Part shown: piece after piece, positions 1 through 64,000 of the stretch | Position numbering within the stretch: the first letter of the stretch is position 1 | Layout of the letters: the number at the start of each line of letters is the position of its first letter | Source: Bacteroidia bacterium | Lineage (GTDB): Bacteria > Bacteroidota > Bacteroidia > DATLTG01 | Direction of reading: 5' to 3' | Length of the DNA: 64,000 nt | Assembly: GCA_039924845.1 (NCBI GenBank) | Contig: JBDTAC010000054.1 | Coordinates: 41,308-105,307, forward strand | Made by a program: the position numbers and the translations under genes | Notes under the pieces: generated by a model | Told to the model about the DNA's origin: nothing | Databases searched by the model: none | The model's input: the letters and a program-made list of their open reading frames with translations, nothing else

Positions 1-541
1 TTCCCATATCTCCCCAAACCCATTCGTCGGAAGTGGTATTAAAATCAAAAATACTGGCGTCGGAAATAATGCTTCCTGTAATTTTTTTAATACCTTTTTT
101 CTGAATAATTTTTGCGAAATCGTCCATCAAATCGGTGCTGTCATTTTTCTTTTTAAAATATTCAGAACCTAAAGAAGGATCTCCTCCGCCTTTGATATAA
201 AGGTTTCCGTACAAAACGCCAGCTTTTATAAAACCATCGTATTCTATTTTTGTTTTAAAACGATAATCCGTTCCGAGTATTGATAAAGCTGCGCCAGTGG
301 TCATAATTTTCATCGTGCTTGCTGGAATCAGAGACATGTTATCGTTGTAAGATGCCATCACATTTCCCGTATTTACATCCATCACGCACACGCTCCAAGT
401 ACCGTGAATAAGGGAAGAATCGGTATTTAGTTTTCGAATTTCACTGTTTAAGTGAAGTAAAGAAGAATCCAAATTTTGTTGCGCCATCAATAAAAAAAAA
501 TGTCCGAAAAAGCAGACGCAAAAAAATATTTTTTTGATCAT
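1..541 (-). CDS. D-alanyl-D-alanine carboxypeptidase/endopeptidase (PBP4, peptidase S13), N-terminal part; the gene continues past the window edge
   Basis: Reverse translation of 1..541 gives MIKKYFFASAFSDIFFLLMAQQNL...IPASTMKIMTTGAAL...YIKGGGDPSLG. It has a signal peptide, the SxxK active-site motif (STMK) and other PBP4-type motifs. The ATG at 539-541 (reverse strand) overlaps the stop of the upstream gene (ATGA overlap). The ORF is open to position 1. Confidence 0.7.
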   Translation of the reverse strand, partial: MIKKIFFCVCFFGHFFLLMAQQNLDSSLLHLNSEIRKLNTDSSLIHGTWSVCVMDVNTGNVMASYNDNMSLIPASTMKIMTTGAALSILGTDYRFKTKIEYDGFIKAGVLYGNLYIKGGGDPSLGSEYFKKKNDSTDLMDDFAKIIQKKGIKKITGSIISDASIFDFNTTSDEWVWGDMG

Positions 542-783
542 TTAGAATAGCTGTTTAAAATTAAATCAATTTCAGCCGCCATTTTTCTATCTTTTTCTGT
601 TACGCAAATCCCTGCGTCGTGCGTACATAACTGGATATATACGTTATTGTATATATTGCTCCATTCGGGATGATGATTCATTTTTTCCGCGAGCAAAGCC
701 ACTTGCGTGATGAATGCAAAAGCTTGCGAAAAATCCGCAAACGAAAATTTTTTTTTCAAACGATTGTTTTCTTCTATCCACAT
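538..783 (-). CDS. 4a-hydroxytetrahydrobiopterin (pterin-4a-carbinolamine) dehydratase
   Basis: The 81-aa product has the PCD/DCoH signature EKMNHHPEWSNIY and the typical size. Confidence 0.8.
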   Translation of the reverse strand: MWIEENNRLKKKFSFADFSQAFAFITQVALLAEKMNHHPEWSNIYNNVYIQLCTHDAGICVTEKDRKMAAEIDLILNSYSK

Positions 784-877
784 TTTTTTAGGTTTTGCAT
801 AAAATTACAATTTTTTTGAGATTGATTTTTTAATGCTTCAAAAAAATATTTTTTTAAACGTATTTTTTAGAATTATT

Positions 878-1480
878 TTATTCGTTATTTTCTGCTTTAC
901 TGTATTCGTAAAACGTCAAAACCGTTTCAATGGCTTGTTGCATGGCTTTGTTAATCGGATAAAAATCTTTCGCCAAGTTCATATCAATTGATAAAAGTTT
1001 CATATAATACTGATTCATAATCGGAATAGAAGTTCCTGTTTTCAAGTCTTCCACAATTTTATCGTATTCTTTTTTCTGATTTTCTTTAATGATTTTACAC
1101 GTTGCCAATTGGGGATTCCCATTTTTATCCGTGCTGGCGCTGAAACCGAACAAACGACAAATCAAACCTCGGTAATTGTAATTGGAACAACCACTTCCGA
1201 AACTCCCAATTTTAGTGGTGGTAAAGAGTGCACAAATTGTATCGTCCGGATTTTTTTGCAAACGTTCCAAACTTTCGTAAGCCAAATTATTTTCGTACAA
1301 ATGATAGGCGAGGGGCAGAAATTCTAAAATCGTTGCTTCGATATCTGGTTTTTTGCAACATTGCGAACAGCCCGTCAAACAAGACAATCCGCTGATTTTT
1401 TGAAATTTTTCAATTTCTGATGAAAGCTCTTGAAAAATAAATTCTACTGCTTTTACTTTTTCAGGAATACTTAAATTCAT
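878..1480 (-). CDS. YkgJ/UPF0153-family putative Fe/Zn-chelating protein (CxxCxxCC-type)
   Basis: Cys cluster CLTGCSQCC plus downstream GSGCSNYNYRGLICRLFG. I place the start at the internal ATG (MNLSIPEK), because the track start is a TTG reading through an A/T palindrome. Confidence 0.55.
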   Translation of the reverse strand: MNLSIPEKVKAVEFIFQELSSEIEKFQKISGLSCLTGCSQCCKKPDIEATILEFLPLAYHLYENNLAYESLERLQKNPDDTICALFTTTKIGSFGSGCSNYNYRGLICRLFGFSASTDKNGNPQLATCKIIKENQKKEYDKIVEDLKTGTSIPIMNQYYMKLLSIDMNLAKDFYPINKAMQQAIETVLTFYEYSKAENNE

Positions 1481-1580
1481 GGGTTCAAAAAAATATTTTT
1501 TCAATTATTTATTTACTGTCGCGCAGATTCTGTATCAAAAACAAGTAGCGTTTTTTTATTTTTCAACCAAAATTTCCAAA

Positions 1581-2861
1581 TCAATAATCATATTTTTTAC
1601 CCCATTTTTTTTTCAAATTTTCGCGAATTTCTTTTTCTTTCGGATTATTCCCAGGTTCGTAAAAAATGCTTCCTGCAATGGATTCAGGCAAATATTCTTG
1701 TTCCGAAAAATTATTTTCGTATTGATGCGAATAGGCATAATTTTTTCCGTATCCCAAATCTTTCATCAATTTTGTAGGTGCATTTCGGATGTGTAAAGGA
1801 ACACTCAAGTTGCCAGTATTTCTAACTGTTTCTTGCGCTTTTGCAATGGCTACGTACGCGGCATTGCTTTTCGCGGAAGCGGCTAAATAAGTGGCTGTTT
1901 GCGATAAAATAATACGCGATTCTGGAAAACCAACCGCGTTTACTGCCTGAAAACAATTGTTGGCAATTACCAAAGCAGTCGGGTTGGCATTTCCAATATC
2001 TTCGGAAGCCAATATTAACAATCTCCTCGCAATAAAAAGCGGATCTTCTCCACCTTCAATCATCCGCGCCAGCCAATATACAGCAGCATTCGGATCGCTT
2101 CCTCGAATGGATTTTATAAATGCAGAAATAATATCGTAATGTTGCTCTCCGGCTTTGTCGTACAATGCCATATTTTGCTGCACATTCGCAATAACCAAGT
2201 CGTTCGTAATTTCTATTTTTTCAGTGTTGATGGTATTTACAACCAATTCGAAAATGTTCAATAATTTGCGTGCATCACCGCCCGAAAGTTGCAGTAGCGC
2301 TTCGCTCTCTTTCAAAAAAATATTTTTTTGACGAAGAATTTCATCGTTCTTCATCGCGATTTGCAGTAATTCTAAAAGCTCTTCTTTCTCCAATGATTTC
2401 AATACATATACTTGACAGCGCGAAAGCAAAGCGCTGATAACTTCAAAGGAAGGATTTTCGGTTGTAGCGCCAATTAAAGTAACAATGCCTTTTTCAACAG
2501 CTCCCAGTAAAGAATCTTGTTGCGATTTGCTGAAACGATGAATTTCATCAATAAATAAAATGGGATGATTGGTGTTGAAAAAGCTTTTTTCTTTCGCTTT
2601 TTCAATAATATCACGAATGTCTTTTACGCCTGAATTAATCGCGCTAAGGGCATAAAATGGACGTTTTAATTGCTGAGAAATAATTCCGGCAAGTGTTGTT
2701 TTTCCCACTCCGGGCGGTCCCCACAAAATAATGGAAGGTAACAATCCTGATTCTATTGATTTTCGGAGAATAGCACCTTCGCCCACTAAATGTTTCTGCC
2801 CGATGTAATTATCTAAATCGGAAGGACGAAGTCGTTCGGCAAGCGGCGCAAGTGTTGTCAT
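1581..2861 (-). CDS. rarA: Replication-associated recombination protein A (AAA+ ATPase RarA/MgsA)
   Basis: [14 protein letters not shown]-terminus, Walker [10 protein letters not shown], a DEIHR box and a C-terminal MgsA helical domain. Length 426 aa. Confidence 0.9.
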
Positions 2862-2863
2862 TT

Positions 2864-4321
2864 TTAATGTTGATAAGCACCAATGTCGGGCGGGCTGATG
2901 CGCGGTTTATTGTTCAAATCCATAGGATACCAATTTCCAATAATTGAATTTCCTTTGCCAATAACGGCAGAAGAGCCGCCAATTGTATAATCTTCTTTTG
3001 TTACATTATTAAATTGAGGGTCTTGGTTGACAATATTATTGCTGTAATGATAGCCGTTTGAAACAGGTAAAGTTGTTCTCATCAAACAATTTTGAAAAAA
3101 CACATTAAAATTTCCGTTCCCACCGTAGGTAGAATCATACCCAATTTCATTGTTTAGATTTCCGTAAAAAATACAATTTCCGAAATAGGCACTGTCAATG
3201 GCACGTTGCTGAATATTCCCATTTACATCTTGATACCAATTATTTATCAGCAATAGCGGAGTTTGTCTGCCGGTAGCAGTATAGCTGGAAGACCAATAAT
3301 CGGCAAACGTACATTGCTTAAAACTATATTTTCCGCCATATTGAAAAGCTGCAGAATAACTTTGGCAATCGGCGAAAACACAATTAAAGCCAGTAATGTA
3401 GGAGCCTAATCCCGCAATAGCAAGGTTCGACATGTTTTTAATAATCGTATTACTTATTTTAAGCGTAGGTCCTGAGGACATCGGCTGACCAAGTGTATCT
3501 GCCTCAACACCAACGGTTCCATTTTTAATTATTGCCCAATCAATCGTATTGTTTAAACTTCCGGGCGAAAGCCAAATCTTACCCCATTGTCCGGCAACTG
3601 TGCTATAAGCTGGATCCAAACGATCACCCTGAAAAGTAACTGGATTGGAATACGTTCCTTGAACTTTTAATGTTCCTCCAGAGTTTACATACAACACGCC
3701 ATTGTTATGCACGTACACCTGCGTCCCGGCATTGATGGTGAGTGTACAACTACTATTCACAACAGCATATCCAAGTATCACATGTGGTTTATCATTGTTC
3801 CAAACATCGTTACAATTTAACACAATGTAAGGCGGGCTGCCATCTGTCGGAAATACGTTGGGCTTATAAAAATAAGCATCTTGTCCGTAAGCCATTAAAT
3901 CCACAGTTTGCGTATTGCCATTAGTAAGAAACATAACGGAATCTTGAATCAAGATAGGATTATTGTGGTTGGTCGGATTGATGGTAGCTGCCACAAACAC
4001 AAAAAGACTGTCTTTGGATCGAATCAATACATTCGTAATGCCGGATGCTGGAACGGGTACGCCATCTACATTTATCCGAAAATTGGACGTATTCCCAAGC
4101 GCCAGTTTAATGGATGAAATTGTTATATCTTGGCTGTTGCGGTTATAAACAGTGAAGGATTGAGTAACTGTTCCAACCGTAGTGAGAACAGTATCAAAGT
4201 AAACAGTAGATTGAGAGAAATTTAATTTTACGTTGGTGTTTGGACTGAAAATATCTTTTTTACAAGAAAAAAGCAAACAAATAATGGTTAAACTAAGGAT
4301 AAAATTTCGAAAATAATTCAT
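2864..4321 (-). CDS. Putative lipoprotein with parallel beta-helix-like repeats (hypothetical)
   Basis: Lipobox LLFSC after the signal peptide. The body is rich in N/G/T/V repeats (e.g. VILGYAVVNSSCTLTINAGTQVYVHNNGVLYVNSGGTLKVQG), suggestive of a beta-helix. The stop abuts the rarA start, so the two genes are probably co-operonic. Confidence 0.45.
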   Translation of the reverse strand: MNYFRNFILSLTIICLLFSCKKDIFSPNTNVKLNFSQSTVYFDTVLTTVGTVTQSFTVYNRNSQDITISSIKLALGNTSNFRINVDGVPVPASGITNVLIRSKDSLFVFVAATINPTNHNNPILIQDSVMFLTNGNTQTVDLMAYGQDAYFYKPNVFPTDGSPPYIVLNCNDVWNNDKPHVILGYAVVNSSCTLTINAGTQVYVHNNGVLYVNSGGTLKVQGTYSNPVTFQGDRLDPAYSTVAGQWGKIWLSPGSLNNTIDWAIIKNGTVGVEADTLGQPMSSGPTLKISNTIIKNMSNLAIAGLGSYITGFNCVFADCQSYSAAFQYGGKYSFKQCTFADYWSSSYTATGRQTPLLLINNWYQDVNGNIQQRAIDSAYFGNCIFYGNLNNEIGYDSTYGGNGNFNVFFQNCLMRTTLPVSNGYHYSNNIVNQDPQFNNVTKEDYTIGGSSAVIGKGNSIIGNWYPMDLNNKPRISPPDIGAYQH

Positions 4322-4461
4322 GTGGAAAAGAGTTCTTTGTACGACAAATATAGGTTAAATCAGAGTAAACGAGAAAAAAAGAAAAATATTATATTAAATC
4401 TCATTTGCAGAACTCGGAAGAAATACTTACTTTTGCCGTCCTAAAATTAATTCATAACAGT

Positions 4462-4719
4462 ATGAAAAAAGAAATTCATCCAGAAGGATATCGTTTTGTG
4501 ATATTTAAAGATATGTCGAACGATTACACTTTCATGACCAAATCGTGCGTGGAAGCAAAAGATACCATTAAATGGGAAGACGGCAAAGAATATCCTTTGT
4601 ATAAAATGGAGATTTCAAATATGTCGCATCCTTTTTACACCGGAAAAATAAAATTGGTAGATACTGCAGGTCGTGTCGATAAATTCAGAACACGCTATCA
4701 GAAAAAAGAAGCCAAATAA
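4462..4719 (+). CDS. rpmE: 50S ribosomal protein L31 (type B)
   Basis: MKKEIHPEGY... start and ~85-aa size typical of L31. The track ORF begins at an upstream TTG; the ATG at 4462 is preferred. Confidence 0.85.
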   Translation: MKKEIHPEGYRFVIFKDMSNDYTFMTKSCVEAKDTIKWEDGKEYPLYKMEISNMSHPFYTGKIKLVDTAGRVDKFRTRYQKKEAK

Positions 4720-4744
4720 TAGTTGGATTTAAAATTCATTAAAA

Positions 4745-4784
4745 AAACGCTTCGGAAAATTAATTTTCCGAAGCGTTTTTTTTA
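4745..4784 (+). terminator. Rho-independent terminator downstream of rpmE
   Basis: Perfect ~15-bp inverted repeat aacgcttcggaaaat / attttccgaagcgtt followed by a run of 8 T. Confidence 0.8.
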
Positions 4785-4849
4785 GAGCAAAAGATGGGTT
4801 CAAAAAAATAATTTTTCAGGATGAGGTTCAGCGCCTCGTCCTAAAAAAA

Positions 4850-7255
4850 TCATTTTACAATGATCAATTTACCATTTCCAGCCATTCCAAAATCGTTCAT
4901 CAATCGATAGAAATAAATGCCACTTTGCAATGTTCCTTTACTGATGATAGTTTGCGTATTCTTGATTGTGATTGCTTGCACTTGCTGACCAAGTATGTCG
5001 TAAAAATACAACACAGGATGATTTTTTATAGAACCTACAACAATATTTACGTCATTGCCTGAAGGATTTGGATACAATGAAATACCAGATGAGATTCCGT
5101 TAAGCACAGCTATTCCAGTAGAAACATTTACTGTATCCGTTTCAACTATCGAACATCCATTCGCATCAATAATAGTGCAAGTATAAATTCCACCAGCTAA
5201 TCCGGTAGCAGTTTCTGTAGTTTCTCCACTTGGCGACCATGAATAGGTATAAGGAGAAGTTCCGCCAGAAGGGTTTGTAGAAGCCGTTCCGTCGTTTATT
5301 CCTGAACCGCTTGAATTAGTGCTTGATGTAGTAGCTGTTAATGCTAATGGTTGCGTAATTACAACACTTTCCGTGGAAGTACATCCTTTTGAATCGGTGA
5401 TTGTACACGTGTATGTATTGGCAGCAAGTCCACTTGCTGAAGCTGTATTACCGCCACCAGATGACCAAGAATACGTATATCCAGCAGTACCTCCAGAAAC
5501 GGCAACCGAGGCAACACCATTGTTATCGCCATTACAAGAAACATTGGTTTGAGTTGTAGTAGCTGTTATTGCAGAAGGTTGAGTAATAATGACACTTTTT
5601 GTTGCTGTACATCCTTTTGAATCGGTGATTGTACACGTGTATGTATTGGCAGCAAGTCCACTTGCTGTTGCAGAAGTTCCGCCACTTGGCGACCAAGAAT
5701 ATGTATAACCTGGTGTTCCACCTGTTGCAAAAATATTCGCACTACCATTGCTGCTTCCGTTACAAGAAACATTGGTTTGAGTTGTTGTAGTTGTTATTGC
5801 AGATGGTTGGCTAATAATGACACTTTTTGTTGCTGTACATCCTTTTGAATCCGTGATTGTACACGTGTATGTATTGGCAGCAAGTCCACTTGCTGTTGCA
5901 GAAGTTCCACCACTTGGTGACCAAGAATAGGTAAAACTTGGTGTTCCACCTGTTGCAGATATATTCGCACTACCATTGTTGCTTCCGTTACAAGAAACAT
6001 TGGTTTGAGTTGTTGTAGTTGAGATGGCTAATGGTTGCGTAATTGTAACTGATGCAGTTTGTGTACTTGAAGCAGCATCTTTTACTGTTACAGTATAGGT
6101 TCCAGCAGCAAGTCCTGTTGCAGTGGCAGCTGTTCCGCCACTTGGAGACCATGAATAGGTATAAGCTGGAGTTCCACCGGATGGTGTAACTGTTGCAGAT
6201 CCATTGTTTCCTCCATTACAAGATATATTCGTTTGTGTTGTGGTAGCAGACAATGTTGTTGCTGAATTACTTGTAGCCAACCAAATAGTAGTATTGACAA
6301 TAATAGTTTCCTCTTCGGTACTTGGCGCGCTTGTGGGATCTCCCGTATAGCCGTTGTAAACACCAGTACTGGCAACACCATATCGATCACCTGTTCCATC
6401 GTCAGCTGGAGAACTATCGCCTTCAAAGGCAAATTTTCCAGAACCATATCTTCCATGACCGGCCATAACACCTGTATTTCCAACTGCACCCATAAATACA
6501 TCTCCCGTTATGGACGAATTTTCAGCAGGATAAAGTGTAAACGTAGTTCCATTATGCCACTGCATGCCTGGACAATTACCTTCTGGACCATGAATAATAG
6601 AATCTGTTAAAGAAGGATTTACATTAGCCGATGTTGGTGAAATATTCACCGAATCAAGTTTAAAACCGAACGCTGTATTGCTTACCGGATTATGGGTAAT
6701 AAAGTCTTCCCAAACTCCACGTGCATCCCATCCATTATTGGTACGAGAAGCATTTATATGATCTGAAATTATAAATAATCCGCCTCCATTATGAATAAAA
6801 TTCATGAGTGCCAATTTTGTATGTGCCGAAAATGGAAATTGCGGCTCATCCACAATAAAAACTTTGTAATTACTTAAATCTTGAGGATTACTGAAATTGC
6901 CATAAGTAATAGAATCAAATGTTGGCAATGTTTCTACAGCATACCCTTTTTTTACCATGTCAATTCCCCAATTAGACAAAGCGCCTGTCCAATATGTTTC
7001 TGGCGTTGAAGCTGTAATGCCTGATTGAGCTGGAGTTGGAATTCGTTGAGCATTATCTTGTTGCACGGTAGAAGTTACTTGTACGGGCAATCCACCAGTA
7101 CCGGTGTATTGCACGTTATGTGCATCCGCATCTATCACCCAATCAGCATTTCCTGCAGTTTGACCTTCCGTGGCATCAAATAAAATTTTTACTTGTGCAA
7201 AAGTGCTGTGCGCCATCAATAGAAAGCAACTGGCTGTTAGTAGTATTTTTTTCAT
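4850..7255 (-). CDS. Secreted cell-surface protein with five tandem SprB repeats and a T9SS (Por) C-terminal sorting domain
   Basis: Signal peptide, then five ~76-aa repeats of the form CNGxxNGSA..GGTPxYTYSWSPSGGT..GLAAxTYTCTITDSKGC (SprB-repeat pattern). The C-terminus (SLYPNPSGNDVNIVV...GIYFYRL...GKLIIVK) is typical of a T9SS sorting domain. Confidence 0.8.
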   Translation of the reverse strand: MKKILLTASCFLLMAHSTFAQVKILFDATEGQTAGNADWVIDADAHNVQYTGTGGLPVQVTSTVQQDNAQRIPTPAQSGITASTPETYWTGALSNWGIDMVKKGYAVETLPTFDSITYGNFSNPQDLSNYKVFIVDEPQFPFSAHTKLALMNFIHNGGGLFIISDHINASRTNNGWDARGVWEDFITHNPVSNTAFGFKLDSVNISPTSANVNPSLTDSIIHGPEGNCPGMQWHNGTTFTLYPAENSSITGDVFMGAVGNTGVMAGHGRYGSGKFAFEGDSSPADDGTGDRYGVASTGVYNGYTGDPTSAPSTEEETIIVNTTIWLATSNSATTLSATTTQTNISCNGGNNGSATVTPSGGTPAYTYSWSPSGGTAATATGLAAGTYTVTVKDAASSTQTASVTITQPLAISTTTTQTNVSCNGSNNGSANISATGGTPSFTYSWSPSGGTSATASGLAANTYTCTITDSKGCTATKSVIISQPSAITTTTTQTNVSCNGSSNGSANIFATGGTPGYTYSWSPSGGTSATASGLAANTYTCTITDSKGCTATKSVIITQPSAITATTTQTNVSCNGDNNGVASVAVSGGTAGYTYSWSSGGGNTASASGLAANTYTCTITDSKGCTSTESVVITQPLALTATTSSTNSSGSGINDGTASTNPSGGTSPYTYSWSPSGETTETATGLAGGIYTCTIIDANGCSIVETDTVNVSTGIAVLNGISSGISLYPNPSGNDVNIVVGSIKNHPVLYFYDILGQQVQAITIKNTQTIISKGTLQSGIYFYRLMNDFGMAGNGKLIIVK
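5317..6000. repeat. Intragenic 228-bp tandem DNA repeat (three near-identical copies) encoding SprB repeats 2-4
   Basis: The antisense shadow ORFs 5359..5544, 5566..5772 and 5794..6000 all begin MFLV and share QQVDLLPIHTRVQSPIQKDV, offset by exactly 228 nt. The sense-strand repeats R2-R4 are nearly identical at the protein level. Confidence 0.8.
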
Positions 7256-7578
7256 AATAATAGATTGGATCTTATAGTGGTATTTGAAAAAATATTTTTC
7301 TGTTTGGATAAATAAATATTTGTGTTAAAACTGCAATGTTCGGATATTTTTTTTAAAAAACCTAATCCAGTTATTCGTTTTTTTTAACAGTTATTCCATT
7401 TTTAGAACGGTTATTAATATAAATAAGACATTCTGTTTTTTTGAGGAATATGGCATTTACTTATTTCATAATCACAAAAAATAATTTTCAGAAGGCAAAA
7501 AGATCTCGAGAAATAAAAACAACGCATTTATTATTTTTTTAACTTAGCAGCCTTAATTTCAGCAGTAATTTTTTTACG

Positions 7579-8448
7579 GTGTCCGATAAATATTCAAAAA
7601 GAAAACTCCAATCCTCCTCGTTTACAACGATTATAAGCATTTCGTTGGTGCTTTTTATGCTCGGGTTAATTGCGATTTTATTACTCAATACACGCAATTT
7701 GACAAATGAAGTAAAAGAAAATTTAGGTTTCCAACTGATTCTCAATGATAATGCAAAAGATGCCGACATTCAAAAATTACAAAAAACATTGGATGCTTCG
7801 GACTACGTAAAATCCACAGAATACACGACTAAAGAAGAAGCTGCTCAAAAATTACAACAAGATATGGGCGAGGATTTCTTGAAATTTTTGGGGTATAACC
7901 CTTTACTGGCTTCCATTAATGTCCGCTTGAAAGCTGATTATGCGAATAACGACAGCATTAATTGGATTGAAAAAGACATGACGTCCAACCAAATTGTGAA
8001 AGAATTTGTGTACCATAAATCACTGATTAATTTGGTGAATGAAAACGTGAATAAACTTAGTTTAGTGATTTTAATTTTCAGCGGATTACTGCTATTTATC
8101 TCGCTTGCGCTGATTCACAATACGATTCGTTTATCCATTTATTCCAAACGATTTCTCATTAAAACCATGCAATTGGTGGGTGCTACGCAATATTTTATCC
8201 GAAAGCCTTTTGTTTTAACCGGCATTCGACATGGCGTATATGCCGCAGGAATAGCACTTGCGATGCTCGCCGGAGTCATGTATTTGGCAGGAAAACAATT
8301 TCCTGATTTTATAAAAATGATGGACCTAAAAATACTTGGAACACTTTTTATTGCTGTTATTTTAATGGGAATAATTATTTCTTGGATAAGCACTTCTCTT
8401 GCTGTACGCAAGTATTTAAGATTAAAATCAGATGAATTATATTACTAA
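7579..8448 (+). CDS. ftsX: Cell division protein FtsX (permease-like)
   Basis: 289 aa, with an N-terminal TM, a periplasmic domain and three C-terminal TMs. The conserved FtsX C-terminal region KTMQLVGATQYFIRKPF is present. GTG start. Confidence 0.85.
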   Translation: MSDKYSKRKLQSSSFTTIISISLVLFMLGLIAILLLNTRNLTNEVKENLGFQLILNDNAKDADIQKLQKTLDASDYVKSTEYTTKEEAAQKLQQDMGEDFLKFLGYNPLLASINVRLKADYANNDSINWIEKDMTSNQIVKEFVYHKSLINLVNENVNKLSLVILIFSGLLLFISLALIHNTIRLSIYSKRFLIKTMQLVGATQYFIRKPFVLTGIRHGVYAAGIALAMLAGVMYLAGKQFPDFIKMMDLKILGTLFIAVILMGIIISWISTSLAVRKYLRLKSDELYY

Positions 8449-8460
8449 AAAATAAAAACA

Positions 8461-8712
8461 ATGAGCAATTTAAAAGAAACAAAAAAGCCAAATGAATTCT
8501 TATTCAGTGCTACCAATTACAAAATTTTAATTGCAGGTGTGGTTATTTCTGCCATCGGATTTATGTTTATGAGCGGCGGCGGATCAGCCGATCCAAACAA
8601 ATTTAACGCTGATGAATTGTTTAGTTTCCGCAGAATTACATTGGCGCCAATTACTGTTTTAGCAGGATACGCAACGGTTTTATACGCTATTTTGAAACGC
8701 AAAAAAGCGTAA
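8461..8712 (+). CDS. DUF3098-family small membrane protein
   Basis: 83 aa with two TM segments, immediately downstream of ftsX as is usual in Bacteroidota. Confidence 0.65.
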   Translation: MSNLKETKKPNEFLFSATNYKILIAGVVISAIGFMFMSGGGSADPNKFNADELFSFRRITLAPITVLAGYATVLYAILKRKKA

Positions 8713-8745
8713 CGAAAAAATTATTTTTTCAAGCCAATAATTTTC

Positions 8746-9456
8746 ATGCTCGACATTTCGAACGCAGCACACGTTATTTTGCTTGATAAACCGTATCGTT
8801 GGACGTCCTTCCAAGCGGTTAATAAATTAAAATATTTATTCCGACAAAAATACGGCACGAAAATAAAAATCGGTCATGCCGGAACCTTGGATCCTTTGGC
8901 AACAGGACTTCTCATCATTTGCACGGGGAAATTTACGAAAGAAATTTCCACTTATCAATCACAAGAAAAAGAATACATCGGAACTTTTTTTTTAGGCGCC
9001 ACAACGCCTTGTTTCGATAAAGAAAAAGAAATTGATTTTCATTTTCCCACCGAACACATCACTGAAAAAAAAATTCTGGAAGCCACAAAAAAATTCATCG
9101 GAGAAATCCAGCAAATTCCACCTATTTTTTCAGCCGTAAAAGTAAACGGAGAAAGAGCTTACGATAAAGCTCGCAGAGGCGATGAAGTGGAAATAAAACC
9201 CAGAATAGTTACGCTCAGCGAATTTGAAATTACGCGCATTCAATTACCGGAAGTGGATTTCCGAATTGTGTGCAGTAAAGGAACATATATCCGTTCCATC
9301 GCACGCGACTTTGGATTAGAACTAAATAGTGGTGCACACCTCACCGCACTTTGCAGAACACGTATCGGCGATTTTAAGCTCGAAAATACTTTGTCCGTCG
9401 AGGAATTTGAAAAAAAAATTTCCGAAGAAACACTCCCTAAAATCTTCTCGAAATAA
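8746..9456 (+). CDS. truB: tRNA pseudouridine(55) synthase
   Basis: VILLDKPYRWTSFQ and the catalytic-Asp motif GHAGTLDPLATGLL. Confidence 0.9.
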   Translation: MLDISNAAHVILLDKPYRWTSFQAVNKLKYLFRQKYGTKIKIGHAGTLDPLATGLLIICTGKFTKEISTYQSQEKEYIGTFFLGATTPCFDKEKEIDFHFPTEHITEKKILEATKKFIGEIQQIPPIFSAVKVNGERAYDKARRGDEVEIKPRIVTLSEFEITRIQLPEVDFRIVCSKGTYIRSIARDFGLELNSGAHLTALCRTRIGDFKLENTLSVEEFEKKISEETLPKIFSK

Positions 9457-9557
9457 TCTTTTTTCAAAGGACTTAAAAAAAAATATTTTTTTGCAGATAT
9501 TTGCTTAGCTTTGCAGGCTTAAAAAATACGTATTTCAAAAAAATTCAACTCCGCCTC

Positions 9558-10607
9558 ATGAAACTATCCCAGTTTAAATTTAATCTTCCGAAAGAATTAT
9601 TAGCAGAAAATCCTACGCAAAATCGTGATGAATCGCGCTTGATGGTGATTGACCGAAAAACAGGAAAAATCGAGCATAAAATATTTAAAGACATTCTTAA
9701 ATATTTTAACGATGGAGATGTGATGATTTTGAACGACACGAAAGTTTTTCCAGCTCGTTTATATGGAAATAAAGAAAAAACAGGCGCGAAAATAGAAGTG
9801 TTTTTGTTACGCGAATTGAATCGAGAAAGTCGTTTGTGGGACGTATTAGTTGATCCTGCCAGAAAAATAAGAATTGGAAATAAATTGTATTTCGGTGACG
9901 ATGATACGTTGGTGGCGGAAGTAATCGACAACACGACTTCTCGTGGAAGAACACTCCGTTTTTTATTTGACGGACCTTACGAAGAATTTAAACAAGCGGT
10001 TGAAAATTTAGGAGAAACACCGCTTCCAAAATACATTAAAAGAGAAGTAAAACCAGAAGATAAAGAACGTTATCAAACTGTTTACGCAAGTAAAGAAGGC
10101 GCAGTTGCCGCGCCAACAGCAGGTTTGCATTTCAGTAGAGAATTACTAAAACGCCTCGAATTAAAAGGTGTCAACTTTGCAAATGTTACCTTACACGTTG
10201 GTTTAGGAACTTTCCGTTCGGTAGAAGTAGAAGATTTGACGAAACATAAAATGGATTCGGAGCAAGCGGAGATCACCGAAAAAGCCGCACTTATTGTAAA
10301 CAAAGCAAAAGACGCGAACAAACGGATTTGTGCGGTTGGTACCACTTCGATGCGCACCATAGAAACTTCCGTTTCTACAGATGGACATTTGAATCCGTTT
10401 AATGGTTGGACCAATAAATTTATTTTTCCGCCGTATGATTTCAGCGTTGCCAATTGCATGGTAACAAATTTCCATACACCTGAATCTACTTTATTGATGA
10501 TGGTTTGCGCATTTGGCGGATACGATTTAATCATGAAAGCTTACAAAGAAGCTATCAAAGAAAAATATCGTTTTTACAGTTATGGCGATGCCATGCTAAT
10601 TCTCTAA
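9558..10607 (+). CDS. queA: S-adenosylmethionine:tRNA ribosyltransferase-isomerase
   Basis: [31 protein letters not shown]-terminus typical of QueA; ~350 aa. The start is trimmed to the internal ATG. Confidence 0.9.
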
Positions 10608-10614
10608 TACAGAA

Positions 10615-11307
10615 ATGACAGCGGTTCTTCCTACCAAAAGATACAGTATCATTGTTGCCGGAGGTAGTGGAATACGTATGAACAATGCCATTCCGAAACA
10701 ATTTTTAAAATTAGACGGAAAGCCGGTGCTGATGCACACTATCAACAAATTTGTAGAAGCTGATCCCAATACAGAAATTATTTTGGTTTTGCCGAAATCT
10801 CAAATGGAGTATTGGGAAAAACTTTGCATTGAACATTCCTTTACTATTCCTTTGCAAATTGCCGAAAATGGAGAAACGCGTTTTCATTCCGTAAAAAATG
10901 GATTGGCATTAATTCAGGAGCAAGGTTATGTGGCAGTGCACGATGCGGTGCGTCCTTTGGTGAGCATCAAAACAATTATCACCACTTTTAAAGCTGCCGA
11001 AATGTACGGAAATGCCGTTCCTGCGGTACCTCTAAACGATTCCATCCGACAAATTGAATCTACGCGCAGTATTGCCGTGGATCGATCGCGTTATTGCATT
11101 ATTCAAACGCCGCAATGTTTCCAAACCGATATTATCAAAAAAGCCTACGAACAAGAATATAAATACACCTTTACGGATGATGCTACTGTGGTGGAATCTG
11201 TGGGAGAAAAAATACATTTGATTGACGGAAATCCAGAAAATATTAAAATTACTCGCCCCAAGGATTTGCTGATTGCCGAAGTACTTCTTAAAAATAAAAC
11301 TGTTTAA
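10615..11307 (+). CDS. ispD: 2-C-methyl-D-erythritol 4-phosphate cytidylyltransferase
   Basis: IIVAGGSGIRM..PKQFL motif; 230 aa. Confidence 0.9.
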   Translation: MTAVLPTKRYSIIVAGGSGIRMNNAIPKQFLKLDGKPVLMHTINKFVEADPNTEIILVLPKSQMEYWEKLCIEHSFTIPLQIAENGETRFHSVKNGLALIQEQGYVAVHDAVRPLVSIKTIITTFKAAEMYGNAVPAVPLNDSIRQIESTRSIAVDRSRYCIIQTPQCFQTDIIKKAYEQEYKYTFTDDATVVESVGEKIHLIDGNPENIKITRPKDLLIAEVLLKNKTV

Positions 11308-11391
11308 TTGTTTTGAAATTTTATTGAGAGAACCTTTTTTAAAGATATTTTAATAGGGTAGAGCGATAAGAAAAACGTATTGGTATATATT

Positions 11392-11434
11392 AATAGTTAT
11401 TTATGTAAACTATTGTATATAATAACTATTTTTG
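11392..11434. promoter_or_regulatory. Candidate MarR operator (9-bp inverted repeat) overlapping a Bacteroidota-type -7 box upstream of the marR-RND operon
   Basis: aatagttat (11392-11400) and ataactatt (11422-11430) form a perfect inverted repeat. tatttttg (11427-11434) matches the -7 consensus TAnnTTTG, ~23 nt upstream of the ATG. Confidence 0.4.
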
Positions 11435-11456
11435 CGCCTGAAAAATTAATTTTTCG

Positions 11457-11963
11457 ATGGATAAAAATAATATCATGTGTTTAAAAATGCCGATAGGTAA
11501 GCAGTTGAACGTCTTATCCAAGTTGTATTTCGGCGCGCTTACCCACAAACTCGAACATTTAGAAATAGAACGCTATTTTTCGATTCTGATACTTATTGAA
11601 AATTCAGGTAATAAATGCACGCAGCAATATATTGCAGATTGTATGGAAGTAGATAAAACTGCTATGGTACGTATTATCGACTATTTGGTTAAAAAGGATT
11701 TTATTAAACGCGTGATGAATCCCGATGACAGAAGAGAATATTGGGTACAACTTACCCAAAAAGCGCTAAAAAAAATGAAAGAAATTAATCGTGCGGTACA
11801 AACCATGAATACCGCGACTACTAAAAATTTCAGTAAAACAGAATTAACTATTTTTTACAAAATACTTGAAAAAATGCAGGCAAACCTTATTGAGATGCCT
11901 GCTAATAAAGTATTTGTAAAGGCGTACGTGCATGAAAAATTTAAAAAGCAGGTGAAAAAATGA
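11457..11963 (+). CDS. MarR-family transcriptional regulator
   Basis: Winged-HTH region (QQYIADCMEVDKTAMVRIIDYLVKKDFIKRVMNPDDRRE). Its stop overlaps the start of the efflux adaptor gene. Confidence 0.75.
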   Translation: MDKNNIMCLKMPIGKQLNVLSKLYFGALTHKLEHLEIERYFSILILIENSGNKCTQQYIADCMEVDKTAMVRIIDYLVKKDFIKRVMNPDDRREYWVQLTQKALKKMKEINRAVQTMNTATTKNFSKTELTIFYKILEKMQANLIEMPANKVFVKAYVHEKFKKQVKK

Positions 11964-13018
11964 AAAGTAAGAACCGTATTGCGATTCTCATTGCAGTTGT
12001 TATAATTGCGCTTTTAATTTGGATAAAGCCAAAAAATCCGAATGAAAATTCAACACAAAAAGAGATAGTGAAACACGAAGCAGTTTTGGTGTCCACGTTT
12101 ATTGTGAAACCATTGTCGTTAGACGAAAATATTCAAACGGCAGGAAGCGTATTGGCGAATGAAGAAGTGGATTTAAGAAGCGATGCTTCGGGAAAAATTA
12201 CCAATCTTTTTTTTACAGAAGACAGCAGAGTTACCAAAGGGCAAGTGCTGTTAAAAATTGATGACTCCGAATTACAAGCACAGTTATTAAAAGATGAATC
12301 GGCTGAAAAGCTTGCTGTGATTACGGAATCCAGACAGAAAAAATTATTGACGATAAACGGTATCAGTCAGCAGGATTACGACATCGCGCTAAACGCACTG
12401 AACAGTGTGAAAGCAGACATTGATTTATTGAATGCGCAAATTGTAAAAACAGAAGTAAAAGCTCCTTTTAACGGTATTGTTGGTTTGAGAAATGTAAGCG
12501 TAGGCAGCTATGTTTCACCTGCTGTTTCCATCGCAACTATTCAGGAAATAGAGCCTGTAAAAATTGATTTTTCAATTCCTGAAAAATACATGGACGCCGT
12601 ACATAAAGGCGATTCGATTCTGTTTAAAATACAAGGTATTCCGAAAACATTGTATGCTATCATTTACGCCATTGAACCGAAAGTGGATATGAATACGCGT
12701 ACCGTTCATGTGCGTGCCTTGGCGCCAAACAAAGATGACAAAATTTTTCCGGGTGCTTATGCGGAAGTCCATCTAATTTTAAATCATACAAACAATGCAT
12801 TGATGGTGCCAACACAAGCCATTGTTCCAGTTTTAAAAGGACAACAAGTTTTTTTATTCAAATCAGGTAAAGCATTTGCTAAGGACGTAAATATTGGAAT
12901 TCGGAATGATTCGGAAGTTCAGGTTACCAGTGGATTACAACCCGGTGATTCAATTATTACCACTGGTATTATGTCTATTCGAGACGGCGCGTCTGTAAAA
13001 ATCGATTCGAAAAAATAA
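11960..13018 (+). CDS. RND efflux membrane fusion (periplasmic adaptor) protein
   Basis: N-terminal TM, then lipoyl/beta-barrel HlyD-like domains. Directly precedes the RND pump gene. Confidence 0.85.
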   Translation: MKSKNRIAILIAVVIIALLIWIKPKNPNENSTQKEIVKHEAVLVSTFIVKPLSLDENIQTAGSVLANEEVDLRSDASGKITNLFFTEDSRVTKGQVLLKIDDSELQAQLLKDESAEKLAVITESRQKKLLTINGISQQDYDIALNALNSVKADIDLLNAQIVKTEVKAPFNGIVGLRNVSVGSYVSPAVSIATIQEIEPVKIDFSIPEKYMDAVHKGDSILFKIQGIPKTLYAIIYAIEPKVDMNTRTVHVRALAPNKDDKIFPGAYAEVHLILNHTNNALMVPTQAIVPVLKGQQVFLFKSGKAFAKDVNIGIRNDSEVQVTSGLQPGDSIITTGIMSIRDGASVKIDSKK

Positions 13019-13040
13019 TTTTTCAAAGCTAAAAAACAAT

Positions 13041-16000
13041 ATGAGTCTTGCCTCCATAAGTTTAAAACGTCCAGTATTAGCATTTGTAATGTCTATTACA
13101 ATTGTACTTTTTGGTGCTATTGGTTTTAAATCGCTTGGTATCCGAGATTATCCAGCCATTGATCCGCCTATCATCACCGTCCGTACCAGCTATACAGGTG
13201 CTAATGCCGATGTCATTGAATCCCAAATTACAGAACCCTTGGAGGAATCCATCAATGGAATTGAGGGGATTCGTACTATTTCATCCTCCAGCAATCAGGG
13301 TTCCAGTTCCATTACGGTAGAATTTAATTTGGATGCAGATTTAGAAACTGCCGCCAATGATGTGCGAGATAAAGTATCGCAAGCGCTCAAACAATTACCG
13401 ACTAACATTGATGCGCCACCGGTGGTTACCAAATCAGATGCCAATTCGCAAGCCATTTTAGCCCTGACAGTACAGAGCAGCACAAAAAATCAATTACAGG
13501 TATGCGATTTCTCAGAAAATGTAATTGAACAACAATTACAAACAATACCTGGCGTAAGTACGATACAGGTTTGGGGAGAGCAAAAATATGCCATGCGTTT
13601 GCGTTTGAATCCATCTAAAATGGCATCATGTGGCGTCACTGCATTAAATGTACAAAATGCTCTTACCGCTCAAAATGTACAACTCCCTGCAGGACAGATT
13701 GAAGGCAATACAACAGAATTGACGGTACAAACAAAGGGTTTGTTAGTAACGGAAGAAGATTTTAACAACTTAATTATCAAAACGGATTCGACAAATGTAA
13801 TACGACTAAAAGACATTGGTTATGCACAATTGGGTGCTGAGAATGAAGAAACTATATTAAGGGCATCCGGTACTCCGATGATTGGATTGGGCGTAGTTCC
13901 GCAACCGGGAGCCAATTATGTGGACATTGCCAATGCGTTTTATAAACGTTTAGCACAAATAAAAAAAGACATGCCGAAGGATTATACCTTCAATGTGGCA
14001 CTGGATGAAACAAAATTTATAAAACAGTCTATTAGCGAAGTAGAAGAAACACTATTAATCTCTTTCGGATTAGTAATCCTGATTATTTTATTGTTTTTTA
14101 GAGATTGGATCATTGCGCTTCGCCCTCTAATTGATATTCCTGTATCCTTGATAGGCGTTTTTTTTGTGATGGATGTTGCAGGCTTTTCAATCAATATTCT
14201 TACCTTACTGGCAGTGGTGCTGGCAACTGGTTTAGTGGTAGATGATGGAATTGTAGTTACCGAAAATATTTACAAAAAAATTGAAGAAGGAATGCCTGCG
14301 ATGGAAGCGGCACAAAAAGGATCAGAAGAAATTTATTTTGCCGTTATCTCTACTTCACTCACGCTTGCCGTAGTATTTTTACCGATTGTTTTTCTTCCTG
14401 GGTTTACAGGAAGATTATTTCGTGAATTTGGAATTGTAGTAGCAGGAGCTGTATTAATCTCTGCCTTTGTATCGCTTTCATTAACGCCTGTTCTCAACGT
14501 ACTTCTCACTCGGAAAGTTAAAAGAAGAAATAATTTTTACGAAAAAACAGAGCCGTTTTTTGTTTGGATGAATACTTTTTATCACCAAACATTGACAAAA
14601 TTTATGAAAAAACGTTGGCTTGCCTTTGTGATTATTGCTTTCTGTTTTGGTGCTATTTATTTTATCGGAAAAAAATTGCCAACAGAACTTGCTCCCTTAG
14701 ATGACAAAAGTGTACTGCGTATTATTTCCACCGCTCCAGAAGGGTCTTCGTATGAATACATGGATCATTACATGAAACAGCTAACGGAACTTGTGATGGA
14801 TTCTATTCCTGAAAAGAAATTTTTTCTAACCGTTACAGCACCTGGTTTTACAGGCTCAGGATCTGTTAATACGGGCTATGCTCGATTAATGTTAGTTGCC
14901 CCAGAAGATCGTACGCGGACGCAAGATCAAATTGCTAATTATCTTTCCAAACAGCTTAAAAACATGCCCGATGCGAGGTCGGTTGTGATTCAAGAGCAAA
15001 CTATTGCTGTGGGCAGTGCAAAATTCGGAATGCCTGTACAATATGTTTTACAAGCTCCTAATTTTGAAAAACTAAGAGAACAATTGCCTCCATTTCTAAA
15101 AGCGGTACAATCGGATCCTGTGTTTCGAATGGTGGATGTGGATTTAAAATTCAATAAACCAGAATTAGATATTTCTGTTAATCGAGATAAAGCTCGCAGT
15201 TTGGGCGTTTCTATTATGGATATTTCGCAAACTATACAAGCCGCTTTGAGTGGGCAGCAGTTCGGCTATTTTATTATTAATGGAAAACAATATAAAATTA
15301 TCGGTCAATTGGATCGCGCATACCGCGATAAACCACTCGATTTAAAATCGCTTTACGTCAATAATTCACAAGGCGTAAGCATTCAATTAGATAATTTAGT
15401 AACCGTTAAAGAAGAAAGTGCACCTCCTCAATTATATCATTACAATCGGTATGAATCAGCTACTGTTTCCGCAGGATTAGCTCCCGGAAAAACTATTGGA
15501 GATGGCATTGCAGAAATGGACAAAATTGCTAAAAAAGTATTGAGCCCGGATATTACAACGGCTTTAAATGGCGCTTCACGCGATTATGCGGAAAGTTCTT
15601 CCAGTATTTCATTTGCTTTCGCATTGGCTCTTGTGTTAATTTATTTGCTTTTGTCGGCACAATTTGAAAGCTTTATTGACCCTTTAATCATTATGGTTAC
15701 CGTTCCACTTGCTATTGCTGGCGCATTAATCGCACTTTGGTATTTTAATCAAACACTCAATATTTTTAGTGAAATCGGAATTATTGTCCTCGTGGGATTG
15801 GTAACTAAAAACGGAATTTTAATTGTGGAATTTGCCAATCAACGTAAGGAACATGGTTTGTCTGTAATGGAAGCTGTAATTGAAGCAGCTACCGGACGAT
15901 TACGACCTATCTTAATGACTACCTTAGCAATGGCGTTGGGTGCATTGCCGATTGCCTTAGCATTAGGCGCAGGATCTAAAAGTAGAGTTTCGATGGGAAT

Positions 16001-16130
16001 TGTAATTATTGGCGGATTGTTATTTGCGCTCCTACTTACCTTGTTGGTGATTCCTGCCATCTATTCTTTTTTCTCGAAAGAACACAAAAAAGAAATAATC
16101 CCACTATCTGAAAATAAGTTAAAAGCATGA
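13041..16130 (+). CDS. RND efflux transporter permease (AcrB/HAE1 family)
   Basis: 1029 aa with 12-TM topology, two large periplasmic loops and conserved AcrB motifs (GANYVDIANAF; VVDDGIVVTENI). Confidence 0.9.
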   Translation: MSLASISLKRPVLAFVMSITIVLFGAIGFKSLGIRDYPAIDPPIITVRTSYTGANADVIESQITEPLEESINGIEGIRTISSSSNQGSSSITVEFNLDADLETAANDVRDKVSQALKQLPTNIDAPPVVTKSDANSQAILALTVQSSTKNQLQVCDFSENVIEQQLQTIPGVSTIQVWGEQKYAMRLRLNPSKMASCGVTALNVQNALTAQNVQLPAGQIEGNTTELTVQTKGLLVTEEDFNNLIIKTDSTNVIRLKDIGYAQLGAENEETILRASGTPMIGLGVVPQPGANYVDIANAFYKRLAQIKKDMPKDYTFNVALDETKFIKQSISEVEETLLISFGLVILIILLFFRDWIIALRPLIDIPVSLIGVFFVMDVAGFSINILTLLAVVLATGLVVDDGIVVTENIYKKIEEGMPAMEAAQKGSEEIYFAVISTSLTLAVVFLPIVFLPGFTGRLFREFGIVVAGAVLISAFVSLSLTPVLNVLLTRKVKRRNNFYEKTEPFFVWMNTFYHQTLTKFMKKRWLAFVIIAFCFGAIYFIGKKLPTELAPLDDKSVLRIISTAPEGSSYEYMDHYMKQLTELVMDSIPEKKFFLTVTAPGFTGSGSVNTGYARLMLVAPEDRTRTQDQIANYLSKQLKNMPDARSVVIQEQTIAVGSAKFGMPVQYVLQAPNFEKLREQLPPFLKAVQSDPVFRMVDVDLKFNKPELDISVNRDKARSLGVSIMDISQTIQAALSGQQFGYFIINGKQYKIIGQLDRAYRDKPLDLKSLYVNNSQGVSIQLDNLVTVKEESAPPQLYHYNRYESATVSAGLAPGKTIGDGIAEMDKIAKKVLSPDITTALNGASRDYAESSSSISFAFALALVLIYLLLSAQFESFIDPLIIMVTVPLAIAGALIALWYFNQTLNIFSEIGIIVLVGLVTKNGILIVEFANQRKEHGLSVMEAVIEAATGRLRPILMTTLAMALGALPIALALGAGSKSRVSMGIVIIGGLLFALLLTLLVIPAIYSFFSKEHKKEIIPLSENKLKA

Positions 16131-17449
16131 AAAAAAGAGGGCTTGAAAAAATATTTTTCCAAATCACTTTTTTGATGATTGGAATTTCTGCACAACTAAA
16201 AGCGCAACAAATACTCAGCATTGACAGCGCGATTGCGACGGGTTTGAAGAATAATTTTTCGATTCTCATTGCAAAAGGTGATGTGGAAATTTCAAAAAAT
16301 AATAACAGCTATGCAAATGCTGGGTTCTTGCCACAAGTGAGTTTAAATGCTTCTAAAAACCTTACCAATAGCAATATTAATCAGCAATATGCCAGCGGAT
16401 TGGATTTGAATAAAACAGGAGTTGCTTCCAACGCTTTTAATGCGAGTGCTGCTTTAAATTGGACCCTTTTTGATGGATTTAAAATGTTTGCTACACGCGA
16501 AAAGTTGCGTCAATTAAATGATATGGGGGAATTGAATGCAAAGGCGACCATCGAAAATACCGTGATGAATATTATTACGACGTACTACAATGTGGTACAA
16601 CAAAAACAATTGACTAAAGTTGCTACGAGTGCTATTTCGCTGTACGATGAACAAGTAAAAATAGCACAAGAAAAATTTGAAATTGGCTCTGGTTCTAAAT
16701 TAGATTTATTGCAAGCAGAAGTGAATAGAAATGTAGAAAAAGCCAATTTACTCAAAGACAATGTAGCTTTGAATAACGCGAAAACAACATTAAACCAATT
16801 ACTCGAACAACCCGTGGATATGGATTTCGACGTAAGCGATAGCATTGTTATTACCTATAACCCAACCCTCGATCAACTTGCAACAGATGTCAAAAAACAG
16901 AATTACGATTTAAAAATAGCACAAACAAATTTGCTTATTTCGCAATCTGTTGTGAAAGAAAAACGCTCGGAAGCCTATCCACAAGTGGGATTCGATTTAA
17001 ATTATAATCTTGCGCGTTCCAACAGTTCCGCCGGATTTTTATTACAAAGTCAAACTTTGGGCTTAACAGGAGGATTCACAGCATCGTGGCTCATCTTCAA
17101 TGGTTTCTCGGCTCGCAGAGATTATCGAAATGCTGTGATCGGTTCTTACGAAAGTAGTTTGCAATTAAAAAATACCGAAACTACGGTCAGTGCTTCTGTT
17201 TTACAAGCCTATAAGCAGCACGCAGCCGATTTGGAAATGCTGCAATTGCAAGAAGATAATTATGGTGTAGCACAAGAAAATATCAATGTTGCTTTGGAGC
17301 GATTCAAATTAGGAATTTCTTCCGGGTTGGAATTGAAACAAGCTCAAGATAGTTTTGAAAATGCCGGCAATAGTTTGGTTTCAGCGCGTTATCAAGCAAA
17401 AATAAGCGAAACGCAATTGATGGAATTAAATGGAATGCTGGTGAAATAA
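16127..17449 (+). CDS. TolC-family outer membrane efflux protein
   Basis: Signal peptide and a duplicated OEP repeat organisation. Its start overlaps the RND pump stop (ATGA overlap). Confidence 0.85.
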   Translation: MKKRGLEKIFFQITFLMIGISAQLKAQQILSIDSAIATGLKNNFSILIAKGDVEISKNNNSYANAGFLPQVSLNASKNLTNSNINQQYASGLDLNKTGVASNAFNASAALNWTLFDGFKMFATREKLRQLNDMGELNAKATIENTVMNIITTYYNVVQQKQLTKVATSAISLYDEQVKIAQEKFEIGSGSKLDLLQAEVNRNVEKANLLKDNVALNNAKTTLNQLLEQPVDMDFDVSDSIVITYNPTLDQLATDVKKQNYDLKIAQTNLLISQSVVKEKRSEAYPQVGFDLNYNLARSNSSAGFLLQSQTLGLTGGFTASWLIFNGFSARRDYRNAVIGSYESSLQLKNTETTVSASVLQAYKQHAADLEMLQLQEDNYGVAQENINVALERFKLGISSGLELKQAQDSFENAGNSLVSARYQAKISETQLMELNGMLVK

Positions 17450-17479
17450 AAAATATCTTTACAAAAATTTCAATACAAA

Positions 17480-18184
17480 ATGGCAACGCATCGCATATTG
17501 TTAGTAGAAGATGAGCCACATTTGCAAAAAGCCATCCGGCTAAATTTAGAAATAGAAGGATATTCGGTAACACTTGCAAGTACAGGAAAACAGGCAATAC
17601 AAGAATTTAAAGCAGCTCGTTTTGATTTAATTATTTTAGATGTGATGCTCCCAGAAATGGATGGTTTTGAAGTATGTCAAATTATCCGATTGGAAAATAA
17701 AAACATTCCCATTCTTTTTTTAACGGCTAAAAATTCCAGTCAAGATAAAATCCAAGGATTAAAAATAGGAGCAGACGATTACCTCACAAAACCTTTTAAC
17801 TTAGAAGAATTTTTACTACGCGTGCAAGCTTTGTTGAGGCGTTCTACAAAAATAATTCTGGTGGAAAATGAAATGAATAATTACATTTTCGGAAACAATA
17901 AAATTAATTTTTTGACGTACGAAATCTTTGATTTTAAAGGACAAAAACAGCAAATTTCTAAAAGAGAAATACAACTTTTAAAACTGTTGATTGAAAATAA
18001 AAACAACGTAGTGTCACGCGAAATTATTTTAGAACGCGTTTGGGGATACGACGTGTATCCGTCCACTCGAACCATTGATAATTACATTTTAGCTTTCCGA
18101 AAATATTTTGAACCGCATCCCAAAAATCCAATTTATTTTCATTCTGTGAGAGGTGTTGGTTATAAATTCACAAACGAAAATTAA
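17480..18184 (+). CDS. OmpR-family response regulator (receiver + winged-helix)
   Basis: Receiver motifs LLVEDEP and DLIILDVMLP, a phospho-acceptor Asp context, and a C-terminal trans_reg_C domain (RGVGYKF). Confidence 0.85.
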   Translation: MATHRILLVEDEPHLQKAIRLNLEIEGYSVTLASTGKQAIQEFKAARFDLIILDVMLPEMDGFEVCQIIRLENKNIPILFLTAKNSSQDKIQGLKIGADDYLTKPFNLEEFLLRVQALLRRSTKIILVENEMNNYIFGNNKINFLTYEIFDFKGQKQQISKREIQLLKLLIENKNNVVSREIILERVWGYDVYPSTRTIDNYILAFRKYFEPHPKNPIYFHSVRGVGYKFTNEN

Positions 18185-18191
18185 TTTTTCG

Positions 18192-18884
18192 CTACTCTTT
18201 TAGTACGTGAACTTCCGTTCTCCTATTTTGTTGACGACCTTCCTCTGTATCGTTTGGCGCCACCGAATCAGCGTCTCCATAACCTTTTGCCGTAAGTCTG
18301 GCAGCATCTACACCTTTCGCAATTAAATAATTACGAACTGCATTTGCACGATCTTCCGATAATTTTTGATTGGCAGTTGTATTGCCCACATTGTCGGTAT
18401 ATCCTGCAATTTCAATTACCAATGTTTTTTTCAATTTCATGTATTCCGCCAATTGATCAAGCGCATTATTTGATTCTTTTTTTAAGGTTGATTTTCCAGT
18501 GTCGAAAAAAACATTTTTCAAAGTATATACTTTCGGTAAGGCTACTTTAATGGTATAATTAAATTTTAAAATACCTTCTACCATTGGTATATTAATGGTT
18601 TTGTAATCCTTGTCGTCCGAAAATGCTTTGTATTTTACTTTGTATTGATCGCCTTTCGGAATCAGAATTTGGAACGTTCCGTCTGCTTTAGTTACACCAG
18701 AATATATTTTTTTTGTTTTCAAAGATTCAAAAGAAACAGATTCACCTTCTTCGGATTTATTTGCCGGATTCACCACTTTTACAGTCAATAAAGCTTCTGC
18801 TCCGTTGGGCTCTAAATCCTGTGCGAATAAAGAAAAAGATAAAAATGTTGAAAATAAAGCGAGTAGAAAAAATATTTTTTTCAT
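18192..18884 (-). CDS. OmpA-family outer membrane protein
   Basis: Signal peptide MKKIFFLLALFSTFLSFSLFAQ. C-terminal OmpA peptidoglycan-binding domain (GYTDNVGNTTANQKLSEDRANAVRNYL). Confidence 0.8.
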   Translation of the reverse strand: MKKIFFLLALFSTFLSFSLFAQDLEPNGAEALLTVKVVNPANKSEEGESVSFESLKTKKIYSGVTKADGTFQILIPKGDQYKVKYKAFSDDKDYKTINIPMVEGILKFNYTIKVALPKVYTLKNVFFDTGKSTLKKESNNALDQLAEYMKLKKTLVIEIAGYTDNVGNTTANQKLSEDRANAVRNYLIAKGVDAARLTAKGYGDADSVAPNDTEEGRQQNRRTEVHVLKE

Positions 18885-18929
18885 GGTAGTTTTTTTAAAT
18901 TAATTCTATGTAAAATTAGGAAAAGAAAT

Positions 18930-21773
18930 TTAACGATGACAAATCGTTTTGAAATCACAGTATTGACAAATTTCTAAATCTTCTGTTTGTTTAAACGGAA
19001 TTTCGGGATTGTAAATTTCTAAAAATAAATTTTTCAAAACCATTTCGAATTCATCCAATGTGTTTTTTTCAATGAATTTATTTTGCGCTACACTTACTGG
19101 TTTCAACCAAGCACTTAGCTGTCGAAAAGAAATTACGGCAGACTGAATTTTTTTATTTTCTTCTGGATTCGAATGTTGATACATCAAGGCATACATCAAT
19201 AATTGGAAACTTTTTGCAAACGTTATATTATTGCCAATTTCAGTCAAATTATCCATCCTCAATTCCTTGTCTTCCGCCTTTCCCGTTTTGTAATCAATAA
19301 TTCGCGTACATCCACCGACGCTATCAATTCGATCCGCAATTCCTTTTATTTTTATTTTTTTATTTTCCAGAAAAAGAGTTGCTTCAATTGATTTTTCAAG
19401 CGCTTGAATAAATAAAAATTGATTTTCATTTTCTTGTTTTTTGATATTCTCCAATTCTTTATTCAAAAAATCACGAATATATTTTTCAGCCATTTTTAAG
19501 GTGATGAAATTTTTTCCTTGTGCCAAATCTGTTGGATGATAATATTCGGAAAGTGCTTTAAATACAACAGATTCAACCTGTAATTTCATGTTTTTAATTT
19601 CGGATTCAGAAATTTTATTTCCGATATGTGGTGTATATAAAACTTGCAAAACCTTGTGGATAGCTGTTCCTAAGGTATCGGCTTCAATGGTTTCGGACAC
19701 TTCTTCCTCTTTTTTTAATCCTGCAATTAATTGAAAATAAAATTGCAGCGAACATCTTTTGTAAGTATTCAGGAGCGAAGGTGAAAATCCGGATTCTGCT
19801 TTTTTATCCAGCCTTTCAAGTATATCGACTGTTTTTTCTACAACGATTTTTTCTTCGGTTGAAAAATTATTTTTTGAAGTGTCTAACTTTCGTTCTTCAA
19901 TTTCTATTGCTTTACTTTTTTTGACCAATTCATACATCAATTGCGTAATAAACCTGCTTTTTTCGCCATTTCCAAACGTATCAGCTTCCGTGTTGTAAAG
20001 TAAATAAACCGTTTTAGCACGTTGTAAAAGTCGGTAAAAAAGATAAGCGTAAACGGCGTCTCGGTCTGCGTATGTTGGCAATCCGAATCTTTTTCGCAAA
20101 TCAAAAGGAATAAAAGAATTACTTGATTTTTTGGAAGGCAAAATATTTTCGTTTGCAGAAAGTAAAATGATTGTTTCGAAATCCAAGTTTCGAGTTTCCA
20201 GCATCCCCATTATTTGCAATCCTTTCAGCGGTTCTCCGTAAAATGGTAATTGGGTGGAGTTCACTGTTTGTCGAAATATAGTTTGTAAAGTTTTTGGTTC
20301 GTTTAAGAAAGAATATTTCTCACGTAAATTTTGTGTTTGAAAAATTATTTTTTTGAAGGCAGATAAAAACTCGGATTCCAAATTAACGCGTTCATTATTT
20401 TCTTTGTCATCAACAATTTCACTTGTTAATTCCACTAAATAATTCAAACAATTTAAAACATCAGAACCATTTTTCCATTCCTTAAAAAGAGGTTGTAAGG
20501 ATTGAAAATACTTTTTTTGATCGTCGTTTAATACTGCACTTATTTTTTCGACAGATATAAAAACAAAATTTTCTTTTTTGATTAAATCAATAATTGAATA
20601 ATGTGCCTCAATATTTTTTTTGCGAGCGCTAAAACTCTTTAAATACGGATGGCTTAGCAAATTTAAGACATCCTTAAAATAAAATTTTTCAGCACGCTTA
20701 AAAGTGATATCATGTAATTTAAAAATCAATTCGAACAAAGTATTAAACGATGTATTTTTAAGTGGATAACCCATCGTAATATTCACATCGCACACATTTT
20801 CAGGCAAGGAATTGAGTACCGGAAAAATTAAATTTTCGTCTGCCAATACCAATACTGTTTTTTCAAAATCTTGTTCGGAGAATGTTTTTTTTTCAGAGAG
20901 AATACCTCCTGCAATCTTTGCCTGTGCTACATTTTTCGGAACACCGAGCAATGTGATTTTTTTTGCTGTTTCTGACAATTGATTTTCTGAAAATAAAAAT
21001 TTCTCAGGATGAGTTTCGTAGCCAAACTTTTTTTTGTATTCGCGAATAAATTTTCCAGCTTCTTGCATTGGATCGTCGGTATAATAGGTGTCGACATCCC
21101 AAAAAAGTTCTCCTTTATTTGATTTTACAAGCGTTTCTATAATTTTTTCTTCCGCAGCATTGAAGGCATTAAATCCTGCAAAAATAAATTTGTGCGCGTT
21201 TTTACTTGTTATTTTTTGCGTAATATTTTCGGCAACAACTCGATATGCTAAGCCTTTGTACGCTTTATTTTGTTGAAGTAAATTTAGTTTCAATGCTTCG
21301 TAATACTTCCCAAAATCCTCCCAGAAAAAACTGTATTTTTTTTGCATTTCCGTTAGCGAATCAGCACCAAAACTCCAGTTTTCAATTTCTTTTACATCGG
21401 ATAAATTTTGAAAAAGTTTTTGTGTATCCGCTAAATACGTATCAATTTCACTAAAGTCTTGAAGTAAAATTCCTGCCCATTTACTGTAATTTTCAAAGGA
21501 TTCAAAATTCTTTTTTTTGAGTGTTTTGTGGATGAGGTATAATTCAGAAAGCAATTCGGTTGTATCAATGATTTGAAGCGATGAAAGCTCTAAAATAAGA
21601 TCTTCTGAAGAACTAATTTCGGGTAACCAAGCAGTTTTTTGGAGGATTTTTGCCAATTCATTTTTGAAAAATAATCCAGCTCTTTTATTCGGAAAAACAA
21701 TGTATAATTCATTTAGCTTTTCTGCATATTGCTCGTGTAAATGTTGCGCTAATTTTTGTAAAAAACTTTCCAT
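18930..21773 (-). CDS. PD-(D/E)XK nuclease superfamily protein, AddB-like (degenerate helicase fold plus RecB-type nuclease with C-terminal Cys cluster)
   Basis: 947 aa. The C-terminal nuclease motifs are ...RIDSVGGCTRIIDYKTGK... and a terminal ICQYCDFKTICHR cysteine cluster, as in AddB/RecB-family iron-sulfur nucleases. There is no Walker A in the N-terminal part. Confidence 0.65.
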   Translation of the reverse strand: MESFLQKLAQHLHEQYAEKLNELYIVFPNKRAGLFFKNELAKILQKTAWLPEISSSEDLILELSSLQIIDTTELLSELYLIHKTLKKKNFESFENYSKWAGILLQDFSEIDTYLADTQKLFQNLSDVKEIENWSFGADSLTEMQKKYSFFWEDFGKYYEALKLNLLQQNKAYKGLAYRVVAENITQKITSKNAHKFIFAGFNAFNAAEEKIIETLVKSNKGELFWDVDTYYTDDPMQEAGKFIREYKKKFGYETHPEKFLFSENQLSETAKKITLLGVPKNVAQAKIAGGILSEKKTFSEQDFEKTVLVLADENLIFPVLNSLPENVCDVNITMGYPLKNTSFNTLFELIFKLHDITFKRAEKFYFKDVLNLLSHPYLKSFSARKKNIEAHYSIIDLIKKENFVFISVEKISAVLNDDQKKYFQSLQPLFKEWKNGSDVLNCLNYLVELTSEIVDDKENNERVNLESEFLSAFKKIIFQTQNLREKYSFLNEPKTLQTIFRQTVNSTQLPFYGEPLKGLQIMGMLETRNLDFETIILLSANENILPSKKSSNSFIPFDLRKRFGLPTYADRDAVYAYLFYRLLQRAKTVYLLYNTEADTFGNGEKSRFITQLMYELVKKSKAIEIEERKLDTSKNNFSTEEKIVVEKTVDILERLDKKAESGFSPSLLNTYKRCSLQFYFQLIAGLKKEEEVSETIEADTLGTAIHKVLQVLYTPHIGNKISESEIKNMKLQVESVVFKALSEYYHPTDLAQGKNFITLKMAEKYIRDFLNKELENIKKQENENQFLFIQALEKSIEATLFLENKKIKIKGIADRIDSVGGCTRIIDYKTGKAEDKELRMDNLTEIGNNITFAKSFQLLMYALMYQHSNPEENKKIQSAVISFRQLSAWLKPVSVAQNKFIEKNTLDEFEMVLKNLFLEIYNPEIPFKQTEDLEICQYCDFKTICHR

Positions 21774-21820
21774 TCCGAAAAAAATATTTTTGATAAATTT
21801 AGCGTTTATTTGTAATACTT

Positions 21821-22072
21821 ATGGAAGCAAAACGCGAGATTACATATCCTCAATACCGAAAATATTTACACGGAAAAACATTTTTCAAAATCCATTCGGC
21901 AGATTATTTTGAGGAAATACAATGGATGGGAAGCCGCTGTACAGTCCATCAATTTCAAGCAAAAATTTTACCTGATCGAAATTTTATTTTCGACATGACT
22001 TTTGATTACGAAAAAAATTGGATAGAAATTTCGGAAGCAGAATATCTTTTGGCTAAAAGTAAATGTGGCTGA
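21821..22072 (+). CDS. Hypothetical small protein (83 aa)
   Basis: Intergenic ORF with no recognisable motifs, so its coding status is uncertain. Confidence 0.25.
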   Translation: MEAKREITYPQYRKYLHGKTFFKIHSADYFEEIQWMGSRCTVHQFQAKILPDRNFIFDMTFDYEKNWIEISEAEYLLAKSKCG

Positions 22073-22302
22073 TGTTGCTTTATCTTTTGAAAAAAATAAA
22101 TCCCAACACTACAAAAAATCCCCACAAGAAAAGTAAAATTACTAAGGAAAAACAACCTGTTATAGCCGTTTTGAAGAAACAACCTTGATATTGTTTTTTA
22201 TCTGTTCCTTCAATTTGTTGAATTGGTTTAATTTCGTTTTCTTCCATCGGCTCAAAGGTATTAATTATTTTCAGCAAGTTATTTTTAGACTGTTGTTAAA
22301 TA

Positions 22303-22335
22303 AAAAAACTCCTCTTTTTAGGGAGGAGTTTTGGA
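22303..22335 (-). terminator. Rho-independent terminator downstream of the M13 peptidase gene (minus strand)
   Basis: On the minus strand: aactcctc-cctaaaaa-gaggagtt followed by a run of 7 T. Confidence 0.6.
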
Positions 22336-22355
22336 GGTTCGAAAAAATATTTTTT

Positions 22356-24401
22356 CTACCAGATTTCTGCTCTGTCTGCATCTGTGCGATAAAGTGCATC
22401 GCCTGGTTTTATATCAAATGCTTTGTAAAATTCCGGCATATTTGATAATGGACCATTCACTCTAAATTTACTTGGCGAGTGTGGATTGGTTTTAATTTGT
22501 TGTTTCAAAGCTTCTGGACGAATATTGTTTCTCCAGCCTTGTGCCCATGAAATAAAGAAACGTTGATCGGGTGTAAAACCATCTATTGTTCCTTCCGGAT
22601 GTTCTTGCAATGCCTTTTGGAACGCATGATACGAAATTGTTAATCCACCTAAATCGGCAATGTTTTCACCCAAAGTGAGTGCGCCATTAACATGCATGCT
22701 GTCAATTGCAATATCATTGTCAAATTGTTTTACTAAAATATTTGTTTTCTTTTTAAATTTAATACTGTCCTCTTTTGTCCACCAGTTGTTCAAATTTCCT
22801 TGCGGATCATATTGGCAACCTTGGTCATCAAAACCATGTGTAATTTCGTGTCCGATGATAGCTCCCATAGCTCCATAATTCATTGCGTCATCGCGATTAG
22901 GATCGAAGAATGGTGGTTGCATAATTCCGGCAGGAAAAACAATTTCGTTCATCGAAGGATCGTAATAGGCATTGATGGTTGGAGGTGTCATACCCCATTC
23001 GGTGCGATCAACTGGTTTGCCTAATTTATTGGCATCGCGTTTAAACGCATACACATTGGCTCTCATGTCGTTTTCAACATAGGAATCTTTGGTAATATTG
23101 AGCGATGAATAATCTTTCCATTTATCAGGATAACCTAATTTACGCATGATAACATCTAATTTTGCAATGGCTTTCTTTTTCGTTACATCACTCATCCAAT
23201 CGCGAGAATTGATACGCTCTTTGTAGGTTGCAATTAAATTGTCCACCATTTCGTTGACACGCTTTTTAGCATCTGCAGTAAAATATTTTTCTACATACAA
23301 TTTACCTAATGCATCGCCCAAAGCGCCATCAGTAGAACCTAACACGCGTTTCCATCTGGGTTGCATTGTTTTAACTCCGTATAAAACTTTACCATAAAAA
23401 GCGAAGTTTACGGCTTCAATGCTATCGCTCAAATAACGTGCTTCACTGTGTAATAAATCGAAGCGCAAATAAGCTTTCCAGTCGTTTACAGGAACAGATT
23501 TAAACATGTTATTCAGTTCGGAATAAAAATTTACTTGGGCAACAATTACATTGTCTGCATTTTTTATATCAACAGCAGATAAGTATGCGTTCCAATCAAT
23601 ATTAGGTGTGAAAGCAATTAATTGTTGCAATGTCTTTTTATTGTATTGAGCTTCTACATCACGCATTTCTACACGTGTCATAGATGCTTTTGCAAGTTGT
23701 GTTTCTATTTTAATAACAGTTGCAGCTTCATTTTTGCAAGCTTCTGGTGTATCGCCCATTAAGCCAAACATTTTTTCTAAGTAAGCAGCATATTCTTTTA
23801 CCAAACCAGCAGCAGCAGGATTCAAATAATAGTCTCTGTCTGGCAAACCTAATCCGCCTTGATACAACTGAGTAATCATTTGATTGCTTGCTTTTGGATC
23901 TTGACCAACACCAAAATTAAACATGGTATTTACGCCATTCACTTGTTCTTGCGCAACTACTGTAATTAAATCTTTGGTGTTTTTGATGTTATCAATCATT
24001 GCAAACTCCTCTTTCAAAGGAGACATGCCGTCTTTATTTAATTTAACAGAATCCATTCCGCTGGCATAATAATCACCCAGTTTTTGTGCATCACTTCCCG
24101 GTTTGGTATTTTTATCAGCAGAAAGGCTGTCTAATATTTGATGAAGCTCTTTTTGGTTACGATTTTCCACTTCGTTAAAACTGCCCCAAGAAACTTCTGC
24201 GGCAGGAATGGGATTGTTTTTTAGCCAATTACCATTCACATAATCATAGAAATCGTTTTTGGGACTAATCGTCGTGTCGAAGTTAGCTTTCACAATTTCA
24301 TCTTTGTATTGATCGGATGAATCTGTGGTTTTAGAAGCATTGTTACAAGCTGCCAAACCTATGATGGCAGCGAGCATCAGGAAAGAATTTGTTTTGTTCA
24401 T
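22356..24401 (-). CDS. M13-family zinc metallopeptidase (neprilysin/PepO-like) lipoprotein
   Basis: Lipobox LAACNN, the HEITHGFD zinc motif, a downstream ENIADLGG motif, and the NAYY and GxMQPPFF motifs of M13 peptidases. Confidence 0.9.
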   Translation of the reverse strand: MNKTNSFLMLAAIIGLAACNNASKTTDSSDQYKDEIVKANFDTTISPKNDFYDYVNGNWLKNNPIPAAEVSWGSFNEVENRNQKELHQILDSLSADKNTKPGSDAQKLGDYYASGMDSVKLNKDGMSPLKEEFAMIDNIKNTKDLITVVAQEQVNGVNTMFNFGVGQDPKASNQMITQLYQGGLGLPDRDYYLNPAAAGLVKEYAAYLEKMFGLMGDTPEACKNEAATVIKIETQLAKASMTRVEMRDVEAQYNKKTLQQLIAFTPNIDWNAYLSAVDIKNADNVIVAQVNFYSELNNMFKSVPVNDWKAYLRFDLLHSEARYLSDSIEAVNFAFYGKVLYGVKTMQPRWKRVLGSTDGALGDALGKLYVEKYFTADAKKRVNEMVDNLIATYKERINSRDWMSDVTKKKAIAKLDVIMRKLGYPDKWKDYSSLNITKDSYVENDMRANVYAFKRDANKLGKPVDRTEWGMTPPTINAYYDPSMNEIVFPAGIMQPPFFDPNRDDAMNYGAMGAIIGHEITHGFDDQGCQYDPQGNLNNWWTKEDSIKFKKKTNILVKQFDNDIAIDSMHVNGALTLGENIADLGGLTISYHAFQKALQEHPEGTIDGFTPDQRFFISWAQGWRNNIRPEALKQQIKTNPHSPSKFRVNGPLSNMPEFYKAFDIKPGDALYRTDADRAEIW

Positions 24402-24575
24402 GGAGTTTTTTTGTTTTTTCAGGATGCAATTTAGTCAAAAAATAGTACCAAATACATTCTATTAAAAATGAATGAAAAAGAGATTCCGAAAATTAATTTT
24501 TCAAACCGCTCTTTCCTCCTCAATAATGGGTGTGCTTACAAGCAGGTGTATTGATAATAAAGGAAGCGTTCCTTA

Positions 24576-25575
24576 TCAGTGAAGGATTATAATTTTATCT
24601 GCTTTTACTAAATTGCCTTCGCCATCTGTTATCCTGTAATAATACAATCCCGAAGTTAAATTGTTAGTGGAAAGAGTAGTAATATTACCTGATAATTCCT
24701 CACATTCCACTGCTTGCCCGGTGGTATTATATAAACAAATACTTCCTGATTTCAGTTGTTGCATATCTACAGCTACATTCAATAAATTAGTTGCTGGGTT
24801 TGGATATACTTTAACACTCACCTTAACAGGCTTTATTTCATTTACTCCTGTAAATAAACTATCCGCATAAATGCTATCTGTACTCACAATCACATCATCT
24901 ATGTAGTAATAGGCGTTTGTCCAATTATTTGATGATGAAGCTGAAGAATTAACAAAAACGGTATCTACATGTGCATCATCCACAAAATTGCCAATCACAA
25001 TATATTGTTCTCCTCCTACTGCCACAAAACTGCCGTTAACTTTCATCCAATTTACTTTATCTGTTAGTGGATTATGTGCCGTATCATTGCTTATTTGTGG
25101 GCTATAGTTGATGACAGTATCGCTGGTGAAAACTGTATTAATACTTGAAAAATAAGCGCCTATATTATTGCAAGCATATTTTTCGTTATCCGCCAAACTG
25201 ACATAAAACGTAACATAATATCTTATTCCACCTATCAGTGGACCTATCAAACTATCCTGTATATAATCTCTATTCTCAGGATAAGTTATAAGATAGGTGT
25301 AAATACCGGCATAAGACACTCCTGTATGAGCATATTGGTACCCATATCCATTTGAAGGAACACTCACAATGGCATTACCCGTGCATTGAGTAAAGTAACT
25401 GGGTCCCCCCCCCTCCTCCAGTCCAATATTTGGTGTAGCCAAAAAATTGGTCTGAAGTTGATGGACATTGAAGTTGGTTTTCAAAAGAATAATTAGGCAC
25501 TAAATTTTGCGCTTTTGTTTTCACTGAAAAGGAAAACACACAAAAGTAAAAAGAAAGAAAAATTATTTTTCTCAT
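24576..25575 (-). pseudogene. T9SS C-terminal-domain secreted protein disrupted by a +1 frameshift at a G9 homopolymer (phase-OFF or homopolymer miscall)
   Basis: A signal-peptide-bearing 66-aa ORF (25375..25575) and a 302-aa ORF (24576..25484) carrying a T9SS CTD are in frames offset by 1 nt. They meet at ggaggaggggggggg (9 G on the coding strand, 25405-25413). Removing one G fuses them into ...YTKYWTGGGGGPSYFTQCTGNAIV.... Confidence 0.7.
25405..25413. repeat. G9/C9 homopolymeric tract inside a coding sequence
   Basis: cccccccc-c run on the plus strand, in a genome region that is otherwise strongly AT-rich. Confidence 0.9.
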
Positions 25576-25776
25576 AAGTGGTAAATGAGTACCAAAGATA
25601 TGATTTTTATGATGTTCATTTTAAACCTTAGCTGATTTCTTTCCAAAGAAGAAGGAAAAAGTTGCTCTTGCATTTGCTGTATCAAGTAGTGGATAGCGAT
25701 TTTCTGCCTGTTCAATTCTTTCTTTTCAATTTTAATCATTTTAAAGAGAACTTACCTATTATAGAGCTGTTAGCAT

Positions 25777-26000
25777 GACACTAAGAACTGTGAGTGAGGC
25801 ACTAAGAACTATAAGTAAGGCACTAAGAGCTGTGAGTAGGACACTAAGAACTCTTAGTATGACACTAAGAACTGTGAGTGAGGCACTAAGAACTGTTAGC
25901 ATGACACTAAGAGCTGTGAGGTAGACACTAAGAACTGTGAGTGAGGCAGTATGAATTGTGACTGAGGCAGTCTAAGCTATGAGTAGGACACTCACAACTC
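25777..26000. repeat. Imperfect 21-bp tandem repeat array (~11 units, consensus CACTAAGAACTGTGAGTGAGG)
   Basis: ctaaga recurs at 25780, 25802, 25823, 25844, 25865, 25886, 25907 and 25928 (period 21, first unit 22), with two or three further degenerate units. The array lies 200-430 bp upstream of the frameshifted T9SS gene start and downstream of the M1-like gene stop. Confidence 0.85.
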
Positions 26001-26222
26001 ATTTATTGACAGTTTGAGTATCCGTTTCCGTACCCGAAGTGTCGTCCGTGGTAGTTGAAGAAGTAATTTCTTTCTGAAAAAATATTCGAATCGTTTTCCA
26101 ACGCGCGGATTCTGAATCAAGTTCAGAATCACATTTGCGCTTGCATTTTCTTATTGGTACATCTGCACATTCTCAAATTTCCAAATCAATTCTCCATTCT
26201 AAATTTTCAATTCTGCATTAAG

Positions 26223-29200
26223 TTAAAACGCTCTTTCTACTGCAATGATCCATCTAAATTGAAAAAAGCCTTGATCAGTTGCCGGTGGATGATTCAAAAA
26301 CAAAGGCATATCAAAACGTATTGTCAAAGGATAAACTGTTTGTAAGGGTCCCCAACGTTGTATGGTAAGTGCTGTCCCTACACCTGCATCTGCACGTAAA
26401 TTGCCAAATGCAAGAGTGTTTTGAATTTCATTATCGTTGATAAATCCGGCATCTCCGAACAAATAAGTTGCCAAGTGAAAATAGTTTTTTAGAAAACGGG
26501 GATTGAATTTTACCACATTATTAAACTCTAATTCCGCATTTACAGCCGCACCAGAAGTGCCTTTATAGGTATAAACAATGTTGCCATTTTTATCCATTTC
26601 GGGCGCTAAATAATCCGCATAACCGCGTAAATTAAGTCCGCCACCAGCTTGGAACGGACCCATTGAAGAACCGAAACCTGCCATACTCTGAGAAAAAGCT
26701 CCCGCAGAACGCGTAAATTTATCGTCCATCATTTCTTCTGGATTGGCGCCTGCTAAATACAAAGCGGATTCATCGGGCGTATTGGTGCCCATGCCGTATT
26801 GTGCAATCAAACGCGTAAGCAATTTAAGTTTCCAAATGTTTTTTTTATTGATGTTGGTGATGTTCAAATTGCTGTAATTGTAATCGTTGGTGAGCGCGCT
26901 CGCTTTTAACTCGGCAATGATAGTTCCGCTGTATCCGTGCGTATTGTAGGTGTGTTCGATTCCGAAATTAAGGGTATTATTGAATTTCTGCACTTCCCAT
27001 TCTTGCGGATCTAAGAGGTAATTAAGCGAATATTCGCTTGGACGATACATTGTTTTAAAATAAACATACACGCGATTTTTTAAAGAATTATCTTTCTTCT
27101 CGAAACCTATTTTAGCGGCATTTAAACCATCCAATACTTTCGCAGATAAAAACACATCCGAATGCGGCATAAAGTTATCCGTAGCTGTTTTGTAAGAAAG
27201 TGTAAATGAAATTTTATCAAATTTATTGATACCGGAATCCGAAACTTGTCTTTGAAACATACCTGTATTAAACCAAAAAGTAGCATCAAAAACATGATAG
27301 TAATTGAGGTAATCTCCGTGTAAATGCAAGCCTGCTTTTAATCCATCGTAATTATTGTACCAGGCATCGGGGCGCGCTAAAAAAGTATATTTTGTCCAAT
27401 CGGGCGTGTTGTAAATTTTCGAATCAAAGGCGGATTTAACAGGCTTTTTATAACTGTTATCAAGCATGTAAACATCTGCTAAACGATGTGAAGGATCAAT
27501 TTGTACATCTGCAATTCCATTCGGAATAGTTACCGTTGCTTGATACGTTGGTTCTATTTTGGTTCCCCAGCCAATCCAATGTTTCAACACTATAGCTTTT
27601 GTTTTTTTAGTGAACCAAGTATTCGGAATGTAAAAATGAAAAACGCTGTCGTTGTTATTAATCACATCAAAATCAATCGGCATTTGCATTTCGCCTTTTC
27701 GTTTAAATGTGATAATATATTGATTCGGTGATTTCCCTTTTTTTACGGAAGATACCGCATAATCAATGGTTTTAGTAGTCGTCATCCATTCATCAAAAAA
27801 CCAATTCAAATCTACGTGCGTGTAATTAATAACCGAATTTCTGAAATCCATTAAATACGGATGACAAAATTTCCATTGATTAAAATAATGCTGCATTGCT
27901 TTTAAAAACAAACTGTCACCAAGCACATATTGCAAATTGTACAACATCGTAGCCGTTTTAAAATACACCTGACTGTATCCGCCGCCGTGAGCAACTGCGC
28001 CGTTAAAATCGTCCGAATGCGTATTGAGGGTTACTGGGAATCCGAAAATATTATTAAACATATACCCATTGTAAACATTGGTATTTCGAACCAATGTAGA
28101 ATCTCTATAACGATTTACATACGCTGATTTTTCAGGATTTTGAATGTCGTGTAAACCATCAATGTGTTCTAAGTCCCAGGAAGTCATAAACTGCGTAAAG
28201 CCTTCGTCTAAAGCCGCGCGGTAAGTTTCATTATTGGAAACCATTGCAAAAAACCAGTTATGACTGATTTCATGCGCCAACAAACTTCGATAACTCGGAT
28301 CAAAACCACCATCCAGCGTAAGCATCGGATATTCCATGCCATCGCGTGCATCCGCCACAATCATTTTCGGATACGCATACATTCCAATACTTTCCGAATT
28401 TGTTTGAATTACTTTTGCCGTAAATTCAGCTGCATTTTGCCAGCCCGAAGCGTGTTGTTCCTGTGCTAACGCGATGCATTTAATTCCGTGCCAATCGACT
28501 TCTCCAATACGAAAAGTTGGATCCGCAACAAGCGCAAAATCAAAAACATTTTCTGCATGAAATTTCCACGTTTTATAAGTTCCATCCGGTTTTATGATTT
28601 CAGATGGCGCAGATTCCCACGGTTTATCTTTAAAATTTTTGATATCCAACTTTTCGCGTAAATCGCCTGGATACATTTCTTTTTCGTTTAACAATGTTCC
28701 CGTTGCACCCACAATATAATTATTCGGGAAAGAAATTTCTGCATCAAACGTTCCGAAATCACCGTAAAATTCGTGTCCGAGATGCTGATCTGTTTGCCAA
28801 CCAAATTTACGATCGTACACCGCAATACGCGGATACCAATGCACTAAATCGTATTGTTTGTAACCAAAAGCATTGAAACTTTTCATTCGGCGACGCATTG
28901 TTCCGTGATCGAAATACGTTTTAAATTCAATGTGAAAAGTAACCGATCCGCCTGTTTTTAAAGGCGTTAAAAGCAATGCCTTCATAATCGTATTGTCTGT
29001 TTCTGTTTTTAATTCGATTCCGTTTATCGTAATTTTTGAAACAACCAATCCTAATTTTTCTTTTTCATAACGACCGAAAGAAAGCTTCTGACCATTGTTT
29101 TTAGATAGATTGGCATAATAGGAATTCGGCTGAAAAGCATCTTGATACAAATGAAAAAAAACGAAAGCCAAGGTATCGGGCGAATTATTCCAATACGTTA

Positions 29201-29426
29201 AATCTTCCGAGCCATCCACAATATCTGTGGAATCATTCAACGTCGCTTTTATTTTATAATACACATATTGCTGCCAATAATCAGCAGACGGTTTTTTATT
29301 TTTCCAGTAATAAGGATTTTCCGACGTTCGATACGTGTTGGGCGGAAAAGAAAAATTTGTTTGCGAATGTATTTTCGGTAAAAAAAGAAGTAGTAAAAAA
29401 AGCGATAGTAAAAATATTTTTTTCAT
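26223..29426 (-). CDS. M1-family (gluzincin) metallopeptidase domain fused to a ~450-aa C-terminal domain that ends like an outer-membrane beta-barrel
   Basis: Signal peptide, then HEISHNWFFAMVSNNETYRAALDE, i.e. HExxH-(18 residues)-E, the M1 zinc signature. The long C-terminal extension is rich in alternating aromatic/polar stretches and ends ...FRWIIAVERAF, with a terminal Phe as in OMP barrels. Confidence 0.7.
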   Translation of the reverse strand: MKKIFLLSLFLLLLFLPKIHSQTNFSFPPNTYRTSENPYYWKNKKPSADYWQQYVYYKIKATLNDSTDIVDGSEDLTYWNNSPDTLAFVFFHLYQDAFQPNSYYANLSKNNGQKLSFGRYEKEKLGLVVSKITINGIELKTETDNTIMKALLLTPLKTGGSVTFHIEFKTYFDHGTMRRRMKSFNAFGYKQYDLVHWYPRIAVYDRKFGWQTDQHLGHEFYGDFGTFDAEISFPNNYIVGATGTLLNEKEMYPGDLREKLDIKNFKDKPWESAPSEIIKPDGTYKTWKFHAENVFDFALVADPTFRIGEVDWHGIKCIALAQEQHASGWQNAAEFTAKVIQTNSESIGMYAYPKMIVADARDGMEYPMLTLDGGFDPSYRSLLAHEISHNWFFAMVSNNETYRAALDEGFTQFMTSWDLEHIDGLHDIQNPEKSAYVNRYRDSTLVRNTNVYNGYMFNNIFGFPVTLNTHSDDFNGAVAHGGGYSQVYFKTATMLYNLQYVLGDSLFLKAMQHYFNQWKFCHPYLMDFRNSVINYTHVDLNWFFDEWMTTTKTIDYAVSSVKKGKSPNQYIITFKRKGEMQMPIDFDVINNNDSVFHFYIPNTWFTKKTKAIVLKHWIGWGTKIEPTYQATVTIPNGIADVQIDPSHRLADVYMLDNSYKKPVKSAFDSKIYNTPDWTKYTFLARPDAWYNNYDGLKAGLHLHGDYLNYYHVFDATFWFNTGMFQRQVSDSGINKFDKISFTLSYKTATDNFMPHSDVFLSAKVLDGLNAAKIGFEKKDNSLKNRVYVYFKTMYRPSEYSLNYLLDPQEWEVQKFNNTLNFGIEHTYNTHGYSGTIIAELKASALTNDYNYSNLNITNINKKNIWKLKLLTRLIAQYGMGTNTPDESALYLAGANPEEMMDDKFTRSAGAFSQSMAGFGSSMGPFQAGGGLNLRGYADYLAPEMDKNGNIVYTYKGTSGAAVNAELEFNNVVKFNPRFLKNYFHLATYLFGDAGFINDNEIQNTLAFGNLRADAGVGTALTIQRWGPLQTVYPLTIRFDMPLFLNHPPATDQGFFQFRWIIAVERAF

Positions 29427-29554
29427 AGAAGAATTAGCTAACGGTTAATGTTATGCGAAAATAAGCAAATCTGCGAAATGAATTTTAGATTGGAAGAATT
29501 AGGCTTCAAAAAAATAATTTTTCAAACGAGAATTTAGTATGTCAAAAAAAGCTA

Positions 29555-30481
29555 CTAATTGGACATTTTAGCATTTCCGTGTTTGGCATGGCTGATACTG
29601 GCGTTGAGTTCAAATCCCAACAAAATATTTATAGAATTAAAATAAATCCACATCATAATCACAATCAGCGTCCCGATGGAGCCATAGAGTTTATTGTATT
29701 TCCCAAAATTATTCACATAATAGGTAAATCCGATACTCGTAACAATACATAAAAAAGTAGCGAAAGTAGCTCCAGCACTAATAAACCTCCATTTTTTATT
29801 GTTCGCCGGACCTAAAAAATAGGTGAGCGAAATCAGTAAAAAAAACAAAATAAAAACAATTATCCATTGCCCAATTTTGATAAGATAAAATGCCAAAGCA
29901 CGCTGAAAATGGAGTTTATGGAGTAGAAAAACGGTGAATACAATCAATGCAATTGCAATAAAAATAATAATGGATTGAACGATAAAAAGAAACAATGCAA
30001 CCAAACGCTGCATCAAAAAACTACGTGTTTCTGTAATTAAATAGCTGGTGTTAAAAGCGGTAATCATTGCATTTACTCCGTTGGTAGAAAAATAAAGCGT
30101 CGCAAAAAAGCCAAACGAAAGCAATCCACTGTGATGATGTTTGACAATATCCGTAATGGTTGCCTGAGTTGCTTTGAAAGCATCCGTCGGAAGAATATCT
30201 TGTAAAATGTCAATTAAATTATCCTGAAAATGAGCAATGGGAACGTAAGGAATGAGCGTGAAAATAAAAATGATAGAAGGAAAAATCGCTAAAAAAAAAT
30301 TAAACGCAATGGAAGAAGCGCGCGTAGTGATGTATCCTTTTTGAATACTTTTAAAAAAGAAAAGTAATACTTTGTACAACGGGATTCCTTCAAAACCGGG
30401 CAGTACAACTTTTTTTAGATAAAAAATAAGCGCTTCGCTTAGTGGGTGTTTGCGTAAATAAAATTCAATTTTTTTTAGCAT
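29555..30481 (-). CDS. YihY/virulence factor BrkB-family inner membrane protein
   Basis: RASSIAFNFFLAIFPSIIF motif and 6-TM topology typical of YihY/BrkB. Confidence 0.8.
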   Translation of the reverse strand: MLKKIEFYLRKHPLSEALIFYLKKVVLPGFEGIPLYKVLLFFFKSIQKGYITTRASSIAFNFFLAIFPSIIFIFTLIPYVPIAHFQDNLIDILQDILPTDAFKATQATITDIVKHHHSGLLSFGFFATLYFSTNGVNAMITAFNTSYLITETRSFLMQRLVALFLFIVQSIIIFIAIALIVFTVFLLHKLHFQRALAFYLIKIGQWIIVFILFFLLISLTYFLGPANNKKWRFISAGATFATFLCIVTSIGFTYYVNNFGKYNKLYGSIGTLIVIMMWIYFNSINILLGFELNASISHAKHGNAKMSN

Positions 30482-30482
30482 A

Positions 30483-31349
30483 TTAAATCGCCTTGAGGCT
30501 CATGTCAAGACTTTTTACACTGTGTGTTAGTGCGCCTACCGAAATAAAATCAACACCACAAAGCGCATAGCTGCGAATGTTTTTTTCTGTAATTCCGCCT
30601 GAAGCTTCGGTTTCAAATTTCCCATTAATTAATTTTACAGCTTTTTTTAAATCAACAATGGAAAAATTATCCAACATGATTCGGTCAATTCCTCCTGCGG
30701 AAATTATTTTTTTAACCTCTTTTAAATCGCGCGCCTCTACTTCAATTTTTAATTTCTTCTTGTTTTTTTTCAGATATAAATGCGTTGCCTTTATCGCTTT
30801 TTCAATACCTCCGGCATAATCCAGATGATTGTCTTTGAGCATAATCATATCGTATAAACCCATCCGATGATTATCTCCGCCACCAATTACAACCGCCCAT
30901 TTTTCCATAAAACGTAAGCCCGGACTTGTTTTTCTTGTATCAATAATGGTTGATTTTGTTCCTTTGCATTTTATTTTTAATTGATGTGTTGCTGTCGCAA
31001 TACCGCTCATACGTTGCATACAATTAAGTACCAATCGTTCTGTTTTTAATATAGAATGGACGCTTCCTTCCACAATAAAAGCAATATCGCCTTTCCTAAC
31101 AGCAGTTCCATCCGAAATGTGTTCTTTAAAAAAAAAGTTTTTATCCGCTGTTTGAAAAATTATTTTTGCGAGCGCTACTCCAGCTAAAATTCCGTTTTCT
31201 TTAATTAGAAGATGTGCTTTCCCTTTAGCAGAAAGCGGAATACTCGCTAAAGAAGAATGGTCTCCATCGCCAATATCTTCTCGCAAGGCATTTTTTATAA
31301 AAGAAATTAATTTTTTTTCGGAAATGGGCAAATGCTTAGTTGTCCTCAA
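30483..31349 (-). CDS. nadC: Nicotinate-nucleotide pyrophosphorylase (quinolinate phosphoribosyltransferase)
   Basis: QPRTase motifs (RMGLYDMIMLKDNH; DRIMLDNFS; GGIT). 288 aa. Confidence 0.9.
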   Translation of the reverse strand: MRTTKHLPISEKKLISFIKNALREDIGDGDHSSLASIPLSAKGKAHLLIKENGILAGVALAKIIFQTADKNFFFKEHISDGTAVRKGDIAFIVEGSVHSILKTERLVLNCMQRMSGIATATHQLKIKCKGTKSTIIDTRKTSPGLRFMEKWAVVIGGGDNHRMGLYDMIMLKDNHLDYAGGIEKAIKATHLYLKKNKKKLKIEVEARDLKEVKKIISAGGIDRIMLDNFSIVDLKKAVKLINGKFETEASGGITEKNIRSYALCGVDFISVGALTHSVKSLDMSLKAI

Positions 31350-31725
31350 GATCGATGTGGAATTGTTGAATGTAAAATTTGTTGTTTACTTTATTCAATA
31401 AAAAATAGGTTCTGTATTTGCCGTGCGATGTGATAAGTGTGCCAATAATGTATTGCGAATCTACTTTCACGCTACTTTTGTGCACTACTACAAATGATTT
31501 AACGCTGTGTTTCGCGAAAAAATCTTTAATAATTAATTCTGCCTGCGATTTGCTGTAAACTCCTTCTTGTTCTAATATTTTCAAATCTACACTGCTATTA
31601 AAAAAGGCAGAAATTTTCTGAGCATTTCCTTCTTTTACTGCTGCATTTACTTCATCTGCGGTATCTGCATAAGCGCCAATTCCTGATACAAAGAGCAGAA
31701 ACATCGCTAAAATTATTTTTTTCAT
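31336..31725 (-). CDS. DUF4783-like secreted protein
   Basis: Signal peptide MKKIILAMFLLFVSGIGAYA, ~130 aa, co-operonic with nadC (14-nt overlap) as commonly seen in Bacteroidota. The family assignment is from memory of this arrangement. Confidence 0.45.
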   Translation of the reverse strand: MKKIILAMFLLFVSGIGAYADTADEVNAAVKEGNAQKISAFFNSSVDLKILEQEGVYSKSQAELIIKDFFAKHSVKSFVVVHKSSVKVDSQYIIGTLITSHGKYRTYFLLNKVNNKFYIQQFHIDLEDN

Positions 31726-31841
31726 TTTTTCATATTTTTTGATATTTATAAGCAATAATCAAGCCAAAAATTCAAAAATAAAATACCTTTGTTCTTGTAT
31801 TCATTTTGCAAAAGTAAGATTTTTATTTTTTAACTACTCGA

Positions 31842-32315
31842 ATGAAAATTACATTTATCGCTATCGGAAAAACAACCGACGAATATATCAAAACAGGATT
31901 TCAATTGTATGAAAACCGTTTGAAACACTATTTGAATTTTGATTTTAAAATTTTACCTGAATTAAAAAATACAAAAAATGTTAGTTTAACAGAACAAAAA
32001 AAAGCAGAAGGGAATTTATTGCTCAAAGAACTCAAACCGACTGATTTATTAATACTTTTAGACGAAAAAGGGAAATCGTTTAGCTCAGTCGAATTTTCCA
32101 CTTACCTTCAACAAACCATGAATAAAGGATTTAAGAATGTGGTATTTGCTATTGGTGGACCTTACGGATTTTCGGATGAAGTGTATGCAAAGGCGAGTGA
32201 CAAAATTGCTTTATCACGTATGACTTTTTCGCATCAAATGGTGCGATTGATTTTTGCAGAACAACTATACAGAGCCATGACCATTCTTAAAAAAGAACCT
32301 TATCATCATATTTGA
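31842..32315 (+). CDS. rlmH: 23S rRNA (pseudouridine1915-N3)-methyltransferase
   Basis: MKITFIAIGKT...ILLDEKGK...FAIGGPYGF, the SPOUT RlmH pattern. 157 aa. Confidence 0.9.
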   Translation: MKITFIAIGKTTDEYIKTGFQLYENRLKHYLNFDFKILPELKNTKNVSLTEQKKAEGNLLLKELKPTDLLILLDEKGKSFSSVEFSTYLQQTMNKGFKNVVFAIGGPYGFSDEVYAKASDKIALSRMTFSHQMVRLIFAEQLYRAMTILKKEPYHHI

Positions 32316-32321
32316 TTTTTT

Positions 32322-33680
32322 ATGAATGAGATAAAAAATACGGCATACATCGAGAATCTTGAATTCACGCAGTATCTACTATTTGCGATATCTGTATTTT
32401 TTATTTTTCTGATTTCATGGTTGATACAAAAACGGAAAATAAAAACCAACCCTCTTTACAAATATTATACAAGAGGGGTGATGACAAAAATTTTTGGAGC
32501 TTTCGTTTTTTGCATGGTGTACATTTTTTATTACCACGGTGGAGATACGATTTCTTATTTTGAAACATCCCGAGCTTTAACAAATTTGATGGTGCAAAAT
32601 CCGAATGATTTTTTAACTGTAATTAGCCAAAAAGCAAGTATTGAAAATTATTATTTATTTGATGGTCATACAACTGGATATCCTTGGCCTTATATGTATT
32701 ACGACTCGAAAACCTTTTTTGTAGCTAAATTATTGGTTCCGTTTCTATTTATATCTTTTAAAAGCTATTTGCTTGCCAGCGTCCTATTAGCTTGGGCTTC
32801 CTTTGTAGGTATTTGGAAAATGTTTTTAATGTTCGGGAAATTATATCAAGAAATATCTGTTCAATTAGCCATTGCAGTTTTATTTATTCCTTCCGTTGTT
32901 TTTTGGGGATCAGGGATTTTAAAAGATACGATAACGCTATCTGCTTCCTGTTGGTTTATTTATGCTTTATACAATTCTCTCATCATAAAAAATAAACGAG
33001 CTAAAAATTTTTTCATATTATTTTTAAGTGGCTATGTGATTTTTGCCATCAAGCCATATATTTTATTTGCCTTGCTTCCAGGTGGTTTAGTATGGATTAT
33101 CTACGCACGTATTTTAAAAATTAAAAATAAATTTTTCAGATACTCTGTTATTCCCTTGATATATTTGATAAGTTTTGGAGGCGGATACGCCCTTTTAAAT
33201 TCAATGAAAAACTCTATGAGCATTTCCGGCTTATTGGAAGAAGCATCTGTGAAACAAAACGATTTAAAAAGCACTGATTACGAAGGACATTCATTTGATA
33301 TTGGAAGTTATGATCCCTCAATAGCAGGAGCTTTGAAAGCTTCTCCGGCTGCAATTGTTGCAGGATTGTACCGACCATTTATTTGGGAATCAAGAACTGT
33401 AATGATGTTATTATCTGCACTGGAAAACACGGTTTATCTCGGATTAACCTTGTGGATATTACTACGTATCAATGTGTTTCGCTTGTTACGTATTATTCTC
33501 GATAATCCTTTGATACTTTTTTGTTTATCTTATGTTTTATTTTTCGCACTAATAGTGGGTTTGTCCACTTCTAATTTTGGCTCCTTGGTGCGATTTAAAA
33601 TTGCCTACGCTCCCGAATTTTTAAGCGCATTATTCATCATAAATTATTTTAGAAAAGAGAAACGGAAGCTAAAAAACTAA
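32322..33680 (+). CDS. Hypothetical polytopic membrane protein (>=10 predicted TM helices)
   Basis: 452 aa, highly hydrophobic, with no recognisable catalytic motif. It borders the polysaccharide locus. Confidence 0.45.
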   Translation: MNEIKNTAYIENLEFTQYLLFAISVFFIFLISWLIQKRKIKTNPLYKYYTRGVMTKIFGAFVFCMVYIFYYHGGDTISYFETSRALTNLMVQNPNDFLTVISQKASIENYYLFDGHTTGYPWPYMYYDSKTFFVAKLLVPFLFISFKSYLLASVLLAWASFVGIWKMFLMFGKLYQEISVQLAIAVLFIPSVVFWGSGILKDTITLSASCWFIYALYNSLIIKNKRAKNFFILFLSGYVIFAIKPYILFALLPGGLVWIIYARILKIKNKFFRYSVIPLIYLISFGGGYALLNSMKNSMSISGLLEEASVKQNDLKSTDYEGHSFDIGSYDPSIAGALKASPAAIVAGLYRPFIWESRTVMMLLSALENTVYLGLTLWILLRINVFRLLRIILDNPLILFCLSYVLFFALIVGLSTSNFGSLVRFKIAYAPEFLSALFIINYFRKEKRKLKN

Positions 33681-34549
33681 ATCTTTTTTTCGTAAAATCC
33701 TTTGATGCTGTCACCCATTTTAAAAAGAGACAACAATGTGTTGATCGAATTTTTTATCACTTTCAAAAGTATATTCTGTTCTATTTTACCTCGTAATTCC
33801 TGATCTTCATCAACTTGGGCATTCGAAAAATTATTTTTTTGAATGCTTTTTTTAAAGCGTTTTATACTGATTCCAGTTGTGTCTAATTTTATTTTCCGAA
33901 AATTATTTTTTTGAAAAAATACATTAATCGTTTTGGGTGTGTAATACGAAAGATGTTCGGGATACTCTATCACATTCCAATTCTGTTTTAAAACCAATCG
34001 ACTTATCGAATTAAAATTAGGCGTTGTAAAATAAAAAAGTCCGCCAAGCCTCAGAATTTCACGAATATTTTCCAGTTCACTTTGCGGATTATTGATATGC
34101 TCAATCACTTCAAAAGAAGTAATCACATCAAAATTATCTTTGGAATAATTGGCAGAATTTAAAATTCCTTGATGGATTGTAATTCCTTTTTTTACACAAG
34201 TTTCCATCGCTTCATCCGTAAATTCAGTACCGAAAGTTTGCCAACCTCTTTTTTTAGCGACTTCCAAAAAATAACCATCTCCGCAACCGATGTCTAATAT
34301 TTTATTTGTTTTTCGATATTTTTCAAACGCGTCAAGTAATTCTTCGTAACGCTTTATCGTAATGGCAGAAATCTCTCCACCACGTTTATATTTTTGATAA
34401 TGTGCAATAAGTTCAGTTGTTTCAGGAATACGTTTTCCGAAAACAAAATTACATTTTTGGCATTGCACCAAATACGCATGTTGGTAATTTTCCAATTCTA
34501 CCAAACAATCGGAATTGCATAACAAACAAGCAGAATGAGTTGCGTACAT
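33677..34549 (-). CDS. Class I SAM-dependent methyltransferase with an N-terminal Cys4 zinc-ribbon
   Basis: CLLCNSDC...CQKCNF ribbon and motif I ILDIGCGDGYF. Confidence 0.75.
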   Translation of the reverse strand: MYATHSACLLCNSDCLVELENYQHAYLVQCQKCNFVFGKRIPETTELIAHYQKYKRGGEISAITIKRYEELLDAFEKYRKTNKILDIGCGDGYFLEVAKKRGWQTFGTEFTDEAMETCVKKGITIHQGILNSANYSKDNFDVITSFEVIEHINNPQSELENIREILRLGGLFYFTTPNFNSISRLVLKQNWNVIEYPEHLSYYTPKTINVFFQKNNFRKIKLDTTGISIKRFKKSIQKNNFSNAQVDEDQELRGKIEQNILLKVIKNSINTLLSLFKMGDSIKGFYEKKI

Positions 34550-34553
34550 TTTA

Positions 34554-35579
34554 TTATTCAGCTAAATTTTGTTCCCATTTCCAAGCCGTTTCCATCATCG
34601 CATCCAAATCGAATTTCGGTTTCCAACCCAATTCTTTTTCTGATTTCGAAGTGTCGGAATAAATCGCTTCTACATCGCCATCACGCCTTTCGCCCATTTC
34701 AAAATTTAATTTTTTACCACTTATTTTTTCAAAAGAATGAATGGCTTCCAAAACACTTACGCCATTTCCTGTTCCTAAATTATAGGTGGAAAAATTTTCA
34801 GAAATGTCATCGGAAATTATTTTTTTCAACGCAATAACATGAGCCGAAGCAATATCGCAAACATGCACGTAATCACGAATACACGTTCCATCACGCGTTG
34901 GATAATCGTGTCCGAAAACAATCATTTTTTTTATCTTTCCGATAGCCGTTTGCGTAATTACAGGAACCAAATTATTGGGCTTGTTAATCGGAAATTCTCC
35001 AATTAAAGCGGATTTATGTGCGCCCACCGGATTAAAATAACGTAAAGCAATTACTTGAAGTCCTTTATTGGCAATAGTATAATCGCGTAAAATAGTTTCA
35101 CCAATTTGTTTCGTGTAAGCATAAGGAGATTCCGCTTTTCCGAGTAGTGTGGTTTCTTGAACAGGCAGTTTATCAATATTTCCATAAACAGAACAAGAAG
35201 AAGAAAAAATAATTTTTTCGATATTGAATTTGTTGGCAGCATTTAAAATACTGAGTAAGGAATTAATATTATTGTGATAATATTTTGCCGGATTTTCAAC
35301 CGATTCAGGAACCGATTTAAAAGCGGCAAAATGAATGATACCAATAATATTTTTTTCAGTTTCAAAAACTTTTTCTACTTCCGATTGATTGCATAAATCA
35401 ATGTTGTAATTTTTTACTTTTTTGCCCGTAATTTTCTCAATTCGATCAAAAGTTATTGCGGATGAATTGGAAAAATTATCTATTGAAATCACTTCAAAAT
35501 TAGTATTTTCGAGTAACTCAATAATCGTGTGCGAACCAATATAACCCGCACCTCCCGTAACAATTATTTTAGATTCCAT
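34554..35579 (-). CDS. galE: UDP-glucose 4-epimerase (SDR family)
   Basis: VTGGAGYIGSH Rossmann motif and the catalytic YAYTK (YxxxK). Confidence 0.85.
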   Translation of the reverse strand: MESKIIVTGGAGYIGSHTIIELLENTNFEVISIDNFSNSSAITFDRIEKITGKKVKNYNIDLCNQSEVEKVFETEKNIIGIIHFAAFKSVPESVENPAKYYHNNINSLLSILNAANKFNIEKIIFSSSCSVYGNIDKLPVQETTLLGKAESPYAYTKQIGETILRDYTIANKGLQVIALRYFNPVGAHKSALIGEFPINKPNNLVPVITQTAIGKIKKMIVFGHDYPTRDGTCIRDYVHVCDIASAHVIALKKIISDDISENFSTYNLGTGNGVSVLEAIHSFEKISGKKLNFEMGERRDGDVEAIYSDTSKSEKELGWKPKFDLDAMMETAWKWEQNLAE

Positions 35580-36771
35580 AAATTTGTTTATACACTTTTT
35601 CAGCGATTTCAAAATTACGATACTTTTCGGCAATCGGTCTAATTTTATTATACAACTCGTTTCGCGAATTATTTTTCAATAAAGCATCTATTTCTTTAAT
35701 TGATTTTAGATACGCTTCTGGATTTAGTTCTTCCAACACACTCCCAATTTTATTTTCACGAATAATATCTGAATCTTCCGAAATATTTTTTGTAATGACA
35801 ATCGGCAAACCTAAAGCCCAATATTCACCATCTTTTATAGGAGTGCAATATTTTTTTGTCGACACTGATTTTACAGGAGTGATAGCGAAATCAGCCAATC
35901 CAATATAATTAGGAATTTGTTTATGTGGAACAAATTGGTGTACAATTGTTTCCTTTTGTAATCCTGATTTTTCAATCATGGTATTAATTTCATCTTTACT
36001 TTGCGATGAAAGCAATAGCACTCGAAAATTATTTTTCCAGTAATTTTCTGCCACTTTAAAAAAATCAAACACTTCATTTTCTAAATAAATTCCACCAAAT
36101 TTCCCAGCATAAACACATACTATTTTATTTTTAAAATTTAAATCATTTAGTAATTTTTCATTTTTGATATTTTTGTCGGAAAACATATATAAATCAACAC
36201 AAGCAGGCTTCACGAAAAAATTATCTTTTTGATAATTGTATTTTTCTTTCGCATATTTTTTCATCTCTTCTGTAGCTGAAATTAAATACAATGCACGATT
36301 TGCTTGTAACTTCTCGAGTTTAAAAAGTAACTTAAAGGCAATACTACTTTTTTTCCAAGAGCCATTTTCGACCATCGCTTCCGCATGTGGTTCAAAACTA
36401 TCAATAATTAATTTTGTTCCTGTCAAAACAGATAATATATATCCCATTCCTCCAGCGGGAGTGCACCAAGCATGGATAATAGAAATTTTTTGTTCGCGAA
36501 TTAATAGAATTAATTGGAATACTGTTCTTATCCACATAATTAATCCTCGCCAGCCTAAAGGCTGGTATAAAATACTGATATTTTCAATATTATTTTCTGT
36601 CCGAGTTGTTTCTTTTTGAGATTTTTTTTTATCAAGTGTAACTAAAAATAATTTGTTTTCGGAGGAAATTTGTTCAGCAATTATTCTCACATAAGGAAGC
36701 GTATAAGTTTGTATCAAAGCATCTTGATAATCCCAATAAGTTAGAATTAAAATATTTTTTTTCGGAATCAA
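35569..36771 (-). CDS. Glycosyltransferase, GT4/GT1-like (GT-B fold)
   Basis: 400 aa with two Rossmann-like halves and a C-terminal nucleotide-sugar-binding region typical of GT4. Confidence 0.75.
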   Translation of the reverse strand: MIPKKNILILTYWDYQDALIQTYTLPYVRIIAEQISSENKLFLVTLDKKKSQKETTRTENNIENISILYQPLGWRGLIMWIRTVFQLILLIREQKISIIHAWCTPAGGMGYILSVLTGTKLIIDSFEPHAEAMVENGSWKKSSIAFKLLFKLEKLQANRALYLISATEEMKKYAKEKYNYQKDNFFVKPACVDLYMFSDKNIKNEKLLNDLNFKNKIVCVYAGKFGGIYLENEVFDFFKVAENYWKNNFRVLLLSSQSKDEINTMIEKSGLQKETIVHQFVPHKQIPNYIGLADFAITPVKSVSTKKYCTPIKDGEYWALGLPIVITKNISEDSDIIRENKIGSVLEELNPEAYLKSIKEIDALLKNNSRNELYNKIRPIAEKYRNFEIAEKVYKQIYGI

Positions 36772-37658
36772 AATACCAAATGTTTTAGTATTGCAAAAAA
36801 ACGTCTCGAAAAAATAATTTTCTGATTAACTTTTATTCCTTTTAATAAATAATAGATAGCAGTTATTTTATTTTTTTTCACAAGTGCTAAATGTAAGGCA
36901 ACATAGGTATAACAGCTCGATTTGAATTTATGCAAATCATTTTTATAATACGAAACGATTTCTGAATTCTGTAAAACCATTTTCATAAATAAGTCTATTC
37001 TTTCTATTAATTTATTTTTATCGGTTTGTAAAACGCTGCGCTCATCGTGATTAATAATAGCAGAAGTAATAACATTGTTGCAATGTATTTTGTATTTACA
37101 AGCTAAACGCAGCCATAATTCCCAATCTTCCATGACAGCTAATTCTCTATCTTCACTAAATAAATTTTGTTGTGCAATTCCTTTTCGCAAAAAAACGCCT
37201 TGACAACTCATTAAATTACCTTCAATTAATTTTGTGTTGATATTACCCTCACACACAGGCATTTTTCGAATAACATCTCCATTTGTTTTTTTTATTTCGT
37301 AACGAAGATGAATAATTTCAGGAAAATTATTTTTTCTAATGATTTCGTTCGCAACCTCTAAATGGTTGGGATAAAAAACATCGTCTGAATCTAGAAAAGT
37401 GATATAATTTCCTTTTGCCAATTTTGTTCCAAAATTTCTTGCTGCGCCGCGCTCTGCGTTTGATTTTTTATAATATACAATTCTTTTGCTGTTGATCGAT
37501 TTTATAATTTCTTCGGTATTGTCGGTACTGCCATCATCAACAACAATAATTTCATAATAAGCATAAGTTTGTTCAAGTGTACTTTTTAAAGTGTTTTCAA
37601 TTAAATGCGCTCGATTATAAGTAGGGATAATTACTGTAAAAAAAATATTATTCTCCAT
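36768..37658 (-). CDS. Glycosyltransferase family 2
   Basis: N-terminal TVIIPTYNRAHLIENTLKS...VVDDGSTDNT; DxD present (DSDD). Confidence 0.85.
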   Translation of the reverse strand: MENNIFFTVIIPTYNRAHLIENTLKSTLEQTYAYYEIIVVDDGSTDNTEEIIKSINSKRIVYYKKSNAERGAARNFGTKLAKGNYITFLDSDDVFYPNHLEVANEIIRKNNFPEIIHLRYEIKKTNGDVIRKMPVCEGNINTKLIEGNLMSCQGVFLRKGIAQQNLFSEDRELAVMEDWELWLRLACKYKIHCNNVITSAIINHDERSVLQTDKNKLIERIDLFMKMVLQNSEIVSYYKNDLHKFKSSCYTYVALHLALVKKNKITAIYYLLKGIKVNQKIIFSRRFFAILKHLVF

Positions 37659-38763
37659 AAAGCTTTTCTAATTTAGTAATCATTACATCCATCGAAAATA
37701 TTTTTTTTATACTTTTTTTTCCTTCTTCAATTATTTTTTCTTTTAAGGGTAAATTTTCTATCAGTTGTATTATATTCGTTGCAATTTGTTCTGAATTTTT
37801 AAATGGAACAACAAGTGCGTTTTCATTGTGTTTTATATAATCAGCTGCAATGCCTGACAATGACACAACCGATGGAACTCCTGCCGCCATTGTTTCAATA
37901 TATACTTGTCCGAAGGCTTCACTTTTTTCATCGATCGGAGCATGAACAAAAATATCAAAGAGTTGGTAGAGCGCGAATATATCTTCTTCAAAATTTATTT
38001 CTGTGTAATTATTTTTTGGTAGCTCGCTTAATAATGTTTCAATTTCATTTTTATACGGACCGCCTGCATTTGCCAATACCAAATGTGCATTGGGATATAT
38101 TTCAATTATTTTTTTAAATGCGGGAATAATATATTGGATTCCTTTCCAATGAATGTACCTTGAAATTACTCCAATTACGGGAGATTTCGGTTTCAAACTA
38201 AAATTTCGCGCAATTACATTTTCAATTCTCTCTTGCGAAATATTTTCAAATTCTTCTAATTGGAATCCGTGATGTATCAATATTATTTTACTTGGATTCA
38301 CATGTTCCATTTCTACCAAAATGTTTTTTACATTTTCGCTAATGGCGATAATATCAGTAGAAATTGAATTGATGTATTTATCGTATTTAACTGCTTGTGG
38401 ATGATATTGATGATGAATGGTTGCGTTGTGCCGCGTGTGAATTCTTTTTTTTATGCCCAATATTTTTGCCGCAGTAAGGCCAACAATGCACGCATCAAAT
38501 AAATGACAATGAACAATATCTATTTTTTTCTGCTTTAATATTCTCATTATTTTAAAAATAGCAAGCGGAATATCATTTTTGTTTTTATAATTTACACGAA
38601 ACGTAGGAATATCTTTTTTGATTAAAAAATTTTCTAAAGGCGAATTTTGATTATTTAAAAGTATAAAAAAAAGTTCAAACTTAGATGAATCAATATCCTC
38701 AGCAATCCATTCAAAAGCAACGGATTTATTGACAGAGGAAATTATGTAAGCTATTTTTTTCAA
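37648..38763 (-). CDS. Glycosyltransferase, GT4-like
   Basis: 371 aa GT-B architecture with the C-terminal EX7E-like region (AFGQVYIETMAAGVP). Confidence 0.75.
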   Translation of the reverse strand: MKKIAYIISSVNKSVAFEWIAEDIDSSKFELFFILLNNQNSPLENFLIKKDIPTFRVNYKNKNDIPLAIFKIMRILKQKKIDIVHCHLFDACIVGLTAAKILGIKKRIHTRHNATIHHQYHPQAVKYDKYINSISTDIIAISENVKNILVEMEHVNPSKIILIHHGFQLEEFENISQERIENVIARNFSLKPKSPVIGVISRYIHWKGIQYIIPAFKKIIEIYPNAHLVLANAGGPYKNEIETLLSELPKNNYTEINFEEDIFALYQLFDIFVHAPIDEKSEAFGQVYIETMAAGVPSVVSLSGIAADYIKHNENALVVPFKNSEQIATNIIQLIENLPLKEKIIEEGKKSIKKIFSMDVMITKLEKLYGE

Positions 38764-38862
38764 ACTTAGTTTGGTGTCAAAATTCTATATGATAATTAAA
38801 AAAGTTGATGTAATTTATTTTTCGTTTCAGAATTATAAATGGTTAATTTAAGAGTTCCTATT

Positions 38863-39771
38863 TTACAATTCCAAGCTCAATGCCGCAATCGTGCTTCCGT
38901 AAAATTTGTATCTTATTTGTTGAGGCAGAATCTTAAACAAACTGGAATTTTCAATAAAATTAACAGAAAAATTTGACTTCAATATTTGATAAATTAGTTT
39001 ACGTAAAAAATTAATTTTATAATCCGTTTCTTTTTTGAAAAAGCTTTTATAATCTGGATTGTCTGCAAAAATTTTTTTTTTCGATTCGATATAACATCTT
39101 TGCCGTTTCGCATAATACCTTAACGTAATCTTATCATTATGAATAGATGTTATATTTAAATCAAAATACGATGGAATGTTTTTACACAAAGCGCGCAATC
39201 CAAATTCAAAATCATAACCATCTCTAAGTGTTTCATCAAAATTACCTATTGCTTCAAAAACTTCTTTTGTAAAAGACATATTAGCGGTAGTAATAACAAA
39301 ATTTTCAAAATTCACTTTTAAAGGCTCTGTTCCATTATTGGTAATTTTTTTCCACTCATTTTCCATGTGTATTTTATATTTCTCTATATCTGTTGAAATG
39401 GAATCTTGAACTGTATTTGCCGCACCAGATAATAAACATTGCGGATATTTTTCGTGATGTTCAATGTGTTTTTGAATCAAATTATCTGAAGCAATAATGT
39501 CGTCATCCAATAAAATTATCAAGCCTTCCTTTATTCTTGATAGCGCATTATTATTTGCTTTTGATGCTCCCGAATTTACTTGTGTATAAATATCTATCTT
39601 GTATGGATAAGTGTTTTTAATATGCTGGATTTTTTGAAAAGTATCATCCAGAGATCCGTCATCCATTACCAAAACATTAAAATTCGAACAAGTTTGATTT
39701 TTGAGCGAATCAAGTGTTTGGATTAATTTTCCAACGCGATTGTAAGTAGGAATTACAACAGTAATACTCAT
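38863..39771 (-). CDS. Glycosyltransferase family 2
   Basis: ITVVIPTYNRVGKL...VLVMDDGSLDDT; DDD motif. Confidence 0.85.
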   Translation of the reverse strand: MSITVVIPTYNRVGKLIQTLDSLKNQTCSNFNVLVMDDGSLDDTFQKIQHIKNTYPYKIDIYTQVNSGASKANNNALSRIKEGLIILLDDDIIASDNLIQKHIEHHEKYPQCLLSGAANTVQDSISTDIEKYKIHMENEWKKITNNGTEPLKVNFENFVITTANMSFTKEVFEAIGNFDETLRDGYDFEFGLRALCKNIPSYFDLNITSIHNDKITLRYYAKRQRCYIESKKKIFADNPDYKSFFKKETDYKINFLRKLIYQILKSNFSVNFIENSSLFKILPQQIRYKFYGSTIAALSLEL

Positions 39772-40781
39772 ATTTTTTTTCGTGAAAATTTATTTTTTAG
39801 TCTAAATTTATTAAAATAATATTTGGAACAAGCCTCTGAAATATAGAGGTTTGATTGTCTATATTTTTGCAAAGTTTTGAATCCTTTTGATGCAAAATCG
39901 GTACAAATTTCGAACCAGACCCAAGCTAATACATTGTTAAAATCACTTATCGGAAACAAAGTTATTTTATTATTTGCATTCTTTAATTTCAACAACCAAT
40001 TCTCAACACTTGTTAAAAATTCAGGCTCATAGCTGTAATCAATAAAAAATATTTTTTGATGAATGTACGATTCTTTTTTATTAGGATTAATTCCCATCTT
40101 TGAAAATAAATTGGAATGAACATCAAATACCGATGCTAATTGAGTTTCCCTTTTTACTACCGAAATTTGCTCAGCATGTTGTCTATAACGCAACATCATT
40201 TCGGGAATTAACGCGTAATCCGTGCTATCAAAAGCGTTTATCCAAAAAGCATAATCTTCTGCATGAGGATAATTTTTATCGTAATTCAGATTTGATTTTT
40301 TTAGAATATCCGAACGAAACATAATGGTTGGATGCGATAAAATATTATCAAAAAATAATCTTGCTTTAATTTCATTTGAATTTAAAATACGCTTACGATA
40401 CACTTGTTTTTTATTTTTCTGAATATAAGTACCTACAATTCCAACTCGAGGATTATTCTCAAGCAGTTGTACTTGCTTGAGAATTCGCTGAGGCATACTG
40501 TAATCATCTGCATCCATCCTTGCAATGTATTTACCTTTTGCCTTTGTTAATCCATCATTCAATGTTTCAATAATTCCACGATTCTCTTTATAGCTAATAA
40601 CCCGAATTCTCGAATCTTTATAGTTGTTTATAATTGTTAACGAATTGTCTGTAGAACCATCATTTATAATCAAAAAATCAATGTTTTTATATGTTTGATT
40701 CAATATACTTTCAATCGCTTCTTCTAAAAATGAAGATGCGTTGTAAGCGGGCATTAAAACAGTTACTAAAGGCTGATCCAT
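39768..40781 (-). CDS. Glycosyltransferase family 2
   Basis: VTVLMPAYNASSFLEEAIESILNQTY...LIINDGSTDNS; DADD motif. Confidence 0.85.
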   Translation of the reverse strand: MDQPLVTVLMPAYNASSFLEEAIESILNQTYKNIDFLIINDGSTDNSLTIINNYKDSRIRVISYKENRGIIETLNDGLTKAKGKYIARMDADDYSMPQRILKQVQLLENNPRVGIVGTYIQKNKKQVYRKRILNSNEIKARLFFDNILSHPTIMFRSDILKKSNLNYDKNYPHAEDYAFWINAFDSTDYALIPEMMLRYRQHAEQISVVKRETQLASVFDVHSNLFSKMGINPNKKESYIHQKIFFIDYSYEPEFLTSVENWLLKLKNANNKITLFPISDFNNVLAWVWFEICTDFASKGFKTLQKYRQSNLYISEACSKYYFNKFRLKNKFSRKKI

Positions 40782-41656
40782 GATGCTGGGTATATAGTCG
40801 AATCAAAATTATTATCCGGTTTTTTAAACCACTTTTTAGGTGCTACAACAATTTTATTCGGATTTGTATTGAGCCATGCACCCCACCAAGAAAATGTGCT
40901 GTTGGCAATTATATTGTGCGAACAATTTTGCATTAAAAATAATTCTTCCACTTCCCCTAAATTTTCATGGCTGACAAAAATTGATTCGGTTTCAAATTTC
41001 AAATTTTCACGACACCACGCTATGTCGTCCGAAAAAATAAATATTCCAAAAGCATTTTCTTTGCTGTAATTTATTATATATTCTAATGCTTTATCGTAAT
41101 AATCGGAAGAAAGAATTGTGTAAAAGTGATTATATTTATTAATATAATCACCCCTTCTAACATGTACAGCAATTGAATTTTTATATTTTTTAATTTTACT
41201 TAACAGATCTTGTGCAAAAGGTGTTATTGTTTTTTTTAAATGCAAGTCTTGCCTTAACTGTATTTCAATTTCTTTAAAATACAAATATGATTGCCAAAAG
41301 CCTTCTAAATAAGAATTTACTGGAATTTTAACCATATTTGAATCAAAACCTTTTTTAGATTCGATAACGTAACTGTTTTTGTAATAGGGTAATAAATTCC
41401 TTTCCAGAAATCGTTTCAATTTGGAAACGATTTGCGGGTTTAAAATTTCTTCTGAAGATTGTATTCTTGGAATTTGCTGTATTGTAAACTCATCTAAATA
41501 TAAAACACGTTTTGTTGCTCCGGCACTTGTAAATTCAGAATCATAAAAAGATACATCAATAGCAATTTGTGCGTTTAATTTTTTCTTTATGCTTAACGCC
41601 AATGCGTACTGAAAAAGCTGATTTCCTAAGCCTCCTTGAAAACGAACTACAATCAT
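40766..41656 (-). CDS. Alpha-1,2-fucosyltransferase (GT11 family)
   Basis: N-terminal RFQGGLGNQLFQYA, the GT11 motif I hallmark; ~296 aa. Confidence 0.85.
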   Translation of the reverse strand: MIVVRFQGGLGNQLFQYALALSIKKKLNAQIAIDVSFYDSEFTSAGATKRVLYLDEFTIQQIPRIQSSEEILNPQIVSKLKRFLERNLLPYYKNSYVIESKKGFDSNMVKIPVNSYLEGFWQSYLYFKEIEIQLRQDLHLKKTITPFAQDLLSKIKKYKNSIAVHVRRGDYINKYNHFYTILSSDYYDKALEYIINYSKENAFGIFIFSDDIAWCRENLKFETESIFVSHENLGEVEELFLMQNCSHNIIANSTFSWWGAWLNTNPNKIVVAPKKWFKKPDNNFDSTIYPASWISL

Positions 41657-42408
41657 TTTTTACGAGCAAGTATGTGAAATCCGAAATTCAATAATTCTTC
41701 CGATCCTTTATTTTTTTTAGAAAATTTCACAAGCATTTTATACACAATTCCAATCGCTTTGCTTTCTATAAAAGATTTTTTTTGATTGGTATATTTTTCA
41801 GCTATCGAAGTCACCCTACTCATTTCCTGTTTTAAAAATTCGAAATAATTTCCATTGGCAGTAATTTCGAGAATTTCAAATTCATTTTCGATAAGGTGTT
41901 TTTCATAAAAATATTTATTAAACCCTGAATAATAATGGTAAGGTGCAAAATGAGTCATACTGCAAAAAGGCGCAGTAATAATTAAATAGCCTCCTTTTTT
42001 TAATAATCTGTCAAATTCTTTAATGGCAGCAATCGGATTCGGTATATGTTCAAAGACTTCTGTACACATAATAGCATCAAAACTTTTGTCTGGCTCAGGA
42101 ATATCAACAATATCCGAAACAATATCCAATTTCCCATAATCCCATTGATGCATTTGCAAGCCATTTTTGACTTCATCAGGTTTGTATTGGGCAAAATCTT
42201 GCGACATATAATTTAAATGTGCACAAAAATTTTTAAACTGCTGTTCTCCTGCACCTGCATCAAGAATACGCAAACCGGAAGGGATTTTTTCCAATGTTTT
42301 TTTTAACCAAACAACTCGATTAATCTCATTTATATTATTTTGTTGATCATCCATGATTTTCCCATTTATTCTTTTTAACAAAAATTGTGTTGATGTAAGT
42401 ATCAGCAT
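41653..42408 (-). CDS. Class I SAM-dependent methyltransferase
   Basis: Motif I LRILDAGAGEQQF and a downstream acidic motif (IVSDIVDIPEPD). The true start may be the internal MDDQQ. Confidence 0.7.
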   Translation of the reverse strand: MLILTSTQFLLKRINGKIMDDQQNNINEINRVVWLKKTLEKIPSGLRILDAGAGEQQFKNFCAHLNYMSQDFAQYKPDEVKNGLQMHQWDYGKLDIVSDIVDIPEPDKSFDAIMCTEVFEHIPNPIAAIKEFDRLLKKGGYLIITAPFCSMTHFAPYHYYSGFNKYFYEKHLIENEFEILEITANGNYFEFLKQEMSRVTSIAEKYTNQKKSFIESKAIGIVYKMLVKFSKKNKGSEELLNFGFHILARKK

Positions 42409-43078
42409 ATACTATGTATCCTTGCTGTTCCAAAAAGCTAATAATATTATCGTTTTTTATACCTTTTCCTTTTTCCGAAAATGAAATTGTTTCGACGCAA
42501 ATAACTATTGGATAATTACTTTTATAATTAATCGAGTGCAATATTTCATCATCCATCCCTTCAACATCTAATGATAAAAAATCCGGAAATATACCATTGT
42601 GATAAATTTCTATAATATTTTTTAAAGTACTTATTTTAATTTTTTCCTTTCCAATAATTTTATAGCCATTTTCCTTTTGATATTCCTCCGCAGCTTCTTT
42701 AGAAAAGGTGTTAAGGGAGGATGCGGACAATTTGTAATAATCTAAATTTCCTTCTTTCAAACCAATACCAATATTCAAATTAATATCTTTTTGTCGAGAT
42801 TTTTTAAACAATTTTATAGATTCAGGATTTGGTTCAATATTAATTCCTCGGCTTCCTAACTTATAAAAAATAGCTGTATTATTAATATGAAAAGGATGGT
42901 GTGCCCCTATATCAATATAAGAAGGTTTATTAATTCCAATGGTATCAAAAATAAATTTCATGATTAAATCCTCTCCAGACTGAGAATAGGATCTTTTCAC
43001 AAATAATTCTTTAACTGTTTTCTTAAATAATGACATTATTTTTAAAAATATTTTATTTTTCAACTTGATTGTAGTCAA
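42347..43078 (-). CDS. FkbM-family methyltransferase (probable)
   Basis: YIDIGAHHPFHINNTAIFYKLGSRGINIEPNP resembles the FkbM-domain N-terminus. It is a paralog of the adjacent gene. Confidence 0.6.
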   Translation of the reverse strand: MTTIKLKNKIFLKIMSLFKKTVKELFVKRSYSQSGEDLIMKFIFDTIGINKPSYIDIGAHHPFHINNTAIFYKLGSRGINIEPNPESIKLFKKSRQKDINLNIGIGLKEGNLDYYKLSASSLNTFSKEAAEEYQKENGYKIIGKEKIKISTLKNIIEIYHNGIFPDFLSLDVEGMDDEILHSINYKSNYPIVICVETISFSEKGKGIKNDNIISFLEQQGYIVYADTYINTIFVKKNKWENHG

Positions 43079-43775
43079 TTTTATTTACATATAACTGATC
43101 TCCAAAAGATTGAGAACATTCGTTTTTATAAAGAAAAAAATTATTCTGATGCATATATTTTTCGATATCCTTCTTTAAACCTTGTTTTTTATAAAGTTCT
43201 ATGGTAGAAACCTCTAACCAAATAACTTTAATTTTATTGATCATTTGAGAAGCACCTTCCAATACTTTTAATTCTGCCCCTTGCACATCCATGTGCACAA
43301 AATCAATTCTTTCGATATTATTTTTTTTACAAAAAGCATTTATCGTATTCGCGTTGACTTCTATCGTTTTATTGAATTTTAGCCAAGCATGCGTTTGATT
43401 AACCTTTTTCGGTGGGAGTATTGAACTAGATTTATTGCCATAATTCCAATCTTCTTCTTTTTCAATATTATCAGGTATTCCTGATGACACATAAAAATTT
43501 ATTTTTCCAATTGTATCTGATAATGCTTCTTCAATTATTTTTACATGAAGTTTATCATAAGTTTTAAAATTCTTTTTTATCAACTTGATATTTTCCGGAT
43601 TCGGTTCAAATGAATAAATGTCAGCTTTTGGAAAAAGATTGGCATATCTGATAGAATCTTCACCCTCACAAGCCCCAACATCAAAAACAATTAATTTGTC
43701 TTCCGAATTAAATAATCTGAGAAGCTCGCTTTTTATAGGAATATCCGAATTTATATATTCACTTCGATCGCTCAT
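43053..43775 (-). CDS. FkbM-family methyltransferase
   Basis: FDVGACEGEDSIRYANLFPKADIYSFEPNPEN, the characteristic FkbM pattern. Confidence 0.75.
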   Translation of the reverse strand: MSDRSEYINSDIPIKSELLRLFNSEDKLIVFDVGACEGEDSIRYANLFPKADIYSFEPNPENIKLIKKNFKTYDKLHVKIIEEALSDTIGKINFYVSSGIPDNIEKEEDWNYGNKSSSILPPKKVNQTHAWLKFNKTIEVNANTINAFCKKNNIERIDFVHMDVQGAELKVLEGASQMINKIKVIWLEVSTIELYKKQGLKKDIEKYMHQNNFFLYKNECSQSFGDQLYVNKIDYNQVEK

Positions 43776-44977
43776 TCCTGTAGTATTTTATTGTTCATCC
43801 AGTCCGAATCGCAATTAATAAGTCCGGTATTATTTTCAATATAATTTTTCGTCCCGTAATTTAAAATTTCTAATTGAGACACGTCTGAATTATGATAATA
43901 ATTAAAATTGCCATTTGCAACCCCAATTGATAGGATATAAAGACCGGCTCTTAAATTGTGATTTATTTTAGTACCCACTTCCAATATGTCGCCCGTATTC
44001 ATATTCGCTTTCTCATTATTTCGTACTGTAAAAACGGGTGTATAATCGGAGGTTGTTAAGCCCAAGCCAATGGATACATTTTGTAGCTTTTCTTTCGCTT
44101 TAATCACTATTTTTATTTCAATGGTTTGATCAAATTCTATAACAAAACTATTTTCAACCGCATTTAGTAATTCAATAGATTCGAGATGAATAAATTTATT
44201 GAGACCATCTTGAAAAAAAATTTTTGAAGGACTTTCAATTTTAAAATTCAAATAATTATTAATTATTTTGACGGATTCGCCCTTTTCTTTCACTTGTCCT
44301 TTCTCTAAATATATAACTTGAGAGCATAATTGTTTTACGGCTCCCATATTGTGACTTACAAATAAAATCGTTCTGCCGCTTTTGCTCACTTCGTCCATTT
44401 TGAGCATACATTTTTTTTGAAACTCAGCATCGCCAACCGCTAGCACTTCATCAATAATTAAAATCTCATTTTCTAAAAATGCAGCTACGGCAAAAGCTAA
44501 ACGTAATTGCATTCCGCTACTGTAATGTTTTAAAGGCGTGTCAATAAATTTTTGAACGCCTGAAAAATCAACAATCGCATCAAAATTTTTCTGAATTTCA
44601 GCACGTTTCATTCCTAAAATAGAACCATTTAAAAAAACATTTTCTCTGCCAGAAAGTTCTGGATGAAAACCTGTTCCTACTTCCAATAAACTGGCAATTC
44701 TACCTCGAGAAATTATTTTTCCAGAAGTGGGTGGAGTAATTTTGGAAAGTATTTTCAAAAGAGTAGATTTTCCTGCTCCATTTTTTCCAATAATTCCAAT
44801 GCTTTCGCCTTGCATCACATCAAAATTGACATTTTTTAAGGCAAGAAAATCTTCTCTTTTATTTTTATTCTTCTGAAAAAAAGTACCAAGGGAATCACGC
44901 AAACTTAAATAAGCTTGCTTTTCGTCTTCTATGCGAAATTTTTTTGAGATGTTTTGTATTTCTATAATCGGCTTCAA
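43772..44977 (-). CDS. wzt: Polysaccharide ABC exporter ATP-binding protein (Wzt/KpsT-like) with ~150-aa C-terminal extension
   Basis: Walker A GKNGAGKST, the LSGGMQ-like signature YSSGMQLR, and Walker B ILIIDEV. The C-terminal beta-rich extension fits a glycan-terminus-binding domain. Confidence 0.85.
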   Translation of the reverse strand: MKPIIEIQNISKKFRIEDEKQAYLSLRDSLGTFFQKNKNKREDFLALKNVNFDVMQGESIGIIGKNGAGKSTLLKILSKITPPTSGKIISRGRIASLLEVGTGFHPELSGRENVFLNGSILGMKRAEIQKNFDAIVDFSGVQKFIDTPLKHYSSGMQLRLAFAVAAFLENEILIIDEVLAVGDAEFQKKCMLKMDEVSKSGRTILFVSHNMGAVKQLCSQVIYLEKGQVKEKGESVKIINNYLNFKIESPSKIFFQDGLNKFIHLESIELLNAVENSFVIEFDQTIEIKIVIKAKEKLQNVSIGLGLTTSDYTPVFTVRNNEKANMNTGDILEVGTKINHNLRAGLYILSIGVANGNFNYYHNSDVSQLEILNYGTKNYIENNTGLINCDSDWMNNKILQE

Positions 44978-44999
44978 AAAATAATTTTTTTTAATGTCA

Positions 45000-46190
45000 T
45001 TACAAAGACCAATTTAATAGTGGAAGGTTTTCTTTTTTTAGGTCATTCAAACTGCCAAAGTCAATCTTATTCTCTTTGCAAAAAGATTCGATTATATATC
45101 TCACCTGAACATTATTTCCTTTGTTAATAATAAATTTGATATAAGATTTCAAAGAATGTTCTCCGTAAATTTTCAAAATATAATTCAAACTTTTATGAAG
45201 TGAATATAAATTATCTTGCGTTAAATTAATCGCGTATAAATAGAATAAGGTGATTTCCTTTTTTACTTCTAATCGCTGTGCCCACAAGGTCAGCATAAAT
45301 GACAATCTTTTTGATTCAAAGGATTTTAAATTCCACGCCACTATTTTTTCGTCTATTTTTTGCACCAAACTTTCAAAAGTTTCTTTTTCATAAGCTTGTT
45401 GTTTCGCATGATCGTCAATTTGCTTAAAAATTTGAATGCTTTTTTTTATCAATTTATCAGAATCAATGGCAGGGACATCAAGAAAATATTTTTCAAGTTC
45501 TTCAACACTAAGCGTACCTTCATACATAATTGGAGAACTTGTAAAGCGGAAGACCAATGCCATAGTAACATCATTCTTGATATTCTGTAATCCTTCGTGA
45601 TCTGTATTCCCCAGCCAAAGCAAAAACTCACCAAGTTTTAAATCAGGCTTAACAGTCTTTTTTAACGAATGTAAAAAAGTAGCTACAATCTTTATTTTTT
45701 TTATAATTTTTCTCATCAAAAAATTATCTTTCTTGTGTGTTTTTTCGATAATACTTATCGGTTGATAAGTGCATTCATTTAAGGGAGTCCAAGTGGTATA
45801 AAAATGCTTAATGTAATCATATCCGTCTTTATGTTCTGGACCAATTTCCGAAGTGTCAAAAGGAAAATGAATTATTGGGTAAGGAAGTGTACAAAAGTTT
45901 ATTTCAGAGGATAATTGGTATGTGCTTTTTAATTTTTGGCAAATAGATTTAGCAAGTTTTATGCTAGACGGATCGTATCTCAAGAAAGATCTTACAATTG
46001 CTTTTACAAGTTCTATATACTCTATTAAATTATCATCAAATGTCGAAATAGAAACATGAAACTCTTTTTGAACTTCTAACAACGTTGTTTGTAAAAAATA
46101 ATTTTTCCTCTCAAGTAATAAGCTAAATATTTCCTTCTGAAGTTCATGTTCAGCCGAAGACCAGCCATATTTTTTCAATCTCGTTTCCAT
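45000..46190 (-). CDS. Hypothetical protein (396 aa) inserted between wzt and wzm
   Basis: No recognisable motif and no TM segment. The ORF is continuous and co-oriented within the operon. Confidence 0.5.
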   Translation of the reverse strand: METRLKKYGWSSAEHELQKEIFSLLLERKNYFLQTTLLEVQKEFHVSISTFDDNLIEYIELVKAIVRSFLRYDPSSIKLAKSICQKLKSTYQLSSEINFCTLPYPIIHFPFDTSEIGPEHKDGYDYIKHFYTTWTPLNECTYQPISIIEKTHKKDNFLMRKIIKKIKIVATFLHSLKKTVKPDLKLGEFLLWLGNTDHEGLQNIKNDVTMALVFRFTSSPIMYEGTLSVEELEKYFLDVPAIDSDKLIKKSIQIFKQIDDHAKQQAYEKETFESLVQKIDEKIVAWNLKSFESKRLSFMLTLWAQRLEVKKEITLFYLYAINLTQDNLYSLHKSLNYILKIYGEHSLKSYIKFIINKGNNVQVRYIIESFCKENKIDFGSLNDLKKENLPLLNWSL

Positions 46191-46194
46191 CCTT

Positions 46195-47013
46195 TTATGC
46201 TAAATCGGCAAAATAACTTTCTGTTTTCCTGAAATAAAATAATCCAATTATAAATAAAATAAAAGATGAACAAATACTGATAAATATTAAATTCATGTTC
46301 AACGGTTGCGTTACAATTGCATTCCGAAACAATTCAATAGCGGCATACATCGGATTTAATGCCATTATATATTTCATCCATTGATGCGTTAGAATAGAAA
46401 CCGGATAAATGACGGGAGTTAAAAACAAAAGTGCTTGTACTAAAAACGGAATGATGTAACGAAAATCTCGGTATTTGATATTTAAAGCTGCCAAAAATGA
46501 ACCTAAACCAAAAGTGGAAATACTTGCAATAACTAATCCTGCCGGAATAAAAACGATAAATTTTAAAACAGCTACCTGCGTATGAAAATACAAGAGTATT
46601 CCGATAAAAATCAGGAAACTCATTAAAAAATCGAACAAAGCAACTAATACCGCAGAAACTGGGATAATTAATCTCGGAAAATAAATCTTTTTGATAATAT
46701 TCGCATTGTTTATCATACTATTTCCAGCAGCGGTCAAGCCGGATGCAAAAACATTCCACAGCAACAATCCGGAAAAAACAAAAACAGGATAAGGTAAATT
46801 TTCGGATGGTACTTTTAAAGCTCTTCCAAAAAAAACGGAAAAGATAATCATCATAAAAAAAGGTTGTAAAACTGCCCACAGAAAACCTAAAACAGTTTGT
46901 TTGTATTTTACTTTTATATCGCGCCAAGTAAAAAAATAAAACAACTCTCGATATTGCCAAAGTTCAGCAATACCAAGGCTTAATTTTTCTTTTGGTTTTA
47001 TTTCGTATTCCAT
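46195..47013 (-). CDS. wzm: Polysaccharide ABC exporter permease (ABC-2, Wzm/KpsM-like)
   Basis: WQYRELFYFFTWRDIKVKYKQTVLGFLWAVLQP N-terminal motif and 6 TM. Confidence 0.85.
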   Translation of the reverse strand: MEYEIKPKEKLSLGIAELWQYRELFYFFTWRDIKVKYKQTVLGFLWAVLQPFFMMIIFSVFFGRALKVPSENLPYPVFVFSGLLLWNVFASGLTAAGNSMINNANIIKKIYFPRLIIPVSAVLVALFDFLMSFLIFIGILLYFHTQVAVLKFIVFIPAGLVIASISTFGLGSFLAALNIKYRDFRYIIPFLVQALLFLTPVIYPVSILTHQWMKYIMALNPMYAAIELFRNAIVTQPLNMNLIFISICSSFILFIIGLFYFRKTESYFADLA

Positions 47014-47014
47014 T

Positions 47015-47902
47015 TTATTTATTCCAAAATGCTAAATCTTTACCTATCATTTTTGACAATTCTTCGTTATACGGCTTATAAAATTCGAGTAAAAAGGTGC
47101 GCACATCCTCATCCATTGAAAGATGCTTTTCATTTATCTTATTTATTTTTCGTAAAGCTTCTCCATAATGATAAGAAGCGTGTCCAGAAATTAATTTTTT
47201 CAATCCCTTTTTTAAAGGGTTTTCATTGTGCAATAATCGTCTTAAAACGCGCGCATACAAAAATGAGCGTGTTTTTTGTGTGGGATTATAAATCACAGTT
47301 ACATTCGGCACAAAATGATCATCCACATTTATTTTTTTGAATATTTTTTCACAAATGTTTTTCGCATCTTTTTTTAAATCTTCGTAGAAAAGTAAGGTAA
47401 CTTGTTCTTTCGAGAAATAGTGATAAATATTTTTCAAATGCTTCTCGTACAAACTGTAATCAATAAAATAATCGAAACCCCAATAGAGTTCTTCGTCTTT
47501 GTGTTTTGTATATAAATCGGGTAAATCAGAAAATTCAAATTTGGCAGAACCTGCATTTTTTTCCATCAAATAGGAGGAATACGTACGCTCTACCGGATTT
47601 CGCATGATAAAAACAATTTCGCATTTCGGATTGTGCTCTTTCAAACGAATCAAGGCTTCTTCATTCGCATATAGATTTGCATTCTTGCAAATTAATTTTG
47701 TTTCTTCGGTATATTCTTGATGCGAAAAAAAAGTTTTCAATGCCTTCTCAAAACCACGACTGTATTCTTTATCATCATAAAAATAACTAAATTCTTTTTG
47801 GGAATGGCACAAACACGCAGGATGCTCTCCAAGATAGCGCAACAAGGAAGAAGTACCTGACTTTTGAGCTCCCACTATCATCACATCAATTTTTCTCTCC
47901 AT
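47015..47902 (-). CDS. PAPS-dependent sulfotransferase
   Basis: 5-prime-PSB motif GAQKSGTSSL and 3-prime-PB-like motif FIMRNPVERTYSSY, the sulfotransferase fold signatures. Confidence 0.8.
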   Translation of the reverse strand: MERKIDVMIVGAQKSGTSSLLRYLGEHPACLCHSQKEFSYFYDDKEYSRGFEKALKTFFSHQEYTEETKLICKNANLYANEEALIRLKEHNPKCEIVFIMRNPVERTYSSYLMEKNAGSAKFEFSDLPDLYTKHKDEELYWGFDYFIDYSLYEKHLKNIYHYFSKEQVTLLFYEDLKKDAKNICEKIFKKINVDDHFVPNVTVIYNPTQKTRSFLYARVLRRLLHNENPLKKGLKKLISGHASYHYGEALRKINKINEKHLSMDEDVRTFLLEFYKPYNEELSKMIGKDLAFWNK

Positions 47903-47972
47903 ATAAAAATAAAAAAATCCGTCTATAATTTATAATCTCAATCTTCTGTACTTTTGGACAAAAATCACATTT

Positions 47973-48566
47973 ATGGAATTCGTTTTTGCCAGCGGCAACA
48001 AAGATAAAATAAAAGAAGCACGTTTACTGATTTCATCTCAAGTAAAAATTTTAAGTTTAACGGATATTTTTTGTACAGGAGATATTCCTGAAACATCTGA
48101 TACCATTGAAGGGAATGCGCTACAAAAAGCAAATTATGTGTTTGAGAAATACGGCTACAATTGTTTTTCAGACGATACGGGCTTGGAAATTGAAGCTTTA
48201 AACGGAAAACCAGGCACTTTTTCGGCTCGTTATGCGGGCAATGAAAAAAATACAGAAGCAAATATCCAAAAAGTATTGTTCGATCTGAATGAAATAAATA
48301 ATCGAAAAGCGCGTTTCAAAACCGCTATTGCGTTAATTATGGGTGATGAAAAAATAATTTTTGAAGGCATTGTTACAGGTACTATTTTAAGTGAAAAGCG
48401 CGGTAATAATGGCTTTGGTTACGATCCGATTTTTGTGCCTGATGGATACGATAAAACATTTTCCGAAATGAGCCTTCTCGAAAAAAATAAATTGAGTCAC
48501 CGTGCAAAGGCTTTTCAAAAACTGATGAATTATTTGAATGAACACGCTCATTTTGCTTCAAAATAA
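47973..48566 (+). CDS. rdgB: Non-canonical purine NTP pyrophosphatase (RdgB/Ham1 ITPase)
   Basis: MEFVFASGNKDKIKE...FGYDPIFVPDGYDKTFSEMSLLEKNKLSHRAKA. Confidence 0.9.
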   Translation: MEFVFASGNKDKIKEARLLISSQVKILSLTDIFCTGDIPETSDTIEGNALQKANYVFEKYGYNCFSDDTGLEIEALNGKPGTFSARYAGNEKNTEANIQKVLFDLNEINNRKARFKTAIALIMGDEKIIFEGIVTGTILSEKRGNNGFGYDPIFVPDGYDKTFSEMSLLEKNKLSHRAKAFQKLMNYLNEHAHFASK

Positions 48567-48603
48567 TATATCTTTGCTACATACAAAACAACCTGTTTTT
48601 TAG

Positions 48604-51315
48604 ATGAAAATGAAGATTGGAATTATTTTTGGAGGCTTTTCAAAAGAGCGTGAAATTTCTTTTGCAGGTGGCAGAACGGTTTACGACAATCTGAATAAAT
48701 CCTTATTTGAGCCGATTCCTATTTTTATTGACAGTTTTGGAAATTTTATTTTGCTCGATTGGCAATATGTTTACAAAGGCAGCATTCGCGATTTTTATCC
48801 GCCCGCCGAATTAATTCCAAAAAAAGAAGGCGGTTTTCAAATTTATGCCGAAAGTTTAGGCAATTTGAATTCGCAACAGCAAGAAGAATTGATTTTAAAA
48901 ATTGGAAAAAAAATTCTGATAGACGAATTAAAAAATATTTTCGATTTTGCTTTTTTGTGTTTGCACGGACCTTACGGAGAAGATGGGAAAATTCAAGGTT
49001 TGTTCGAATCGCTTGGCATTCCGTATTCTGGATCTGGCATACTTCCTTCTGCCATTGGCATTGATAAAGCAATCCAAAAAAAGCTGATGAAAAATGCCGG
49101 ATTTCCTTCTCCAAAATTCGGAATTATTAAAAAAGAAGAGTGGCTAAAAACGCTCGACAAAAAATATTTTTTCGAAAAATTAAAAAAAGAAATTGGTGAC
49201 AATATCGTTGTGAAATCTGTTTCACAAGGTTCTTCTATCGGCATTTCTGTTTTACAAAAATCTAATTTTGATGATTTTATAAAAGCCGTAAATAAAAGTT
49301 TTTTCATCACAGATATTTCTATGTCTGAATGGAGAAAAATGGACGATGCACAAAAAAATGTTTTTGTGCGCACACTTACAGATATTCGCGAAGGCATTGG
49401 AATTCCTGTGAGAATAGCAAATTCATCTTCAAAAATTTCGGACATTATTTATCATCCGCAAGATTTAATTTTTCATCTCAATAAAATTTCTGCTACCGAA
49501 AAAAATATTTTGCTGGAGTCTTTGGACGGCGAACATTTATCGCTCATCGAAGAATTTATTTCTGGAAAAGAATTTTCCTGCATCGTTTTACAAAATGAAG
49601 ATGGAAATGCAGTTGCATTGCCGCCTACAGAAATAATAAAAGGTGGAGAATTGTTCGATTATCGTTCGAAATATTTGCCCGGTTTATCTCGAAAAATTAC
49701 GCCCATTAATTTACCCGATTCGCAAATTCAGGAAATTCGCAAAGCTTGTGAACATCTTTTTACCGAATTTAATTTTGATGTGTATGCGCGAATTGATGGA
49801 TTTATAAATGAAAAAGGCGTTATTTATTTGAATGATCCGAATACGACTTCGGGAATGATGCCATCTTCTTTTTTCTTTCATCAAGCAGCTGAAATTGGAT
49901 TAAATCCTTCTCAATTTTTAACTTTTATTATTCGCACTTCGCTTTCGCAACGGGCATTATCAACAAAAAACAGTTTAGTAATTACAAAATTACTAAGGCA
50001 TTTAGACGAAGAAATAAAACATCAAAAAAATGCTTCTACAGAAAAAATAAAAGTCGCAGTTATTTTAGGCGGCTATTCTTCGGAGCGACATATTTCGGTG
50101 GAAAGTGGTCGGAATATTTATGAAAAATTAGCGTCATCTTCCAAATACAAACCTGTTCCGATTTTCCTTACGAGGAATGAAAATGAACACATCATGTATC
50201 GCATTCCAGTGAATATTTTGTTGAAAGATAATGCAGATGATATCAAGGAAAAAATTGCACATTATAAAATTCATCCGATTGTAAAAAAAATAATGGAAGA
50301 ATGTGTCGCTATTACTGAAAAATATGGTGAATCTGGAAGTTTAGATCATCCAGAAAAATTAAATTATTCTGATTTACCAAAGTTGGCGGATGTTGTCTTT
50401 ATTGCGCTGCATGGTCGTCCGGGCGAAGATGGAGCGGTGCAAGAAAAACTCGAAAAAATAAATTTGCCTTACAACGGTTCTGATACAAGTAGCTCGCAAA
50501 TTACAATTGATAAATTTCGCACCAATGAAATTTTAAAAGAAAATGGATTTTTAATTGCCGAGCATTTGTTGGTTTCTAAAAATGACTGGAATACTAATAA
50601 AAATGAAGTGCTGGAAAACATCCGTCAAAAAATTAATTTTCCATTCATCGCAAAACCAGTAGATGACGGGTGCAGTTCTGCCGTCAAAAAAATAAAAAAC
50701 GAAAAAGAGTTGGAAGCCTTTGCCACATTGATTTTCAGAAACTCAGAAGAATTTAATAAAAATGCTGCCGAAACGCTTCATATAAAAGTAAAAGAAGAAT
50801 TCCCTCAAAAAAATATTTTTTTGATTGAAGAATTAATCTCGAAAAAAGATGCTCCTCATTTTTTAGAAATTACTGGCGGAATGCTCACCAAATATGATAG
50901 AAATGGAAATGTTGAATATGAAGTTTTTGAAGCATCAGAAGCTTTAAGCGAAGGAGAAGTTTTATCCTTGGAAGAAAAATTTTTGGCGGGACAAGGTCAA
51001 AACATAACACCTGCAAGGTATTCTGTGAATTATGAAGATCGAAAAAAAATTTCTGAGAAGGTAAAAAACACACTTGGTGCTGCGGCAAAACTATTGCACA
51101 TCAATGGTTATACGCGCATTGATGCCTTTGTTCGAATTTACAATCCTGACAAAGTTGAAGTTATTTTTATAGAAGTGAATTCATTGCCGGGCATGACTCC
51201 CGCTACGTGTATTTTTCATCAAGCGGCAATTAATAATTACAAGCCGTATGATTTTATTGATAAAATAATTGATTTTGCATTCGCGAAAAAAAAGAAAGAA
51301 TTACAAACTAATTAA
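48604..51315 (+). CDS. ddl: Tandem-duplicated D-alanine--D-alanine ligase-like protein (two Ddl/ATP-grasp modules in one 903-aa polypeptide)
   Basis: Module 1 starts MKIGIIFGGFSKEREISFAGGRTVYDNL and module 2 restarts KIKVAVILGGYSSERHISVESGRNIYEKL. Both have the Ddl N-terminal pattern (hGxxxGGxSxEhxhSxxSG) followed by ATP-grasp regions. Module 2 ends with NSLPGMTP, as in Ddl. Confidence 0.75.
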   Translation: MKMKIGIIFGGFSKEREISFAGGRTVYDNLNKSLFEPIPIFIDSFGNFILLDWQYVYKGSIRDFYPPAELIPKKEGGFQIYAESLGNLNSQQQEELILKIGKKILIDELKNIFDFAFLCLHGPYGEDGKIQGLFESLGIPYSGSGILPSAIGIDKAIQKKLMKNAGFPSPKFGIIKKEEWLKTLDKKYFFEKLKKEIGDNIVVKSVSQGSSIGISVLQKSNFDDFIKAVNKSFFITDISMSEWRKMDDAQKNVFVRTLTDIREGIGIPVRIANSSSKISDIIYHPQDLIFHLNKISATEKNILLESLDGEHLSLIEEFISGKEFSCIVLQNEDGNAVALPPTEIIKGGELFDYRSKYLPGLSRKITPINLPDSQIQEIRKACEHLFTEFNFDVYARIDGFINEKGVIYLNDPNTTSGMMPSSFFFHQAAEIGLNPSQFLTFIIRTSLSQRALSTKNSLVITKLLRHLDEEIKHQKNASTEKIKVAVILGGYSSERHISVESGRNIYEKLASSSKYKPVPIFLTRNENEHIMYRIPVNILLKDNADDIKEKIAHYKIHPIVKKIMEECVAITEKYGESGSLDHPEKLNYSDLPKLADVVFIALHGRPGEDGAVQEKLEKINLPYNGSDTSSSQITIDKFRTNEILKENGFLIAEHLLVSKNDWNTNKNEVLENIRQKINFPFIAKPVDDGCSSAVKKIKNEKELEAFATLIFRNSEEFNKNAAETLHIKVKEEFPQKNIFLIEELISKKDAPHFLEITGGMLTKYDRNGNVEYEVFEASEALSEGEVLSLEEKFLAGQGQNITPARYSVNYEDRKKISEKVKNTLGAAAKLLHINGYTRIDAFVRIYNPDKVEVIFIEVNSLPGMTPATCIFHQAAINNYKPYDFIDKIIDFAFAKKKKELQTN

Positions 51316-51323
51316 TTTACGAA

Positions 51324-52130
51324 ATGAGTGTTATTGATTTTATAAAAAGTAAAACATTTTTTAAACATCTCGCCTTAGCGATTGTATTGGTAAGTGTTTT
51401 GCTTTGGGGAGTTTTGCAAATATTGGACACGTATACCTTGCACAATCAATCCATTACCGTACCTGATTTTAGCGGATTAAAAACACAAGAAATTGATCAT
51501 TTTATTTCCGATAAAAATCTTCATTATACCGTTATTGATTCCGTGTATGATGCAAAATCTCCGAAAGGAATTGTGATTAAACAAGAACCGGAAAAAGGCA
51601 TTCAAGTTAAAAAAGGAAGAACGATTTATTTATACGTTACGTCGATTTTACCTCCACAAATAGAAATGCCGAAACTCACAGATCAATCGCTGCGCCAAGC
51701 AGCTTCCGTGATTGAAACTTACGGTTTGAAAATGGGAAAAATAAAATACGTTCCCGATGTATGCGCCAATTGTATTTTGAAACAACTCAATAATGGAAAA
51801 GAAATAGAAGCCGGCACAAAAATTCCAAAAGGTTCGGTGATTGATTTAGTTGTGGGAAAAGGATTGGGCGATGAAGAAGTGGCTATTCCAAATCTTATCG
51901 GACTCACCAAACAGCAAGCACTTGCTAAATTGGCAGAAAGTTCCTTAAATGAAGGTGCGCTTGTGTTCGATGCGCCTGTTGATTCTGCGAGAGAAAAAAT
52001 ATACATGCAGAAACCTAGTTATTCCTCTTCTGCAACATTAAATATCGGGAGTCCGATTGATCTTTTTTTTACGAACGACAACAGTAAAATTCCTGTTGTT
52101 AAACAAGACACCATTTCTAACGCTGAATAA
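51324..52130 (+). CDS. PASTA-domain protein
   Basis: N-terminal TM followed by three PASTA-like repeats (VPDFSGL...; MPKLTDQSL...; IPNLIGLTKQQA...). Confidence 0.75.
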   Translation: MSVIDFIKSKTFFKHLALAIVLVSVLLWGVLQILDTYTLHNQSITVPDFSGLKTQEIDHFISDKNLHYTVIDSVYDAKSPKGIVIKQEPEKGIQVKKGRTIYLYVTSILPPQIEMPKLTDQSLRQAASVIETYGLKMGKIKYVPDVCANCILKQLNNGKEIEAGTKIPKGSVIDLVVGKGLGDEEVAIPNLIGLTKQQALAKLAESSLNEGALVFDAPVDSAREKIYMQKPSYSSSATLNIGSPIDLFFTNDNSKIPVVKQDTISNAE

Positions 52131-52132
52131 CC

Positions 52133-54106
52133 ATGATGCAAAAAAATATTTTTTTGAGTGTGTTTTTATTGTTGCTTTTTTCTTTCGCAGGACACGCGCA
52201 ATATGAAATTTTATCACCTTTACACTACAATCCTGCGGTAGCTGCTAAATGGCATGAACAAATGGTGCGTAAACATCATCAAACAAATTACACACAAGGC
52301 TTAACAACATTTAAAGATACGGTTGTACACCCAACATTAGATTCTGTGCCCTTAGTCCCGAACGATACTCTCAGTTTACCTTTTTTAGATGATTTTTCGA
52401 AAGACACCGTTTATCCCGATCAACATTTGTGGATGGATAAGTACGCTTATGTAAATCCAGATTTCCCGATTGCTCCTGTAACCATTGGCGTTGCAACGCT
52501 TGATGGATTAAATGCACAAGGATATCCTTACAATTTTAATTCCGTTTCTGGATCATTTGCTGCCGACCAATTGACTTCGAACCCTATTAATCTTGGCACT
52601 CCGCTTACTGCGGCAGATTCTATTTATTTAAGTTTCTATTATCAAGCACAAGGAAGAGGTATTTCTCCTAAAACAAGCGATTCTATTTTATTGGAATTTA
52701 AGGCACCTAACCAGCCCACCCAGCCTTGGAAAGAAGTGTGGTTTCATTTAGGTTATTCGCCTGCGCCAACGGATAGTGCTTTTCACTTAGTAATGGTTCC
52801 GATAACAGATACCGCTTATTTGCACAATGGTTTTCAATTCCGATTTCAAAATTATGCCTCATTAAATGGCCCGTTTAATCAGTGGAATATTGATTATGTG
52901 TATCTCAATAAATTGAGAAGTCAAACCGATACTGTTTTTAAAGATGTGGCGTTTGTGTATAAGCCGCAATCACTTATTCAGCCTTATGAATCCATGCCTT
53001 GGGAGCAATATACAACTGCCAATATGCGAACATCTGTCAATACTTACATTCGTAATAACGACAATGCGGTGGATAATACTTCGTACTATTACGACATACG
53101 AGATGCCTACAAAAATGTACTTTATACTTATCCGGTAGGGAGTATCAACGTTAATCCATACAGTGCAGGAGGATATGACAATTACGCGCCGCAAGCGCAT
53201 CCGCCGGTTTCCTATCAATTTCCGTTGCTTATAGATAGTACCAATTATCAAGTGGAACATGTTTTAAATACAACGCCGGATTTTGATCGCTCGAACGATA
53301 CAATACGCGCATACCAAGTGTTTAAAAATTATTATGCGTACGACGATGGCTCTGCCGAATTGGCGTATGGCTTAAATCAAGCTTTTGCGAAATTAGCCTA
53401 TCGTTATGTGCTAAATGTAGCAGATACATTACTTGGCGCACAAATTTATTTTGATCCTGCGGGAGTAAATACAGCTATTTATTCTTTCCGCTTGGCTATT
53501 TGGGCAGATGCAGGCGGAATTCCGGCAAGTACACCATTTTATATAGATAGCAGCAATGTGCCAATTTATCAGCCAAACGGCTATTTTATGTTTGATACGT
53601 ATAATTTAAAAAGGGGTGATAGTTCACGTACTTATTTGCATTTGAACGCGGGGACTTATTATATAGGGATGATTCAAGAATTTGCGCAACCATTAAATAT
53701 TGGTTTCGATGAAAATACAGATAGCCACACCAATTTGTATTACAATGTTACTGGTACTTGGCAGCAATCAGGCTTTCAAGGTTCGTTGATGTTTCGCCCT
53801 GTTTTTGGAAATTTTGATACAATACCCGCACTTGGCGTGAAAGAATTATCCATGAACTCTAATTTGATTTCCCTTTTCCCGAATCCCGCAAATACATTTA
53901 TTCACATTAATTGCAGTTCTTCTTTATTGTTGAATACATTAAACATTACTATTTACGATGCTTTCGGAAGAAATGTGTTGAGTAATTCTGCCTTTAAAAT
54001 AAATGAGACATTGGATATTTCTGCGCTCTCAGCAGGAATTTATTTTGTGAAAATACAAGATGAAAAAAATAATTTTTCGGTGAAGAAATTAGTGATTACG
54101 CGATAA
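52133..54106 (+). CDS. Secreted protein with T9SS C-terminal sorting domain (function unknown)
   Basis: Signal peptide MMQKNIFLSVFLLLLFSFAGHAQ. C-terminus LFPNPANTFIHI...GIYFVKIQDEKNNFSVKKLVITR (type A CTD pattern). Confidence 0.7.
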   Translation: MMQKNIFLSVFLLLLFSFAGHAQYEILSPLHYNPAVAAKWHEQMVRKHHQTNYTQGLTTFKDTVVHPTLDSVPLVPNDTLSLPFLDDFSKDTVYPDQHLWMDKYAYVNPDFPIAPVTIGVATLDGLNAQGYPYNFNSVSGSFAADQLTSNPINLGTPLTAADSIYLSFYYQAQGRGISPKTSDSILLEFKAPNQPTQPWKEVWFHLGYSPAPTDSAFHLVMVPITDTAYLHNGFQFRFQNYASLNGPFNQWNIDYVYLNKLRSQTDTVFKDVAFVYKPQSLIQPYESMPWEQYTTANMRTSVNTYIRNNDNAVDNTSYYYDIRDAYKNVLYTYPVGSINVNPYSAGGYDNYAPQAHPPVSYQFPLLIDSTNYQVEHVLNTTPDFDRSNDTIRAYQVFKNYYAYDDGSAELAYGLNQAFAKLAYRYVLNVADTLLGAQIYFDPAGVNTAIYSFRLAIWADAGGIPASTPFYIDSSNVPIYQPNGYFMFDTYNLKRGDSSRTYLHLNAGTYYIGMIQEFAQPLNIGFDENTDSHTNLYYNVTGTWQQSGFQGSLMFRPVFGNFDTIPALGVKELSMNSNLISLFPNPANTFIHINCSSSLLLNTLNITIYDAFGRNVLSNSAFKINETLDISALSAGIYFVKIQDEKNNFSVKKLVITR

Positions 54107-54275
54107 ATTTTTCTACTAAAAAAACAGCTCTCAAAAAAATAATTTTTCAAACAAGAAATTTGAATCGTAACGCGGAAAAATAATTTTGCTGAAAAACACG
54201 GTTCAAAAAAATAATTTTCCGAAGCTCCTTTTTGAGCTCAAAATACATCGTTCGAAAAAATAATTTTTCAACCGA

Positions 54276-55145
54276 TTAAACGGTATCCATGAAATTTTTT
54301 TCGGTTCTGTTGAATAATAAAACTCCGAAGAAAAGGATTATTAACATAAAAATACTGCTGTAAGCCAAATACAGCCAGTGAAATTCGCCTTTCGGAAAAA
54401 AGGCATAACGAAATGTTTCTACAATCGAACTCATCGGATTGGCAAGTACTACCATTCTAAATTTGGTATCTTTTACTAAAGATAATGGATAAACAACTGG
54501 TGTGGCATACATTATTAATTGAACGCCAAAACCTACGAGGTACGTCAAATCGCGGTATTTAGTTGTTAAAGACGAAATAATAATTCCGAAACCGAGTCCT
54601 AAACCGCCCATTATCACAATGAGATACGGAATTAGTAACATGTACATATTGAAATGAAAAGAAATACTTTTGAATAAAATAAAATAAATAAATACAAGAA
54701 TAAAAAGTAAAAATTGTATCATTAAACTAATCATACTACTGATGATGGAAGAGACTGGGGCAGCCAATCGCGGAAAATAAACTTTCCCGAAAATAGCAGC
54801 ATTGGCAAGGAATGTAGAAGATGTTTTATTAAAACAGGTTGCAAAATAATTCCAAACCGTTAAACCGGAAAGGTAAAATAAGGCGCCAGGAATACCATCC
54901 GTCGGAATTTTAGCAATGCCTCCAAAAACAACCATAAACATAATGGTAGTGAGAATGGGTTGAATGACAAACCATGCTGGACCTAAAATAGTTTGTTTGT
55001 AAACGGAAACAAAATCTCTACGAACAAAAAGCATGATTAAATCTCGGTAACGCCAAACATCCGACAAGTGTAAATCAAACCATCCAGAAGTTGGTTTCAC
55101 TACCAAAGACCATTCTTCGTTTCCTTCTATTTTTTTATCCTCCAT
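54276..55145 (-). CDS. ABC-2 type polysaccharide-export permease (second Wzm/KpsM paralog)
   Basis: SGWFDLHLSDVWRYRDLIMLFVRRDFVSVYKQTILGPAWFVIQP, the Wzm/KpsM N-terminal motif, and 6 TM. There is no adjacent ATPase. Confidence 0.8.
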   Translation of the reverse strand: MEDKKIEGNEEWSLVVKPTSGWFDLHLSDVWRYRDLIMLFVRRDFVSVYKQTILGPAWFVIQPILTTIMFMVVFGGIAKIPTDGIPGALFYLSGLTVWNYFATCFNKTSSTFLANAAIFGKVYFPRLAAPVSSIISSMISLMIQFLLFILVFIYFILFKSISFHFNMYMLLIPYLIVIMGGLGLGFGIIISSLTTKYRDLTYLVGFGVQLIMYATPVVYPLSLVKDTKFRMVVLANPMSSIVETFRYAFFPKGEFHWLYLAYSSIFMLIILFFGVLLFNRTEKNFMDTV

Positions 55146-55162
55146 AAATTGTGTCCGAAAAA

Positions 55163-57526
55163 TTATTTTTTATCGCCGTAACCGTAGTTGCCTCCATAAC
55201 CGTATCCATAGCCGTAACCATAAGCATAACGGTTGTAATAATATTTTGATTTTTTACGTTTCACCCCGTTTAAAACGATGCCCAAATTATTGATTTTATT
55301 ATTGGTTACAATTTCATGCGCATTTGCAATGGATTCTTTGTAAGCAGATTTGGTATTAATCACATACAAATTAACATTTGCATATTTCATCAATGCAAGT
55401 GCATCGGAAATCAAACCGACAGGAGGAGTATCAATAATTATATAATCATAGTGCGCTTTTCCGTATTCGAATATTTCATTCATACGTTTAGAAAGAATTA
55501 ATTCGGAAGCATTCGGAGGTAGAGGACCCGATAAAAGCACATCTAAATTGTCGATGCTACTTTTCAGAATACATTCTTGTATAGTATTTTTTCCAATGAT
55601 AATGGTTGAAATACCTATTTCGGATGACATATTCAAGGCTTTGTGTACGCGCGGTTTGTGTAAATCTAACTCTAATAACAATACTTTTCGCTCCGATTTA
55701 GCCAAAATAGTTGCTAAATTAACGGAGCAAAAAGTTTTTCCTTCCCCCGGAACATTGGAAGTGATGAGAATTACTTTTGAACCTCCCTCGGTATCCATGT
55801 ATTGTAAATTGGTACGAATGGTTCGGAAGGATTCTATTATCGGCGATTTCGGATTATTTTCAACAGTAACGAGGATATCTTTTACGCTTTGATCAAATAA
55901 AATTTCTCCCAATATGGGTAAATCCGTTTTTTCTTTTAGCTCTTCTATACTTTCTATTTTTTCGAAAAATACGGTTCTAATAAAAATAATAATAAGACTT
56001 ATGATAGCGCCAACCCCCATAAACATATAACTTATTTTTGATTTTTGAGGCGCAACAACGCCCATGGAACGAGCAGTTTCAATCACTTCTGTTTCAGGGA
56101 TAATAGTAGCTTGGGCAATAGTAGTATTGGCTCTTTTTTGCAATAAAAACTCGTACATATTTTCATTTACTTGCATATTTCGCTCAATATCCACAAGTCC
56201 TCTTTGTTTGGCAGGAATGGTTTTTATGCTGCTTACATAAGCATCTACTTGTCCATTTACATCCTTAATTTGCGAATTCAATGCTACTCTAGAATTTCCG
56301 ATATAAATCAGCAAATTATTTTTCAATAATTTTATTTTTTCATTGGCATTTCTAATATTTTGATTTTTTTCAGTGGCATCCGTCAAAGTAGAATTAATGG
56401 AAATTTGCATACTGTACAATTCATCCACACTTTTTTTCAAAAAAGCATCGTTGCTGACAATATAAACAGCGGGGGGTAGAAATTCCGGATCTTTATTTTC
56501 AATAATGTATTTCTCTAAGGCGTCCAACGCTCCAATTTGCATTTGCAGCATGGATTTTGTCTTATCAAAATCACTCAATTTAGTAAAATAATCATCTTCT
56601 TCTTTTCCAAGATCTAAAATATTTTTGTTTTCCTTGTAATGTTGTAAATCATTTTGCACGCTGTCCAAAATGGTACTAACTTCTGCCATCTGCTTATCAA
56701 TATAGAAAAGCGTATTAGCATTTATTTTAATTTTGGATTTCAAAGAATTTTCCATGTATACTTCCGCGAGTGTATCCAAAAAAGCAATGGCTCTTTCTGG
56801 AACATTGTCTCGGAGACTTACTTGAAGAATATTTGTATAATCAATGATTGCAACGCTTAGAGCACCTCTATAACGATATACCAAGTTTTTCGGATTGTGT
56901 ATTTTTATCGTATAATCGGAGTTTTCTAAACTTCTTATTGTATTTCGATTGACTTGAGGAGATTTTGTAACTAATAATTTCATATCACTATTCACCGAAA
57001 ACTCATCAAACGTTCCGACAAATTTTTGCTCTTGATCGCCTTCGGTATAAGTAATTTGGTATTGGTGTACATTCAAAATTTTGAAATGCATCATATTTTC
57101 GTACAAACCCGAATTGATGTTTCCTACTTGTATTTTAAACGGAGAACCATCATACATTTCGCGAGAAGCAAATCTCCCTACAATAAAATACGAAATACCC
57201 AAATTCATCCTATCTACAGCTTTTTGAATAAGATCATAGGATTGCAAGACACGTAATTCGTTGGTGTTATCTACATAAGTTTGTCCAGATCCATAATATC
57301 CTCCAGCTCCTTCTGAAGAAATTAAATTTTTCGAATCGAAATTATCGTTTTTTAGCAAAATTTCGGTTTCTGCCGAATAAACATCTGGTATTTTGTATAA
57401 GTACACTTGCGAAATAACAAATGCCGCGGCTACTAAACAGACTAAAATATACCAGTTTTTAGAAAAAATCCGCAAAACGGCTTTTATATCCTGTATATCA
57501 ATGATAGCATTATTTTTTTGCGCCAT
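55163..57526 (-). CDS. wzc: Polysaccharide co-polymerase / BY tyrosine kinase (Wzc-like) with C-terminal Tyr cluster
   Basis: Two TM segments flank a large Wzz-like periplasmic domain. P-loop ITSNVPGEGKT, Walker B YIIIDTPP, and C-terminal tail YYYNRYAYGYGYGYGYGGNYGYG. The start is trimmed to the ATG at 57526. Confidence 0.85.
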   Translation of the reverse strand: MAQKNNAIIDIQDIKAVLRIFSKNWYILVCLVAAAFVISQVYLYKIPDVYSAETEILLKNDNFDSKNLISSEGAGGYYGSGQTYVDNTNELRVLQSYDLIQKAVDRMNLGISYFIVGRFASREMYDGSPFKIQVGNINSGLYENMMHFKILNVHQYQITYTEGDQEQKFVGTFDEFSVNSDMKLLVTKSPQVNRNTIRSLENSDYTIKIHNPKNLVYRYRGALSVAIIDYTNILQVSLRDNVPERAIAFLDTLAEVYMENSLKSKIKINANTLFYIDKQMAEVSTILDSVQNDLQHYKENKNILDLGKEEDDYFTKLSDFDKTKSMLQMQIGALDALEKYIIENKDPEFLPPAVYIVSNDAFLKKSVDELYSMQISINSTLTDATEKNQNIRNANEKIKLLKNNLLIYIGNSRVALNSQIKDVNGQVDAYVSSIKTIPAKQRGLVDIERNMQVNENMYEFLLQKRANTTIAQATIIPETEVIETARSMGVVAPQKSKISYMFMGVGAIISLIIIFIRTVFFEKIESIEELKEKTDLPILGEILFDQSVKDILVTVENNPKSPIIESFRTIRTNLQYMDTEGGSKVILITSNVPGEGKTFCSVNLATILAKSERKVLLLELDLHKPRVHKALNMSSEIGISTIIIGKNTIQECILKSSIDNLDVLLSGPLPPNASELILSKRMNEIFEYGKAHYDYIIIDTPPVGLISDALALMKYANVNLYVINTKSAYKESIANAHEIVTNNKINNLGIVLNGVKRKKSKYYYNRYAYGYGYGYGYGGNYGYGDKK

Positions 57527-57728
57527 ATTTCTCAATCAATTTTGCAGAGAGTATTTTCTTTTAAAGGATGAAAATAAGCGACAAATTTAAACATAAAATG
57601 ATAGTGTGTTAATAAATAATTTGTCGAATGCAAAAATAATAAGAAACTTTATTTGGTGAAATATCGTAAATACATTTGGATTTTCGAAATTACTTAGTTA
57701 TATTTGCAACACTTAAAAACGTAATATT

Positions 57729-60188
57729 ATGAAAAAATTATACGCTACGATCGGATTGTTGTTTTTTGTTTGCCTAATAACGGACGCAACTAATTATACA
57801 AGCAACGGAGGAGATTGGAATACAGCTACTACTTGGACTCCAAATGGTATTCCTGCCAATACGGATAATGTTACCATACTTTCTGGAAATGTAACCTTAG
57901 TGGCTAATGGCAAGGCTCTGAATGTAACTATAAACAGTGGTGCCACGCTAAGTAATAATAACCCTGGTAACGCAGCTAATTCTCTAAATATTTTTGGAGT
58001 TTTTACAAACAATGGGACTTACGCAGGTACAGGGAAAACTGGGCATAAAGGTACTGGGATTATAATAGTTGGGGCTGGGGCGAATACGAACTCTGGAGAT
58101 GTTTGGTTTAATGGCACTTCCCAAACAATTACAGGAACCGTGAATAAAGTAAATGGTGGAAATTTTTGGCTAAACGTTACTACGTATCCTTCCTGTTCAG
58201 TTACAAACCAAGGCCACGTTTCTACTCACAATGGATCCATTAAAGTAGATGGAACAACAGGCCCAGCAGTATGGACAAATGCTGCAGGTTCTTATGTGGG
58301 GTTTCAATTAATAGGATTTACAAACCAAGGCAACTTTACGATAAACACATCTGCTGTTAATGATACTGTGGATTATGAAAATAGTAATTACAATATTTCC
58401 ACCACTAATGGGAATACTTATTATACTTTAATTATCGGAGGGGCAGCAAAAACAGCTTCATCCAACTTAACAATCACTAATTTGAATATAAAATCAGCAG
58501 GTACACTAAATGTTAATGGTAAAAATTTAAATATTGCAGGTAATTGGCTTAACAATGGTACCATCACAAACAATACTGGTACGGTAACTTTTAACGGAAC
58601 TTCTGCGCAAACAATAAGCGGAACAGGAAGCAATCCTTTTAACAATCTGACATTGTCAAACAGTGCTGGATTAACTTTGGCAAGCACCTCTACCTTAACT
58701 GGTACACTTGGTATTACCGCAGGTAATTTTAATGCAGGAAGTTCTTTATTGACATTGATTTCGAATGCTACTGCAACTGCACGTATAGGTACAGTCCCAT
58801 CGGGCAGTTCCCTGTTAGGAAATTATATTATACAGCGTTACATAACTGGAACTAAAACCGACTATCAATGTTTAAGTACTCCCATTAAAAATATGACTTT
58901 AAGTGTTTGGGACAATGATCCAGGCTTTTACATGAGTGGGATTGGAGGAGTACACGGAAATGCTGGAAGTTACCATTCTGTTTATACCATTAATGAACCA
59001 ACAAATGCTTACGTAGCTGTAACAACAACCAGTTACGTTTTATCTCCAGCTTTGGGCTTGTATTTATATTTTGGAAATGGAAGTCCTGGCGGACCTATGG
59101 CATCTTTTGCTTTTGCTTCAAAAGGATTGCCTAATTTTGGCAATATCACGAAAAATATTACATATACAAGTGGGCAAGGAAATGGATTTAATCTTATCGG
59201 AAATCCATATCCATCTCCTATTTTATGGACTAATTTTCATAGCGACAATAGCAGTCTTATCACAGGAAGTTTTCAAATTTATGACGAAGCAACTGGAACA
59301 TGGGTGTCGTCAAATGGTACAACTGTAAGTAATGGAAGCAGTAAGTTAGCCGCAAATCCTAATGTTATTACTATGTGCCAGGGCTTTGAATGCACTCCTT
59401 CTGGAGGTTCCACAACCGTAACTTTTAAAGAAACTGAAAAAACAGCTACAGATATTCCTATCGTAGCTCAACAAGCTCCCAATCCATCAGACTGGATTAG
59501 AATGCAATTGAGCAACAATGTAAATTCTTTTTCTGACGGAACAGTATTACAGTTTACGCAAAACGCATCTGCAAACTTTAATGTAAATGAAGACGTATTG
59601 TTCAGATCCAGTTTTGAATCAACAGCTCCTGAATTATATACACTGAGCAGCGATAATCAACATCTTACCGTAAACCAAATGCCCGACCTAAGTGATGAAA
59701 TGACTATTCCATTAATTGCTAAAGGAGGCTTGGCTGCTACCTATACCATTTCTTTCGAAGGTATTAATAATTTGCAGAAATACGATTGTGTTACCTTAGA
59801 AGATCTTACTAACAATAAAACAATTTCTCTTGGAAATACAAATTCTTACTCTTTTCAAGTAAGTGATACATCTAAAATCAATCAATTCCTCATCCATTTT
59901 AAACATTCGGCAGGTAATTGCGCCTTGTCTATTGCAAACAATCCGTATTTGGAAAACAACGTGAATGTAACTTCTTCGGCAAATGGAGTATTTACTAATT
60001 TCAATTTCGCTCAACCTCAAACTGCCGTAATTTCTGTTTACAATGTACTTGGACAAAAAGTGATTTCTGACGAAACGGTAGAAGTATCTCAAAACAATGT
60101 GAGATTAAATATTGTTCCGAGCAATAATATTTACCTTGTGGTTATTCATACTAATAACCAAGTCATCACAAAGAAAATTTATTACTAA
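57729..60188 (+). CDS. Large secreted adhesin-like protein with T9SS C-terminal sorting domain
   Basis: Signal peptide and a T/N/G-rich beta-helix-like body. C-terminus ISVYNVLGQKVISDETVEVSQNNVRLNIVPSNNIYLVVIHTNNQVITKKIYY. Confidence 0.75.
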   Translation: MKKLYATIGLLFFVCLITDATNYTSNGGDWNTATTWTPNGIPANTDNVTILSGNVTLVANGKALNVTINSGATLSNNNPGNAANSLNIFGVFTNNGTYAGTGKTGHKGTGIIIVGAGANTNSGDVWFNGTSQTITGTVNKVNGGNFWLNVTTYPSCSVTNQGHVSTHNGSIKVDGTTGPAVWTNAAGSYVGFQLIGFTNQGNFTINTSAVNDTVDYENSNYNISTTNGNTYYTLIIGGAAKTASSNLTITNLNIKSAGTLNVNGKNLNIAGNWLNNGTITNNTGTVTFNGTSAQTISGTGSNPFNNLTLSNSAGLTLASTSTLTGTLGITAGNFNAGSSLLTLISNATATARIGTVPSGSSLLGNYIIQRYITGTKTDYQCLSTPIKNMTLSVWDNDPGFYMSGIGGVHGNAGSYHSVYTINEPTNAYVAVTTTSYVLSPALGLYLYFGNGSPGGPMASFAFASKGLPNFGNITKNITYTSGQGNGFNLIGNPYPSPILWTNFHSDNSSLITGSFQIYDEATGTWVSSNGTTVSNGSSKLAANPNVITMCQGFECTPSGGSTTVTFKETEKTATDIPIVAQQAPNPSDWIRMQLSNNVNSFSDGTVLQFTQNASANFNVNEDVLFRSSFESTAPELYTLSSDNQHLTVNQMPDLSDEMTIPLIAKGGLAATYTISFEGINNLQKYDCVTLEDLTNNKTISLGNTNSYSFQVSDTSKINQFLIHFKHSAGNCALSIANNPYLENNVNVTSSANGVFTNFNFAQPQTAVISVYNVLGQKVISDETVEVSQNNVRLNIVPSNNIYLVVIHTNNQVITKKIYY

Positions 60189-60228
60189 GAAGATAATTTG
60201 TATATTTTTGCGAAAACAAAATAATCGT

Positions 60229-60462
60229 ATGAAAAAAAATTGTAGAGCATTTATTTTATTTTTCCTATTCACATTAAGTCCGTTTTTTATAGACGTCGTT
60301 TTTTCACAACCTCCTCCTCCGGGTGGACCAGGAAACCCTCCATGTTGGCCTCCCCCATGCAGTGTGCCTTTAAATGGAGGAATTGTTTTGTTGATAGCAC
60401 TTGGTGTTATTTACGGTGGAAAAAAAATTTATGACAACTCTAAAAAGACATCTGAATTATAA
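60229..60462 (+). CDS. 77-aa secreted Pro/Cys-rich miniprotein with a sorting-signal-like C-terminus (candidate XrtF-associated substrate)
   Basis: MKKNCRAFILFFLFTLSPFFIDVVFSQ (signal peptide) / PPPPGGPGNPPCWPPPCS / VPLNGG / IVLLIALGVIYG (TM) / GKK.... A TAnnTTTG-like box, tatttttg, lies at 60203-60210. The track ORF was trimmed to the ATG at 60229. Confidence 0.5.
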   Translation: MKKNCRAFILFFLFTLSPFFIDVVFSQPPPPGGPGNPPCWPPPCSVPLNGGIVLLIALGVIYGGKKIYDNSKKTSEL

Positions 60463-60480
60463 TTCAGATGTCTTTTCATT
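60441..60480 (+). terminator. Hairpin terminator/attenuator overlapping the miniprotein stop codon
   Basis: Perfect inverted repeat aagacatctgaatta / taattcagatgtctt followed by ttcatttt, located 5 bp upstream of xrtF. Confidence 0.55.
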
Positions 60481-60484
60481 TTAA

Positions 60485-60997
60485 ATGAATACTTCTTTTC
60501 TTAAAAATCCTGTCGTTTTATTTTTACTGAAAGCGTTCGCACTATACATTTTGTGGTATGTGCTGTATGATTTTTGGTTACATCCAAAAGAAACCTGCGA
60601 TTTATTTGTCATTGACAAAACATTGGCGATGAGTAAAAAAATACTCGAATTAATGCACTACAAACTTTTTACAGGCGCAGATCGGCTCATCGGAATCGAT
60701 GGTACCAACGGACTTTGGATGGGCGATAATTGCAACGGCATCGAATTATTCGCACTTTTTTCCGGATTTATAATTGCATATCCTGGAGCATGGTTCAAAA
60801 AAATAATTTTTATACCACTCGGAATTTTATCCATTCAAATTCTCAATTCCCTACGTGTTGTGGCTTTGGCGATGATTGAAATTAAATCTATTAAATTAAC
60901 AGAATTCAATCACAGCTACACTTTTACGATTTTAATGTACGGTTACATCTTTTTTTTATGGATGCTTTGGGCAAATAAATTCTCGAAACAAAAATAA
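60485..60997 (+). CDS. xrtF: Exosortase family protein XrtF
   Basis: 170-aa polytopic protein with the exosortase active-site-type motifs DNCNGIELF (Cys) and LNSLRVVAL (NxxRV). The size matches the short XrtF class. Confidence 0.7.
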   Translation: MNTSFLKNPVVLFLLKAFALYILWYVLYDFWLHPKETCDLFVIDKTLAMSKKILELMHYKLFTGADRLIGIDGTNGLWMGDNCNGIELFALFSGFIIAYPGAWFKKIIFIPLGILSIQILNSLRVVALAMIEIKSIKLTEFNHSYTFTILMYGYIFFLWMLWANKFSKQK

Positions 60998-61001
60998 TTT
61001 C

Positions 61002-61478
61002 ATGAAAAAATTATCGCTTCGAAAAATTATTTTTTTGACAGTCATTATTGCACTTATTCTTTTTTTCGGTTATCTCCGCGACTTTATTTTTATTCACACC
61101 AACCGCGAAATCGGGATTCAATATTATAAAATGGCAAATGATGATTTACCAACGTCATTAAGGTGGATGAAGAATTTTAATTATCTTCAATTAATTAAAT
61201 TTAAGTGGCTATTTACATTTCTTTTTTCGGGTATTTTTTTATTGATTACGTTGCTCGTTACAAAACTATTATTCGATAAAAAAAACTTTTTGAAAATCAG
61301 TTTGTACGCTTACATCGCAGTATTTTCGATCGCTTTGGTATTTACCGGATGTGGATATTTAATTCCAATTTTCCGTGAAAATGGCTATGAATTATCGCGC
61401 TATTTTATGCACATCGCACAATCTCCTTTGATAATGATGGTGCTGATTCCCGCTTTTAAATTAAGTGAAAAGAAATAG
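61002..61478 (+). CDS. Exosortase F system-associated membrane protein
   Basis: 158 aa, 4 TM, immediately downstream of xrtF (4-bp gap), the arrangement described for XrtF loci. Confidence 0.55.
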   Translation: MKKLSLRKIIFLTVIIALILFFGYLRDFIFIHTNREIGIQYYKMANDDLPTSLRWMKNFNYLQLIKFKWLFTFLFSGIFLLITLLVTKLLFDKKNFLKISLYAYIAVFSIALVFTGCGYLIPIFRENGYELSRYFMHIAQSPLIMMVLIPAFKLSEKK

Positions 61479-61592
61479 TGTAATTTTTAGTTTCACACAA
61501 GCGGTTGAAAAATTATTTTTTCAATCCACTTATTCGAACTTGTTTTTAGAATATTCTTTTTACATTTGTGCCGCGAAAAATTATTTTTTACG

Positions 61593-62564
61593 ATGGCAAA
61601 AGTTACGATTGACGGAGTAGAGATAGAAGTGCCCGATGGAACAACCATCCTGAATGCTGCCCGAATGATTGGGGGAGCAATCGTACCGCCTGCCATGTGT
61701 TATTATTCCAAATTAAAATCAACAGGAGGTTATTGCCGCACGTGTTTAGTAAAAGTGGCACAAGGTTCAACAAAAGATCCGCGTCCGATGCCAAAATTAA
61801 TGGTTTCTTGTTCCACGCAAGTGCAAGACGGAATGGTGGTGCAAAACCTTACTTCACCAGATGTATTAGAAGCCAGAAAAGGTGTTGTTGAATTTTTATT
61901 GATTAATCATCCCTTGGATTGCCCTATTTGCGACCAAGCTGGAGAATGCGATTTGCAAGATTTAAGTTACGCACACGGTTTGGCAACCACTCGTTATCAA
62001 TTTAGAAGAAGAACTTTCGAAAAAATAGATATTGGAGAAAAAATAAAATTACACATGACACGCTGTATCCTTTGTTATCGTTGCGTTCGCGTAGCGGAAC
62101 AATTAACAGATAAACGCGTTCATGGAGTAATGTTCAGAGGCGATGTGTCGGAAATTTCGACCTACATAAAAAATGTTGTTGAAAATGATTTTTCGGGAAA
62201 CATGATTGATGTTTGTCCTGTTGGCGCGCTTACCGACAGAACATTCCGTTTCAAAAGTCGCGTTTGGTTTACCAAACCGATGGATGCACACAGAGATTGT
62301 AAGAAATGTTGCGGAAAAGTAGCTTTGTGGGAAAAAGGCGAGGAAGTTTTGCGCGTTACTGGACGAAAAGATAAAAATGGAGAAGTGGAAGAGTTTATTT
62401 GTAACGAATGTCGTTTTGATAAAAAACACATTAATGATTGGGTAATTGAAGGACCTCGTCATATTGATCGTCATTCCGTAATTGCTCAAAATCATTATGA
62501 AGTATTGCAAAGTTTGCGTATGGATGTGGGAAAACAACAGAAAAAATTAGCCGAGAAAAAATAA
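61593..62564 (+). CDS. nuoG: NADH-quinone oxidoreductase subunit G, short form (Fe-S N-terminal domains only)
   Basis: 2Fe-2S pattern C..C..C...C (CYYSK...CRTCLV...MVSC), HPLDCPICDQAGECDLQ (4Fe-4S) and CILCYRCVRV...CPVGALT. Start trimmed to MAKVTIDG. Confidence 0.85.
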   Translation: MAKVTIDGVEIEVPDGTTILNAARMIGGAIVPPAMCYYSKLKSTGGYCRTCLVKVAQGSTKDPRPMPKLMVSCSTQVQDGMVVQNLTSPDVLEARKGVVEFLLINHPLDCPICDQAGECDLQDLSYAHGLATTRYQFRRRTFEKIDIGEKIKLHMTRCILCYRCVRVAEQLTDKRVHGVMFRGDVSEISTYIKNVVENDFSGNMIDVCPVGALTDRTFRFKSRVWFTKPMDAHRDCKKCCGKVALWEKGEEVLRVTGRKDKNGEVEEFICNECRFDKKHINDWVIEGPRHIDRHSVIAQNHYEVLQSLRMDVGKQQKKLAEKK

Positions 62565-62570
62565 TTTTTC

Positions 62571-63617
62571 ATGACCGTATCTTATCTCATTTATAAATTA
62601 ATTTTAGTACTGATTGTTTTTGTTATTTCTTTATTTGTGGCAATGTATTCCACTTATGCCGAAAGGAAAGTAGCCGCATTTATGCAAGATCGTTTGGGAC
62701 CCAATCGCGCAGGACCTTTCGGAATTTTACAACCTTTAGCTGACGGAATAAAAATGTTCATGAAGGAAGAAATCATTCCGAACGTTTCGAATAAATTTTT
62801 ATTTATTCTCGGACCAAGTTTATCCATGCTCACGGCTTGTATGACGAGTGTTGTAATTCCTTGGGGAACACAACTTACTATTAACGGAAAACCGTATCCA
62901 CTGCAAATTACCGATGTAAACATTGGTATTTTATATCTTTTCGGAGTAGTTTCTATCGGGGTCTACGGCATTATGATTGGCGGTTGGGCATCTAACAATA
63001 AATATTCTCTGTTGGGTGCGCTTCGGGCTTCTTCACAAATGATTAGTTACGAAGTTGCGATGGGCTTGGCAATCATTGCTTTGGTAATGATGACAGGAAC
63101 GCTCAGTTTGAAAGAAATTGCCGCGCAACAAAATGGTTGGCGCTGGAATGTGTTTTATCAACCACTTGGATTTTTAATTTTTCTTATCTGCGCTTTCGCG
63201 GAAACAAATCGCGCACCTTTTGATTTGCCTGAATGTGAAACCGAGTTGGTAGGCGGTTATCATACCGAATACAGTAGCATGAAATTGGGATTTTATTTGT
63301 TTGCGGAATACATCAATATGTTTATTTCTTCTGCTATTATTTCTACTTTTTATTTTGGCGGATACAACATGCCCTGCCTCGGACGATTTGTACACGACCC
63401 CAATATGCTCGCAACTTTAGGCGTTGTATTTATGTTCGCGAAAATATTTTTCTTCATCTTCTTTTTTATGTGGATACGCTGGACATTGCCGCGCTTCCGT
63501 TACGACCAATTGATGAATTTAGGATGGAAAATATTAATACCTTTGTCGCTCATAAACATTGTGCTGACAGGCGTTTTTATACTGAGACAAGATATTATTC
63601 ATTACTTTATTAAATAA
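62571..63617 (+). CDS. nuoH: NADH-quinone oxidoreductase subunit H
   Basis: FMQDRLGPNRAGPFGILQPLADGIKM and GWASNNKYSLLGALRASSQMISYE, strongly conserved NuoH motifs. Confidence 0.9.
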   Translation: MTVSYLIYKLILVLIVFVISLFVAMYSTYAERKVAAFMQDRLGPNRAGPFGILQPLADGIKMFMKEEIIPNVSNKFLFILGPSLSMLTACMTSVVIPWGTQLTINGKPYPLQITDVNIGILYLFGVVSIGVYGIMIGGWASNNKYSLLGALRASSQMISYEVAMGLAIIALVMMTGTLSLKEIAAQQNGWRWNVFYQPLGFLIFLICAFAETNRAPFDLPECETELVGGYHTEYSSMKLGFYLFAEYINMFISSAIISTFYFGGYNMPCLGRFVHDPNMLATLGVVFMFAKIFFFIFFFMWIRWTLPRFRYDQLMNLGWKILIPLSLINIVLTGVFILRQDIIHYFIK

Positions 63618-63621
63618 AAAA

Positions 63622-64000
63622 ATGCTTACCAATAGATCTAAAATAGTAGCAAAAAAAGAATTGAGCTTAGCAGAAAAGCTCTATTTTCCTGCTATTTTGG
63701 CTGGTATGGCAATTACGTTAAAACATTTTTTCACTAAAAAAGTAACGATTAATTATCCTGAACAAAAAAGAGAACACAGTAAAGTATATCGTGGACAACA
63801 CGTTTTAAAGAGAGATGAAATTGGTGCGGAAAGATGTACTGCCTGCGGACTTTGCGCCCTTGCTTGTCCGGCAGAAGCCATTACAATGACAGCTTCTGAA
63901 CGAAAACCTGGAGAAGAAAAATTATACCGCGAAGAAAAGTATGCGTCTGTTTATGAAATAAATATGTTGCGCTGTATTTTTTGTGGTGATTGCGAAGAAG
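63622..64000 (+). CDS. nuoI: NADH-quinone oxidoreductase subunit I (5-prime part; truncated by the window end)
   Basis: The ATG at 63622 opens MLTNRSKIVAKKELSLAEKLYFPAI...ERCTACGLCALACPAEAI...CIFCGDCEE, two 4Fe-4S ferredoxin motifs. The ORF is open to the window end. Confidence 0.8.
   Translation, partial: MLTNRSKIVAKKELSLAEKLYFPAILAGMAITLKHFFTKKVTINYPEQKREHSKVYRGQHVLKRDEIGAERCTACGLCALACPAEAITMTASERKPGEEKLYREEKYASVYEINMLRCIFCGDCEE

Follow-up and report, generated by a model that had tools for sequence, protein, structure and literature searches.

Homopolymer contingency loci are textbook biology of a few host-adapted pathogens, and surface genes under homopolymer control are found in Helicobacter pylori, Neisseria and Haemophilus. 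Phase variation in Bacteroidota is known mainly in the form of promoter inversion: in Bacteroidales, invertible promoters and shufflons at capsule and surface-protein loci are rearranged by recombinase-driven, site-specific inversion. The closest counterparts of the locus studied here are the poly-G/C contingency loci of Campylobacter jejuni, the subject of two reviews (PMC8355987, PMC8437040): uncommon G runs within genes, about 8-13 nt long, which lie near the 5' end in an AT-rich genome and set the reading frame ON or OFF.

We analysed a 64-kb stretch of DNA (hereafter, the window) from a MAG labelled "Bacteroidia bacterium", in which one gene is interrupted at a long G run. At the level of sequence, this locus has the features that define the poly-G/C contingency class. 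The two cases share a surface-acting target, orthologues that either bear the tract or are "locked" by interrupted codons, and several loci per genome with combinatorial states. They differ in host, here an uncultured and probably free-living Bacteroidia MAG and not a host-adapted pathogen, and in target, here a CBM-like protein of the T9SS cargo type and not a glycosyltransferase, capsule or LOS gene. A further difference is that a single conserved position of the structure, in a poly-Gly loop, holds the tract throughout a whole paralogous family, and that the switching is one that we infer. With the inversion systems of Bacteroidales, the locus shares the phylum and the presumed purpose of stochastic surface variation; it differs from them in that slippage would be the mechanism, with no inverted repeats or invertase involved at the window locus. 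The literature searched (one library) yielded no paper describing phase variation by homopolymer for T9SS cargo or for Bacteroidota.

The initial annotation of the window, made from its letters, had described a run of nine G on the coding strand, with a 66-aa fragment bearing the signal peptide on one side and a 302-aa ORF with a T9SS C-terminal sorting domain (CTD) on the other, had noted that deleting a single G restores one frame of about 333 aa, and had considered such a run very unlikely to arise by chance. All of this held up. The forward strand carries C9 at the site, which is G9 on the coding strand, and both the ORF map and the domain matches reproduce the split (Table 1). The 66-aa ORF reads ...YTKYWTGGGGG and is then followed by 10 out-of-frame residues and a TAA stop, while the true coding part of the 302-aa ORF begins at 25404, directly after the tract. 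When one G was deleted in silico (G8), a 332-aa ORF with the junction WTGGGGGPSYFTQC resulted. Adding two G's (G11) gave 333 aa and a loop of six Gly, so that G11 is as valid an ON length as G8; this six-Gly loop matches the loops of P0007 and P0009, the two homologues that have the window protein's PSYF/PSYY motif 3' of the poly-Gly loop. The remaining lengths tried, G7, G9 and G10, are all out of frame and leave products of 66-70 aa; a change of one repeat unit toggles the gene between full-length (G8/G11) and truncated (G7/G9/G10) products.

The tract is the sole G/C run longer than 6 nt in the window, the next in length being one run of 6 and five runs of 5. Depending on the background model, the number of G/C runs of at least 9 nt expected in 64 kb is 0.013 (iid) to 0.028 (first-order Markov). 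Codon usage does not account for it either: across the long ORFs of the window GGG is rare, contributing 6.9% of 1100 Gly codons, and the dicodon GGG-GGG is found in 0 of their 78 Gly-Gly pairs. The run thus exceeds both chance and codon usage and has the length, about 7-8 nt or more within an ORF or promoter, that marks a homopolymer as a simple-repeat contingency locus. The possibility of a poly-G artefact of two-colour chemistry was ruled out, the run being short and internal and its flanks aligning codon for codon with homologues.

Table 1. Features of the split gene and of its surroundings, in window coordinates
Feature	Position	Strand	Details
Whole split gene	24576..25575	-	332 aa at G8, 333 aa at G11 (in-silico tract editing)
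G9 homopolymer, frameshift site	25405..25413	-	Read as GGG GGG GGG in the N-terminal frame, where it supplies the final three Gly of WTGGGGG
N-terminal fragment ORF, 66 aa	25375..25575	-	MRKIIFLSFYFCVFSFSVKTKAQNLVPNYSFE...WTGGGGGTQLLYSMHG, then stop; signal peptide, NLVPNYSFE...C...W motif, poly-Gly
C-terminal ORF, 302 aa	24576..25484	-	Counted from the first TTG; overlaps the 66-aa ORF in another frame
Putative Sec signal peptide	25510..25575	-	Residues 1-22, MRKIIFLSFYFCVFSFSVKTKA, cleavage before Gln23; judged by eye and alignment
CBM-like beta-jelly-roll domain	24879..25403	-	Restored residues ~58-232
T9SS type-A C-terminal sorting domain	24585..24809	-	Restored residues 256-330
M13 peptidase, neighbour	22356-24401		Intact
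M1-like peptidase, neighbour	26223-29426		Intact
Further CTD-bearing cargo genes	4850-7255 and 52133-54106		

The restored protein is made of four parts: a signal-peptide-like N-terminus, a segment of the form NLVPNYSFE..C....W-(Gly)n-..YFT.C, a beta-sandwich core and a type-A T9SS CTD. It aligns end to end with homologues of 323-364 aa at 50-74% identity, and the NLVPNYSFE...C...W motif is nearly invariant across the family alignment. In every full-length homologue aligned, the N-terminus is hydrophobic and closes with (A/S)Q immediately ahead of NLVPN; in the window protein, KA precedes the Q at the putative cleavage site. The C-terminal domain matches PF18962 (E=1.6e-12; 48 bits, cut-off 27) and TIGR04183 (E=3.5e-10; 39.7 bits, cut-off 23), placing it above the curated cut-offs as in T9SS type-A cargo, and CTD fold matches were found for it as well. 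With a signal-peptide-like N-terminus and a T9SS CTD, the protein would act at the cell surface, a location suggested by its domains. It has in common with known type-A cargo (RemA, mirolase, gingipain adhesin domains) the PF18962/TIGR04183 CTD, a start that looks like a signal peptide and a passenger of the beta-sandwich, binding type, but differs from those examples in that its passenger domain matches no Pfam or NCBIfam family. The passenger resembles CBM4/22/16-type modules at the fold level only, and by sequence the beta-jelly roll falls into no curated CBM family. We conclude that the product is probably a T9SS-exported, glycan-binding protein held at the surface, CBM-like in its fold only. 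Because the OFF allele parts the signal peptide from everything else, it is expected to be a functional null. Upstream of the gene, TATCTTTG at 25592..25599 (-), 16 nt from the ATG, fits the Bacteroidota -7 consensus, TAnnTTTG; such matches are frequent in AT-rich DNA, and it is a weak candidate for a promoter box. Rfam, sigma-70 and terminator scans of positions 24300-26400 returned nothing meaningful.

Public annotation conceals this structure. NCBI lists the gene (P0001) with 263 aa only, at 24576-25365 and from an internal GTG, so that both the signal peptide and the frameshift are hidden. The same annotation pattern at the tract site is seen in the truncated calls P0006, P0037, P0121-P0123 and P0104. 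Two of these, P0006, which starts 'MGGGLSYYTSHC' (MGGGLSYY...), and P0104, which starts 'MDRGGGLSYYTAHC' (MDRGGGLSYY...), look, on their first residues, like gene calls begun at an out-of-frame tract. Annotation pipelines thus render such genes N-terminally truncated and mask the signal peptide together with the switch. In the alignment, P0001 is 74% identical to its closest paralogue. The accession series indicates that P0001, P0002, P0003 and P0006 share one MAG, deposited twice; judging by accession numbers, this source MAG seems to carry four paralogues or more, of which two are intact across the loop and two truncated there. The MAG contains MEO6883787.1/MEO7088303.1, with P0001 on a contig of 138,748 bp, and the three other paralogues are MEO6882594.1, MEO6883143.1 and MEO7087773.1. 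Tandem paralogues are also present in three of the relative loci (L082, L085, L089).

A protein search with the window gene retrieved 373 relatives, and uncultured Bacteroidota are the source of every one. In the closest subfamily, many members align with a run of 4-6 Gly at exactly the position of the tract, and at least four consecutive Gly stand at the site in 21 of the 108 hits that have the N-terminal motif; as judged from the alignment, the poly-Gly loop encoded by the tract is conserved in the subfamily. To the DNA itself we turned in about a dozen family members, reading each at the tract site. G9 in frame was found in L002 (P0036), in L067 (a Flavobacteriales MAG of 56% GC) and in two genes of L082, gene 1 (P0004, with the same in a second sample, L083) and gene 2 (P0008), and L089 (P0019) has G12 in frame; the same codon site is occupied by an in-frame G9 or G12 in at least five other genes of the family. 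In L088 (P0037), the tract is G10 and out of frame, and the signal-peptide part is split off exactly as in the window. The corresponding glycines of L081, L084, L085/86, L087 and gene 3 of L089 are written in mixed GGA/GGT/GGC codons with no run. Such tract-less coding is found in about half of the subfamily members with DNA read, and therefore the protein itself does not require the tract. Since the tract-bearing homologues are only 31-62% identical to the window protein, synonymous sites should be saturated, and with a GGG usage background of 9-21% in their loci, three to four consecutive GGG at one site in six to seven genes cannot be put down to neutral codon choice. A scan of genome contigs with the family alignment gave, among the matches listed, only distant members (31-45% identity), with neither close orthologues nor the source MAG among them; a scan of metagenome contigs with the restored protein gave one locus, with the tract interrupted.

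Broken genes were found in 2 of the 7 cases with a run of at least 9 at the site and in 1 of the 113 without (Fisher p=0.009), a comparison that is biased, as P0037 was examined because it looked truncated. We left L087 out of the frameshift counts, since genes elsewhere on its contig are split: at 9437-9962 (ENA contig_16553), a response-regulator gene is divided into a Response_reg ORF of 74 aa and a Trans_reg_C ORF of 117 aa, with many short ORFs nearby, and the contig gives the impression of long reads assembled without correction, so that its frameshifts are uninformative.

G/C runs were also met at other places in the relatives. The isolate genome of Acidiluteibacter ferrifornacis S-15 (L058, 4100-4108) contains a distant family member with an in-frame G9 (SYGGGFTF); this run shares the N-terminal segment of the tract but not its position, being located some 10 codons upstream of the conserved Trp. 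In the Flavobacteriaceae MAG JALWUJ010000053.1 (L056, 8675-8684), a C10 run covers codons 6-9 of an unrelated gene, which reads MKFNFTPPPQVLCHCYNYIGLF and then stops; with C9, the frame would instead give MKFNFTPPLKYYAIVITILACFNGFSQG..., a signal peptide. The case adds a further out-of-frame G/C tract at the 5' end of a gene for an exported protein in Bacteroidota.

The most direct view of tract variation comes from the P0037 gene. Its 90% cluster contains three more gene calls, which differ in their N-termini, and in the DNA the tract is G9 in L090 (GCA_027392095.1) and G10 in L091 (GCA_027356085.1), L092 (GCA_021781235.1) and L088. L090 and L091 are identical across 4034 nt apart from one G in the tract, L092 equals L091 across 4035 nt, and a C8 run 1.3 kb from the tract is constant in length. 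The in-frame lengths of this gene are G8 or G11, so that each of the four assemblies is OFF, and between them they show both wrong frames; the 288 codons 3' of the tract stay open. The four assemblies (GCA_027392095.1, GCA_027356085.1, GCA_021781235.1 and ERZ27236853) may come from related samples. Tract length is thus polymorphic at the homologous site, as G9 versus G10 within this gene and with lengths of 9, 10 and 12 across genes.

We lean, by a modest degree, towards the view that G9 in the window gene is a hypermutable contingency tract, a slipped-strand ON/OFF switch caught in the OFF state in the consensus. The gene would encode a Sec- and T9SS-exported, CBM-like and glycan-binding protein that is held at the cell surface and whose N-terminal Cys-Cys loop holds a poly-glycine written as a long G run. 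Slippage of the polymerase on this run during replication would gain or lose single G's: with G8 or G11, the full-length protein would be made (ON), and with G9, translation would end 10 codons past the tract, and the portion with the CBM and the CTD would lack its signal peptide (OFF). As several family members share the mutable site, a population would contain several surface proteins, some ON and some OFF, as at classical contingency loci. High-frequency, reversible switching at the window locus is what we infer, together with surface display, glycan binding and any selective benefit, escape from phage or grazers for example. The proposal in the initial annotation of a slipped-strand switch that is OFF at G9 is carried only part of the way by these data: G9-G12 recurs at the homologous site and one homologue has a single-G polymorphism, but no ON/OFF pair of one gene was found. 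Its suggestion of comparing tract lengths in relatives bore fruit in the same measure, with lengths of 9, 10 and 12 at the homologous site but only one version of the window gene in the collections. Neither a full-length (ON) version of the window gene, in a collection of 5.8 billion proteins, nor one of the P0037 gene, in the protein collection, was found; this is absence from databases only and a weak negative.

The first alternative is a miscount in sequencing or assembly, with a true tract of G8 (or G11), an intact gene and G9 as a consensus error. We consider this unlikely. It draws on the origin of the sequence, which, coming from a MAG, is a population consensus, and on homopolymers being the commonest site of indel errors, but the other homopolymers of the window speak against such a source of error: 53 A/T runs of at least 8 nt (8-10 nt) lie inside its long ORFs with the frames unbroken, and runs of at least 7 nt number 141 inside intact long ORFs, all of them A/T except the G9 tract, where an indel-prone platform would have broken several. 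With A/T runs intact in a window of which 90% is covered by long ORFs, a general homopolymer-indel problem of the assembly is unlikely. We saw no other broken genes in the 64 kb; the other long ORFs scanned are intact and most have full-length Pfam matches. The perfectly intact downstream frame is what one would expect of a whole gene, and the G9/G10 difference among homologue assemblies could in principle be technical noise; G10 was, however, called in three separate homologue assemblies and G9 for P0004 in two samples, so that calls are usually reproducible, and a second paralogue of the same MAG (P0006) also seems truncated at the tract.

Alternatively, the window gene could be a plain pseudogene: slippage would have inactivated one redundant paralogue at a mutational hotspot that is not kept for switching, and the copy would be decaying. 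The family is multicopy, making the loss of one copy cheap, and the lack of an ON version in the databases agrees with such a loss, yet the OFF copy has not decayed. Neither of the OFF genes has a second lesion, with 302 codons open in the window gene, in a genome of 34% GC, and 288 in P0037, and the family-invariant residues are retained. The all-OFF P0037 assemblies also fit a dead gene, their two wrong frames being as expected for a tract that drifts without selection; against this, the GGG runs at the same site in distant homologues, contrary to codon bias, point to a tract that is maintained or constantly regenerated. On balance, we regard simple gene death as quite unlikely.

Programmed recoding, in which G9 is functional and the full-length protein arises through RNA-polymerase slippage or ribosomal +1 frameshifting on the G run, is very improbable: transcriptional slippage can arise at long homopolymers and GGGG-type sites permit re-pairing of tRNA-Gly, making leaky expression from G9 conceivable, but efficient transcriptional slippage is known on A/T runs, programmed frameshifts are conserved among homologues whereas five of the seven tract-bearing genes here are in frame, the corrections needed differ (-1 or +2 for the window and L090, +1 or -2 for L091) so that the homologues have no conserved shift in one direction, and the Rfam scan found no stimulatory RNA element.

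Returning to the slipped-strand switch, the broader proposition would be that free-living, uncultured Bacteroidia have a whole family of paralogous CBM-like surface proteins, secreted by the T9SS, with a conserved poly-G contingency site, and with a random subset of the proteins displayed by each cell; this we advance tentatively, the chances being somewhat against it. If true, no slipped-strand "phasotype" system would, within the literature searched, have been described earlier for either T9SS cargo or environmental Bacteroidota, and the plausible driver of this one would be pressure from phage or grazers, not host immunity. If the site does switch, T9SS cargo and uncultured Bacteroidia of the environment would join the known cases of slipped-strand bet-hedging, and a G run of at least 8 in the W-(Gly)n-YF loop would serve as a signature for variable surface proteins in MAGs.

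Some further features of the window deserve mention in their own right. The intergenic stretch at 25763-25999, 190-420 nt upstream of the start of the split gene and just downstream of the M1-like peptidase gene, consists of a tandem repeat with a 21-nt unit (consensus CACTAAGAACTGTGAGTGAGG) in about 9-11 copies, also readable as 42- and 63-nt super-units. The repeat is open in frames of both strands, giving heptad-like ORFs of 47 and 49 aa; it was not found elsewhere in the window nor in 92 relative loci, and it has no Rfam match. The region 33677-47902 has a GC content of 28-33%, against about 35% elsewhere, and carries a polysaccharide biosynthesis cluster, possibly an O-antigen or capsule locus acquired by horizontal exchange. 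Its genes encode several glycosyltransferases (GT2, GT4 and GT11), a sulfotransferase, methyltransferases of the FkbM type and an ABC exporter of the Wzm/Wzt type that includes a Wzt_C domain. At 48604-51315, a 903-aa ORF contains four stretches matching Dala_Dala_lig_C and two matching Dala_Dala_lig_N, and appears to be a tandem-duplicated or fused Ddl; it is followed by a gene for a PASTA-domain protein.

Follow-up and report, generated by a model that had tools for sequence, protein, structure and literature searches.

What role, if any, does a tandem array of 21-bp units play in the spacer between a peptidase gene and a secreted-protein gene whose own reading frame is broken by a run of guanines? 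The locus lies in a 64-kb stretch of Bacteroidia DNA, the whole of which is called here the window. A first-pass annotation of the window had described a tandem 21-bp array upstream of a frameshifted T9SS gene, in an intergenic region of about 650 bp, and had proposed several roles for it. The array itself was borne out by TRF, by lag autocorrelation and by a repeat search, and its setting by measurement: the spacer is 647 bp long, between the stop of an M1 peptidase gene (26223) and the ATG of the T9SS gene (25575), the minus strand carries both neighbours, and the array is situated 184-435 bp upstream of the T9SS ATG. The features of the locus are as follows.

24576..25575, minus strand: T9SS cargo gene with a signal peptide, an NLVPNYSFE domain and a Por_Secre_tail; a G9 tract breaks its frame
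25593..25625, minus strand: candidate Bacteroidetes-type promoter of the T9SS gene, composed of TTTA (25625-25622), 21 nt, and TAtcTTTG (25600-25593); read from the sequence
25759..26010, no strand: whole tandem array, twelve units; TRF, repeat search, lag autocorrelation, unit table
25759..25779, no strand: edge unit towards the T9SS gene, decayed (10 mismatches), holding the ATG of a spurious 49-aa ORF; unit table
25780..25947, no strand: core of eight well-formed units with 0-5 mismatches to ACTAAGAACTGTGAGTGAGGC; unit table
25948..26010, no strand: three decaying units on the M1-peptidase side, with 4, 9 and 11 mismatches; unit table
26108..26130, minus strand: hairpin with a perfect stem of 9 bp, GATTCTGAA-cttga-TTCAGAATC, about 95 nt past the M1 stop; read from the sequence
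26186..26214, no strand: short 7-bp array of TCAATTC, 4.1 copies; TRF, repeat search
26223..29426, minus strand: upstream M1-family metallopeptidase gene, 1067 aa

The twelve units of the array stand in a strict 21-bp register, so that the 22-bp first unit of the first-pass annotation is not needed. Counted in order from 25759, the units have 10, 0, 3, 4, 5, 0, 5, 4, 0, 4, 9 and 11 mismatches to ACTAAGAACTGTGAGTGAGGC, which amounts to eight good and four decayed units, with a homogeneous centre and degraded ends. The identical core units start at 25780, 25864 and 25927. TRF reported the array with a period of 21 at 25779-25969 (9.1 copies, 77% matches, score 212), and an overlapping tract with a period of 63 at 25763-25948 (82% matches) received a higher score of 267. 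The repeat search returned nine overlapping copies of 111 nt between 25742 and 26020, again in the strict 21-bp register. Self-identity of the array stood at 0.71 for a lag of 21, 0.70 for 42 and 0.72 for 63, and was 0.13-0.34 at the remaining lags up to 70. The consensus 21-mer occurs in three exact copies and one copy with three mismatches, against an expectation of 0 from 100 shuffles. Inside the array, the longest exact repeats measure 36 bp, at a distance of 84 bp, and 25 bp, at distances of 63 and 147 bp. Between one core unit and the next, 3-5 of the 21 positions differ; adjacent units have only about 9-11 identical bases in common, and slippage by one unit is therefore unlikely. As had been noted earlier, the array is richer in GC than its surroundings (0.425, compared with 0.30-0.36 in the flanking spacer), and its units abut without unique spacers.

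Could the repeat have arisen during assembly? A separate short-read assembly of the same organism speaks to this question. The Logan contig L014 (run SRR24716215) differs from the window by 1 mismatch in 7786 nt and stops at window position 26011, the exact edge of the array, while a second SRR24716215 contig covers the M13 peptidase side, beginning near 24801. That this assembly breaks precisely at the array edge argues for a real repeat and against an assembly artefact. The tandem array is thus confirmed, its length of twelve units being that found in the single assembly that spans it. Such an array is useful as a strain marker and is a known cause of assembly breaks; by itself it is of little weight.

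The T9SS gene has a candidate promoter of its own. TAtcTTTG begins 25 nt before the T9SS ATG, and from established knowledge of Bacteroidetes promoters we take it to be an instance of their -7 motif, TAnnTTTG. The TAnnTTTG motif begins 24-35 nt before the start codon in at least eight genes of the window, and TAtcTTTG is therefore at the position expected of a promoter. From the end of the array it is 159 bp to this candidate -7 box and 134 bp to the -33-like element, both of them downstream. Given that the predicted promoter lies between the array and the ATG, the array falls outside the promoter core and the 5' UTR. On its other side, a scan with a terminator consensus detected no canonical terminator between the M1 gene and the array. 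The hairpin at 26108..26130, with no T run adjoining it, may mark the end of the M1 transcript.

We consider it about an even chance that the array is a near-neutral intergenic minisatellite, with at most indirect effects through spacing or insulation, and this is the explanation that we prefer. Its position upstream of the promoter leads to this reading. The array is a head-to-tail repetition of a unit in the 10-100-bp range, spacer-free, non-coding and situated between genes, and these are the criteria by which minisatellites are recognized. The decayed edges, the 63/84-bp pattern and the three identical but non-adjacent units together suggest amplification followed by reshuffling through unequal recombination or slippage. 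In such a history, a 21-bp unit would have been amplified, unequal recombination or replication slippage would then have imposed the higher-order pattern of 63-84 bp, and the array would now be decaying from both ends. It would most likely have no sequence-specific function. Nor does the unit show signs of selection: the invariant ACTAAGA run across the window units is not significant (P about 0.10), analogous arrays have no motif in common and no set distance to the promoter, and relative to non-coding DNA they are not significantly enriched upstream of the gene family. If the T9SS gene is affected at all, the effect would be indirect, via the length of the spacer or via insulation from upstream transcription. 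Changes in copy number would be predicted to be rare and to take place between identical units, in steps of 3, 4 or 7 units (63, 84 or 147 bp). The array resembles the MIRU-type VNTR loci, which are also non-coding arrays of 10-100-bp units between genes, and its higher-order structure and decayed edges suggest unequal recombination; unlike in those loci, its units are unusually diverged (77% matches).

Some considerations nevertheless speak against neutrality. Bacteria usually delete useless DNA, and it is mildly surprising that a 250-bp array should persist while diverging to 77% identity. The sharp preference for one period, which is described below for related loci, is not an obvious outcome of a purely neutral process and points to a constraint of helical phase or to a specific mutational mechanism. 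The placement of most related arrays upstream of T9SS-family genes, and their absence from control loci, hint at a tie to that family.

How far does this particular sequence extend beyond the locus? The first-pass annotation had called for a search for further copies of the 21-mer, and none was found, either elsewhere in the 64-kb window or in the public collections searched. A stricter two-unit pattern had no match in metagenome or viral collections, and blastn with the array gave no match among plasmids or phages. Apart from the same organism, no relative of the M1 peptidase exceeded 63% identity. The syntenic relative L102/L103 keeps the gene order SPOUT-DUF4783-QRPTase-BrkB-M1, but there M1 is followed at 75 bp by a convergent gene, and the array is absent. 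In the relative L015-L020, a TPR gene follows M1 after 64 bp. The loci of the closest retrievable T9SS homologues (L022-L025, 47-53% identity) have no array. With the nearest relatives lacking it, the array is therefore lineage-specific.

The architecture of the array was examined in a sample of 80 metagenome loci (347 kb) encoding homologues of the window's T9SS protein. Tandem arrays with a period of 21, 22 or 42 and at least three copies were present at 9 of the 80. Sorted by period, the TRF rows from the 80 loci numbered 24 at 21, 7 at 42 and 2 at 63, with periods 16-20 and 22-30 almost empty. Of the nine array complexes, seven precede a family gene by no more than 1 kb, one is just downstream and one is at 2 kb. 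The most extreme example is L076:1620-2690, where four different arrays with a 21-bp period are strung along about 1 kb, ahead of two T9SS-family paralogues in tandem. At L045 the period is 22, and that array therefore cannot be coding. The unit sequences are unrelated, and there is no motif common to the analogous arrays and the window array. The analogous arrays lie upstream of promoters and never within 147 bp of a start codon, at no fixed distance: from array to promoter, it ranges across the loci from 46 to 435 bp. The genes upstream of them are unrelated housekeeping genes. No regulator gene was seen beside the arrays in the nine loci or among the window genes examined, eight of the analogous loci were free of flanking inverted repeats, and among the homologues there was no link between poly-G tracts and arrays. 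These loci establish 21-bp-period arrays as a recurrent intergenic feature in these Bacteroidia, and the window array belongs to this loose, sporadic class.

Is this class of arrays connected to the T9SS gene family? Enrichment upstream of family genes is apparent when judged by bases alone, and is not significant per intergenic region or per non-coding bp (Fisher P = 0.16; binomial P = 0.22). Four control Bacteroidia loci, chosen via the M1 peptidase and covering 83 kb, contained no such array. This is mildly unlikely at the density of the T9SS loci (9 array-bearing loci in 347 kb): about 2.2 arrays would be expected in those 83 kb, with P(0) about 0.11; when the remaining ~63 kb of the window is added, the expectation rises to about 3.8 and P(0) falls to about 0.02 (both by hand calculation). 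The tie between the arrays and the gene family is thus only suggestive. If the preference for 21 bp in Bacteroidia intergenic arrays holds genome-wide and the T9SS link is real, it would mean either an undescribed cis-regulatory architecture of secreted-protein genes or an undescribed mutational mechanism.

The recurrence of the period invites a functional reading, in which the array is a phased operator: each 21-bp unit would be one protein site, all sites would fall on one helix face, and the bound protein would activate or silence the T9SS promoter. Modelled by analogy on regulators of the LytTR type, this is the main rival of the minisatellite reading, tentative and in our view somewhat unlikely. 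It is favoured by the recurrence of periods 21 or 22 with unrelated sequences at many loci, and by the consistent placement of the arrays upstream of promoters and clear of the start codon. AgrA-type sites are imperfect 9-bp direct repeats, [TA][AC][CA]GTTN[AG][TG], placed 12-13 bp apart upstream of the -35 element (PMC5600425). On the gene strand, the window unit holds ACAGTTCTT, which matches the AgrA consensus at 8 of 9 positions, and the spacing fits. Like the operators of AgrA and ComE, the array consists of imperfect direct repeats spaced at 21-22 bp upstream of a promoter. By hand calculation, however, roughly 12% of random 21-mers would hold an 8/9 match, and the sequence match is weak. 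Known LytTR operators, moreover, have two or three repeats, not the 8-12 of these arrays or the twelve units of the window. There is no regulator gene beside any array and no LytTR gene among the neighbours examined, and the variable distance to the promoter and the lack of a shared motif are likewise difficult to reconcile with a common operator. A broader form of the same idea would make two-helical-turn arrays with locus-specific sequence a functional class in Bacteroidia, serving as phased landing pads for a family of DNA-binding proteins upstream of NLVPNxSFE-family T9SS cargo genes, with the period reflecting selection for helical phasing. This we regard as unlikely. Plasmid iterons and partition-site arrays are also direct tandem repeats of about 20-22 bp that are phased with the helix; unlike them, the window array is in a chromosomal housekeeping context, with no rep or par gene, DnaA-box cluster or skew switch.

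Among described elements, the window array comes closest to BrickBuilt, an imperfect tandem repeat of P. gingivalis with a unit of 23 nt. BrickBuilt is invariably intergenic, its nearest genes lying 49-591 nt away (Klein et al. 2015, PMC4596501). Each genome has 19 copies, with leader and tail segments that carry terminal inverted repeats, and parts of the element have promoter activity; 5 of the 19 copies adjoin PorSS-CTD genes and others adjoin peptidases, and copy number varies between strains (PMC4596501). The window array is likewise found in Bacteroidota, is made of imperfect, spacer-free head-to-tail repeats of about two helical turns, is strictly intergenic, has a unit that varies more in one half than in the other, and has T9SS cargo and peptidase neighbours. 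Could it then be the internal minisatellite of a mobile, MITE-like element such as BrickBuilt, or a remnant of such an element, inserted beside a T9SS cargo gene and perhaps carrying outward promoters? The shared setting of peptidase, array and T9SS gene recommends this possibility, which we nonetheless find quite unlikely. The window unit is 21 bp and not 23 nt, inverted repeats flank neither this array nor those of the eight analogous loci, no second copy was seen in the 64 kb or in the collections searched, and the units contain no Bacteroidetes -7 motif. With no terminal inverted repeats, and no further copies in the window or in the collections searched, the remnant of a repeat-rich element that the first-pass annotation had envisaged also finds no support. 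Since the array differs from BrickBuilt in unit length and in its lack of inverted repeats, and no second copy was seen, we do not class it as a BrickBuilt element and file it under the general kind, as a further bacterial intergenic minisatellite.

A 21-bp unit might also have a simpler ancestry. Cyanobacterial STRR are arrays of heptanucleotide repeats, and 21 is three times seven. In an origin of this LSSR/STRR type, three diverged heptamers would have become the unit that was amplified. Heptamer assemblages (TAACTGA repeats) have been described in the intergenic regions of Bacteroidetes (MacGregor 2015, PMC4679880), and the window array is likewise intergenic and in Bacteroidetes. The first two heptamers of its unit match at 5 of 7 positions (ACTAAGA and ACTGTGA), and ACTAAGA is itself a common heptamer repeat. 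When two adjacent unit heads were searched against 185,579 species genomes, 13 loci were found, nearly all of them ACTAAGN heptamer arrays and the rest unrelated repeats. The loci (L001-L013), with intergenic heptamer arrays of ACTAAGA/ACTAAGC type, belong to very distant phyla, from Acidobacteriota, Planctomycetota, Verrucomicrobiota, Cyanobacteria (Nodularia), Flavobacterium and Cytophagales (Cytophagaceae); ACTAAGN heptamer arrays are thus widespread, Flavobacterium included. Heptamer and 21-mer arrays moreover co-occur in some loci, for example L054. We consider the heptamer origin very unlikely all the same. Self-identity of the window array is 0.31 at lag 7, as opposed to 0.71 at lag 21, and unlike the heptanucleotide arrays it has a period of 21 with no significant 7-bp substructure. 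Over 12 analogous units, lag-7 identity was 66 against a shuffled expectation of 67.1 (P = 0.59), which largely refutes this origin, and the array with a period of 22 does not fit it.

Among the heptamer loci, L006 has two inverted heptamer arrays directly upstream of a gene that resembles, by eye, a four-helix-bundle (23S rRNA IVS-type) gene. The Flavobacterium locus L002 has, after its heptamer array, a CAATTCA heptamer run similar to the short 7-bp array of the window.

The T9SS gene also carries a G9 tract (25405-25413, minus strand) that frameshifts it; one G less gives an intact protein of 332 aa. The tract encodes a GGGGG motif that is conserved across the T9SS protein family. In the NCBI record of the same MAG, only the 263-aa C-terminal piece of the gene is annotated (P0121), and no entry exists for the N-terminal ORF of 66 aa. 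Runs of G8-G10 near the N-terminus are also seen in four homologous genes from three other loci: one each in L024 and L082, and two in L073. Homopolymer length changes, or sequencing errors, may recur in the family at the tract that encodes GGGGG.

The coincidence of array and tract underlies the suggestion, already made in the first-pass annotation, of a VNTR-type phase or rheostat switch, in which the gain or loss of units would alter promoter geometry or 5'-UTR length and so add a second layer of variation beside the poly-G. Precedents exist: in Moraxella uspA2, AGAT repeats act as a switch in the promoter or 5' UTR. Control of promoters by the number of repeats is well established in other bacteria, the 7-bp repeats of H. 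influenzae hmw being one example (PMC12721329). The window array shares with these switches its position upstream of a gene for a surface or secreted protein. The hmw and uspA2 repeats, however, are perfect, have short units and are located between promoter and start codon, while the window array is imperfect and upstream of the candidate promoter, 159 bp from the -7 box, and so neither separates promoter elements nor falls in the UTR. Adjacent units are too diverged for easy slippage by one unit, and no array accompanies the G8-G10 tracts of other family genes (L024, L073, L082). We therefore find such a switch highly improbable. The array and the poly-G frameshift of the adjacent gene are not parts of one switch.

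Finally, we give very little credence to the array acting as an RNA-level element, structured or protein-sponging and transcribed by read-through or from its own promoter, or as a heptad-repeat peptide: gene-strand RNA folds slightly better than its shuffles (z = -2.4), two frames are open and no canonical terminator intervenes after the M1 gene, but the opposite strand gives z = +0.9, so that folding as a whole is unremarkable, Rfam has no match and real protein homologues are lacking.

The rejection of a coding function in the first-pass annotation was upheld. The array has no Pfam match, a search of 5.8 billion proteins returned no homologue of its gene-strand frame, and an exhaustive HMMER search also gave nothing real. 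The frame on the plus strand is indeed open, as had been reported, and it matches only spurious ORFs that run through other 21-bp repeats. The accompanying remark that this frame lacks a convincing start needs correcting: an ATG is present and opens an ORF of 49 aa (25775..25924), but it belongs to a repeat-unit variant, GCATGAC. Two of the six frames through the array are open, as expected by chance for a 21-bp repeat.

Several other identities were considered and rejected. A known RNA found no match in Rfam at either the gathering or the E-value threshold. A replication origin, iteron or partition site was dismissed in view of the spacer, in which there is no DnaA-box match (with up to one mismatch) and no skew switch, and of the neighbours (M1 and M13 peptidases, a T9SS cargo gene), which include no rep or par genes. 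For intrinsically curved DNA, a wedge model gave an end-to-end/contour ratio of 0.97, straighter than 92% of shuffled-unit arrays; the model parameters had been given a qualitative check on phased A-tracts. A CRISPR was discarded, in agreement with the first-pass annotation, in view of the absence of spacers of similar length between the units, and a MITE on account of its flanks: the 250-bp flanks share no inverted repeat and have only short direct matches.

The spacer contains further small features. Motifs of 7 bp of the TTCAATTCT type are found not only in the array at 26186-26214 but also at 25702-25733, on the opposite side of the 21-bp array. Likewise, a TTGCkCTTGCATTT motif flanks the array at 26135-26151 and 25662-25678. 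Both pairs of flank motifs have the same order and orientation and are about 473-481 bp apart; full alignment of the flanks is weak. Between the array and the T9SS gene there is an ORF of 55 aa on the minus strand (25572-25739), whose TGA overlaps the T9SS ATG (ATGA). It has no Pfam match and is probably a chance product of AT-rich spacer DNA.

The homologous loci provided observations of their own. At L045:2571-2933, the 22-bp array is followed, before the T9SS homologue begins, by a 120-aa ORF with a coiled-coil-like C-terminal tail and a weak, sub-threshold Pfam match. A conserved leader of about 100 nt, which is absent from the window, occurs just upstream of T9SS-family genes at L042:830-920, L047:615-700 and L070:1145-1235. 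Its pattern is CGTTTG-[CAGGTG/TTGGTG]-A-rich loop-[CACCTGC/CACCAAC]-AAAGGCATCnTTTCTGC...ACACCAACAAGGGC. Comparison of L042 with L047/L070 reveals two compensatory base-pair changes in the hairpin stem. The leader has no Rfam match at the gathering score and may be an undescribed cis-regulatory RNA. Elsewhere in the window, at 5327-6178, a coding tandem repeat of 228 bp (about 3 copies, 85% matches) lies within an 801-aa SprB-repeat T9SS protein.

What the first reader, a model, noticed from the sequence alone, without database searches (positions are those of the whole stretch)
33677..47902. ABC-transporter-dependent polysaccharide locus combining a sulfotransferase, four methyltransferases and a Wzt with a glycan-terminus-binding extension
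- Seen: a ~14-kb co-oriented cluster of galE, three GT2, two GT4, a GT11 alpha-1,2-fucosyltransferase, four SAM methyltransferases (two tandem FkbM paralogs), wzt, wzm, a PAPS-type sulfotransferase, and an unassignable 396-aa protein wedged between wzt and wzm.
- Established: in Wzm/Wzt (ABC-dependent) O-polysaccharide pathways, chain length is set by a terminating cap (methyl or phosphate in the E. coli O8/O9a WbdD system) that is read by the C-terminal carbohydrate-binding domain of Wzt.
- Seen: this Wzt has a ~150-aa C-terminal beta-rich extension consistent with that mechanism.
- Inference: the product is a fucosylated glycan that is methyl- and/or sulfate-capped. Sulfate as a terminating or decorating group in a Bacteroidota ABC-dependent pathway would be unusual.
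- Seen: no initiating polyprenyl-phosphate transferase (WbaP/WecA-like) and no GDP-fucose synthesis genes are in the locus, so they must be encoded elsewhere.
Basis: partly seen in the sequence, partly recalled or inferred. Interest (0 to 1): 0.6.

Follow-up and report, generated by a model that had tools for sequence, protein, structure and literature searches.

The report
ABC-exported surface-glycan locus with hidden oxygenase
This is a real 15-gene surface-polysaccharide locus of an uncultured Bacteroidia bacterium that is largely ordinary, except that its 'unassignable' 396-aa gene encodes a divergent iron/2-oxoglutarate oxygenase and its sulfotransferase looks like a conserved decorating enzyme, not the export signal.

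Summary
Bases 33677-47902 (minus strand) carry 15 tightly packed, co-oriented genes: sulfotransferase, Wzm, a 396-aa protein (X), Wzt, two FkbM methyltransferases, a class-I methyltransferase, GT11, three GT2, two GT4, GalE and another methyltransferase.

Wzt carries a C-terminal Pfam Wzt_C domain above threshold, so an ABC-dependent, cap-gated export pathway is supported at profile level.

The sulfate-cap idea is not supported.
- The sulfotransferase heads this locus in seven of seven relatives, with or without wzm/wzt.
- The Wzt cap-binding domain (CBD) does not co-vary with it. The CBD is 61% identical in a locus that lacks the sulfotransferase, and 24.5% identical in the closest relative, which keeps it.
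- The CBD type co-varies with X and the FkbM pair. That pair is fused into one protein elsewhere and follows wzt in four of four lineage loci. An O-methyl cap is therefore the likelier export signal.

Verdict: a new member of a known kind, of moderate interest.

The parts
47015..47902 (-). PAPS-type carbohydrate sulfotransferase (295 aa), the first gene of the locus, divergent from Ham1
   Evidence: Pfam Sulfotransfer_1 E 1.2e-14 and Sulfotransfer_3 E 1.7e-12. Best PDB sequence matches are 3rnl, heparan-sulfate NST 1nst and 3-OSTs. G11 A12 Q13 K14 T17 S19 (5'-PSB motif), E37, and R101/S109 (3'-PB motif) are invariant in 34 homologs. It heads the locus in 7 of 7 relatives.
46195..47013 (-). Wzm, the ABC-2 permease (272 aa)
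   Evidence: Pfam ABC2_membrane E 1.4e-18. NCBIfam galactan Wzm/RfbD and KpsM models hit below their cut-offs. It is 83% identical to the L034 Wzm and 72% to the L005 Wzm.
45000..46190 (-). X: a divergent PhyH-like Fe(II)/2-oxoglutarate dioxygenase (core about residues 95-230) with N-terminal helices and a C-terminal helical bundle (about residues 244-373); 396 aa
43772..44977 (-). Wzt (401 aa): ABC nucleotide-binding domain (about residues 1-245) plus a C-terminal cap-binding domain (about residues 250-401, bases 43775-44230)
   Evidence: Pfam ABC_tran E 4.1e-23 and Wzt_C E 1.5e-10, 41.7 bits against a cut-off of 30.4. Aquifex Wzt 8dku matches at E 1.1e-66, aligned over residues 38-357. The CBD alone has no significant PDB sequence hit (best E 2.1). 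A single-sequence AF2 model is all-beta but poor, pLDDT 40.9. Its highest-probability Foldseek hits are Aquifex Wzt and its CBD (7k2t, 8dky, 6o14), with TM 0.41-0.46 and E about 1e-2.
43053..43775 (-). FkbM-family methyltransferase 1 (240 aa); candidate cap methyltransferase
   Evidence: Pfam Methyltransf_21 E 9.2e-23 and TIGR01444. It is 45% identical to the N-terminal half of the fused 488-aa protein in L005. An FkbM gene follows wzt in 4 of 4 lineage loci.
42347..43078 (-). FkbM-family methyltransferase 2 (243 aa; the start codon is uncertain, either TTG at 43078 or an ATG downstream)
   Evidence: Pfam Methyltransf_21 E 9.4e-16. It is 57% identical to the C-terminal half of the L005 fusion and only 27% identical to FkbM1.
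41653..42408 (-). Class-I SAM methyltransferase 'MT11' (251 aa), part of the conserved backbone set
   Evidence: Pfam Methyltransf_23 and Methyltransf_11, E about 1e-14. Orthologs at 55-60% identity lie next to or near X or the sulfotransferase in L005, L011, L017, L018 and L024.
40766..41656 (-). GT11 glycosyltransferase (296 aa), the alpha-1,2-fucosyltransferase family
   Evidence: Pfam Glyco_transf_11 E 5.7e-35, covering 1-296 of 298 profile positions. It is absent from the collinear locus L024.
39768..40781 (-). GT2 glycosyltransferase 'GT2a' (337 aa)
   Evidence: Pfam Glycos_transf_2 E 9.7e-36. Orthologs are in L011, L017 and L024.
38863..39771 (-). GT2 glycosyltransferase 'GT2b' (302 aa)
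   Evidence: Pfam Glycos_transf_2 E 7.5e-24. Orthologs at 44-46% identity are in L011, L017 and L024.
37648..38763 (-). GT4 glycosyltransferase 'GT4a' (371 aa)
   Evidence: Pfam Glycos_transf_1 E 1.1e-27 and Glyco_transf_4. Orthologs at 52-55% identity are in L005, L011 and L024.
36768..37658 (-). GT2 glycosyltransferase 'GT2c' (296 aa)
   Evidence: Pfam Glycos_transf_2 E 5.3e-34. Orthologs are in L005, L009, L011 and L024.
35569..36771 (-). GT4 glycosyltransferase 'GT4b' (400 aa)
   Evidence: Pfam Glycos_transf_1 E 1.9e-10. Orthologs at 45-66% identity are in L009, L011 and L024.
34554..35633 (-). UDP-glucose 4-epimerase GalE (ORF of 359 aa; the true start is probably about 20 codons downstream)
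   Evidence: NCBIfam TIGR01179: 389.3 bits against a cut-off of 262.3, aligned from residue 22. Pfam Epimerase and GDP_Man_Dehyd.
33677..34549 (-). Class-I SAM methyltransferase 'MT23' (290 aa), the last gene of the locus
   Evidence: Pfam Methyltransf_23 E 1.3e-27. Orthologs at 50-54% identity are in L005 and L024.
32322..33680 (+). Conserved polytopic membrane protein (452 aa), convergent with the locus end. Whether it belongs to the pathway is unknown.
   Evidence: No Pfam, NCBIfam or PDB hit. About 9 hydrophobic segments. A homolog at 61% identity sits in the same position in L009.

Best explanation
The region is one operon-like, low-GC surface-glycan locus (LPS O-antigen-like) of an uncultured Bacteroidia bacterium. 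It sits at a conserved chromosomal site between Ham1/tandem-Ddl and a conserved membrane protein.

It is made of two parts.
1. A ten-gene backbone found collinear in relatives: sulfotransferase, oxygenase X, MT11, GT2a, GT2b, GT4a, GT2c, GT4b, GalE and MT23.
2. An export-and-cap add-on: Wzm, Wzt with a cap-binding domain (CBD), the FkbM1/FkbM2 pair and GT11.

Proposed mechanism (the gene content and homologies are shown; the steps below are inferred):
- An initiating transferase encoded elsewhere primes undecaprenyl phosphate.
- The five backbone glycosyltransferases, plus the GT11 fucosyltransferase, build the glycan on the cytoplasmic face.
- The glycan is decorated there by PAPS-dependent sulfation, SAM-dependent methylation (MT11, MT23) and an Fe(II)/2-oxoglutarate-dependent oxidation, probably a hydroxylation, by X.
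- The FkbM1/FkbM2 pair O-methylates the non-reducing terminus. This stops elongation and creates the epitope bound by the Wzt CBD.
- Wzm/Wzt then exports the capped, lipid-linked glycan for ligation to its final acceptor.

On this reading sulfate is a lineage-conserved decoration, not the export signal.
For: Gene identities.

Wzt CBD:
- Pfam Wzt_C is above threshold.
- The closest solved homolog is Aquifex Wzt. Its CBD was crystallised bound to 3-O-methyl-mannose (8dky, listed).

Backbone and add-on:
- L024 is collinear with the window minus wzm, wzt, FkbM1, FkbM2 and GT11.

Sulfotransferase is independent of the transporter and of the CBD:
- It heads the locus in L009, L010, L011, L017, L024 and L034, as well as in the window.
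- L005 has a 61%-identical CBD but no sulfotransferase homolog in the contig stretch examined.
- L034 has a 77%-identical sulfotransferase but a CBD only 24.5% identical.

FkbM pair:
- An FkbM gene follows wzt directly in the window, L005, L010 and L034.
- The pair is fused into one protein in L005.
- The second FkbM gene of L034 also hits Pfam V_cholerae_RfbT.
- Small stand-alone methyltransferases without coiled coils act in the ABC-dependent P. aeruginosa CPA pathway (PMC3560663).
- CBDs gate export of only terminated chains (PMC11231755).

X as an oxygenase.

X in glycan loci: 8 of 11 informative contexts.
Against: - No chemistry is available. Cap identity, acceptor, sulfate and fucose are all inferred.
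- The co-variation of CBD type with gene content rests on only four or five loci.
- The L005 contig may not include the whole locus, so a sulfotransferase further upstream cannot be excluded.
- No protein with a coiled-coil ruler is present, so chain-length control, if any, is unexplained.
- The CBD fold could not be confirmed with a confident model (pLDDT 40.9).
- Six distinct glycosyltransferases fit a complex repeat unit or a defined oligosaccharide as well as they fit a classical ABC-type homopolymer.
- Relatives with the same backbone but no wzm/wzt in the locus (L024, L011) show that export can be supplied differently.
- PAPS synthesis genes were not found in the window.
- X also occurs in three non-glycan contexts.
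Confidence: 0.55

Rival explanations
1. One reading: sulfate, alone or together with methyl, is the chain-terminating cap recognised by the Wzt CBD.
For: The sulfotransferase gene is 1 nt upstream of wzm, and in L034 and L035 it also abuts wzm. Its catalytic motifs are intact.
Against: The same sulfotransferase family heads loci that have no wzm/wzt (L009, L011, L024). The CBD diverges to 22-25% identity in L010 and L034 while the sulfotransferase stays at 53-77%. L005, the locus with the most similar CBD (61%), has no sulfotransferase homolog in the stretch examined. In Aeromonas salmonicida, a sulfotransferase-domain ORF next to wzt has no sulfate counterpart in the O-antigen (PMC4483657).
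Confidence: 0.1
2. Oxygenase X helps make the terminal epitope that the Wzt CBD reads, for example by hydroxylating the terminal sugar that FkbM1/FkbM2 or MT11 then methylate. This would be an oxidative step in capping.
For: X lies between wzm and wzt in the window and in L005, with gaps of 4 to 22 nt or overlaps, and between them at a greater distance in L003. X is present in both loci that share this CBD type (window and L005, 61%) and absent from L034 and L010, which have other CBD types. The top structural neighbours include oxygenases that act on sugar moieties: AviO1, EvdO1/O2, EvdMO1, HygX, KanJ and SnoK/SnoN.
Confidence: 0.2
3. X is not part of the glycan pathway. It is a small-molecule oxygenase, acting for example on a nucleotide sugar or an unrelated metabolite, that happens to lie in variable islands.
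For: Homologs sit next to ArsR-type regulators, DinB, VIT1 and chromate or arsenic genes (L001, L006) or next to housekeeping genes (L032). In L003 X lies beside HAD hydrolase and nucleotidyltransferase genes.
Against: Eight of 11 informative contexts are glycan loci from at least four lineages. X is repeatedly adjacent to MT11, the sulfotransferase or wzm. In the window it is packed 4 nt after wzm and 22 nt before wzt.
Confidence: 0.15
4. The product is not an LPS O-antigen but another glycoconjugate, such as a protein O-glycan, a capsule or a glycolipid.
For: Five conserved single-domain glycosyltransferases plus decorating enzymes suit a defined oligosaccharide. Relatives lack a transporter in the locus. 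No ligase, polymerase or initiating gene was identified. A Wzc-like protein and a second ABC-2 permease lie 6 kb away.
Against: A Wzm/Wzt transporter with a Wzt_C domain is typical of O-polysaccharide-type export (PMC11231755). Nothing in the window points to a specific alternative acceptor.
Confidence: 0.25

Closest known systems
Capped-glycan Wzm/Wzt systems with a Wzt carbohydrate-binding domain: E. coli O8/O9a = Klebsiella O5/O3, Klebsiella O12/O4/O7, Aquifex aeolicus
   Same: An ABC-2 permease plus an NBD with a C-terminal Wzt_C domain, cytoplasmic assembly by several glycosyltransferases, and methyltransferases in the locus. The nearest solved homolog is Aquifex Wzt, whose CBD binds a 3-O-methyl sugar (PMC11231755).
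   Different: There is no large terminator protein with a coiled-coil ruler. All methyltransferases are 240-290 aa and are filled by their catalytic domains. The candidate cappers are FkbM-type enzymes, not WbdD-type. A sulfotransferase and a 2OG oxygenase are integrated. The host is Bacteroidia.
Pseudomonas aeruginosa common polysaccharide antigen locus (PA5447-PA5459)
   Same: ABC-dependent export with small stand-alone methyltransferases that lack membrane-binding or coiled-coil domains, and export that seems to need a modification (PMC3560663).
   Different: CPA is a D-rhamnan made by a few multi-specific glycosyltransferases. It has no sulfotransferase, oxygenase or GT11.
PhyH-family Fe(II)/2OG oxygenases acting on glycosides: AviO1, EvdO1/O2, EvdMO1, HygX (orthosomycin and hygromycin pathways), KanJ, SnoK/SnoN
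   Different: Sequence identity is only 9-14%. X has an additional, conserved helical C-terminal domain of about 150 aa, has no Pfam match of its own, and sits in surface-glycan loci rather than antibiotic clusters. Its substrate is unknown.
Uncharacterised PhyH-family genes in Xanthomonas wzm/wzt LPS cassettes, and KdoO (a Kdo 3-hydroxylase of the LPS core)
   Same: 2OG oxygenases are encoded in or act on LPS pathways. PhyH-family genes are annotated inside ABC-type LPS cassettes (bioRxiv 10.1101/2022.03.02.482478; XAC3597 in PMC3130047). KdoO's reaction is recalled from my own knowledge of the literature; no retrieved text was read for it.
   Different: No homology to X was tested or shown. 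The Xanthomonas genes have no known function, and KdoO belongs to another 2OG subfamily and acts on the core Kdo.
Sulfated capsular polysaccharide loci of marine Gammaproteobacteria, e.g. Vibrio sp. KMM 8419
   Same: Sulfotransferase genes lie within a polysaccharide locus that has ABC-type export (PMC11641403).
   Different: Those loci use a Kps-type transporter without a CBD and carry cysDNC (PAPS) genes in the cluster. Here the transporter is Wzm/Wzt with a CBD and no PAPS genes were found nearby.

Membership tests
ABC-transporter-dependent capped-glycan export (Wzm/Wzt with CBD) | ABC-2 permease Wzm | tested here: met
   PF01061 E 1.4e-18. NCBIfam Wzm/RfbD and KpsM models hit below their equivalog cut-offs.
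ABC-transporter-dependent capped-glycan export (Wzm/Wzt with CBD) | Wzt nucleotide-binding domain | tested here: met
   PF00005 E 4.1e-23. Aquifex Wzt 8dku/7k2t matches at E 1e-66.
ABC-transporter-dependent capped-glycan export (Wzm/Wzt with CBD) | C-terminal carbohydrate-binding domain on Wzt (sequence profile) | tested here: met
   PF14524 Wzt_C: 41.7 bits against a cut-off of 30.4, residues 264-372.
ABC-transporter-dependent capped-glycan export (Wzm/Wzt with CBD) | CBD adopts the Wzt beta-sandwich fold | tested here: inconclusive
   The single-sequence AF2 model is all-beta but has pLDDT 40.9. Its highest-probability Foldseek hits are Wzt CBDs (6o14, 8dky, 7k2t; also 2r5o and 5hno), but TM is 0.26-0.46 and E about 1e-2. 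An alignment could not be supplied.
ABC-transporter-dependent capped-glycan export (Wzm/Wzt with CBD) | Terminator enzyme with a coiled-coil molecular ruler | tested here: not met
   No locus protein exceeds 401 aa. The methyltransferases are 240-290 aa and almost filled by their catalytic domains. The longest helix in X is 26 residues. No dedicated coiled-coil predictor was run.
ABC-transporter-dependent capped-glycan export (Wzm/Wzt with CBD) | Non-reducing-end cap that is required for export | not testable with these tools
   This needs glycan chemistry and genetics.
PAPS-dependent carbohydrate sulfotransferase (Sulfotransfer_1, heparan-sulfate NST/3-OST-like) | 5'-PSB and 3'-PB PAPS-binding motifs and a catalytic base | tested here: met
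   GAQKSGTSS (K14), RNPVERTYS (R101, S109) and E37 are invariant in 34 homologs. Assigning these residues to the named motifs rests on my own knowledge of the family.
PAPS-dependent carbohydrate sulfotransferase (Sulfotransfer_1, heparan-sulfate NST/3-OST-like) | Family profile match above threshold | tested here: met
   PF00685: 54.8 bits against a cut-off of 22. PF13469: 48.5 bits against 27. PDB matches 3rnl, 1nst and 3bd9.
PAPS-dependent carbohydrate sulfotransferase (Sulfotransfer_1, heparan-sulfate NST/3-OST-like) | The acceptor is the glycan made by this locus | not testable with these tools
   Only genomic context supports this: it is the first gene of the glycan locus in 7 of 7 relatives.
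PhyH-like Fe(II)/2-oxoglutarate dioxygenase (PF05721) | Double-stranded beta-helix fold | tested here: met
PhyH-like Fe(II)/2-oxoglutarate dioxygenase (PF05721) | HxD/E...H iron-binding triad and a basic 2OG-binding residue | tested here: met
   H120, D122 and H198 are invariant in 22 close and 41 distant sequences. Position 215 is R or K in 39 of 41. Their placement in the active site is inferred from motif order, not from a superposition.
PhyH-like Fe(II)/2-oxoglutarate dioxygenase (PF05721) | Match to the Pfam PhyH profile | tested here: not met
   Neither X nor its 21 close homologs hit PF05721, even at E <= 10. Eight of 41 distant relatives do, best E 3.1e-8, so the sequence link is only transitive.
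GT11 alpha-1,2-fucosyltransferase | Family profile match | tested here: met
   PF01531 E 5.7e-35 over the full length. Donor and acceptor specificity were not testable.
WbdD-type terminator (kinase/methyltransferase plus coiled coil) | Kinase domain and a long coiled coil fused to a methyltransferase | tested here: not met
   No kinase domain and no long protein is present in the locus.

The most novel reading that the evidence does not exclude
The rare X family is a glycan-modifying Fe(II)/2-oxoglutarate oxygenase. Its oxidation of the chain terminus, followed by FkbM or MT11 methylation, forms part of the cap that the Wzt carbohydrate-binding domain reads. [quoted passage not shown]
Probability: 0.2. 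Interest if true: 0.65.

Novelty: new member of a known kind. Interest (0 to 1): 0.38.

Why it matters
The general logic of ABC-dependent glycan export gated by a Wzt cap-binding domain is established, and this locus fits it, so the locus as a whole is not surprising. Three points are still useful.

1. A protein family with no Pfam, NCBIfam or PDB sequence match is placed here among the PhyH-like 2OG oxygenases.
   - Only 22 close homologs turned up in a 5.8-billion-protein collection, and 130 representatives among 1.84 billion.
   - The family sits repeatedly in surface-glycan loci.
   - This gives a concrete, testable candidate for oxidative tailoring of bacterial polysaccharides.

2. The comparison of natural variants separates candidate caps without any chemistry. 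The same transporter core carries different CBDs alongside different downstream genes. That points away from sulfate and towards the FkbM pair, possibly together with X.

3. The locus is a compact Bacteroidia example of a CBD-gated system that lacks the coiled-coil terminator of the enterobacterial prototypes.

Tried and rejected
- **Direct sequence annotation of X.** Pfam, NCBIfam, PDB phmmer and a PDB profile search all gave nothing, or one chance hit. Only the fold, plus distant relatives, gave the assignment.
- **Homolog search with the Wzt CBD alone.** It returned nothing and used the last search of that kind. The CBD alone also gave no meaningful PDB hit.
- **Structure prediction of Wzt with an alignment of locus homologs.** The single-sequence model is poor (pLDDT 40.9), so the Foldseek hits to Wzt CBDs are only weak support.
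- **AlphaFold-database fold search for X.** The library was unavailable.
- **Scanning metagenomes with the distant alignment A2.** This failed because no block was conserved enough to search with.
- **Mann, Kimber & Whitfield 2019 census of terminators.** The paper could not be read. I therefore cannot say whether sulfotransferase or oxygenase terminators were already proposed there.
- **Rejected: the FkbM genes are a recent tandem duplication.** They share only 27% identity.
- **Rejected: X is a transporter subunit needed by Wzm/Wzt.** The closest relative, L034, has wzm and wzt adjacent to each other with no X.
- **Rejected: the 274-aa gene upstream of wzm in L005 is a cryptic sulfotransferase.** It has no Pfam hit, and by eye I saw no PAPS-binding motif in its sequence.
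- **Promoter analysis was not attempted,** because the available scan models sigma-70 promoters, not Bacteroidota-type promoters.

Full report
**1.

ORF listing shows 15 co-oriented minus-strand genes from 47902 down to 33677. Pfam and NCBIfam identify them, in transcription order:
- a Sulfotransfer_1/3 protein
- an ABC-2 permease (Wzm)
- a 396-aa protein with no match in any sequence library (X)
- Wzt (ABC_tran plus Wzt_C)
- two FkbM methyltransferases
- a class-I methyltransferase (MT11)
- a GT11 glycosyltransferase
- GT2a, GT2b, GT4a, GT2c and GT4b
- GalE (TIGR01179, 389 bits against a cut-off of 262)
- a second class-I methyltransferase (MT23)

Gaps between genes run from -65 to +22 nt, with one 99-nt gap. 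GC is 0.301 in the locus against 0.354 in the rest of the window. No initiating transferase, GDP-fucose gene or PAPS-synthesis gene was found in the locus or among the other window ORFs scanned. The X protein is 100% identical to a hypothetical protein of a public 'Bacteroidia bacterium' MAG.

**2. The Wzt extension**

- Residues 264-372 match Pfam Wzt_C at 41.7 bits, above the 30.4-bit cut-off.
- The best solved homolog is full-length Aquifex aeolicus Wzt (8dku/7k2t, E 1e-66). The alignment runs through residue 357. The cap-binding domain (CBD) part adds about 14 bits over the NBD-only chains.
- On its own the CBD finds no solved structure by sequence.
- I could not get an alignment for it, so the AF2 model is poor: pLDDT 40.9, all-beta.
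- Its highest-probability Foldseek hits are nonetheless Wzt CBDs (6o14, 8dky bound to 3-O-methyl-mannose, 7k2t; also 2r5o and 5hno), with TM 0.26-0.46.
- I count the CBD as established at profile level and not confirmed structurally.

**3. The sulfotransferase**

- It resembles 3rnl and the heparan-sulfate N- and 3-O-sulfotransferases.
- The PAPS-binding residues (K14, R101, S109) and a candidate catalytic Glu (E37) are invariant in 34 homologs.
- It is therefore most likely an active carbohydrate sulfotransferase.

**4. The 'unassignable' protein X**

Rarity:
- Only 22 proteins in a 5.8-billion-sequence collection match it.
- A profile search finds 130 representatives among 1.84 billion.
- None of the close homologs has a Pfam hit.

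Fold:
- An AF2 model built on the 22-sequence alignment is confident: pLDDT 86.2, pTM 0.89.
- Foldseek agrees, with probability 1.00 for 49 hits.

Conserved residues:
- H120-x-D122, H198 and H108 are invariant down to about 20% identity.
- Position 215 is Arg or Lys in 39 of 41 sequences.
- This is the canonical iron triad plus a 2OG-binding base, judged by motif order.

Sequence link and domains:
- Eight of 41 distant relatives hit Pfam PhyH, best E 3.1e-8.
- A helical C-terminal domain of about 150 aa is conserved across the family.

**5. Comparative genomics**

The site is conserved: tandem-Ddl and Ham1 on one side, the sulfotransferase as first gene, then a variable middle. Where the far end is captured it runs GT4a-GT2c-GT4b-GalE (L009 retains only GT2c-GT4b-GalE, and L010's end lies beyond the fetched stretch), followed in the window and L009 by a conserved 452-aa membrane protein.

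| Locus | Arrangement and similarity to the window |
|---|---|
| L024 | Collinear with the window minus wzm, wzt, FkbM1, FkbM2 and GT11 |
| L011, L009 | Also lack wzm/wzt |
| L034 (closest relative) | SulfoT-wzm-wzt-FkbM-FkbM/RfbT, no X. SulfoT 77%, Wzm 83%, Wzt NBD 80%, CBD 24.5% identical |
| L005 | wzm-X-wzt-(FkbM1+FkbM2 fused)-MT11. CBD 61% identical; no sulfotransferase homolog in the stretch examined |
| L010 | SulfoT and wzm-wzt-FkbM, no X. CBD 22% identical |

So the CBD type follows X and the FkbM pair, not the sulfotransferase. The sample is small.

X family members lie in glycan loci in 8 of 11 informative contexts. Three of these have X between wzm and wzt. Three contexts are non-glycan.

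**6. Mechanism**

Shown: the gene content, the homologies and the synteny.

Inferred:
- The glycan is assembled in the cytoplasm on a lipid carrier by six glycosyltransferases.
- It is decorated by sulfation, methylation and an X-catalysed oxidation.
- The FkbM pair caps it by O-methylation.
- The Wzt CBD recognises the cap, and Wzm/Wzt exports the glycan.

The CBD checkpoint model comes from the enterobacterial prototypes (PMC11231755). Small methyltransferases without coiled coils have a precedent in the P. aeruginosa CPA pathway (PMC3560663).

**7. Comparison with known systems**

- The locus meets the transporter and CBD criteria of capped-glycan ABC systems but lacks the coiled-coil terminator.
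- Sulfotransferases in ABC-exported polysaccharide loci have been reported, for example in Vibrio KMM 8419 (PMC11641403). In Aeromonas salmonicida a sulfotransferase-domain ORF next to wzt has no sulfate counterpart in the O-antigen (PMC4483657).
- PhyH-family genes are annotated, but uncharacterised, in Xanthomonas wzm/wzt LPS cassettes (bioRxiv 10.1101/2022.03.02.482478; PMC3130047).
- So neither accessory enzyme class is unprecedented in such loci. The specific X family and its placement between wzm and wzt have not, to my knowledge, been described.

**8. Verdict**

This is a genuine locus of a known kind. The added value is the assignment of X and the pointer from natural variation towards a methyl cap, possibly dependent on X. 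Interest is moderate.

**9. Limits**

- There is no chemistry.
- Only a few loci were compared.
- No confident CBD model was obtained.
- A key census paper could not be read.
- The rest of the genome was not available to check for PAPS, wecA, GDP-fucose or ligase genes.

Noticed in passing
window 48604-51315 (+), with 51324-52130 (+): A 903-aa protein made of two complete D-Ala-D-Ala ligase modules in tandem, followed by a PASTA-domain protein. The fusion is conserved next to Ham1 in relatives: L010 (897 aa), L011 (921 aa) and L024 (910 aa).
   Followed up: partly
window 32322-33680 (+): A 452-aa polytopic membrane protein (about 9 hydrophobic segments) with no Pfam, NCBIfam or PDB match. It is convergent with the end of the glycan locus and sits in the same position in L009 at 61% identity. 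It could be a ligase or a GT-C-type enzyme, but this was not tested.
   Followed up: partly
window 54276-57535 (-): A second ABC-2 permease (289 aa) lies directly downstream of a 790-aa Wzc-like co-polymerase/tyrosine kinase (Wzz + GNVR + AAA_31). No ATPase gene lies beside it, which hints at a second polysaccharide export system nearby.
   Followed up: no
L005 9239-10705 (+), compared with window 42347-43775 (-): The two separate FkbM genes of the window are fused into one 488-aa two-domain protein in a related Bacteroidota MAG. In the window the two reading frames overlap by 26 nt.
   Followed up: yes
L003, L015, L028, L030 (contigs binned as Parcubacteria/Zambryskibacteria): An X homolog at 46% identity, together with Bacteroidia-like wzm and wzt, lies on contigs assigned to candidate-phyla-radiation bacteria. 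This points to horizontal transfer or mis-binning.
   Followed up: no
window 57729-60188 (+) and 2864-4321 (-): Two large ORFs (819 aa and 485 aa) without any Pfam match.
   Followed up: no
window 4850-7255 (-), 24576-25484 (-), 52133-54106 (+): Three proteins carry type-IX-secretion C-terminal sorting domains, one of them with SprB repeats. This fits a Bacteroidota host with a T9SS.
   Followed up: no
L007, L008, L014, L019 (Saprospiraceae), about 3456-9803 in L007: Here X lies next to an LPG_synthase_TM protein, in a cluster with DUF7657/DUF7654, a small GT2, DUF2304, DUF268, FkbM and GT11. This looks like a system that modifies the glycan outside the cytoplasm.
   Followed up: no

Follow-up and report, generated by a model that had tools for sequence, protein, structure and literature searches.

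A predicted peptidoglycan D-Ala-D-Ala ligase made of two unequal Ddl modules in one chain in uncultured Bacteroidia

We found that one gene of a Bacteroidia bacterium encodes two complete Ddl modules in a single 903-residue protein (residues 1-454 and 481-903, with a helical linker between them), and that the two modules carry different, strictly conserved active-site residues. Canonical Ddl is one ATP-grasp module, and knowledge of the enzyme comes almost entirely from single-module homodimers. In the reading that we prefer, to which we assign a probability of roughly 0.55, the peptidoglycan D-Ala-D-Ala ligase here joins two Ddl paralogues of ancient divergence covalently, as a pseudo-heterodimer that takes the place of the usual Ddl homodimer. 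Table 1 lists the features within the window, by which we mean the whole stretch of 64,000 nucleotides that was analyzed.

Table 1. Coordinates of the two-module ddl gene, its parts and the adjoining PASTA gene in the window
Feature	Position	Strand	Remarks
Two-module Ddl (N module, linker, C module)	48604..51315	+	Complete ORF, 903 aa + stop
N module, residues 1-454	48604..49965	+	Complete Ddl; profile, PDB and residue matches
N-module insertion, 72 aa, residues 236-307	49309..49524	+	Bacteroidia-specific, central domain
N-module omega loop, residues 347-363, GGELFDYRSKYLPGLSR	49642..49692	+	Canonical F-D-Y-x-x-K-Y type
Codon D411 (GAT)	49834..49836	+	Asp at DdlB Mg ligand E270, 121/121
Inter-module linker, residues 455-480	49966..50043	+	Predicted part of long helix
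C module, residues 481-903	50044..51312	+	Complete Ddl; altered second-substrate subsite
Codon C690 (TGC)	50671..50673	+	Cys at DdlB triad S150, 121/121
C-module omega loop, residues 779-801, EALSEGEVLSLEEKFLAGQGQNI	50938..51006	+	Almost wholly invariant
Codon F793 (TTT)	50980-50982	+	Phe at DdlB Y216, within C-module omega loop
Codons T868-C869	51205..51210	+	DdlB S281 = Thr (invariant); DdlB L282 = Cys
PASTA protein, 268 aa	51324..52130	+	PASTA E = 2e-26; begins 8 nt past ddl stop

The reading frame runs unbroken from ATG to TAA. Pfam placed Dala_Dala_lig_N twice in the protein (best stretch, residues 4-144) and Dala_Dala_lig_C in four stretches (E = 4e-50 and 4e-51). Searched singly, each half matched only Ddl models and Ddl/Van structures (NCBIfam, Pfam and PDB). 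The N half scored 219 bits on the NCBIfam Ddl model and reached 3e-39 against the PDB, and the C half scored 156 bits and reached 1e-21, with best matches that were all Ddl/Van. Each half lies below the curated NCBIfam Ddl cutoffs (219, 215 and 206 bits against 262, 243 and 246 for the N half; 156 bits against 243-262 for the C half), and the whole protein, at 362 bits, lies above them because the scores of both modules sum. The two halves are 25% identical over their full length (E = 7e-30). An AF2 model of the 903-residue protein had a pLDDT of 81 and a pTM of 0.82. Its top Foldseek matches were all Ddl, VanA, VanG or LmDdl2 (TM to target ~0.8), with LmDdl2 (1ehi) among them, and the first non-Ddl match, at rank 33, was CarB, the large subunit of carbamoyl-phosphate synthetase (1bxr_A; TMq 0.42). 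CarB also carries two homologous, diverged ATP-grasp modules in one chain, but it belongs to another ATP-grasp family and performs two successive phosphorylations with a tunnel, and the two-module Ddl gave no sign of sequential chemistry.

These matches bear out the first-pass annotation, which had described two complete Ddl modules in one protein; it had also reported the N-terminal signature twice, as Pfam did, although the second copy begins at residue ~483 and not at ~470. A refuting outcome that it had named, a second module from a non-Ddl ATP-grasp family, was rejected by the NCBIfam, Pfam, PDB and fold matches. Its remark that both modules are longer than canonical Ddl was also borne out. 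Residues 65-93, 236-307 and 460-474 have no counterpart in compact relatives of ~800 residues, and the C module has ~25 extra residues ahead of its 'LIEE' motif relative to DdlB. The segment 236-307 has an invariant motif of its own (D260-I-R-E-G264...P268) and returned no Pfam match. Scans for promoters and terminators over 47.7-54.5 kb stayed at chance level; they used the sigma-70 consensus, which does not apply to Bacteroidota.

Among species-representative Bacteroidia genomes, at least 541 encode a full-length two-module relative. The architecture recurs in more than 120 protein clusters, and metagenomes supply it in thousands of proteins. The fusion, whose spread the annotation had wanted checked, is widespread. 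The compact form of ~800 residues occurs in CPR bacteria. In a neighbor-joining tree with module boundaries defined by BLAST, the N modules of both phyla clustered together, as did the C modules, which suggests a single origin for the two-module Ddl of Bacteroidia and CPR bacteria. No second, single-module ddl was found in 1.59 Mb of flanking sequence (10 kb to either side of related loci).

The idea that the long reading frame is an artefact of assembly or gene calling that joins two adjacent ddl genes has a natural precedent, in that one lineage has a real two-gene version. In L087/L088, the N-like gene (477 aa) and the C-like gene (425 aa) behind it stand apart, with 139 nt between them that contain stops in all frames, and a PASTA gene comes after the second; the N-like product retains GSS...NDPNT and the C-like product GCS...EEKF. 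The cut falls in the linker, the least conserved segment of the fused protein (0.44 identity). We nevertheless see next to no chance of an artefact, given the continuous frame in the window and the fusion with its conserved helical linker across the genomes and metagenome proteins counted above; the number of clusters and species-representative genomes that share the full-length architecture excludes an assembly error, which the annotation had raised. A further candidate for a split gene encoding only the C module, P0179, was rejected, as a contig end truncates it.

We mapped active-site residues onto Escherichia coli DdlB and counted invariance over 121 close relatives. The mapping of the halves to DdlB was anchored by motifs; MAFFT had put the 'LIEE' region of the C module in the wrong place. 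In the N module, the triad E15/S210/Y357 is the canonical E-S-Y of D-Ala:D-Ala ligases and is invariant (121/121). The ATP residues K155, K204, E316 and E323 are present and invariant, as are K356, R396 and S422 (DdlB K215, R255 and S281; 121/121), H121 and S211, and the Mg-ligand positions D398, D411 and N413. D411 is Asp in every catalytic-class representative, the CPR class included, which suggests a conservative and invariant replacement of E270 in place of drift. In the AF2 model, the omega loop of this module is a lid of low pLDDT.

The C module keeps all of its ATP and Mg residues (K637, K684, E742, E755, D840, E857 and N859, all invariant), together with E494, K792 and R838; H603 and S691 are likewise invariant in the 121 relatives. 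Its triad reads E494/C690/F793, not E-S-Y, and it has T868 at the position of DdlB S281, again without exception in the 121 relatives. A shifted register that would keep Ser at S150 was discarded, since the spacing to K684 and the downstream K696-I697 fit the ungapped register. The position of DdlB L282 varies across the family (Cys, Val, Ala or Ile). Nearly every full-length representative of the catalytic class, down to an identity of ~34% and CPR bacteria included, carries both module signatures; P0243 alone departs clearly from the C signature, having Ser in place of both C690 and T868, and C690 is Cys in all the others. Alignment of each half to DdlB, which the annotation had proposed, thus found the ATP residues kept in both modules, with E270D in the N module and S150C, Y216F and S281T in the C module. 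Canonical Ddl (E. coli DdlB and DdlA, and others) has the same three-domain ATP-grasp fold, the same ATP residues and a dimeric working unit, but it is a homodimer of a ~306-364-residue chain with two identical sites, whereas the sites of the two-module protein are unequal and fixed in one chain.

The architecture itself is not new, as it has already been published for plant DDL. The proteins of Arabidopsis (At3g08840), Physcomitrella (PpDDL, BAE45860) and rice (BAF22630) likewise consist of one chain with two DDL modules, and the published description is of a gene that fuses two putative DDL enzymes and is found throughout the plant lineage. Moss Ddl is closest to homologues from the FCB group (Bacteroidetes), and the plant family has been listed as a horizontal acquisition from Chlamydiae/CFB bacteria. 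The two-module DDL is needed for plastid peptidoglycan in moss, where UDP-MurNAc-pentapeptide has the canonical D-Ala-D-Ala form. The two-module Bacteroidia Ddl is probably the bacterial counterpart of the plant double DDL, which differs in being eukaryotic, in acting in plastid division in moss and in having no PASTA partner. Literature searches found no published account of a bacterial double Ddl, nor any that covers the conserved difference between the N and C modules, the coupling to PASTA or the derived pseudoenzymes described below.

One suggestion of the annotation was a single active ligase accompanied by a degenerate copy with a regulatory role. This fits poorly with our data, in which the ATP residues and Mg-ligand positions are invariant in both modules across the 121 relatives, and the conservation of the ATP-binding residues suggests that neither module is degenerate in the catalytic family. 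A related possibility is that the N module is the sole ligase and that the C module is an ATP-binding, non-ligating partner that stabilizes or regulates the N module or docks to MurF or PASTA. The C module has neither hydroxyl of the triad positions S150 and Y216, its lid is unlike the canonical FYDYxxKY, and by the bit scores and E values given above it is more divergent from Ddl models and structures than the N module. Moreover, in four pseudoenzyme relatives (P0159, P0170, P0182 and P0183), the C module retains only the nucleotide/Mg set and has lost the substrate-binding residues, so a C module that binds nucleotide but does not ligate can persist; and moss precursors end in D-Ala-D-Ala only. 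However, in the catalytic family the C module keeps E494, K792, R838 and a near-invariant 23-residue lid, whose sole relevance is to the binding of substrate and the chemistry of the acyl phosphate. The C module is also constrained at least as much as the N module (mean identity 0.74 versus 0.68, with 178 of 417 columns invariant in the C module), and ligase activity is present in DdlB Y216F and in Ddls that naturally have Phe there. We therefore consider a sole N-module ligase unlikely, while leaving it an appreciable chance.

The converse arrangement, with the C module as the main D-Ala-D-Ala ligase, paired with the N module as a regulatory or low-activity partner through the change of E270 to Asp, appears improbable to us. 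Every member of the catalytic class does have D411 instead of E270, D/E/N are intact in the C module, and Arabidopsis T-DNA lines able to express only the C-terminal DDL module show normal plastids, for which the Arabidopsis authors suggested residual activity of that module. This inference from Arabidopsis is indirect, however, the Asp is conservative and invariant, and the N module retains a complete D-Ala:D-Ala signature with a canonical lid.

A PASTA-domain protein follows the gene, as the annotation had noted. It has a short cytoplasmic tail, one transmembrane helix (~11-37) and PASTA repeats outside the membrane, and it matches the PASTA region of PknB at 3e-27. Among 80 related loci, a PASTA gene lay directly downstream of the two-module ddl in 25-26; none was detected in about two thirds, some of which had little or no downstream sequence. 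The link is stronger than the annotation had it, because some relatives fuse PASTA to the ligase: the catalytic residues are intact in the Ddl-Ddl-TM-PASTA fusions P0122, P0125 and P0126. These fusions copy the layout of PknB/Stk1, with a cytoplasmic enzyme, one transmembrane helix and outer PASTA repeats, but the enzyme is a ligase pair and not a kinase, and in the window PASTA is a separate gene. A search with the PASTA protein for cultured Bacteroidota with a single ddl beside PASTA returned only close relatives from the same lineage.

Other neighbors belong to precursor synthesis and division. P0258 is a Ddl-Ddl-MurF fusion, the tail of which scored 323 bits on TIGR01143 (cutoff 288.6); it adjoins MurL, a MurD2-like ligase and a Mur-ligase-Alr fusion. 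Chlamydial MurC-Ddl offers a precedent for joining Ddl to a Mur ligase (NCBIfam model NF011171, MurC/Ddl). CPR two-module copies adjoin alanine racemase and FtsA, or lie near a PBP and VanW. Taken with the split form, the TM-PASTA and MurF fusions suggest an N:C pair that would work in peptidoglycan precursor synthesis, coupled to the PASTA protein. Synthesis of D-Ala-D-Ala by the whole protein is a prediction from sequence, with indirect support from the MurF fusion, the Alr/FtsA/Mur context and the plant DDL phenotype.

The residues of the C module raise the question of its product. Ddls whose only product is D-Ala-D-Ala conserve S150 and Y216. Substitutions at these triad positions give DdlB weak D-Ala-D-Lac activity, DdlB Y216F is a depsipeptide ligase, and Phe is natural there in lactobacilli. 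Through F793, the C module carries at Y216 one of the two residues (Phe or His) that mark Van- and LmDdl2-type D-Ala:D-Lac ligases. It shares this Phe with the Phe-type ligases LmDdl2 (F261) and Lactobacillus reuteri Ddl (F258) and with the DdlB Y216F mutant, and it resembles the DdlB S150A mutant in having no S150 hydroxyl; both changes give DdlB depsipeptide activity and occur naturally in LmDdl2. It differs from the Phe-type ligases in having Cys, and not Ala or Ser, at S150, Thr at S281 and another lid sequence, and in belonging to a diderm lineage without vancomycin-resistance gene context. On curated models, it scored 99.7 bits for D-Ala-D-Lac ligases (NCBIfam D_ala_D_lac; cutoff 550) and 112 bits for VanG (cutoff 495).

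Two ligases of different specificity, the other proposal of the annotation, would thus be compatible with the residues (E/S/Y in the N module; E/C/F and S281T in the C module). It is doubtful that the modules make different products for different fates, such as D-Ala-D-Ala destined for peptidoglycan while a second pathway receives a D-Ala-D-hydroxyacid or another D-aminoacyl product. The differences at the triad and at the S281/L282 subsite are fixed across phyla, and substitutions at the same positions shift the product spectra of DdlB and LmDdl2. Against this, the 80 loci contained no D-lactate dehydrogenase, serine racemase or dipeptidase gene linked to the two-module ddl, and no VanH-type dehydrogenase, VanX dipeptidase or VanT racemase appeared among their recurrent neighbors or in the window. 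The fusion of Ddl-Ddl to a single MurF suggests one downstream acceptor, and the D-Ala-D-Ala ends of moss precursors argue against a D-Lac-terminated precursor, if plant DDL shares the signature.

Under the covalent-pair reading, turnover would take place at both active sites. The N module, which has the E/S/Y triad, would act strictly as a D-Ala:D-Ala ligase. In the C module, which has E/C/F, Thr at S281 and a lid both distinct and invariant, D-Ala would bind in subsite 1 and the second subsite would be relaxed or shifted; we liken this module to the Phe-type ligases of lactic acid bacteria, and it would probably still make D-Ala-D-Ala and may take another D-substrate such as D-lactate. Solved Ddl structures repeatedly show a dimer, and the pTM of the model and analogy suggest that the two modules may pack like such a homodimer. 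The cytoplasmic two-module enzyme would act jointly with the membrane-anchored PASTA protein encoded just downstream, which could anchor dipeptide synthesis where the wall is made, or adjust it there. Several points speak against this reading. The change of E270 to Asp could weaken Mg binding, and the N module may not be the workhorse; the C module, which lacks the hydroxyls of two triad positions, could ligate poorly; each half scores under the curated Ddl cutoffs; and PASTA was not detected downstream in about two thirds of the loci.

A bolder version makes the protein an obligate, asymmetric heterodimer that is conserved across Bacteroidia, CPR bacteria and plant plastids. Its C module would make a product other than D-Ala-D-Ala, for instance a D-Ala-D-hydroxyacid or a different D-aminoacyl dipeptide, or would be an ATP-driven regulator of the N module, and the output would be set by a PASTA sensor that monitors the wall from the outer side of the membrane. 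We regard this as a long shot. If it were true, much bacterial diversity would build or regulate the terminus of the stem peptide outside the E. coli model.

Ddl is an essential enzyme, the target of the antibiotic D-cycloserine and the decision point of vancomycin resistance. A great many uncultured Bacteroidia and CPR bacteria have a two-module form instead of the single-module one. Its active sites have stayed unequal for a very long time, and it is tied, physically or genetically, to a PASTA wall-sensing module. The plant authors leave unsettled which half of DDL, if either, is active. The bacterial double Ddl offers that field a concrete model, and the residue map (K204 and D411 in the N module; C690 and F793 in the C module) makes the question of the active half directly testable.

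The open reading frame (ORF) of the double Ddl runs from ATG to TAA without interruption and encodes 903 aa. Pfam placed two Dala_Dala_lig_N domains and Dala_Dala_lig_C in four stretches on the protein (E = 4e-50 and 4e-51). Searched alone against NCBIfam, the N half (residues 1-459) and the C half (residues 460-903) matched only Ddl models, at 219 and 156 bits, respectively; the curated Ddl cutoffs are 243-262 bits, so that single halves fall below them and only the summed halves exceed them. Ddl, VanA and VanG chains were the sole matches to either half among solved structures (best E-values of 3e-39 and 1e-21 for the N and C halves, respectively), and the halves could be aligned with one another over their whole length (25% identity, E = 7e-30). 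These results bear out the first-pass annotation, which had seen two complete Ddl modules in one protein. An origin of the second module in a non-Ddl ATP-grasp family is ruled out, as the C half alone matches Ddl models only. The AF2 model was confident (pLDDT 81.3, pTM 0.82), with disorder confined to two lids and a long helix entering the inter-module linker. The central domain of the N module carries a Bacteroidia-specific 72-aa insertion with its own invariant motif (W243, D260-I-R-E-G264, P268, P285, L288); it has a predicted alpha/beta fold and no family match, and is missing from the compact CPR class described below.

Features of the double Ddl locus and related loci (window positions unless a locus is named)
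Feature	Position	Strand	Remark
First polysaccharide block	33677-47902	(-)	
Wzt	43772-44977	(-)	
396-aa ORF	45000-46190	(-)	no family match
Wzm	46195-47013	(-)	
Sulfotransferase	47015-47902	(-)	
Ham1/RdgB	47973..48566	(+)	upstream neighbour of double Ddl
Double Ddl	48604..51315	(+)	
72-aa insertion	49309-49524		residues 236-307
PASTA protein	51324..52130	(+)	E = 2e-26; single N-terminal TM helix
T9SS-sorted protein, 657 aa	52133..54106	(+)	downstream of PASTA gene
Second polysaccharide block	54276-57535	(-)	
Split form	L087:5001-8671		JGI 3300060288
Split form	L088:2481-6151		JGI 3300060282
P0214	L092:8001-11618		Haliscomenobacter MBK7477711.1
P0258 cluster	L083:485-9939		Logan SRR22346077

Full-coverage relatives (66-71% identity, about 895-950 aa) made up over 120 clusters in a protein search; they come from Bacteroidia/Bacteroidota MAGs and are named D-alanine--D-alanine ligase by NCBI. 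With each species represented by a single genome, at least 541 genomes encoded a relative; the best 80 of these matches span essentially the whole protein, all are from uncultured organisms and most are labelled Bacteroidia or Bacteroidota. The fusion is thus lineage-wide, and the recurrence of the same full-length protein rules out an assembly artefact joining two genes. An exhaustive search on 50%-identity representatives yielded 609 at E < 1e-30, with the two-module build persisting to about 30% identity. A compact class of about 800 aa (34% identity, 2584 proteins at E < 1e-30), mostly called 'hypothetical protein' by NCBI, came from Peregrinibacteria, Patescibacteria and Moranbacteria (CPR) and from MAGs labelled Bdellovibrionota or Deltaproteobacteria. 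Within this large family, which already goes by the name Ddl in databases, the double Ddl is unexceptional. Eight species-representative MAGs with the Bacteroidia gene (L004, L032, L045, L048, L063, L069, L073 and L080) are labelled Chitinophaga pinensis, Synechococcus, Saccharibacteria or Akkermansia and are probably mislabelled or contaminated bins. One 987-aa relative (P0254) has a GNAT acetyltransferase domain fused ahead of a double Ddl with intact catalytic residues.

We mapped the catalytic residues of both modules against Escherichia coli DdlB (L001).

Active-site residues of the two modules
DdlB	N module	C module
E15	E15	E494
H63	H121	H603
K97	K155	K637
K144	K204	K684
S150	S210	C690 (changed)
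S151	S211	S691
E180	E316	E742
E187	E323	E755
K215	K356	K792
Y216	Y357	F793 (changed)
R255	R396	R838
D257	D398	D840
E270	D411 (changed)	E857
N272	N413	N859
S281	S422	T868 (changed)

All 15 positions were invariant in both modules across 121 close relatives. Almost every full-length representative of the catalytic class, with the CPR class and every fusion variant among them, shared the N and C signatures; only P0243 clearly departed from them, with Ser in place of both C690 and T868. Residues 779-801, the lid of the C module, were invariant almost throughout, and this module was slightly more conserved than its N counterpart (mean identities of 0.74 and 0.68; 178 of 417 versus 175 of 454 columns invariant). 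Judged by these residues, the two active sites differ, each is fixed and neither module is degenerate, because a degenerate copy would drift and the C module shows no drift. This argues against one of the two earlier proposals, an active ligase with a degenerate copy; the other, two ligases of different specificity, is favoured from sequence inference.

In DdlB, Y216, E15 and S150 form a hydrogen-bonded triad, and Y216F converts the enzyme into a depsipeptide ligase; lactobacilli and Leuconostoc naturally have Phe at this position (PMC3378904), as does the C module. Ddls that make only D-Ala-D-Ala conserve S150 and Y216, and introducing the Phe and Ala of LmDdl2 into DdlB gave weak D-Ala-D-Lac activity (PMC7691350). 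The C module is therefore naturally substituted at precisely these two sites, and further carries Thr at S281 and a small residue at L282. VanC/VanG-type D-Ser ligases have Arg at the L282-equivalent position. The C module scored 100-112 bits against curated Van or D-Lac models (cutoffs 495-550), and no VanH-, VanX- or VanT-like gene was linked to the double Ddl among 80 related loci; we therefore did not file it in those families and describe it as a putative Phe-type ligase of relaxed specificity.

In a neighbor-joining (NJ) tree, the N modules clustered across Bacteroidia and CPR-type proteins (bootstrap 50), as did the C modules (bootstrap 74), and N plus C separated at 83 from the outgroups, E. 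coli DdlA and DdlB; the support is moderate and the sampling of outgroups thin. Derived characters agree with this grouping (E270D in N; S150C, Y216F and S281T in C). A single old duplication probably produced both modules. Six contigs (L087, L088) carry a natural split form: an N-like gene (477 aa, keeping GSS...NDPNT), a 139-nt spacer with stops in every frame, a C-like gene with its own start (425 aa, keeping GCS...EEKF) and an overlapping PASTA gene. The split pair nests within the fused Bacteroidia clade in the NJ tree, pointing to secondary fission. Solved Ddls share a recurrent dimer, and the fusion is most simply read as a covalent N:C heterodimer.

The Ham1/RdgB, double Ddl, PASTA and T9SS-sorted protein genes run in the same direction, separated by 37, 8 and 2 nt; the PASTA gene noticed earlier, which starts 8 nt past the ddl stop, was confirmed. 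PASTA lies directly downstream of the double Ddl in 25-26 of 80 related loci. The 657-aa protein has a T9SS C-terminal sorting domain and otherwise no family match, and keeps its place after PASTA in about 25 of 80. Two polysaccharide biosynthesis/export blocks flank the ddl-PASTA pair: GT2 glycosyltransferases and a methyltransferase lie in the first, along with Wzt, Wzm, a sulfotransferase and the 396-aa ORF, and the second contains a further ABC-2 permease and a Wzc-like BY-kinase with a terminal YGYGYGYG tail. At about 36-46 kb, within the first block, GC content is 0.28-0.31; elsewhere in the window it is roughly 0.31-0.39.

Several relatives (P0122, P0125 and P0126) are Ddl-Ddl-linker-TM-PASTA fusions with intact catalytic residues, a layout shared with PknB-type PASTA kinases that predicts a cytoplasmic ligase and PASTA repeats outside the membrane. 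A set of Ddl-Ddl-TM-PASTA proteins of about 1200 aa (P0159, P0170, P0172, P0173, P0180, P0182, P0183, P0195, P0199, P0214, annotated 'PASTA domain-containing protein', and P0215) keeps the N-then-C order and has lost the catalytic residues from both modules. Four of these proteins still have the nucleotide/Mg-binding set in the C module, but neither the substrate-binding residues of that module nor any of the N-module site. These proteins appear to be a pseudoenzyme branch, and their lack of catalytic residues shows that a double-Ddl body can persist, in a putatively non-catalytic role, after attachment to PASTA. They are the main support for a regulatory alternative, in which only the N module ligates and the C module is an ATP-binding, non-ligating partner; in the double Ddl itself, the fixed C-module residues favour two ligases.

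A compact-class relative (P0258, 1262 aa) is a Ddl-Ddl-MurF fusion whose tail passes the curated murF model (323 bits, cutoff 288.6). Its co-directional cluster comprises MurL, a MurD2-like Mur ligase, P0258 and an 876-aa Mur-ligase-alanine-racemase fusion; these four genes, two of them fusions, hold much of stem-peptide synthesis. CPR copies adjoin alanine racemase and FtsA or sit near PBP and VanW, and neither the window nor 1.59 Mb of related-locus flanks contained a second Ddl-like gene. Taken together, these results place the double Ddl, by gene fusion and context, in peptidoglycan precursor synthesis.

The two-module architecture is already published for plants: At-DDL and its Physcomitrella homologue each come from a gene that fuses two putative DDL enzymes, an arrangement present across the plant lineage (PMC9954125). 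By the same account, ligase function is still to be established for the C-terminal half of AtDDL, and even for the protein as a whole. The plant fusion, as described, thus shares its build with the bacterial double Ddl. The closest reported homologues of moss Ddl are from the FCB group, moss precursors are the canonical pentapeptide, and in Yue et al. the family is among those acquired from Chlamydiae/CFB bacteria. Given the plant fusion, the FCB closeness and this origin, the double Ddl is best regarded as a typical bacterial representative of a lineage that was probably the donor of plant DDL. The literature searched, with most subscription journals outside it, yielded no description of a bacterial two-module Ddl, the fixed active-site asymmetry, the PASTA coupling or pseudoenzyme derivatives. 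Both the conserved difference between the sites and the link to PASTA are specific and testable, and they are relevant to whether the halves of plant DDL are functional ligases.
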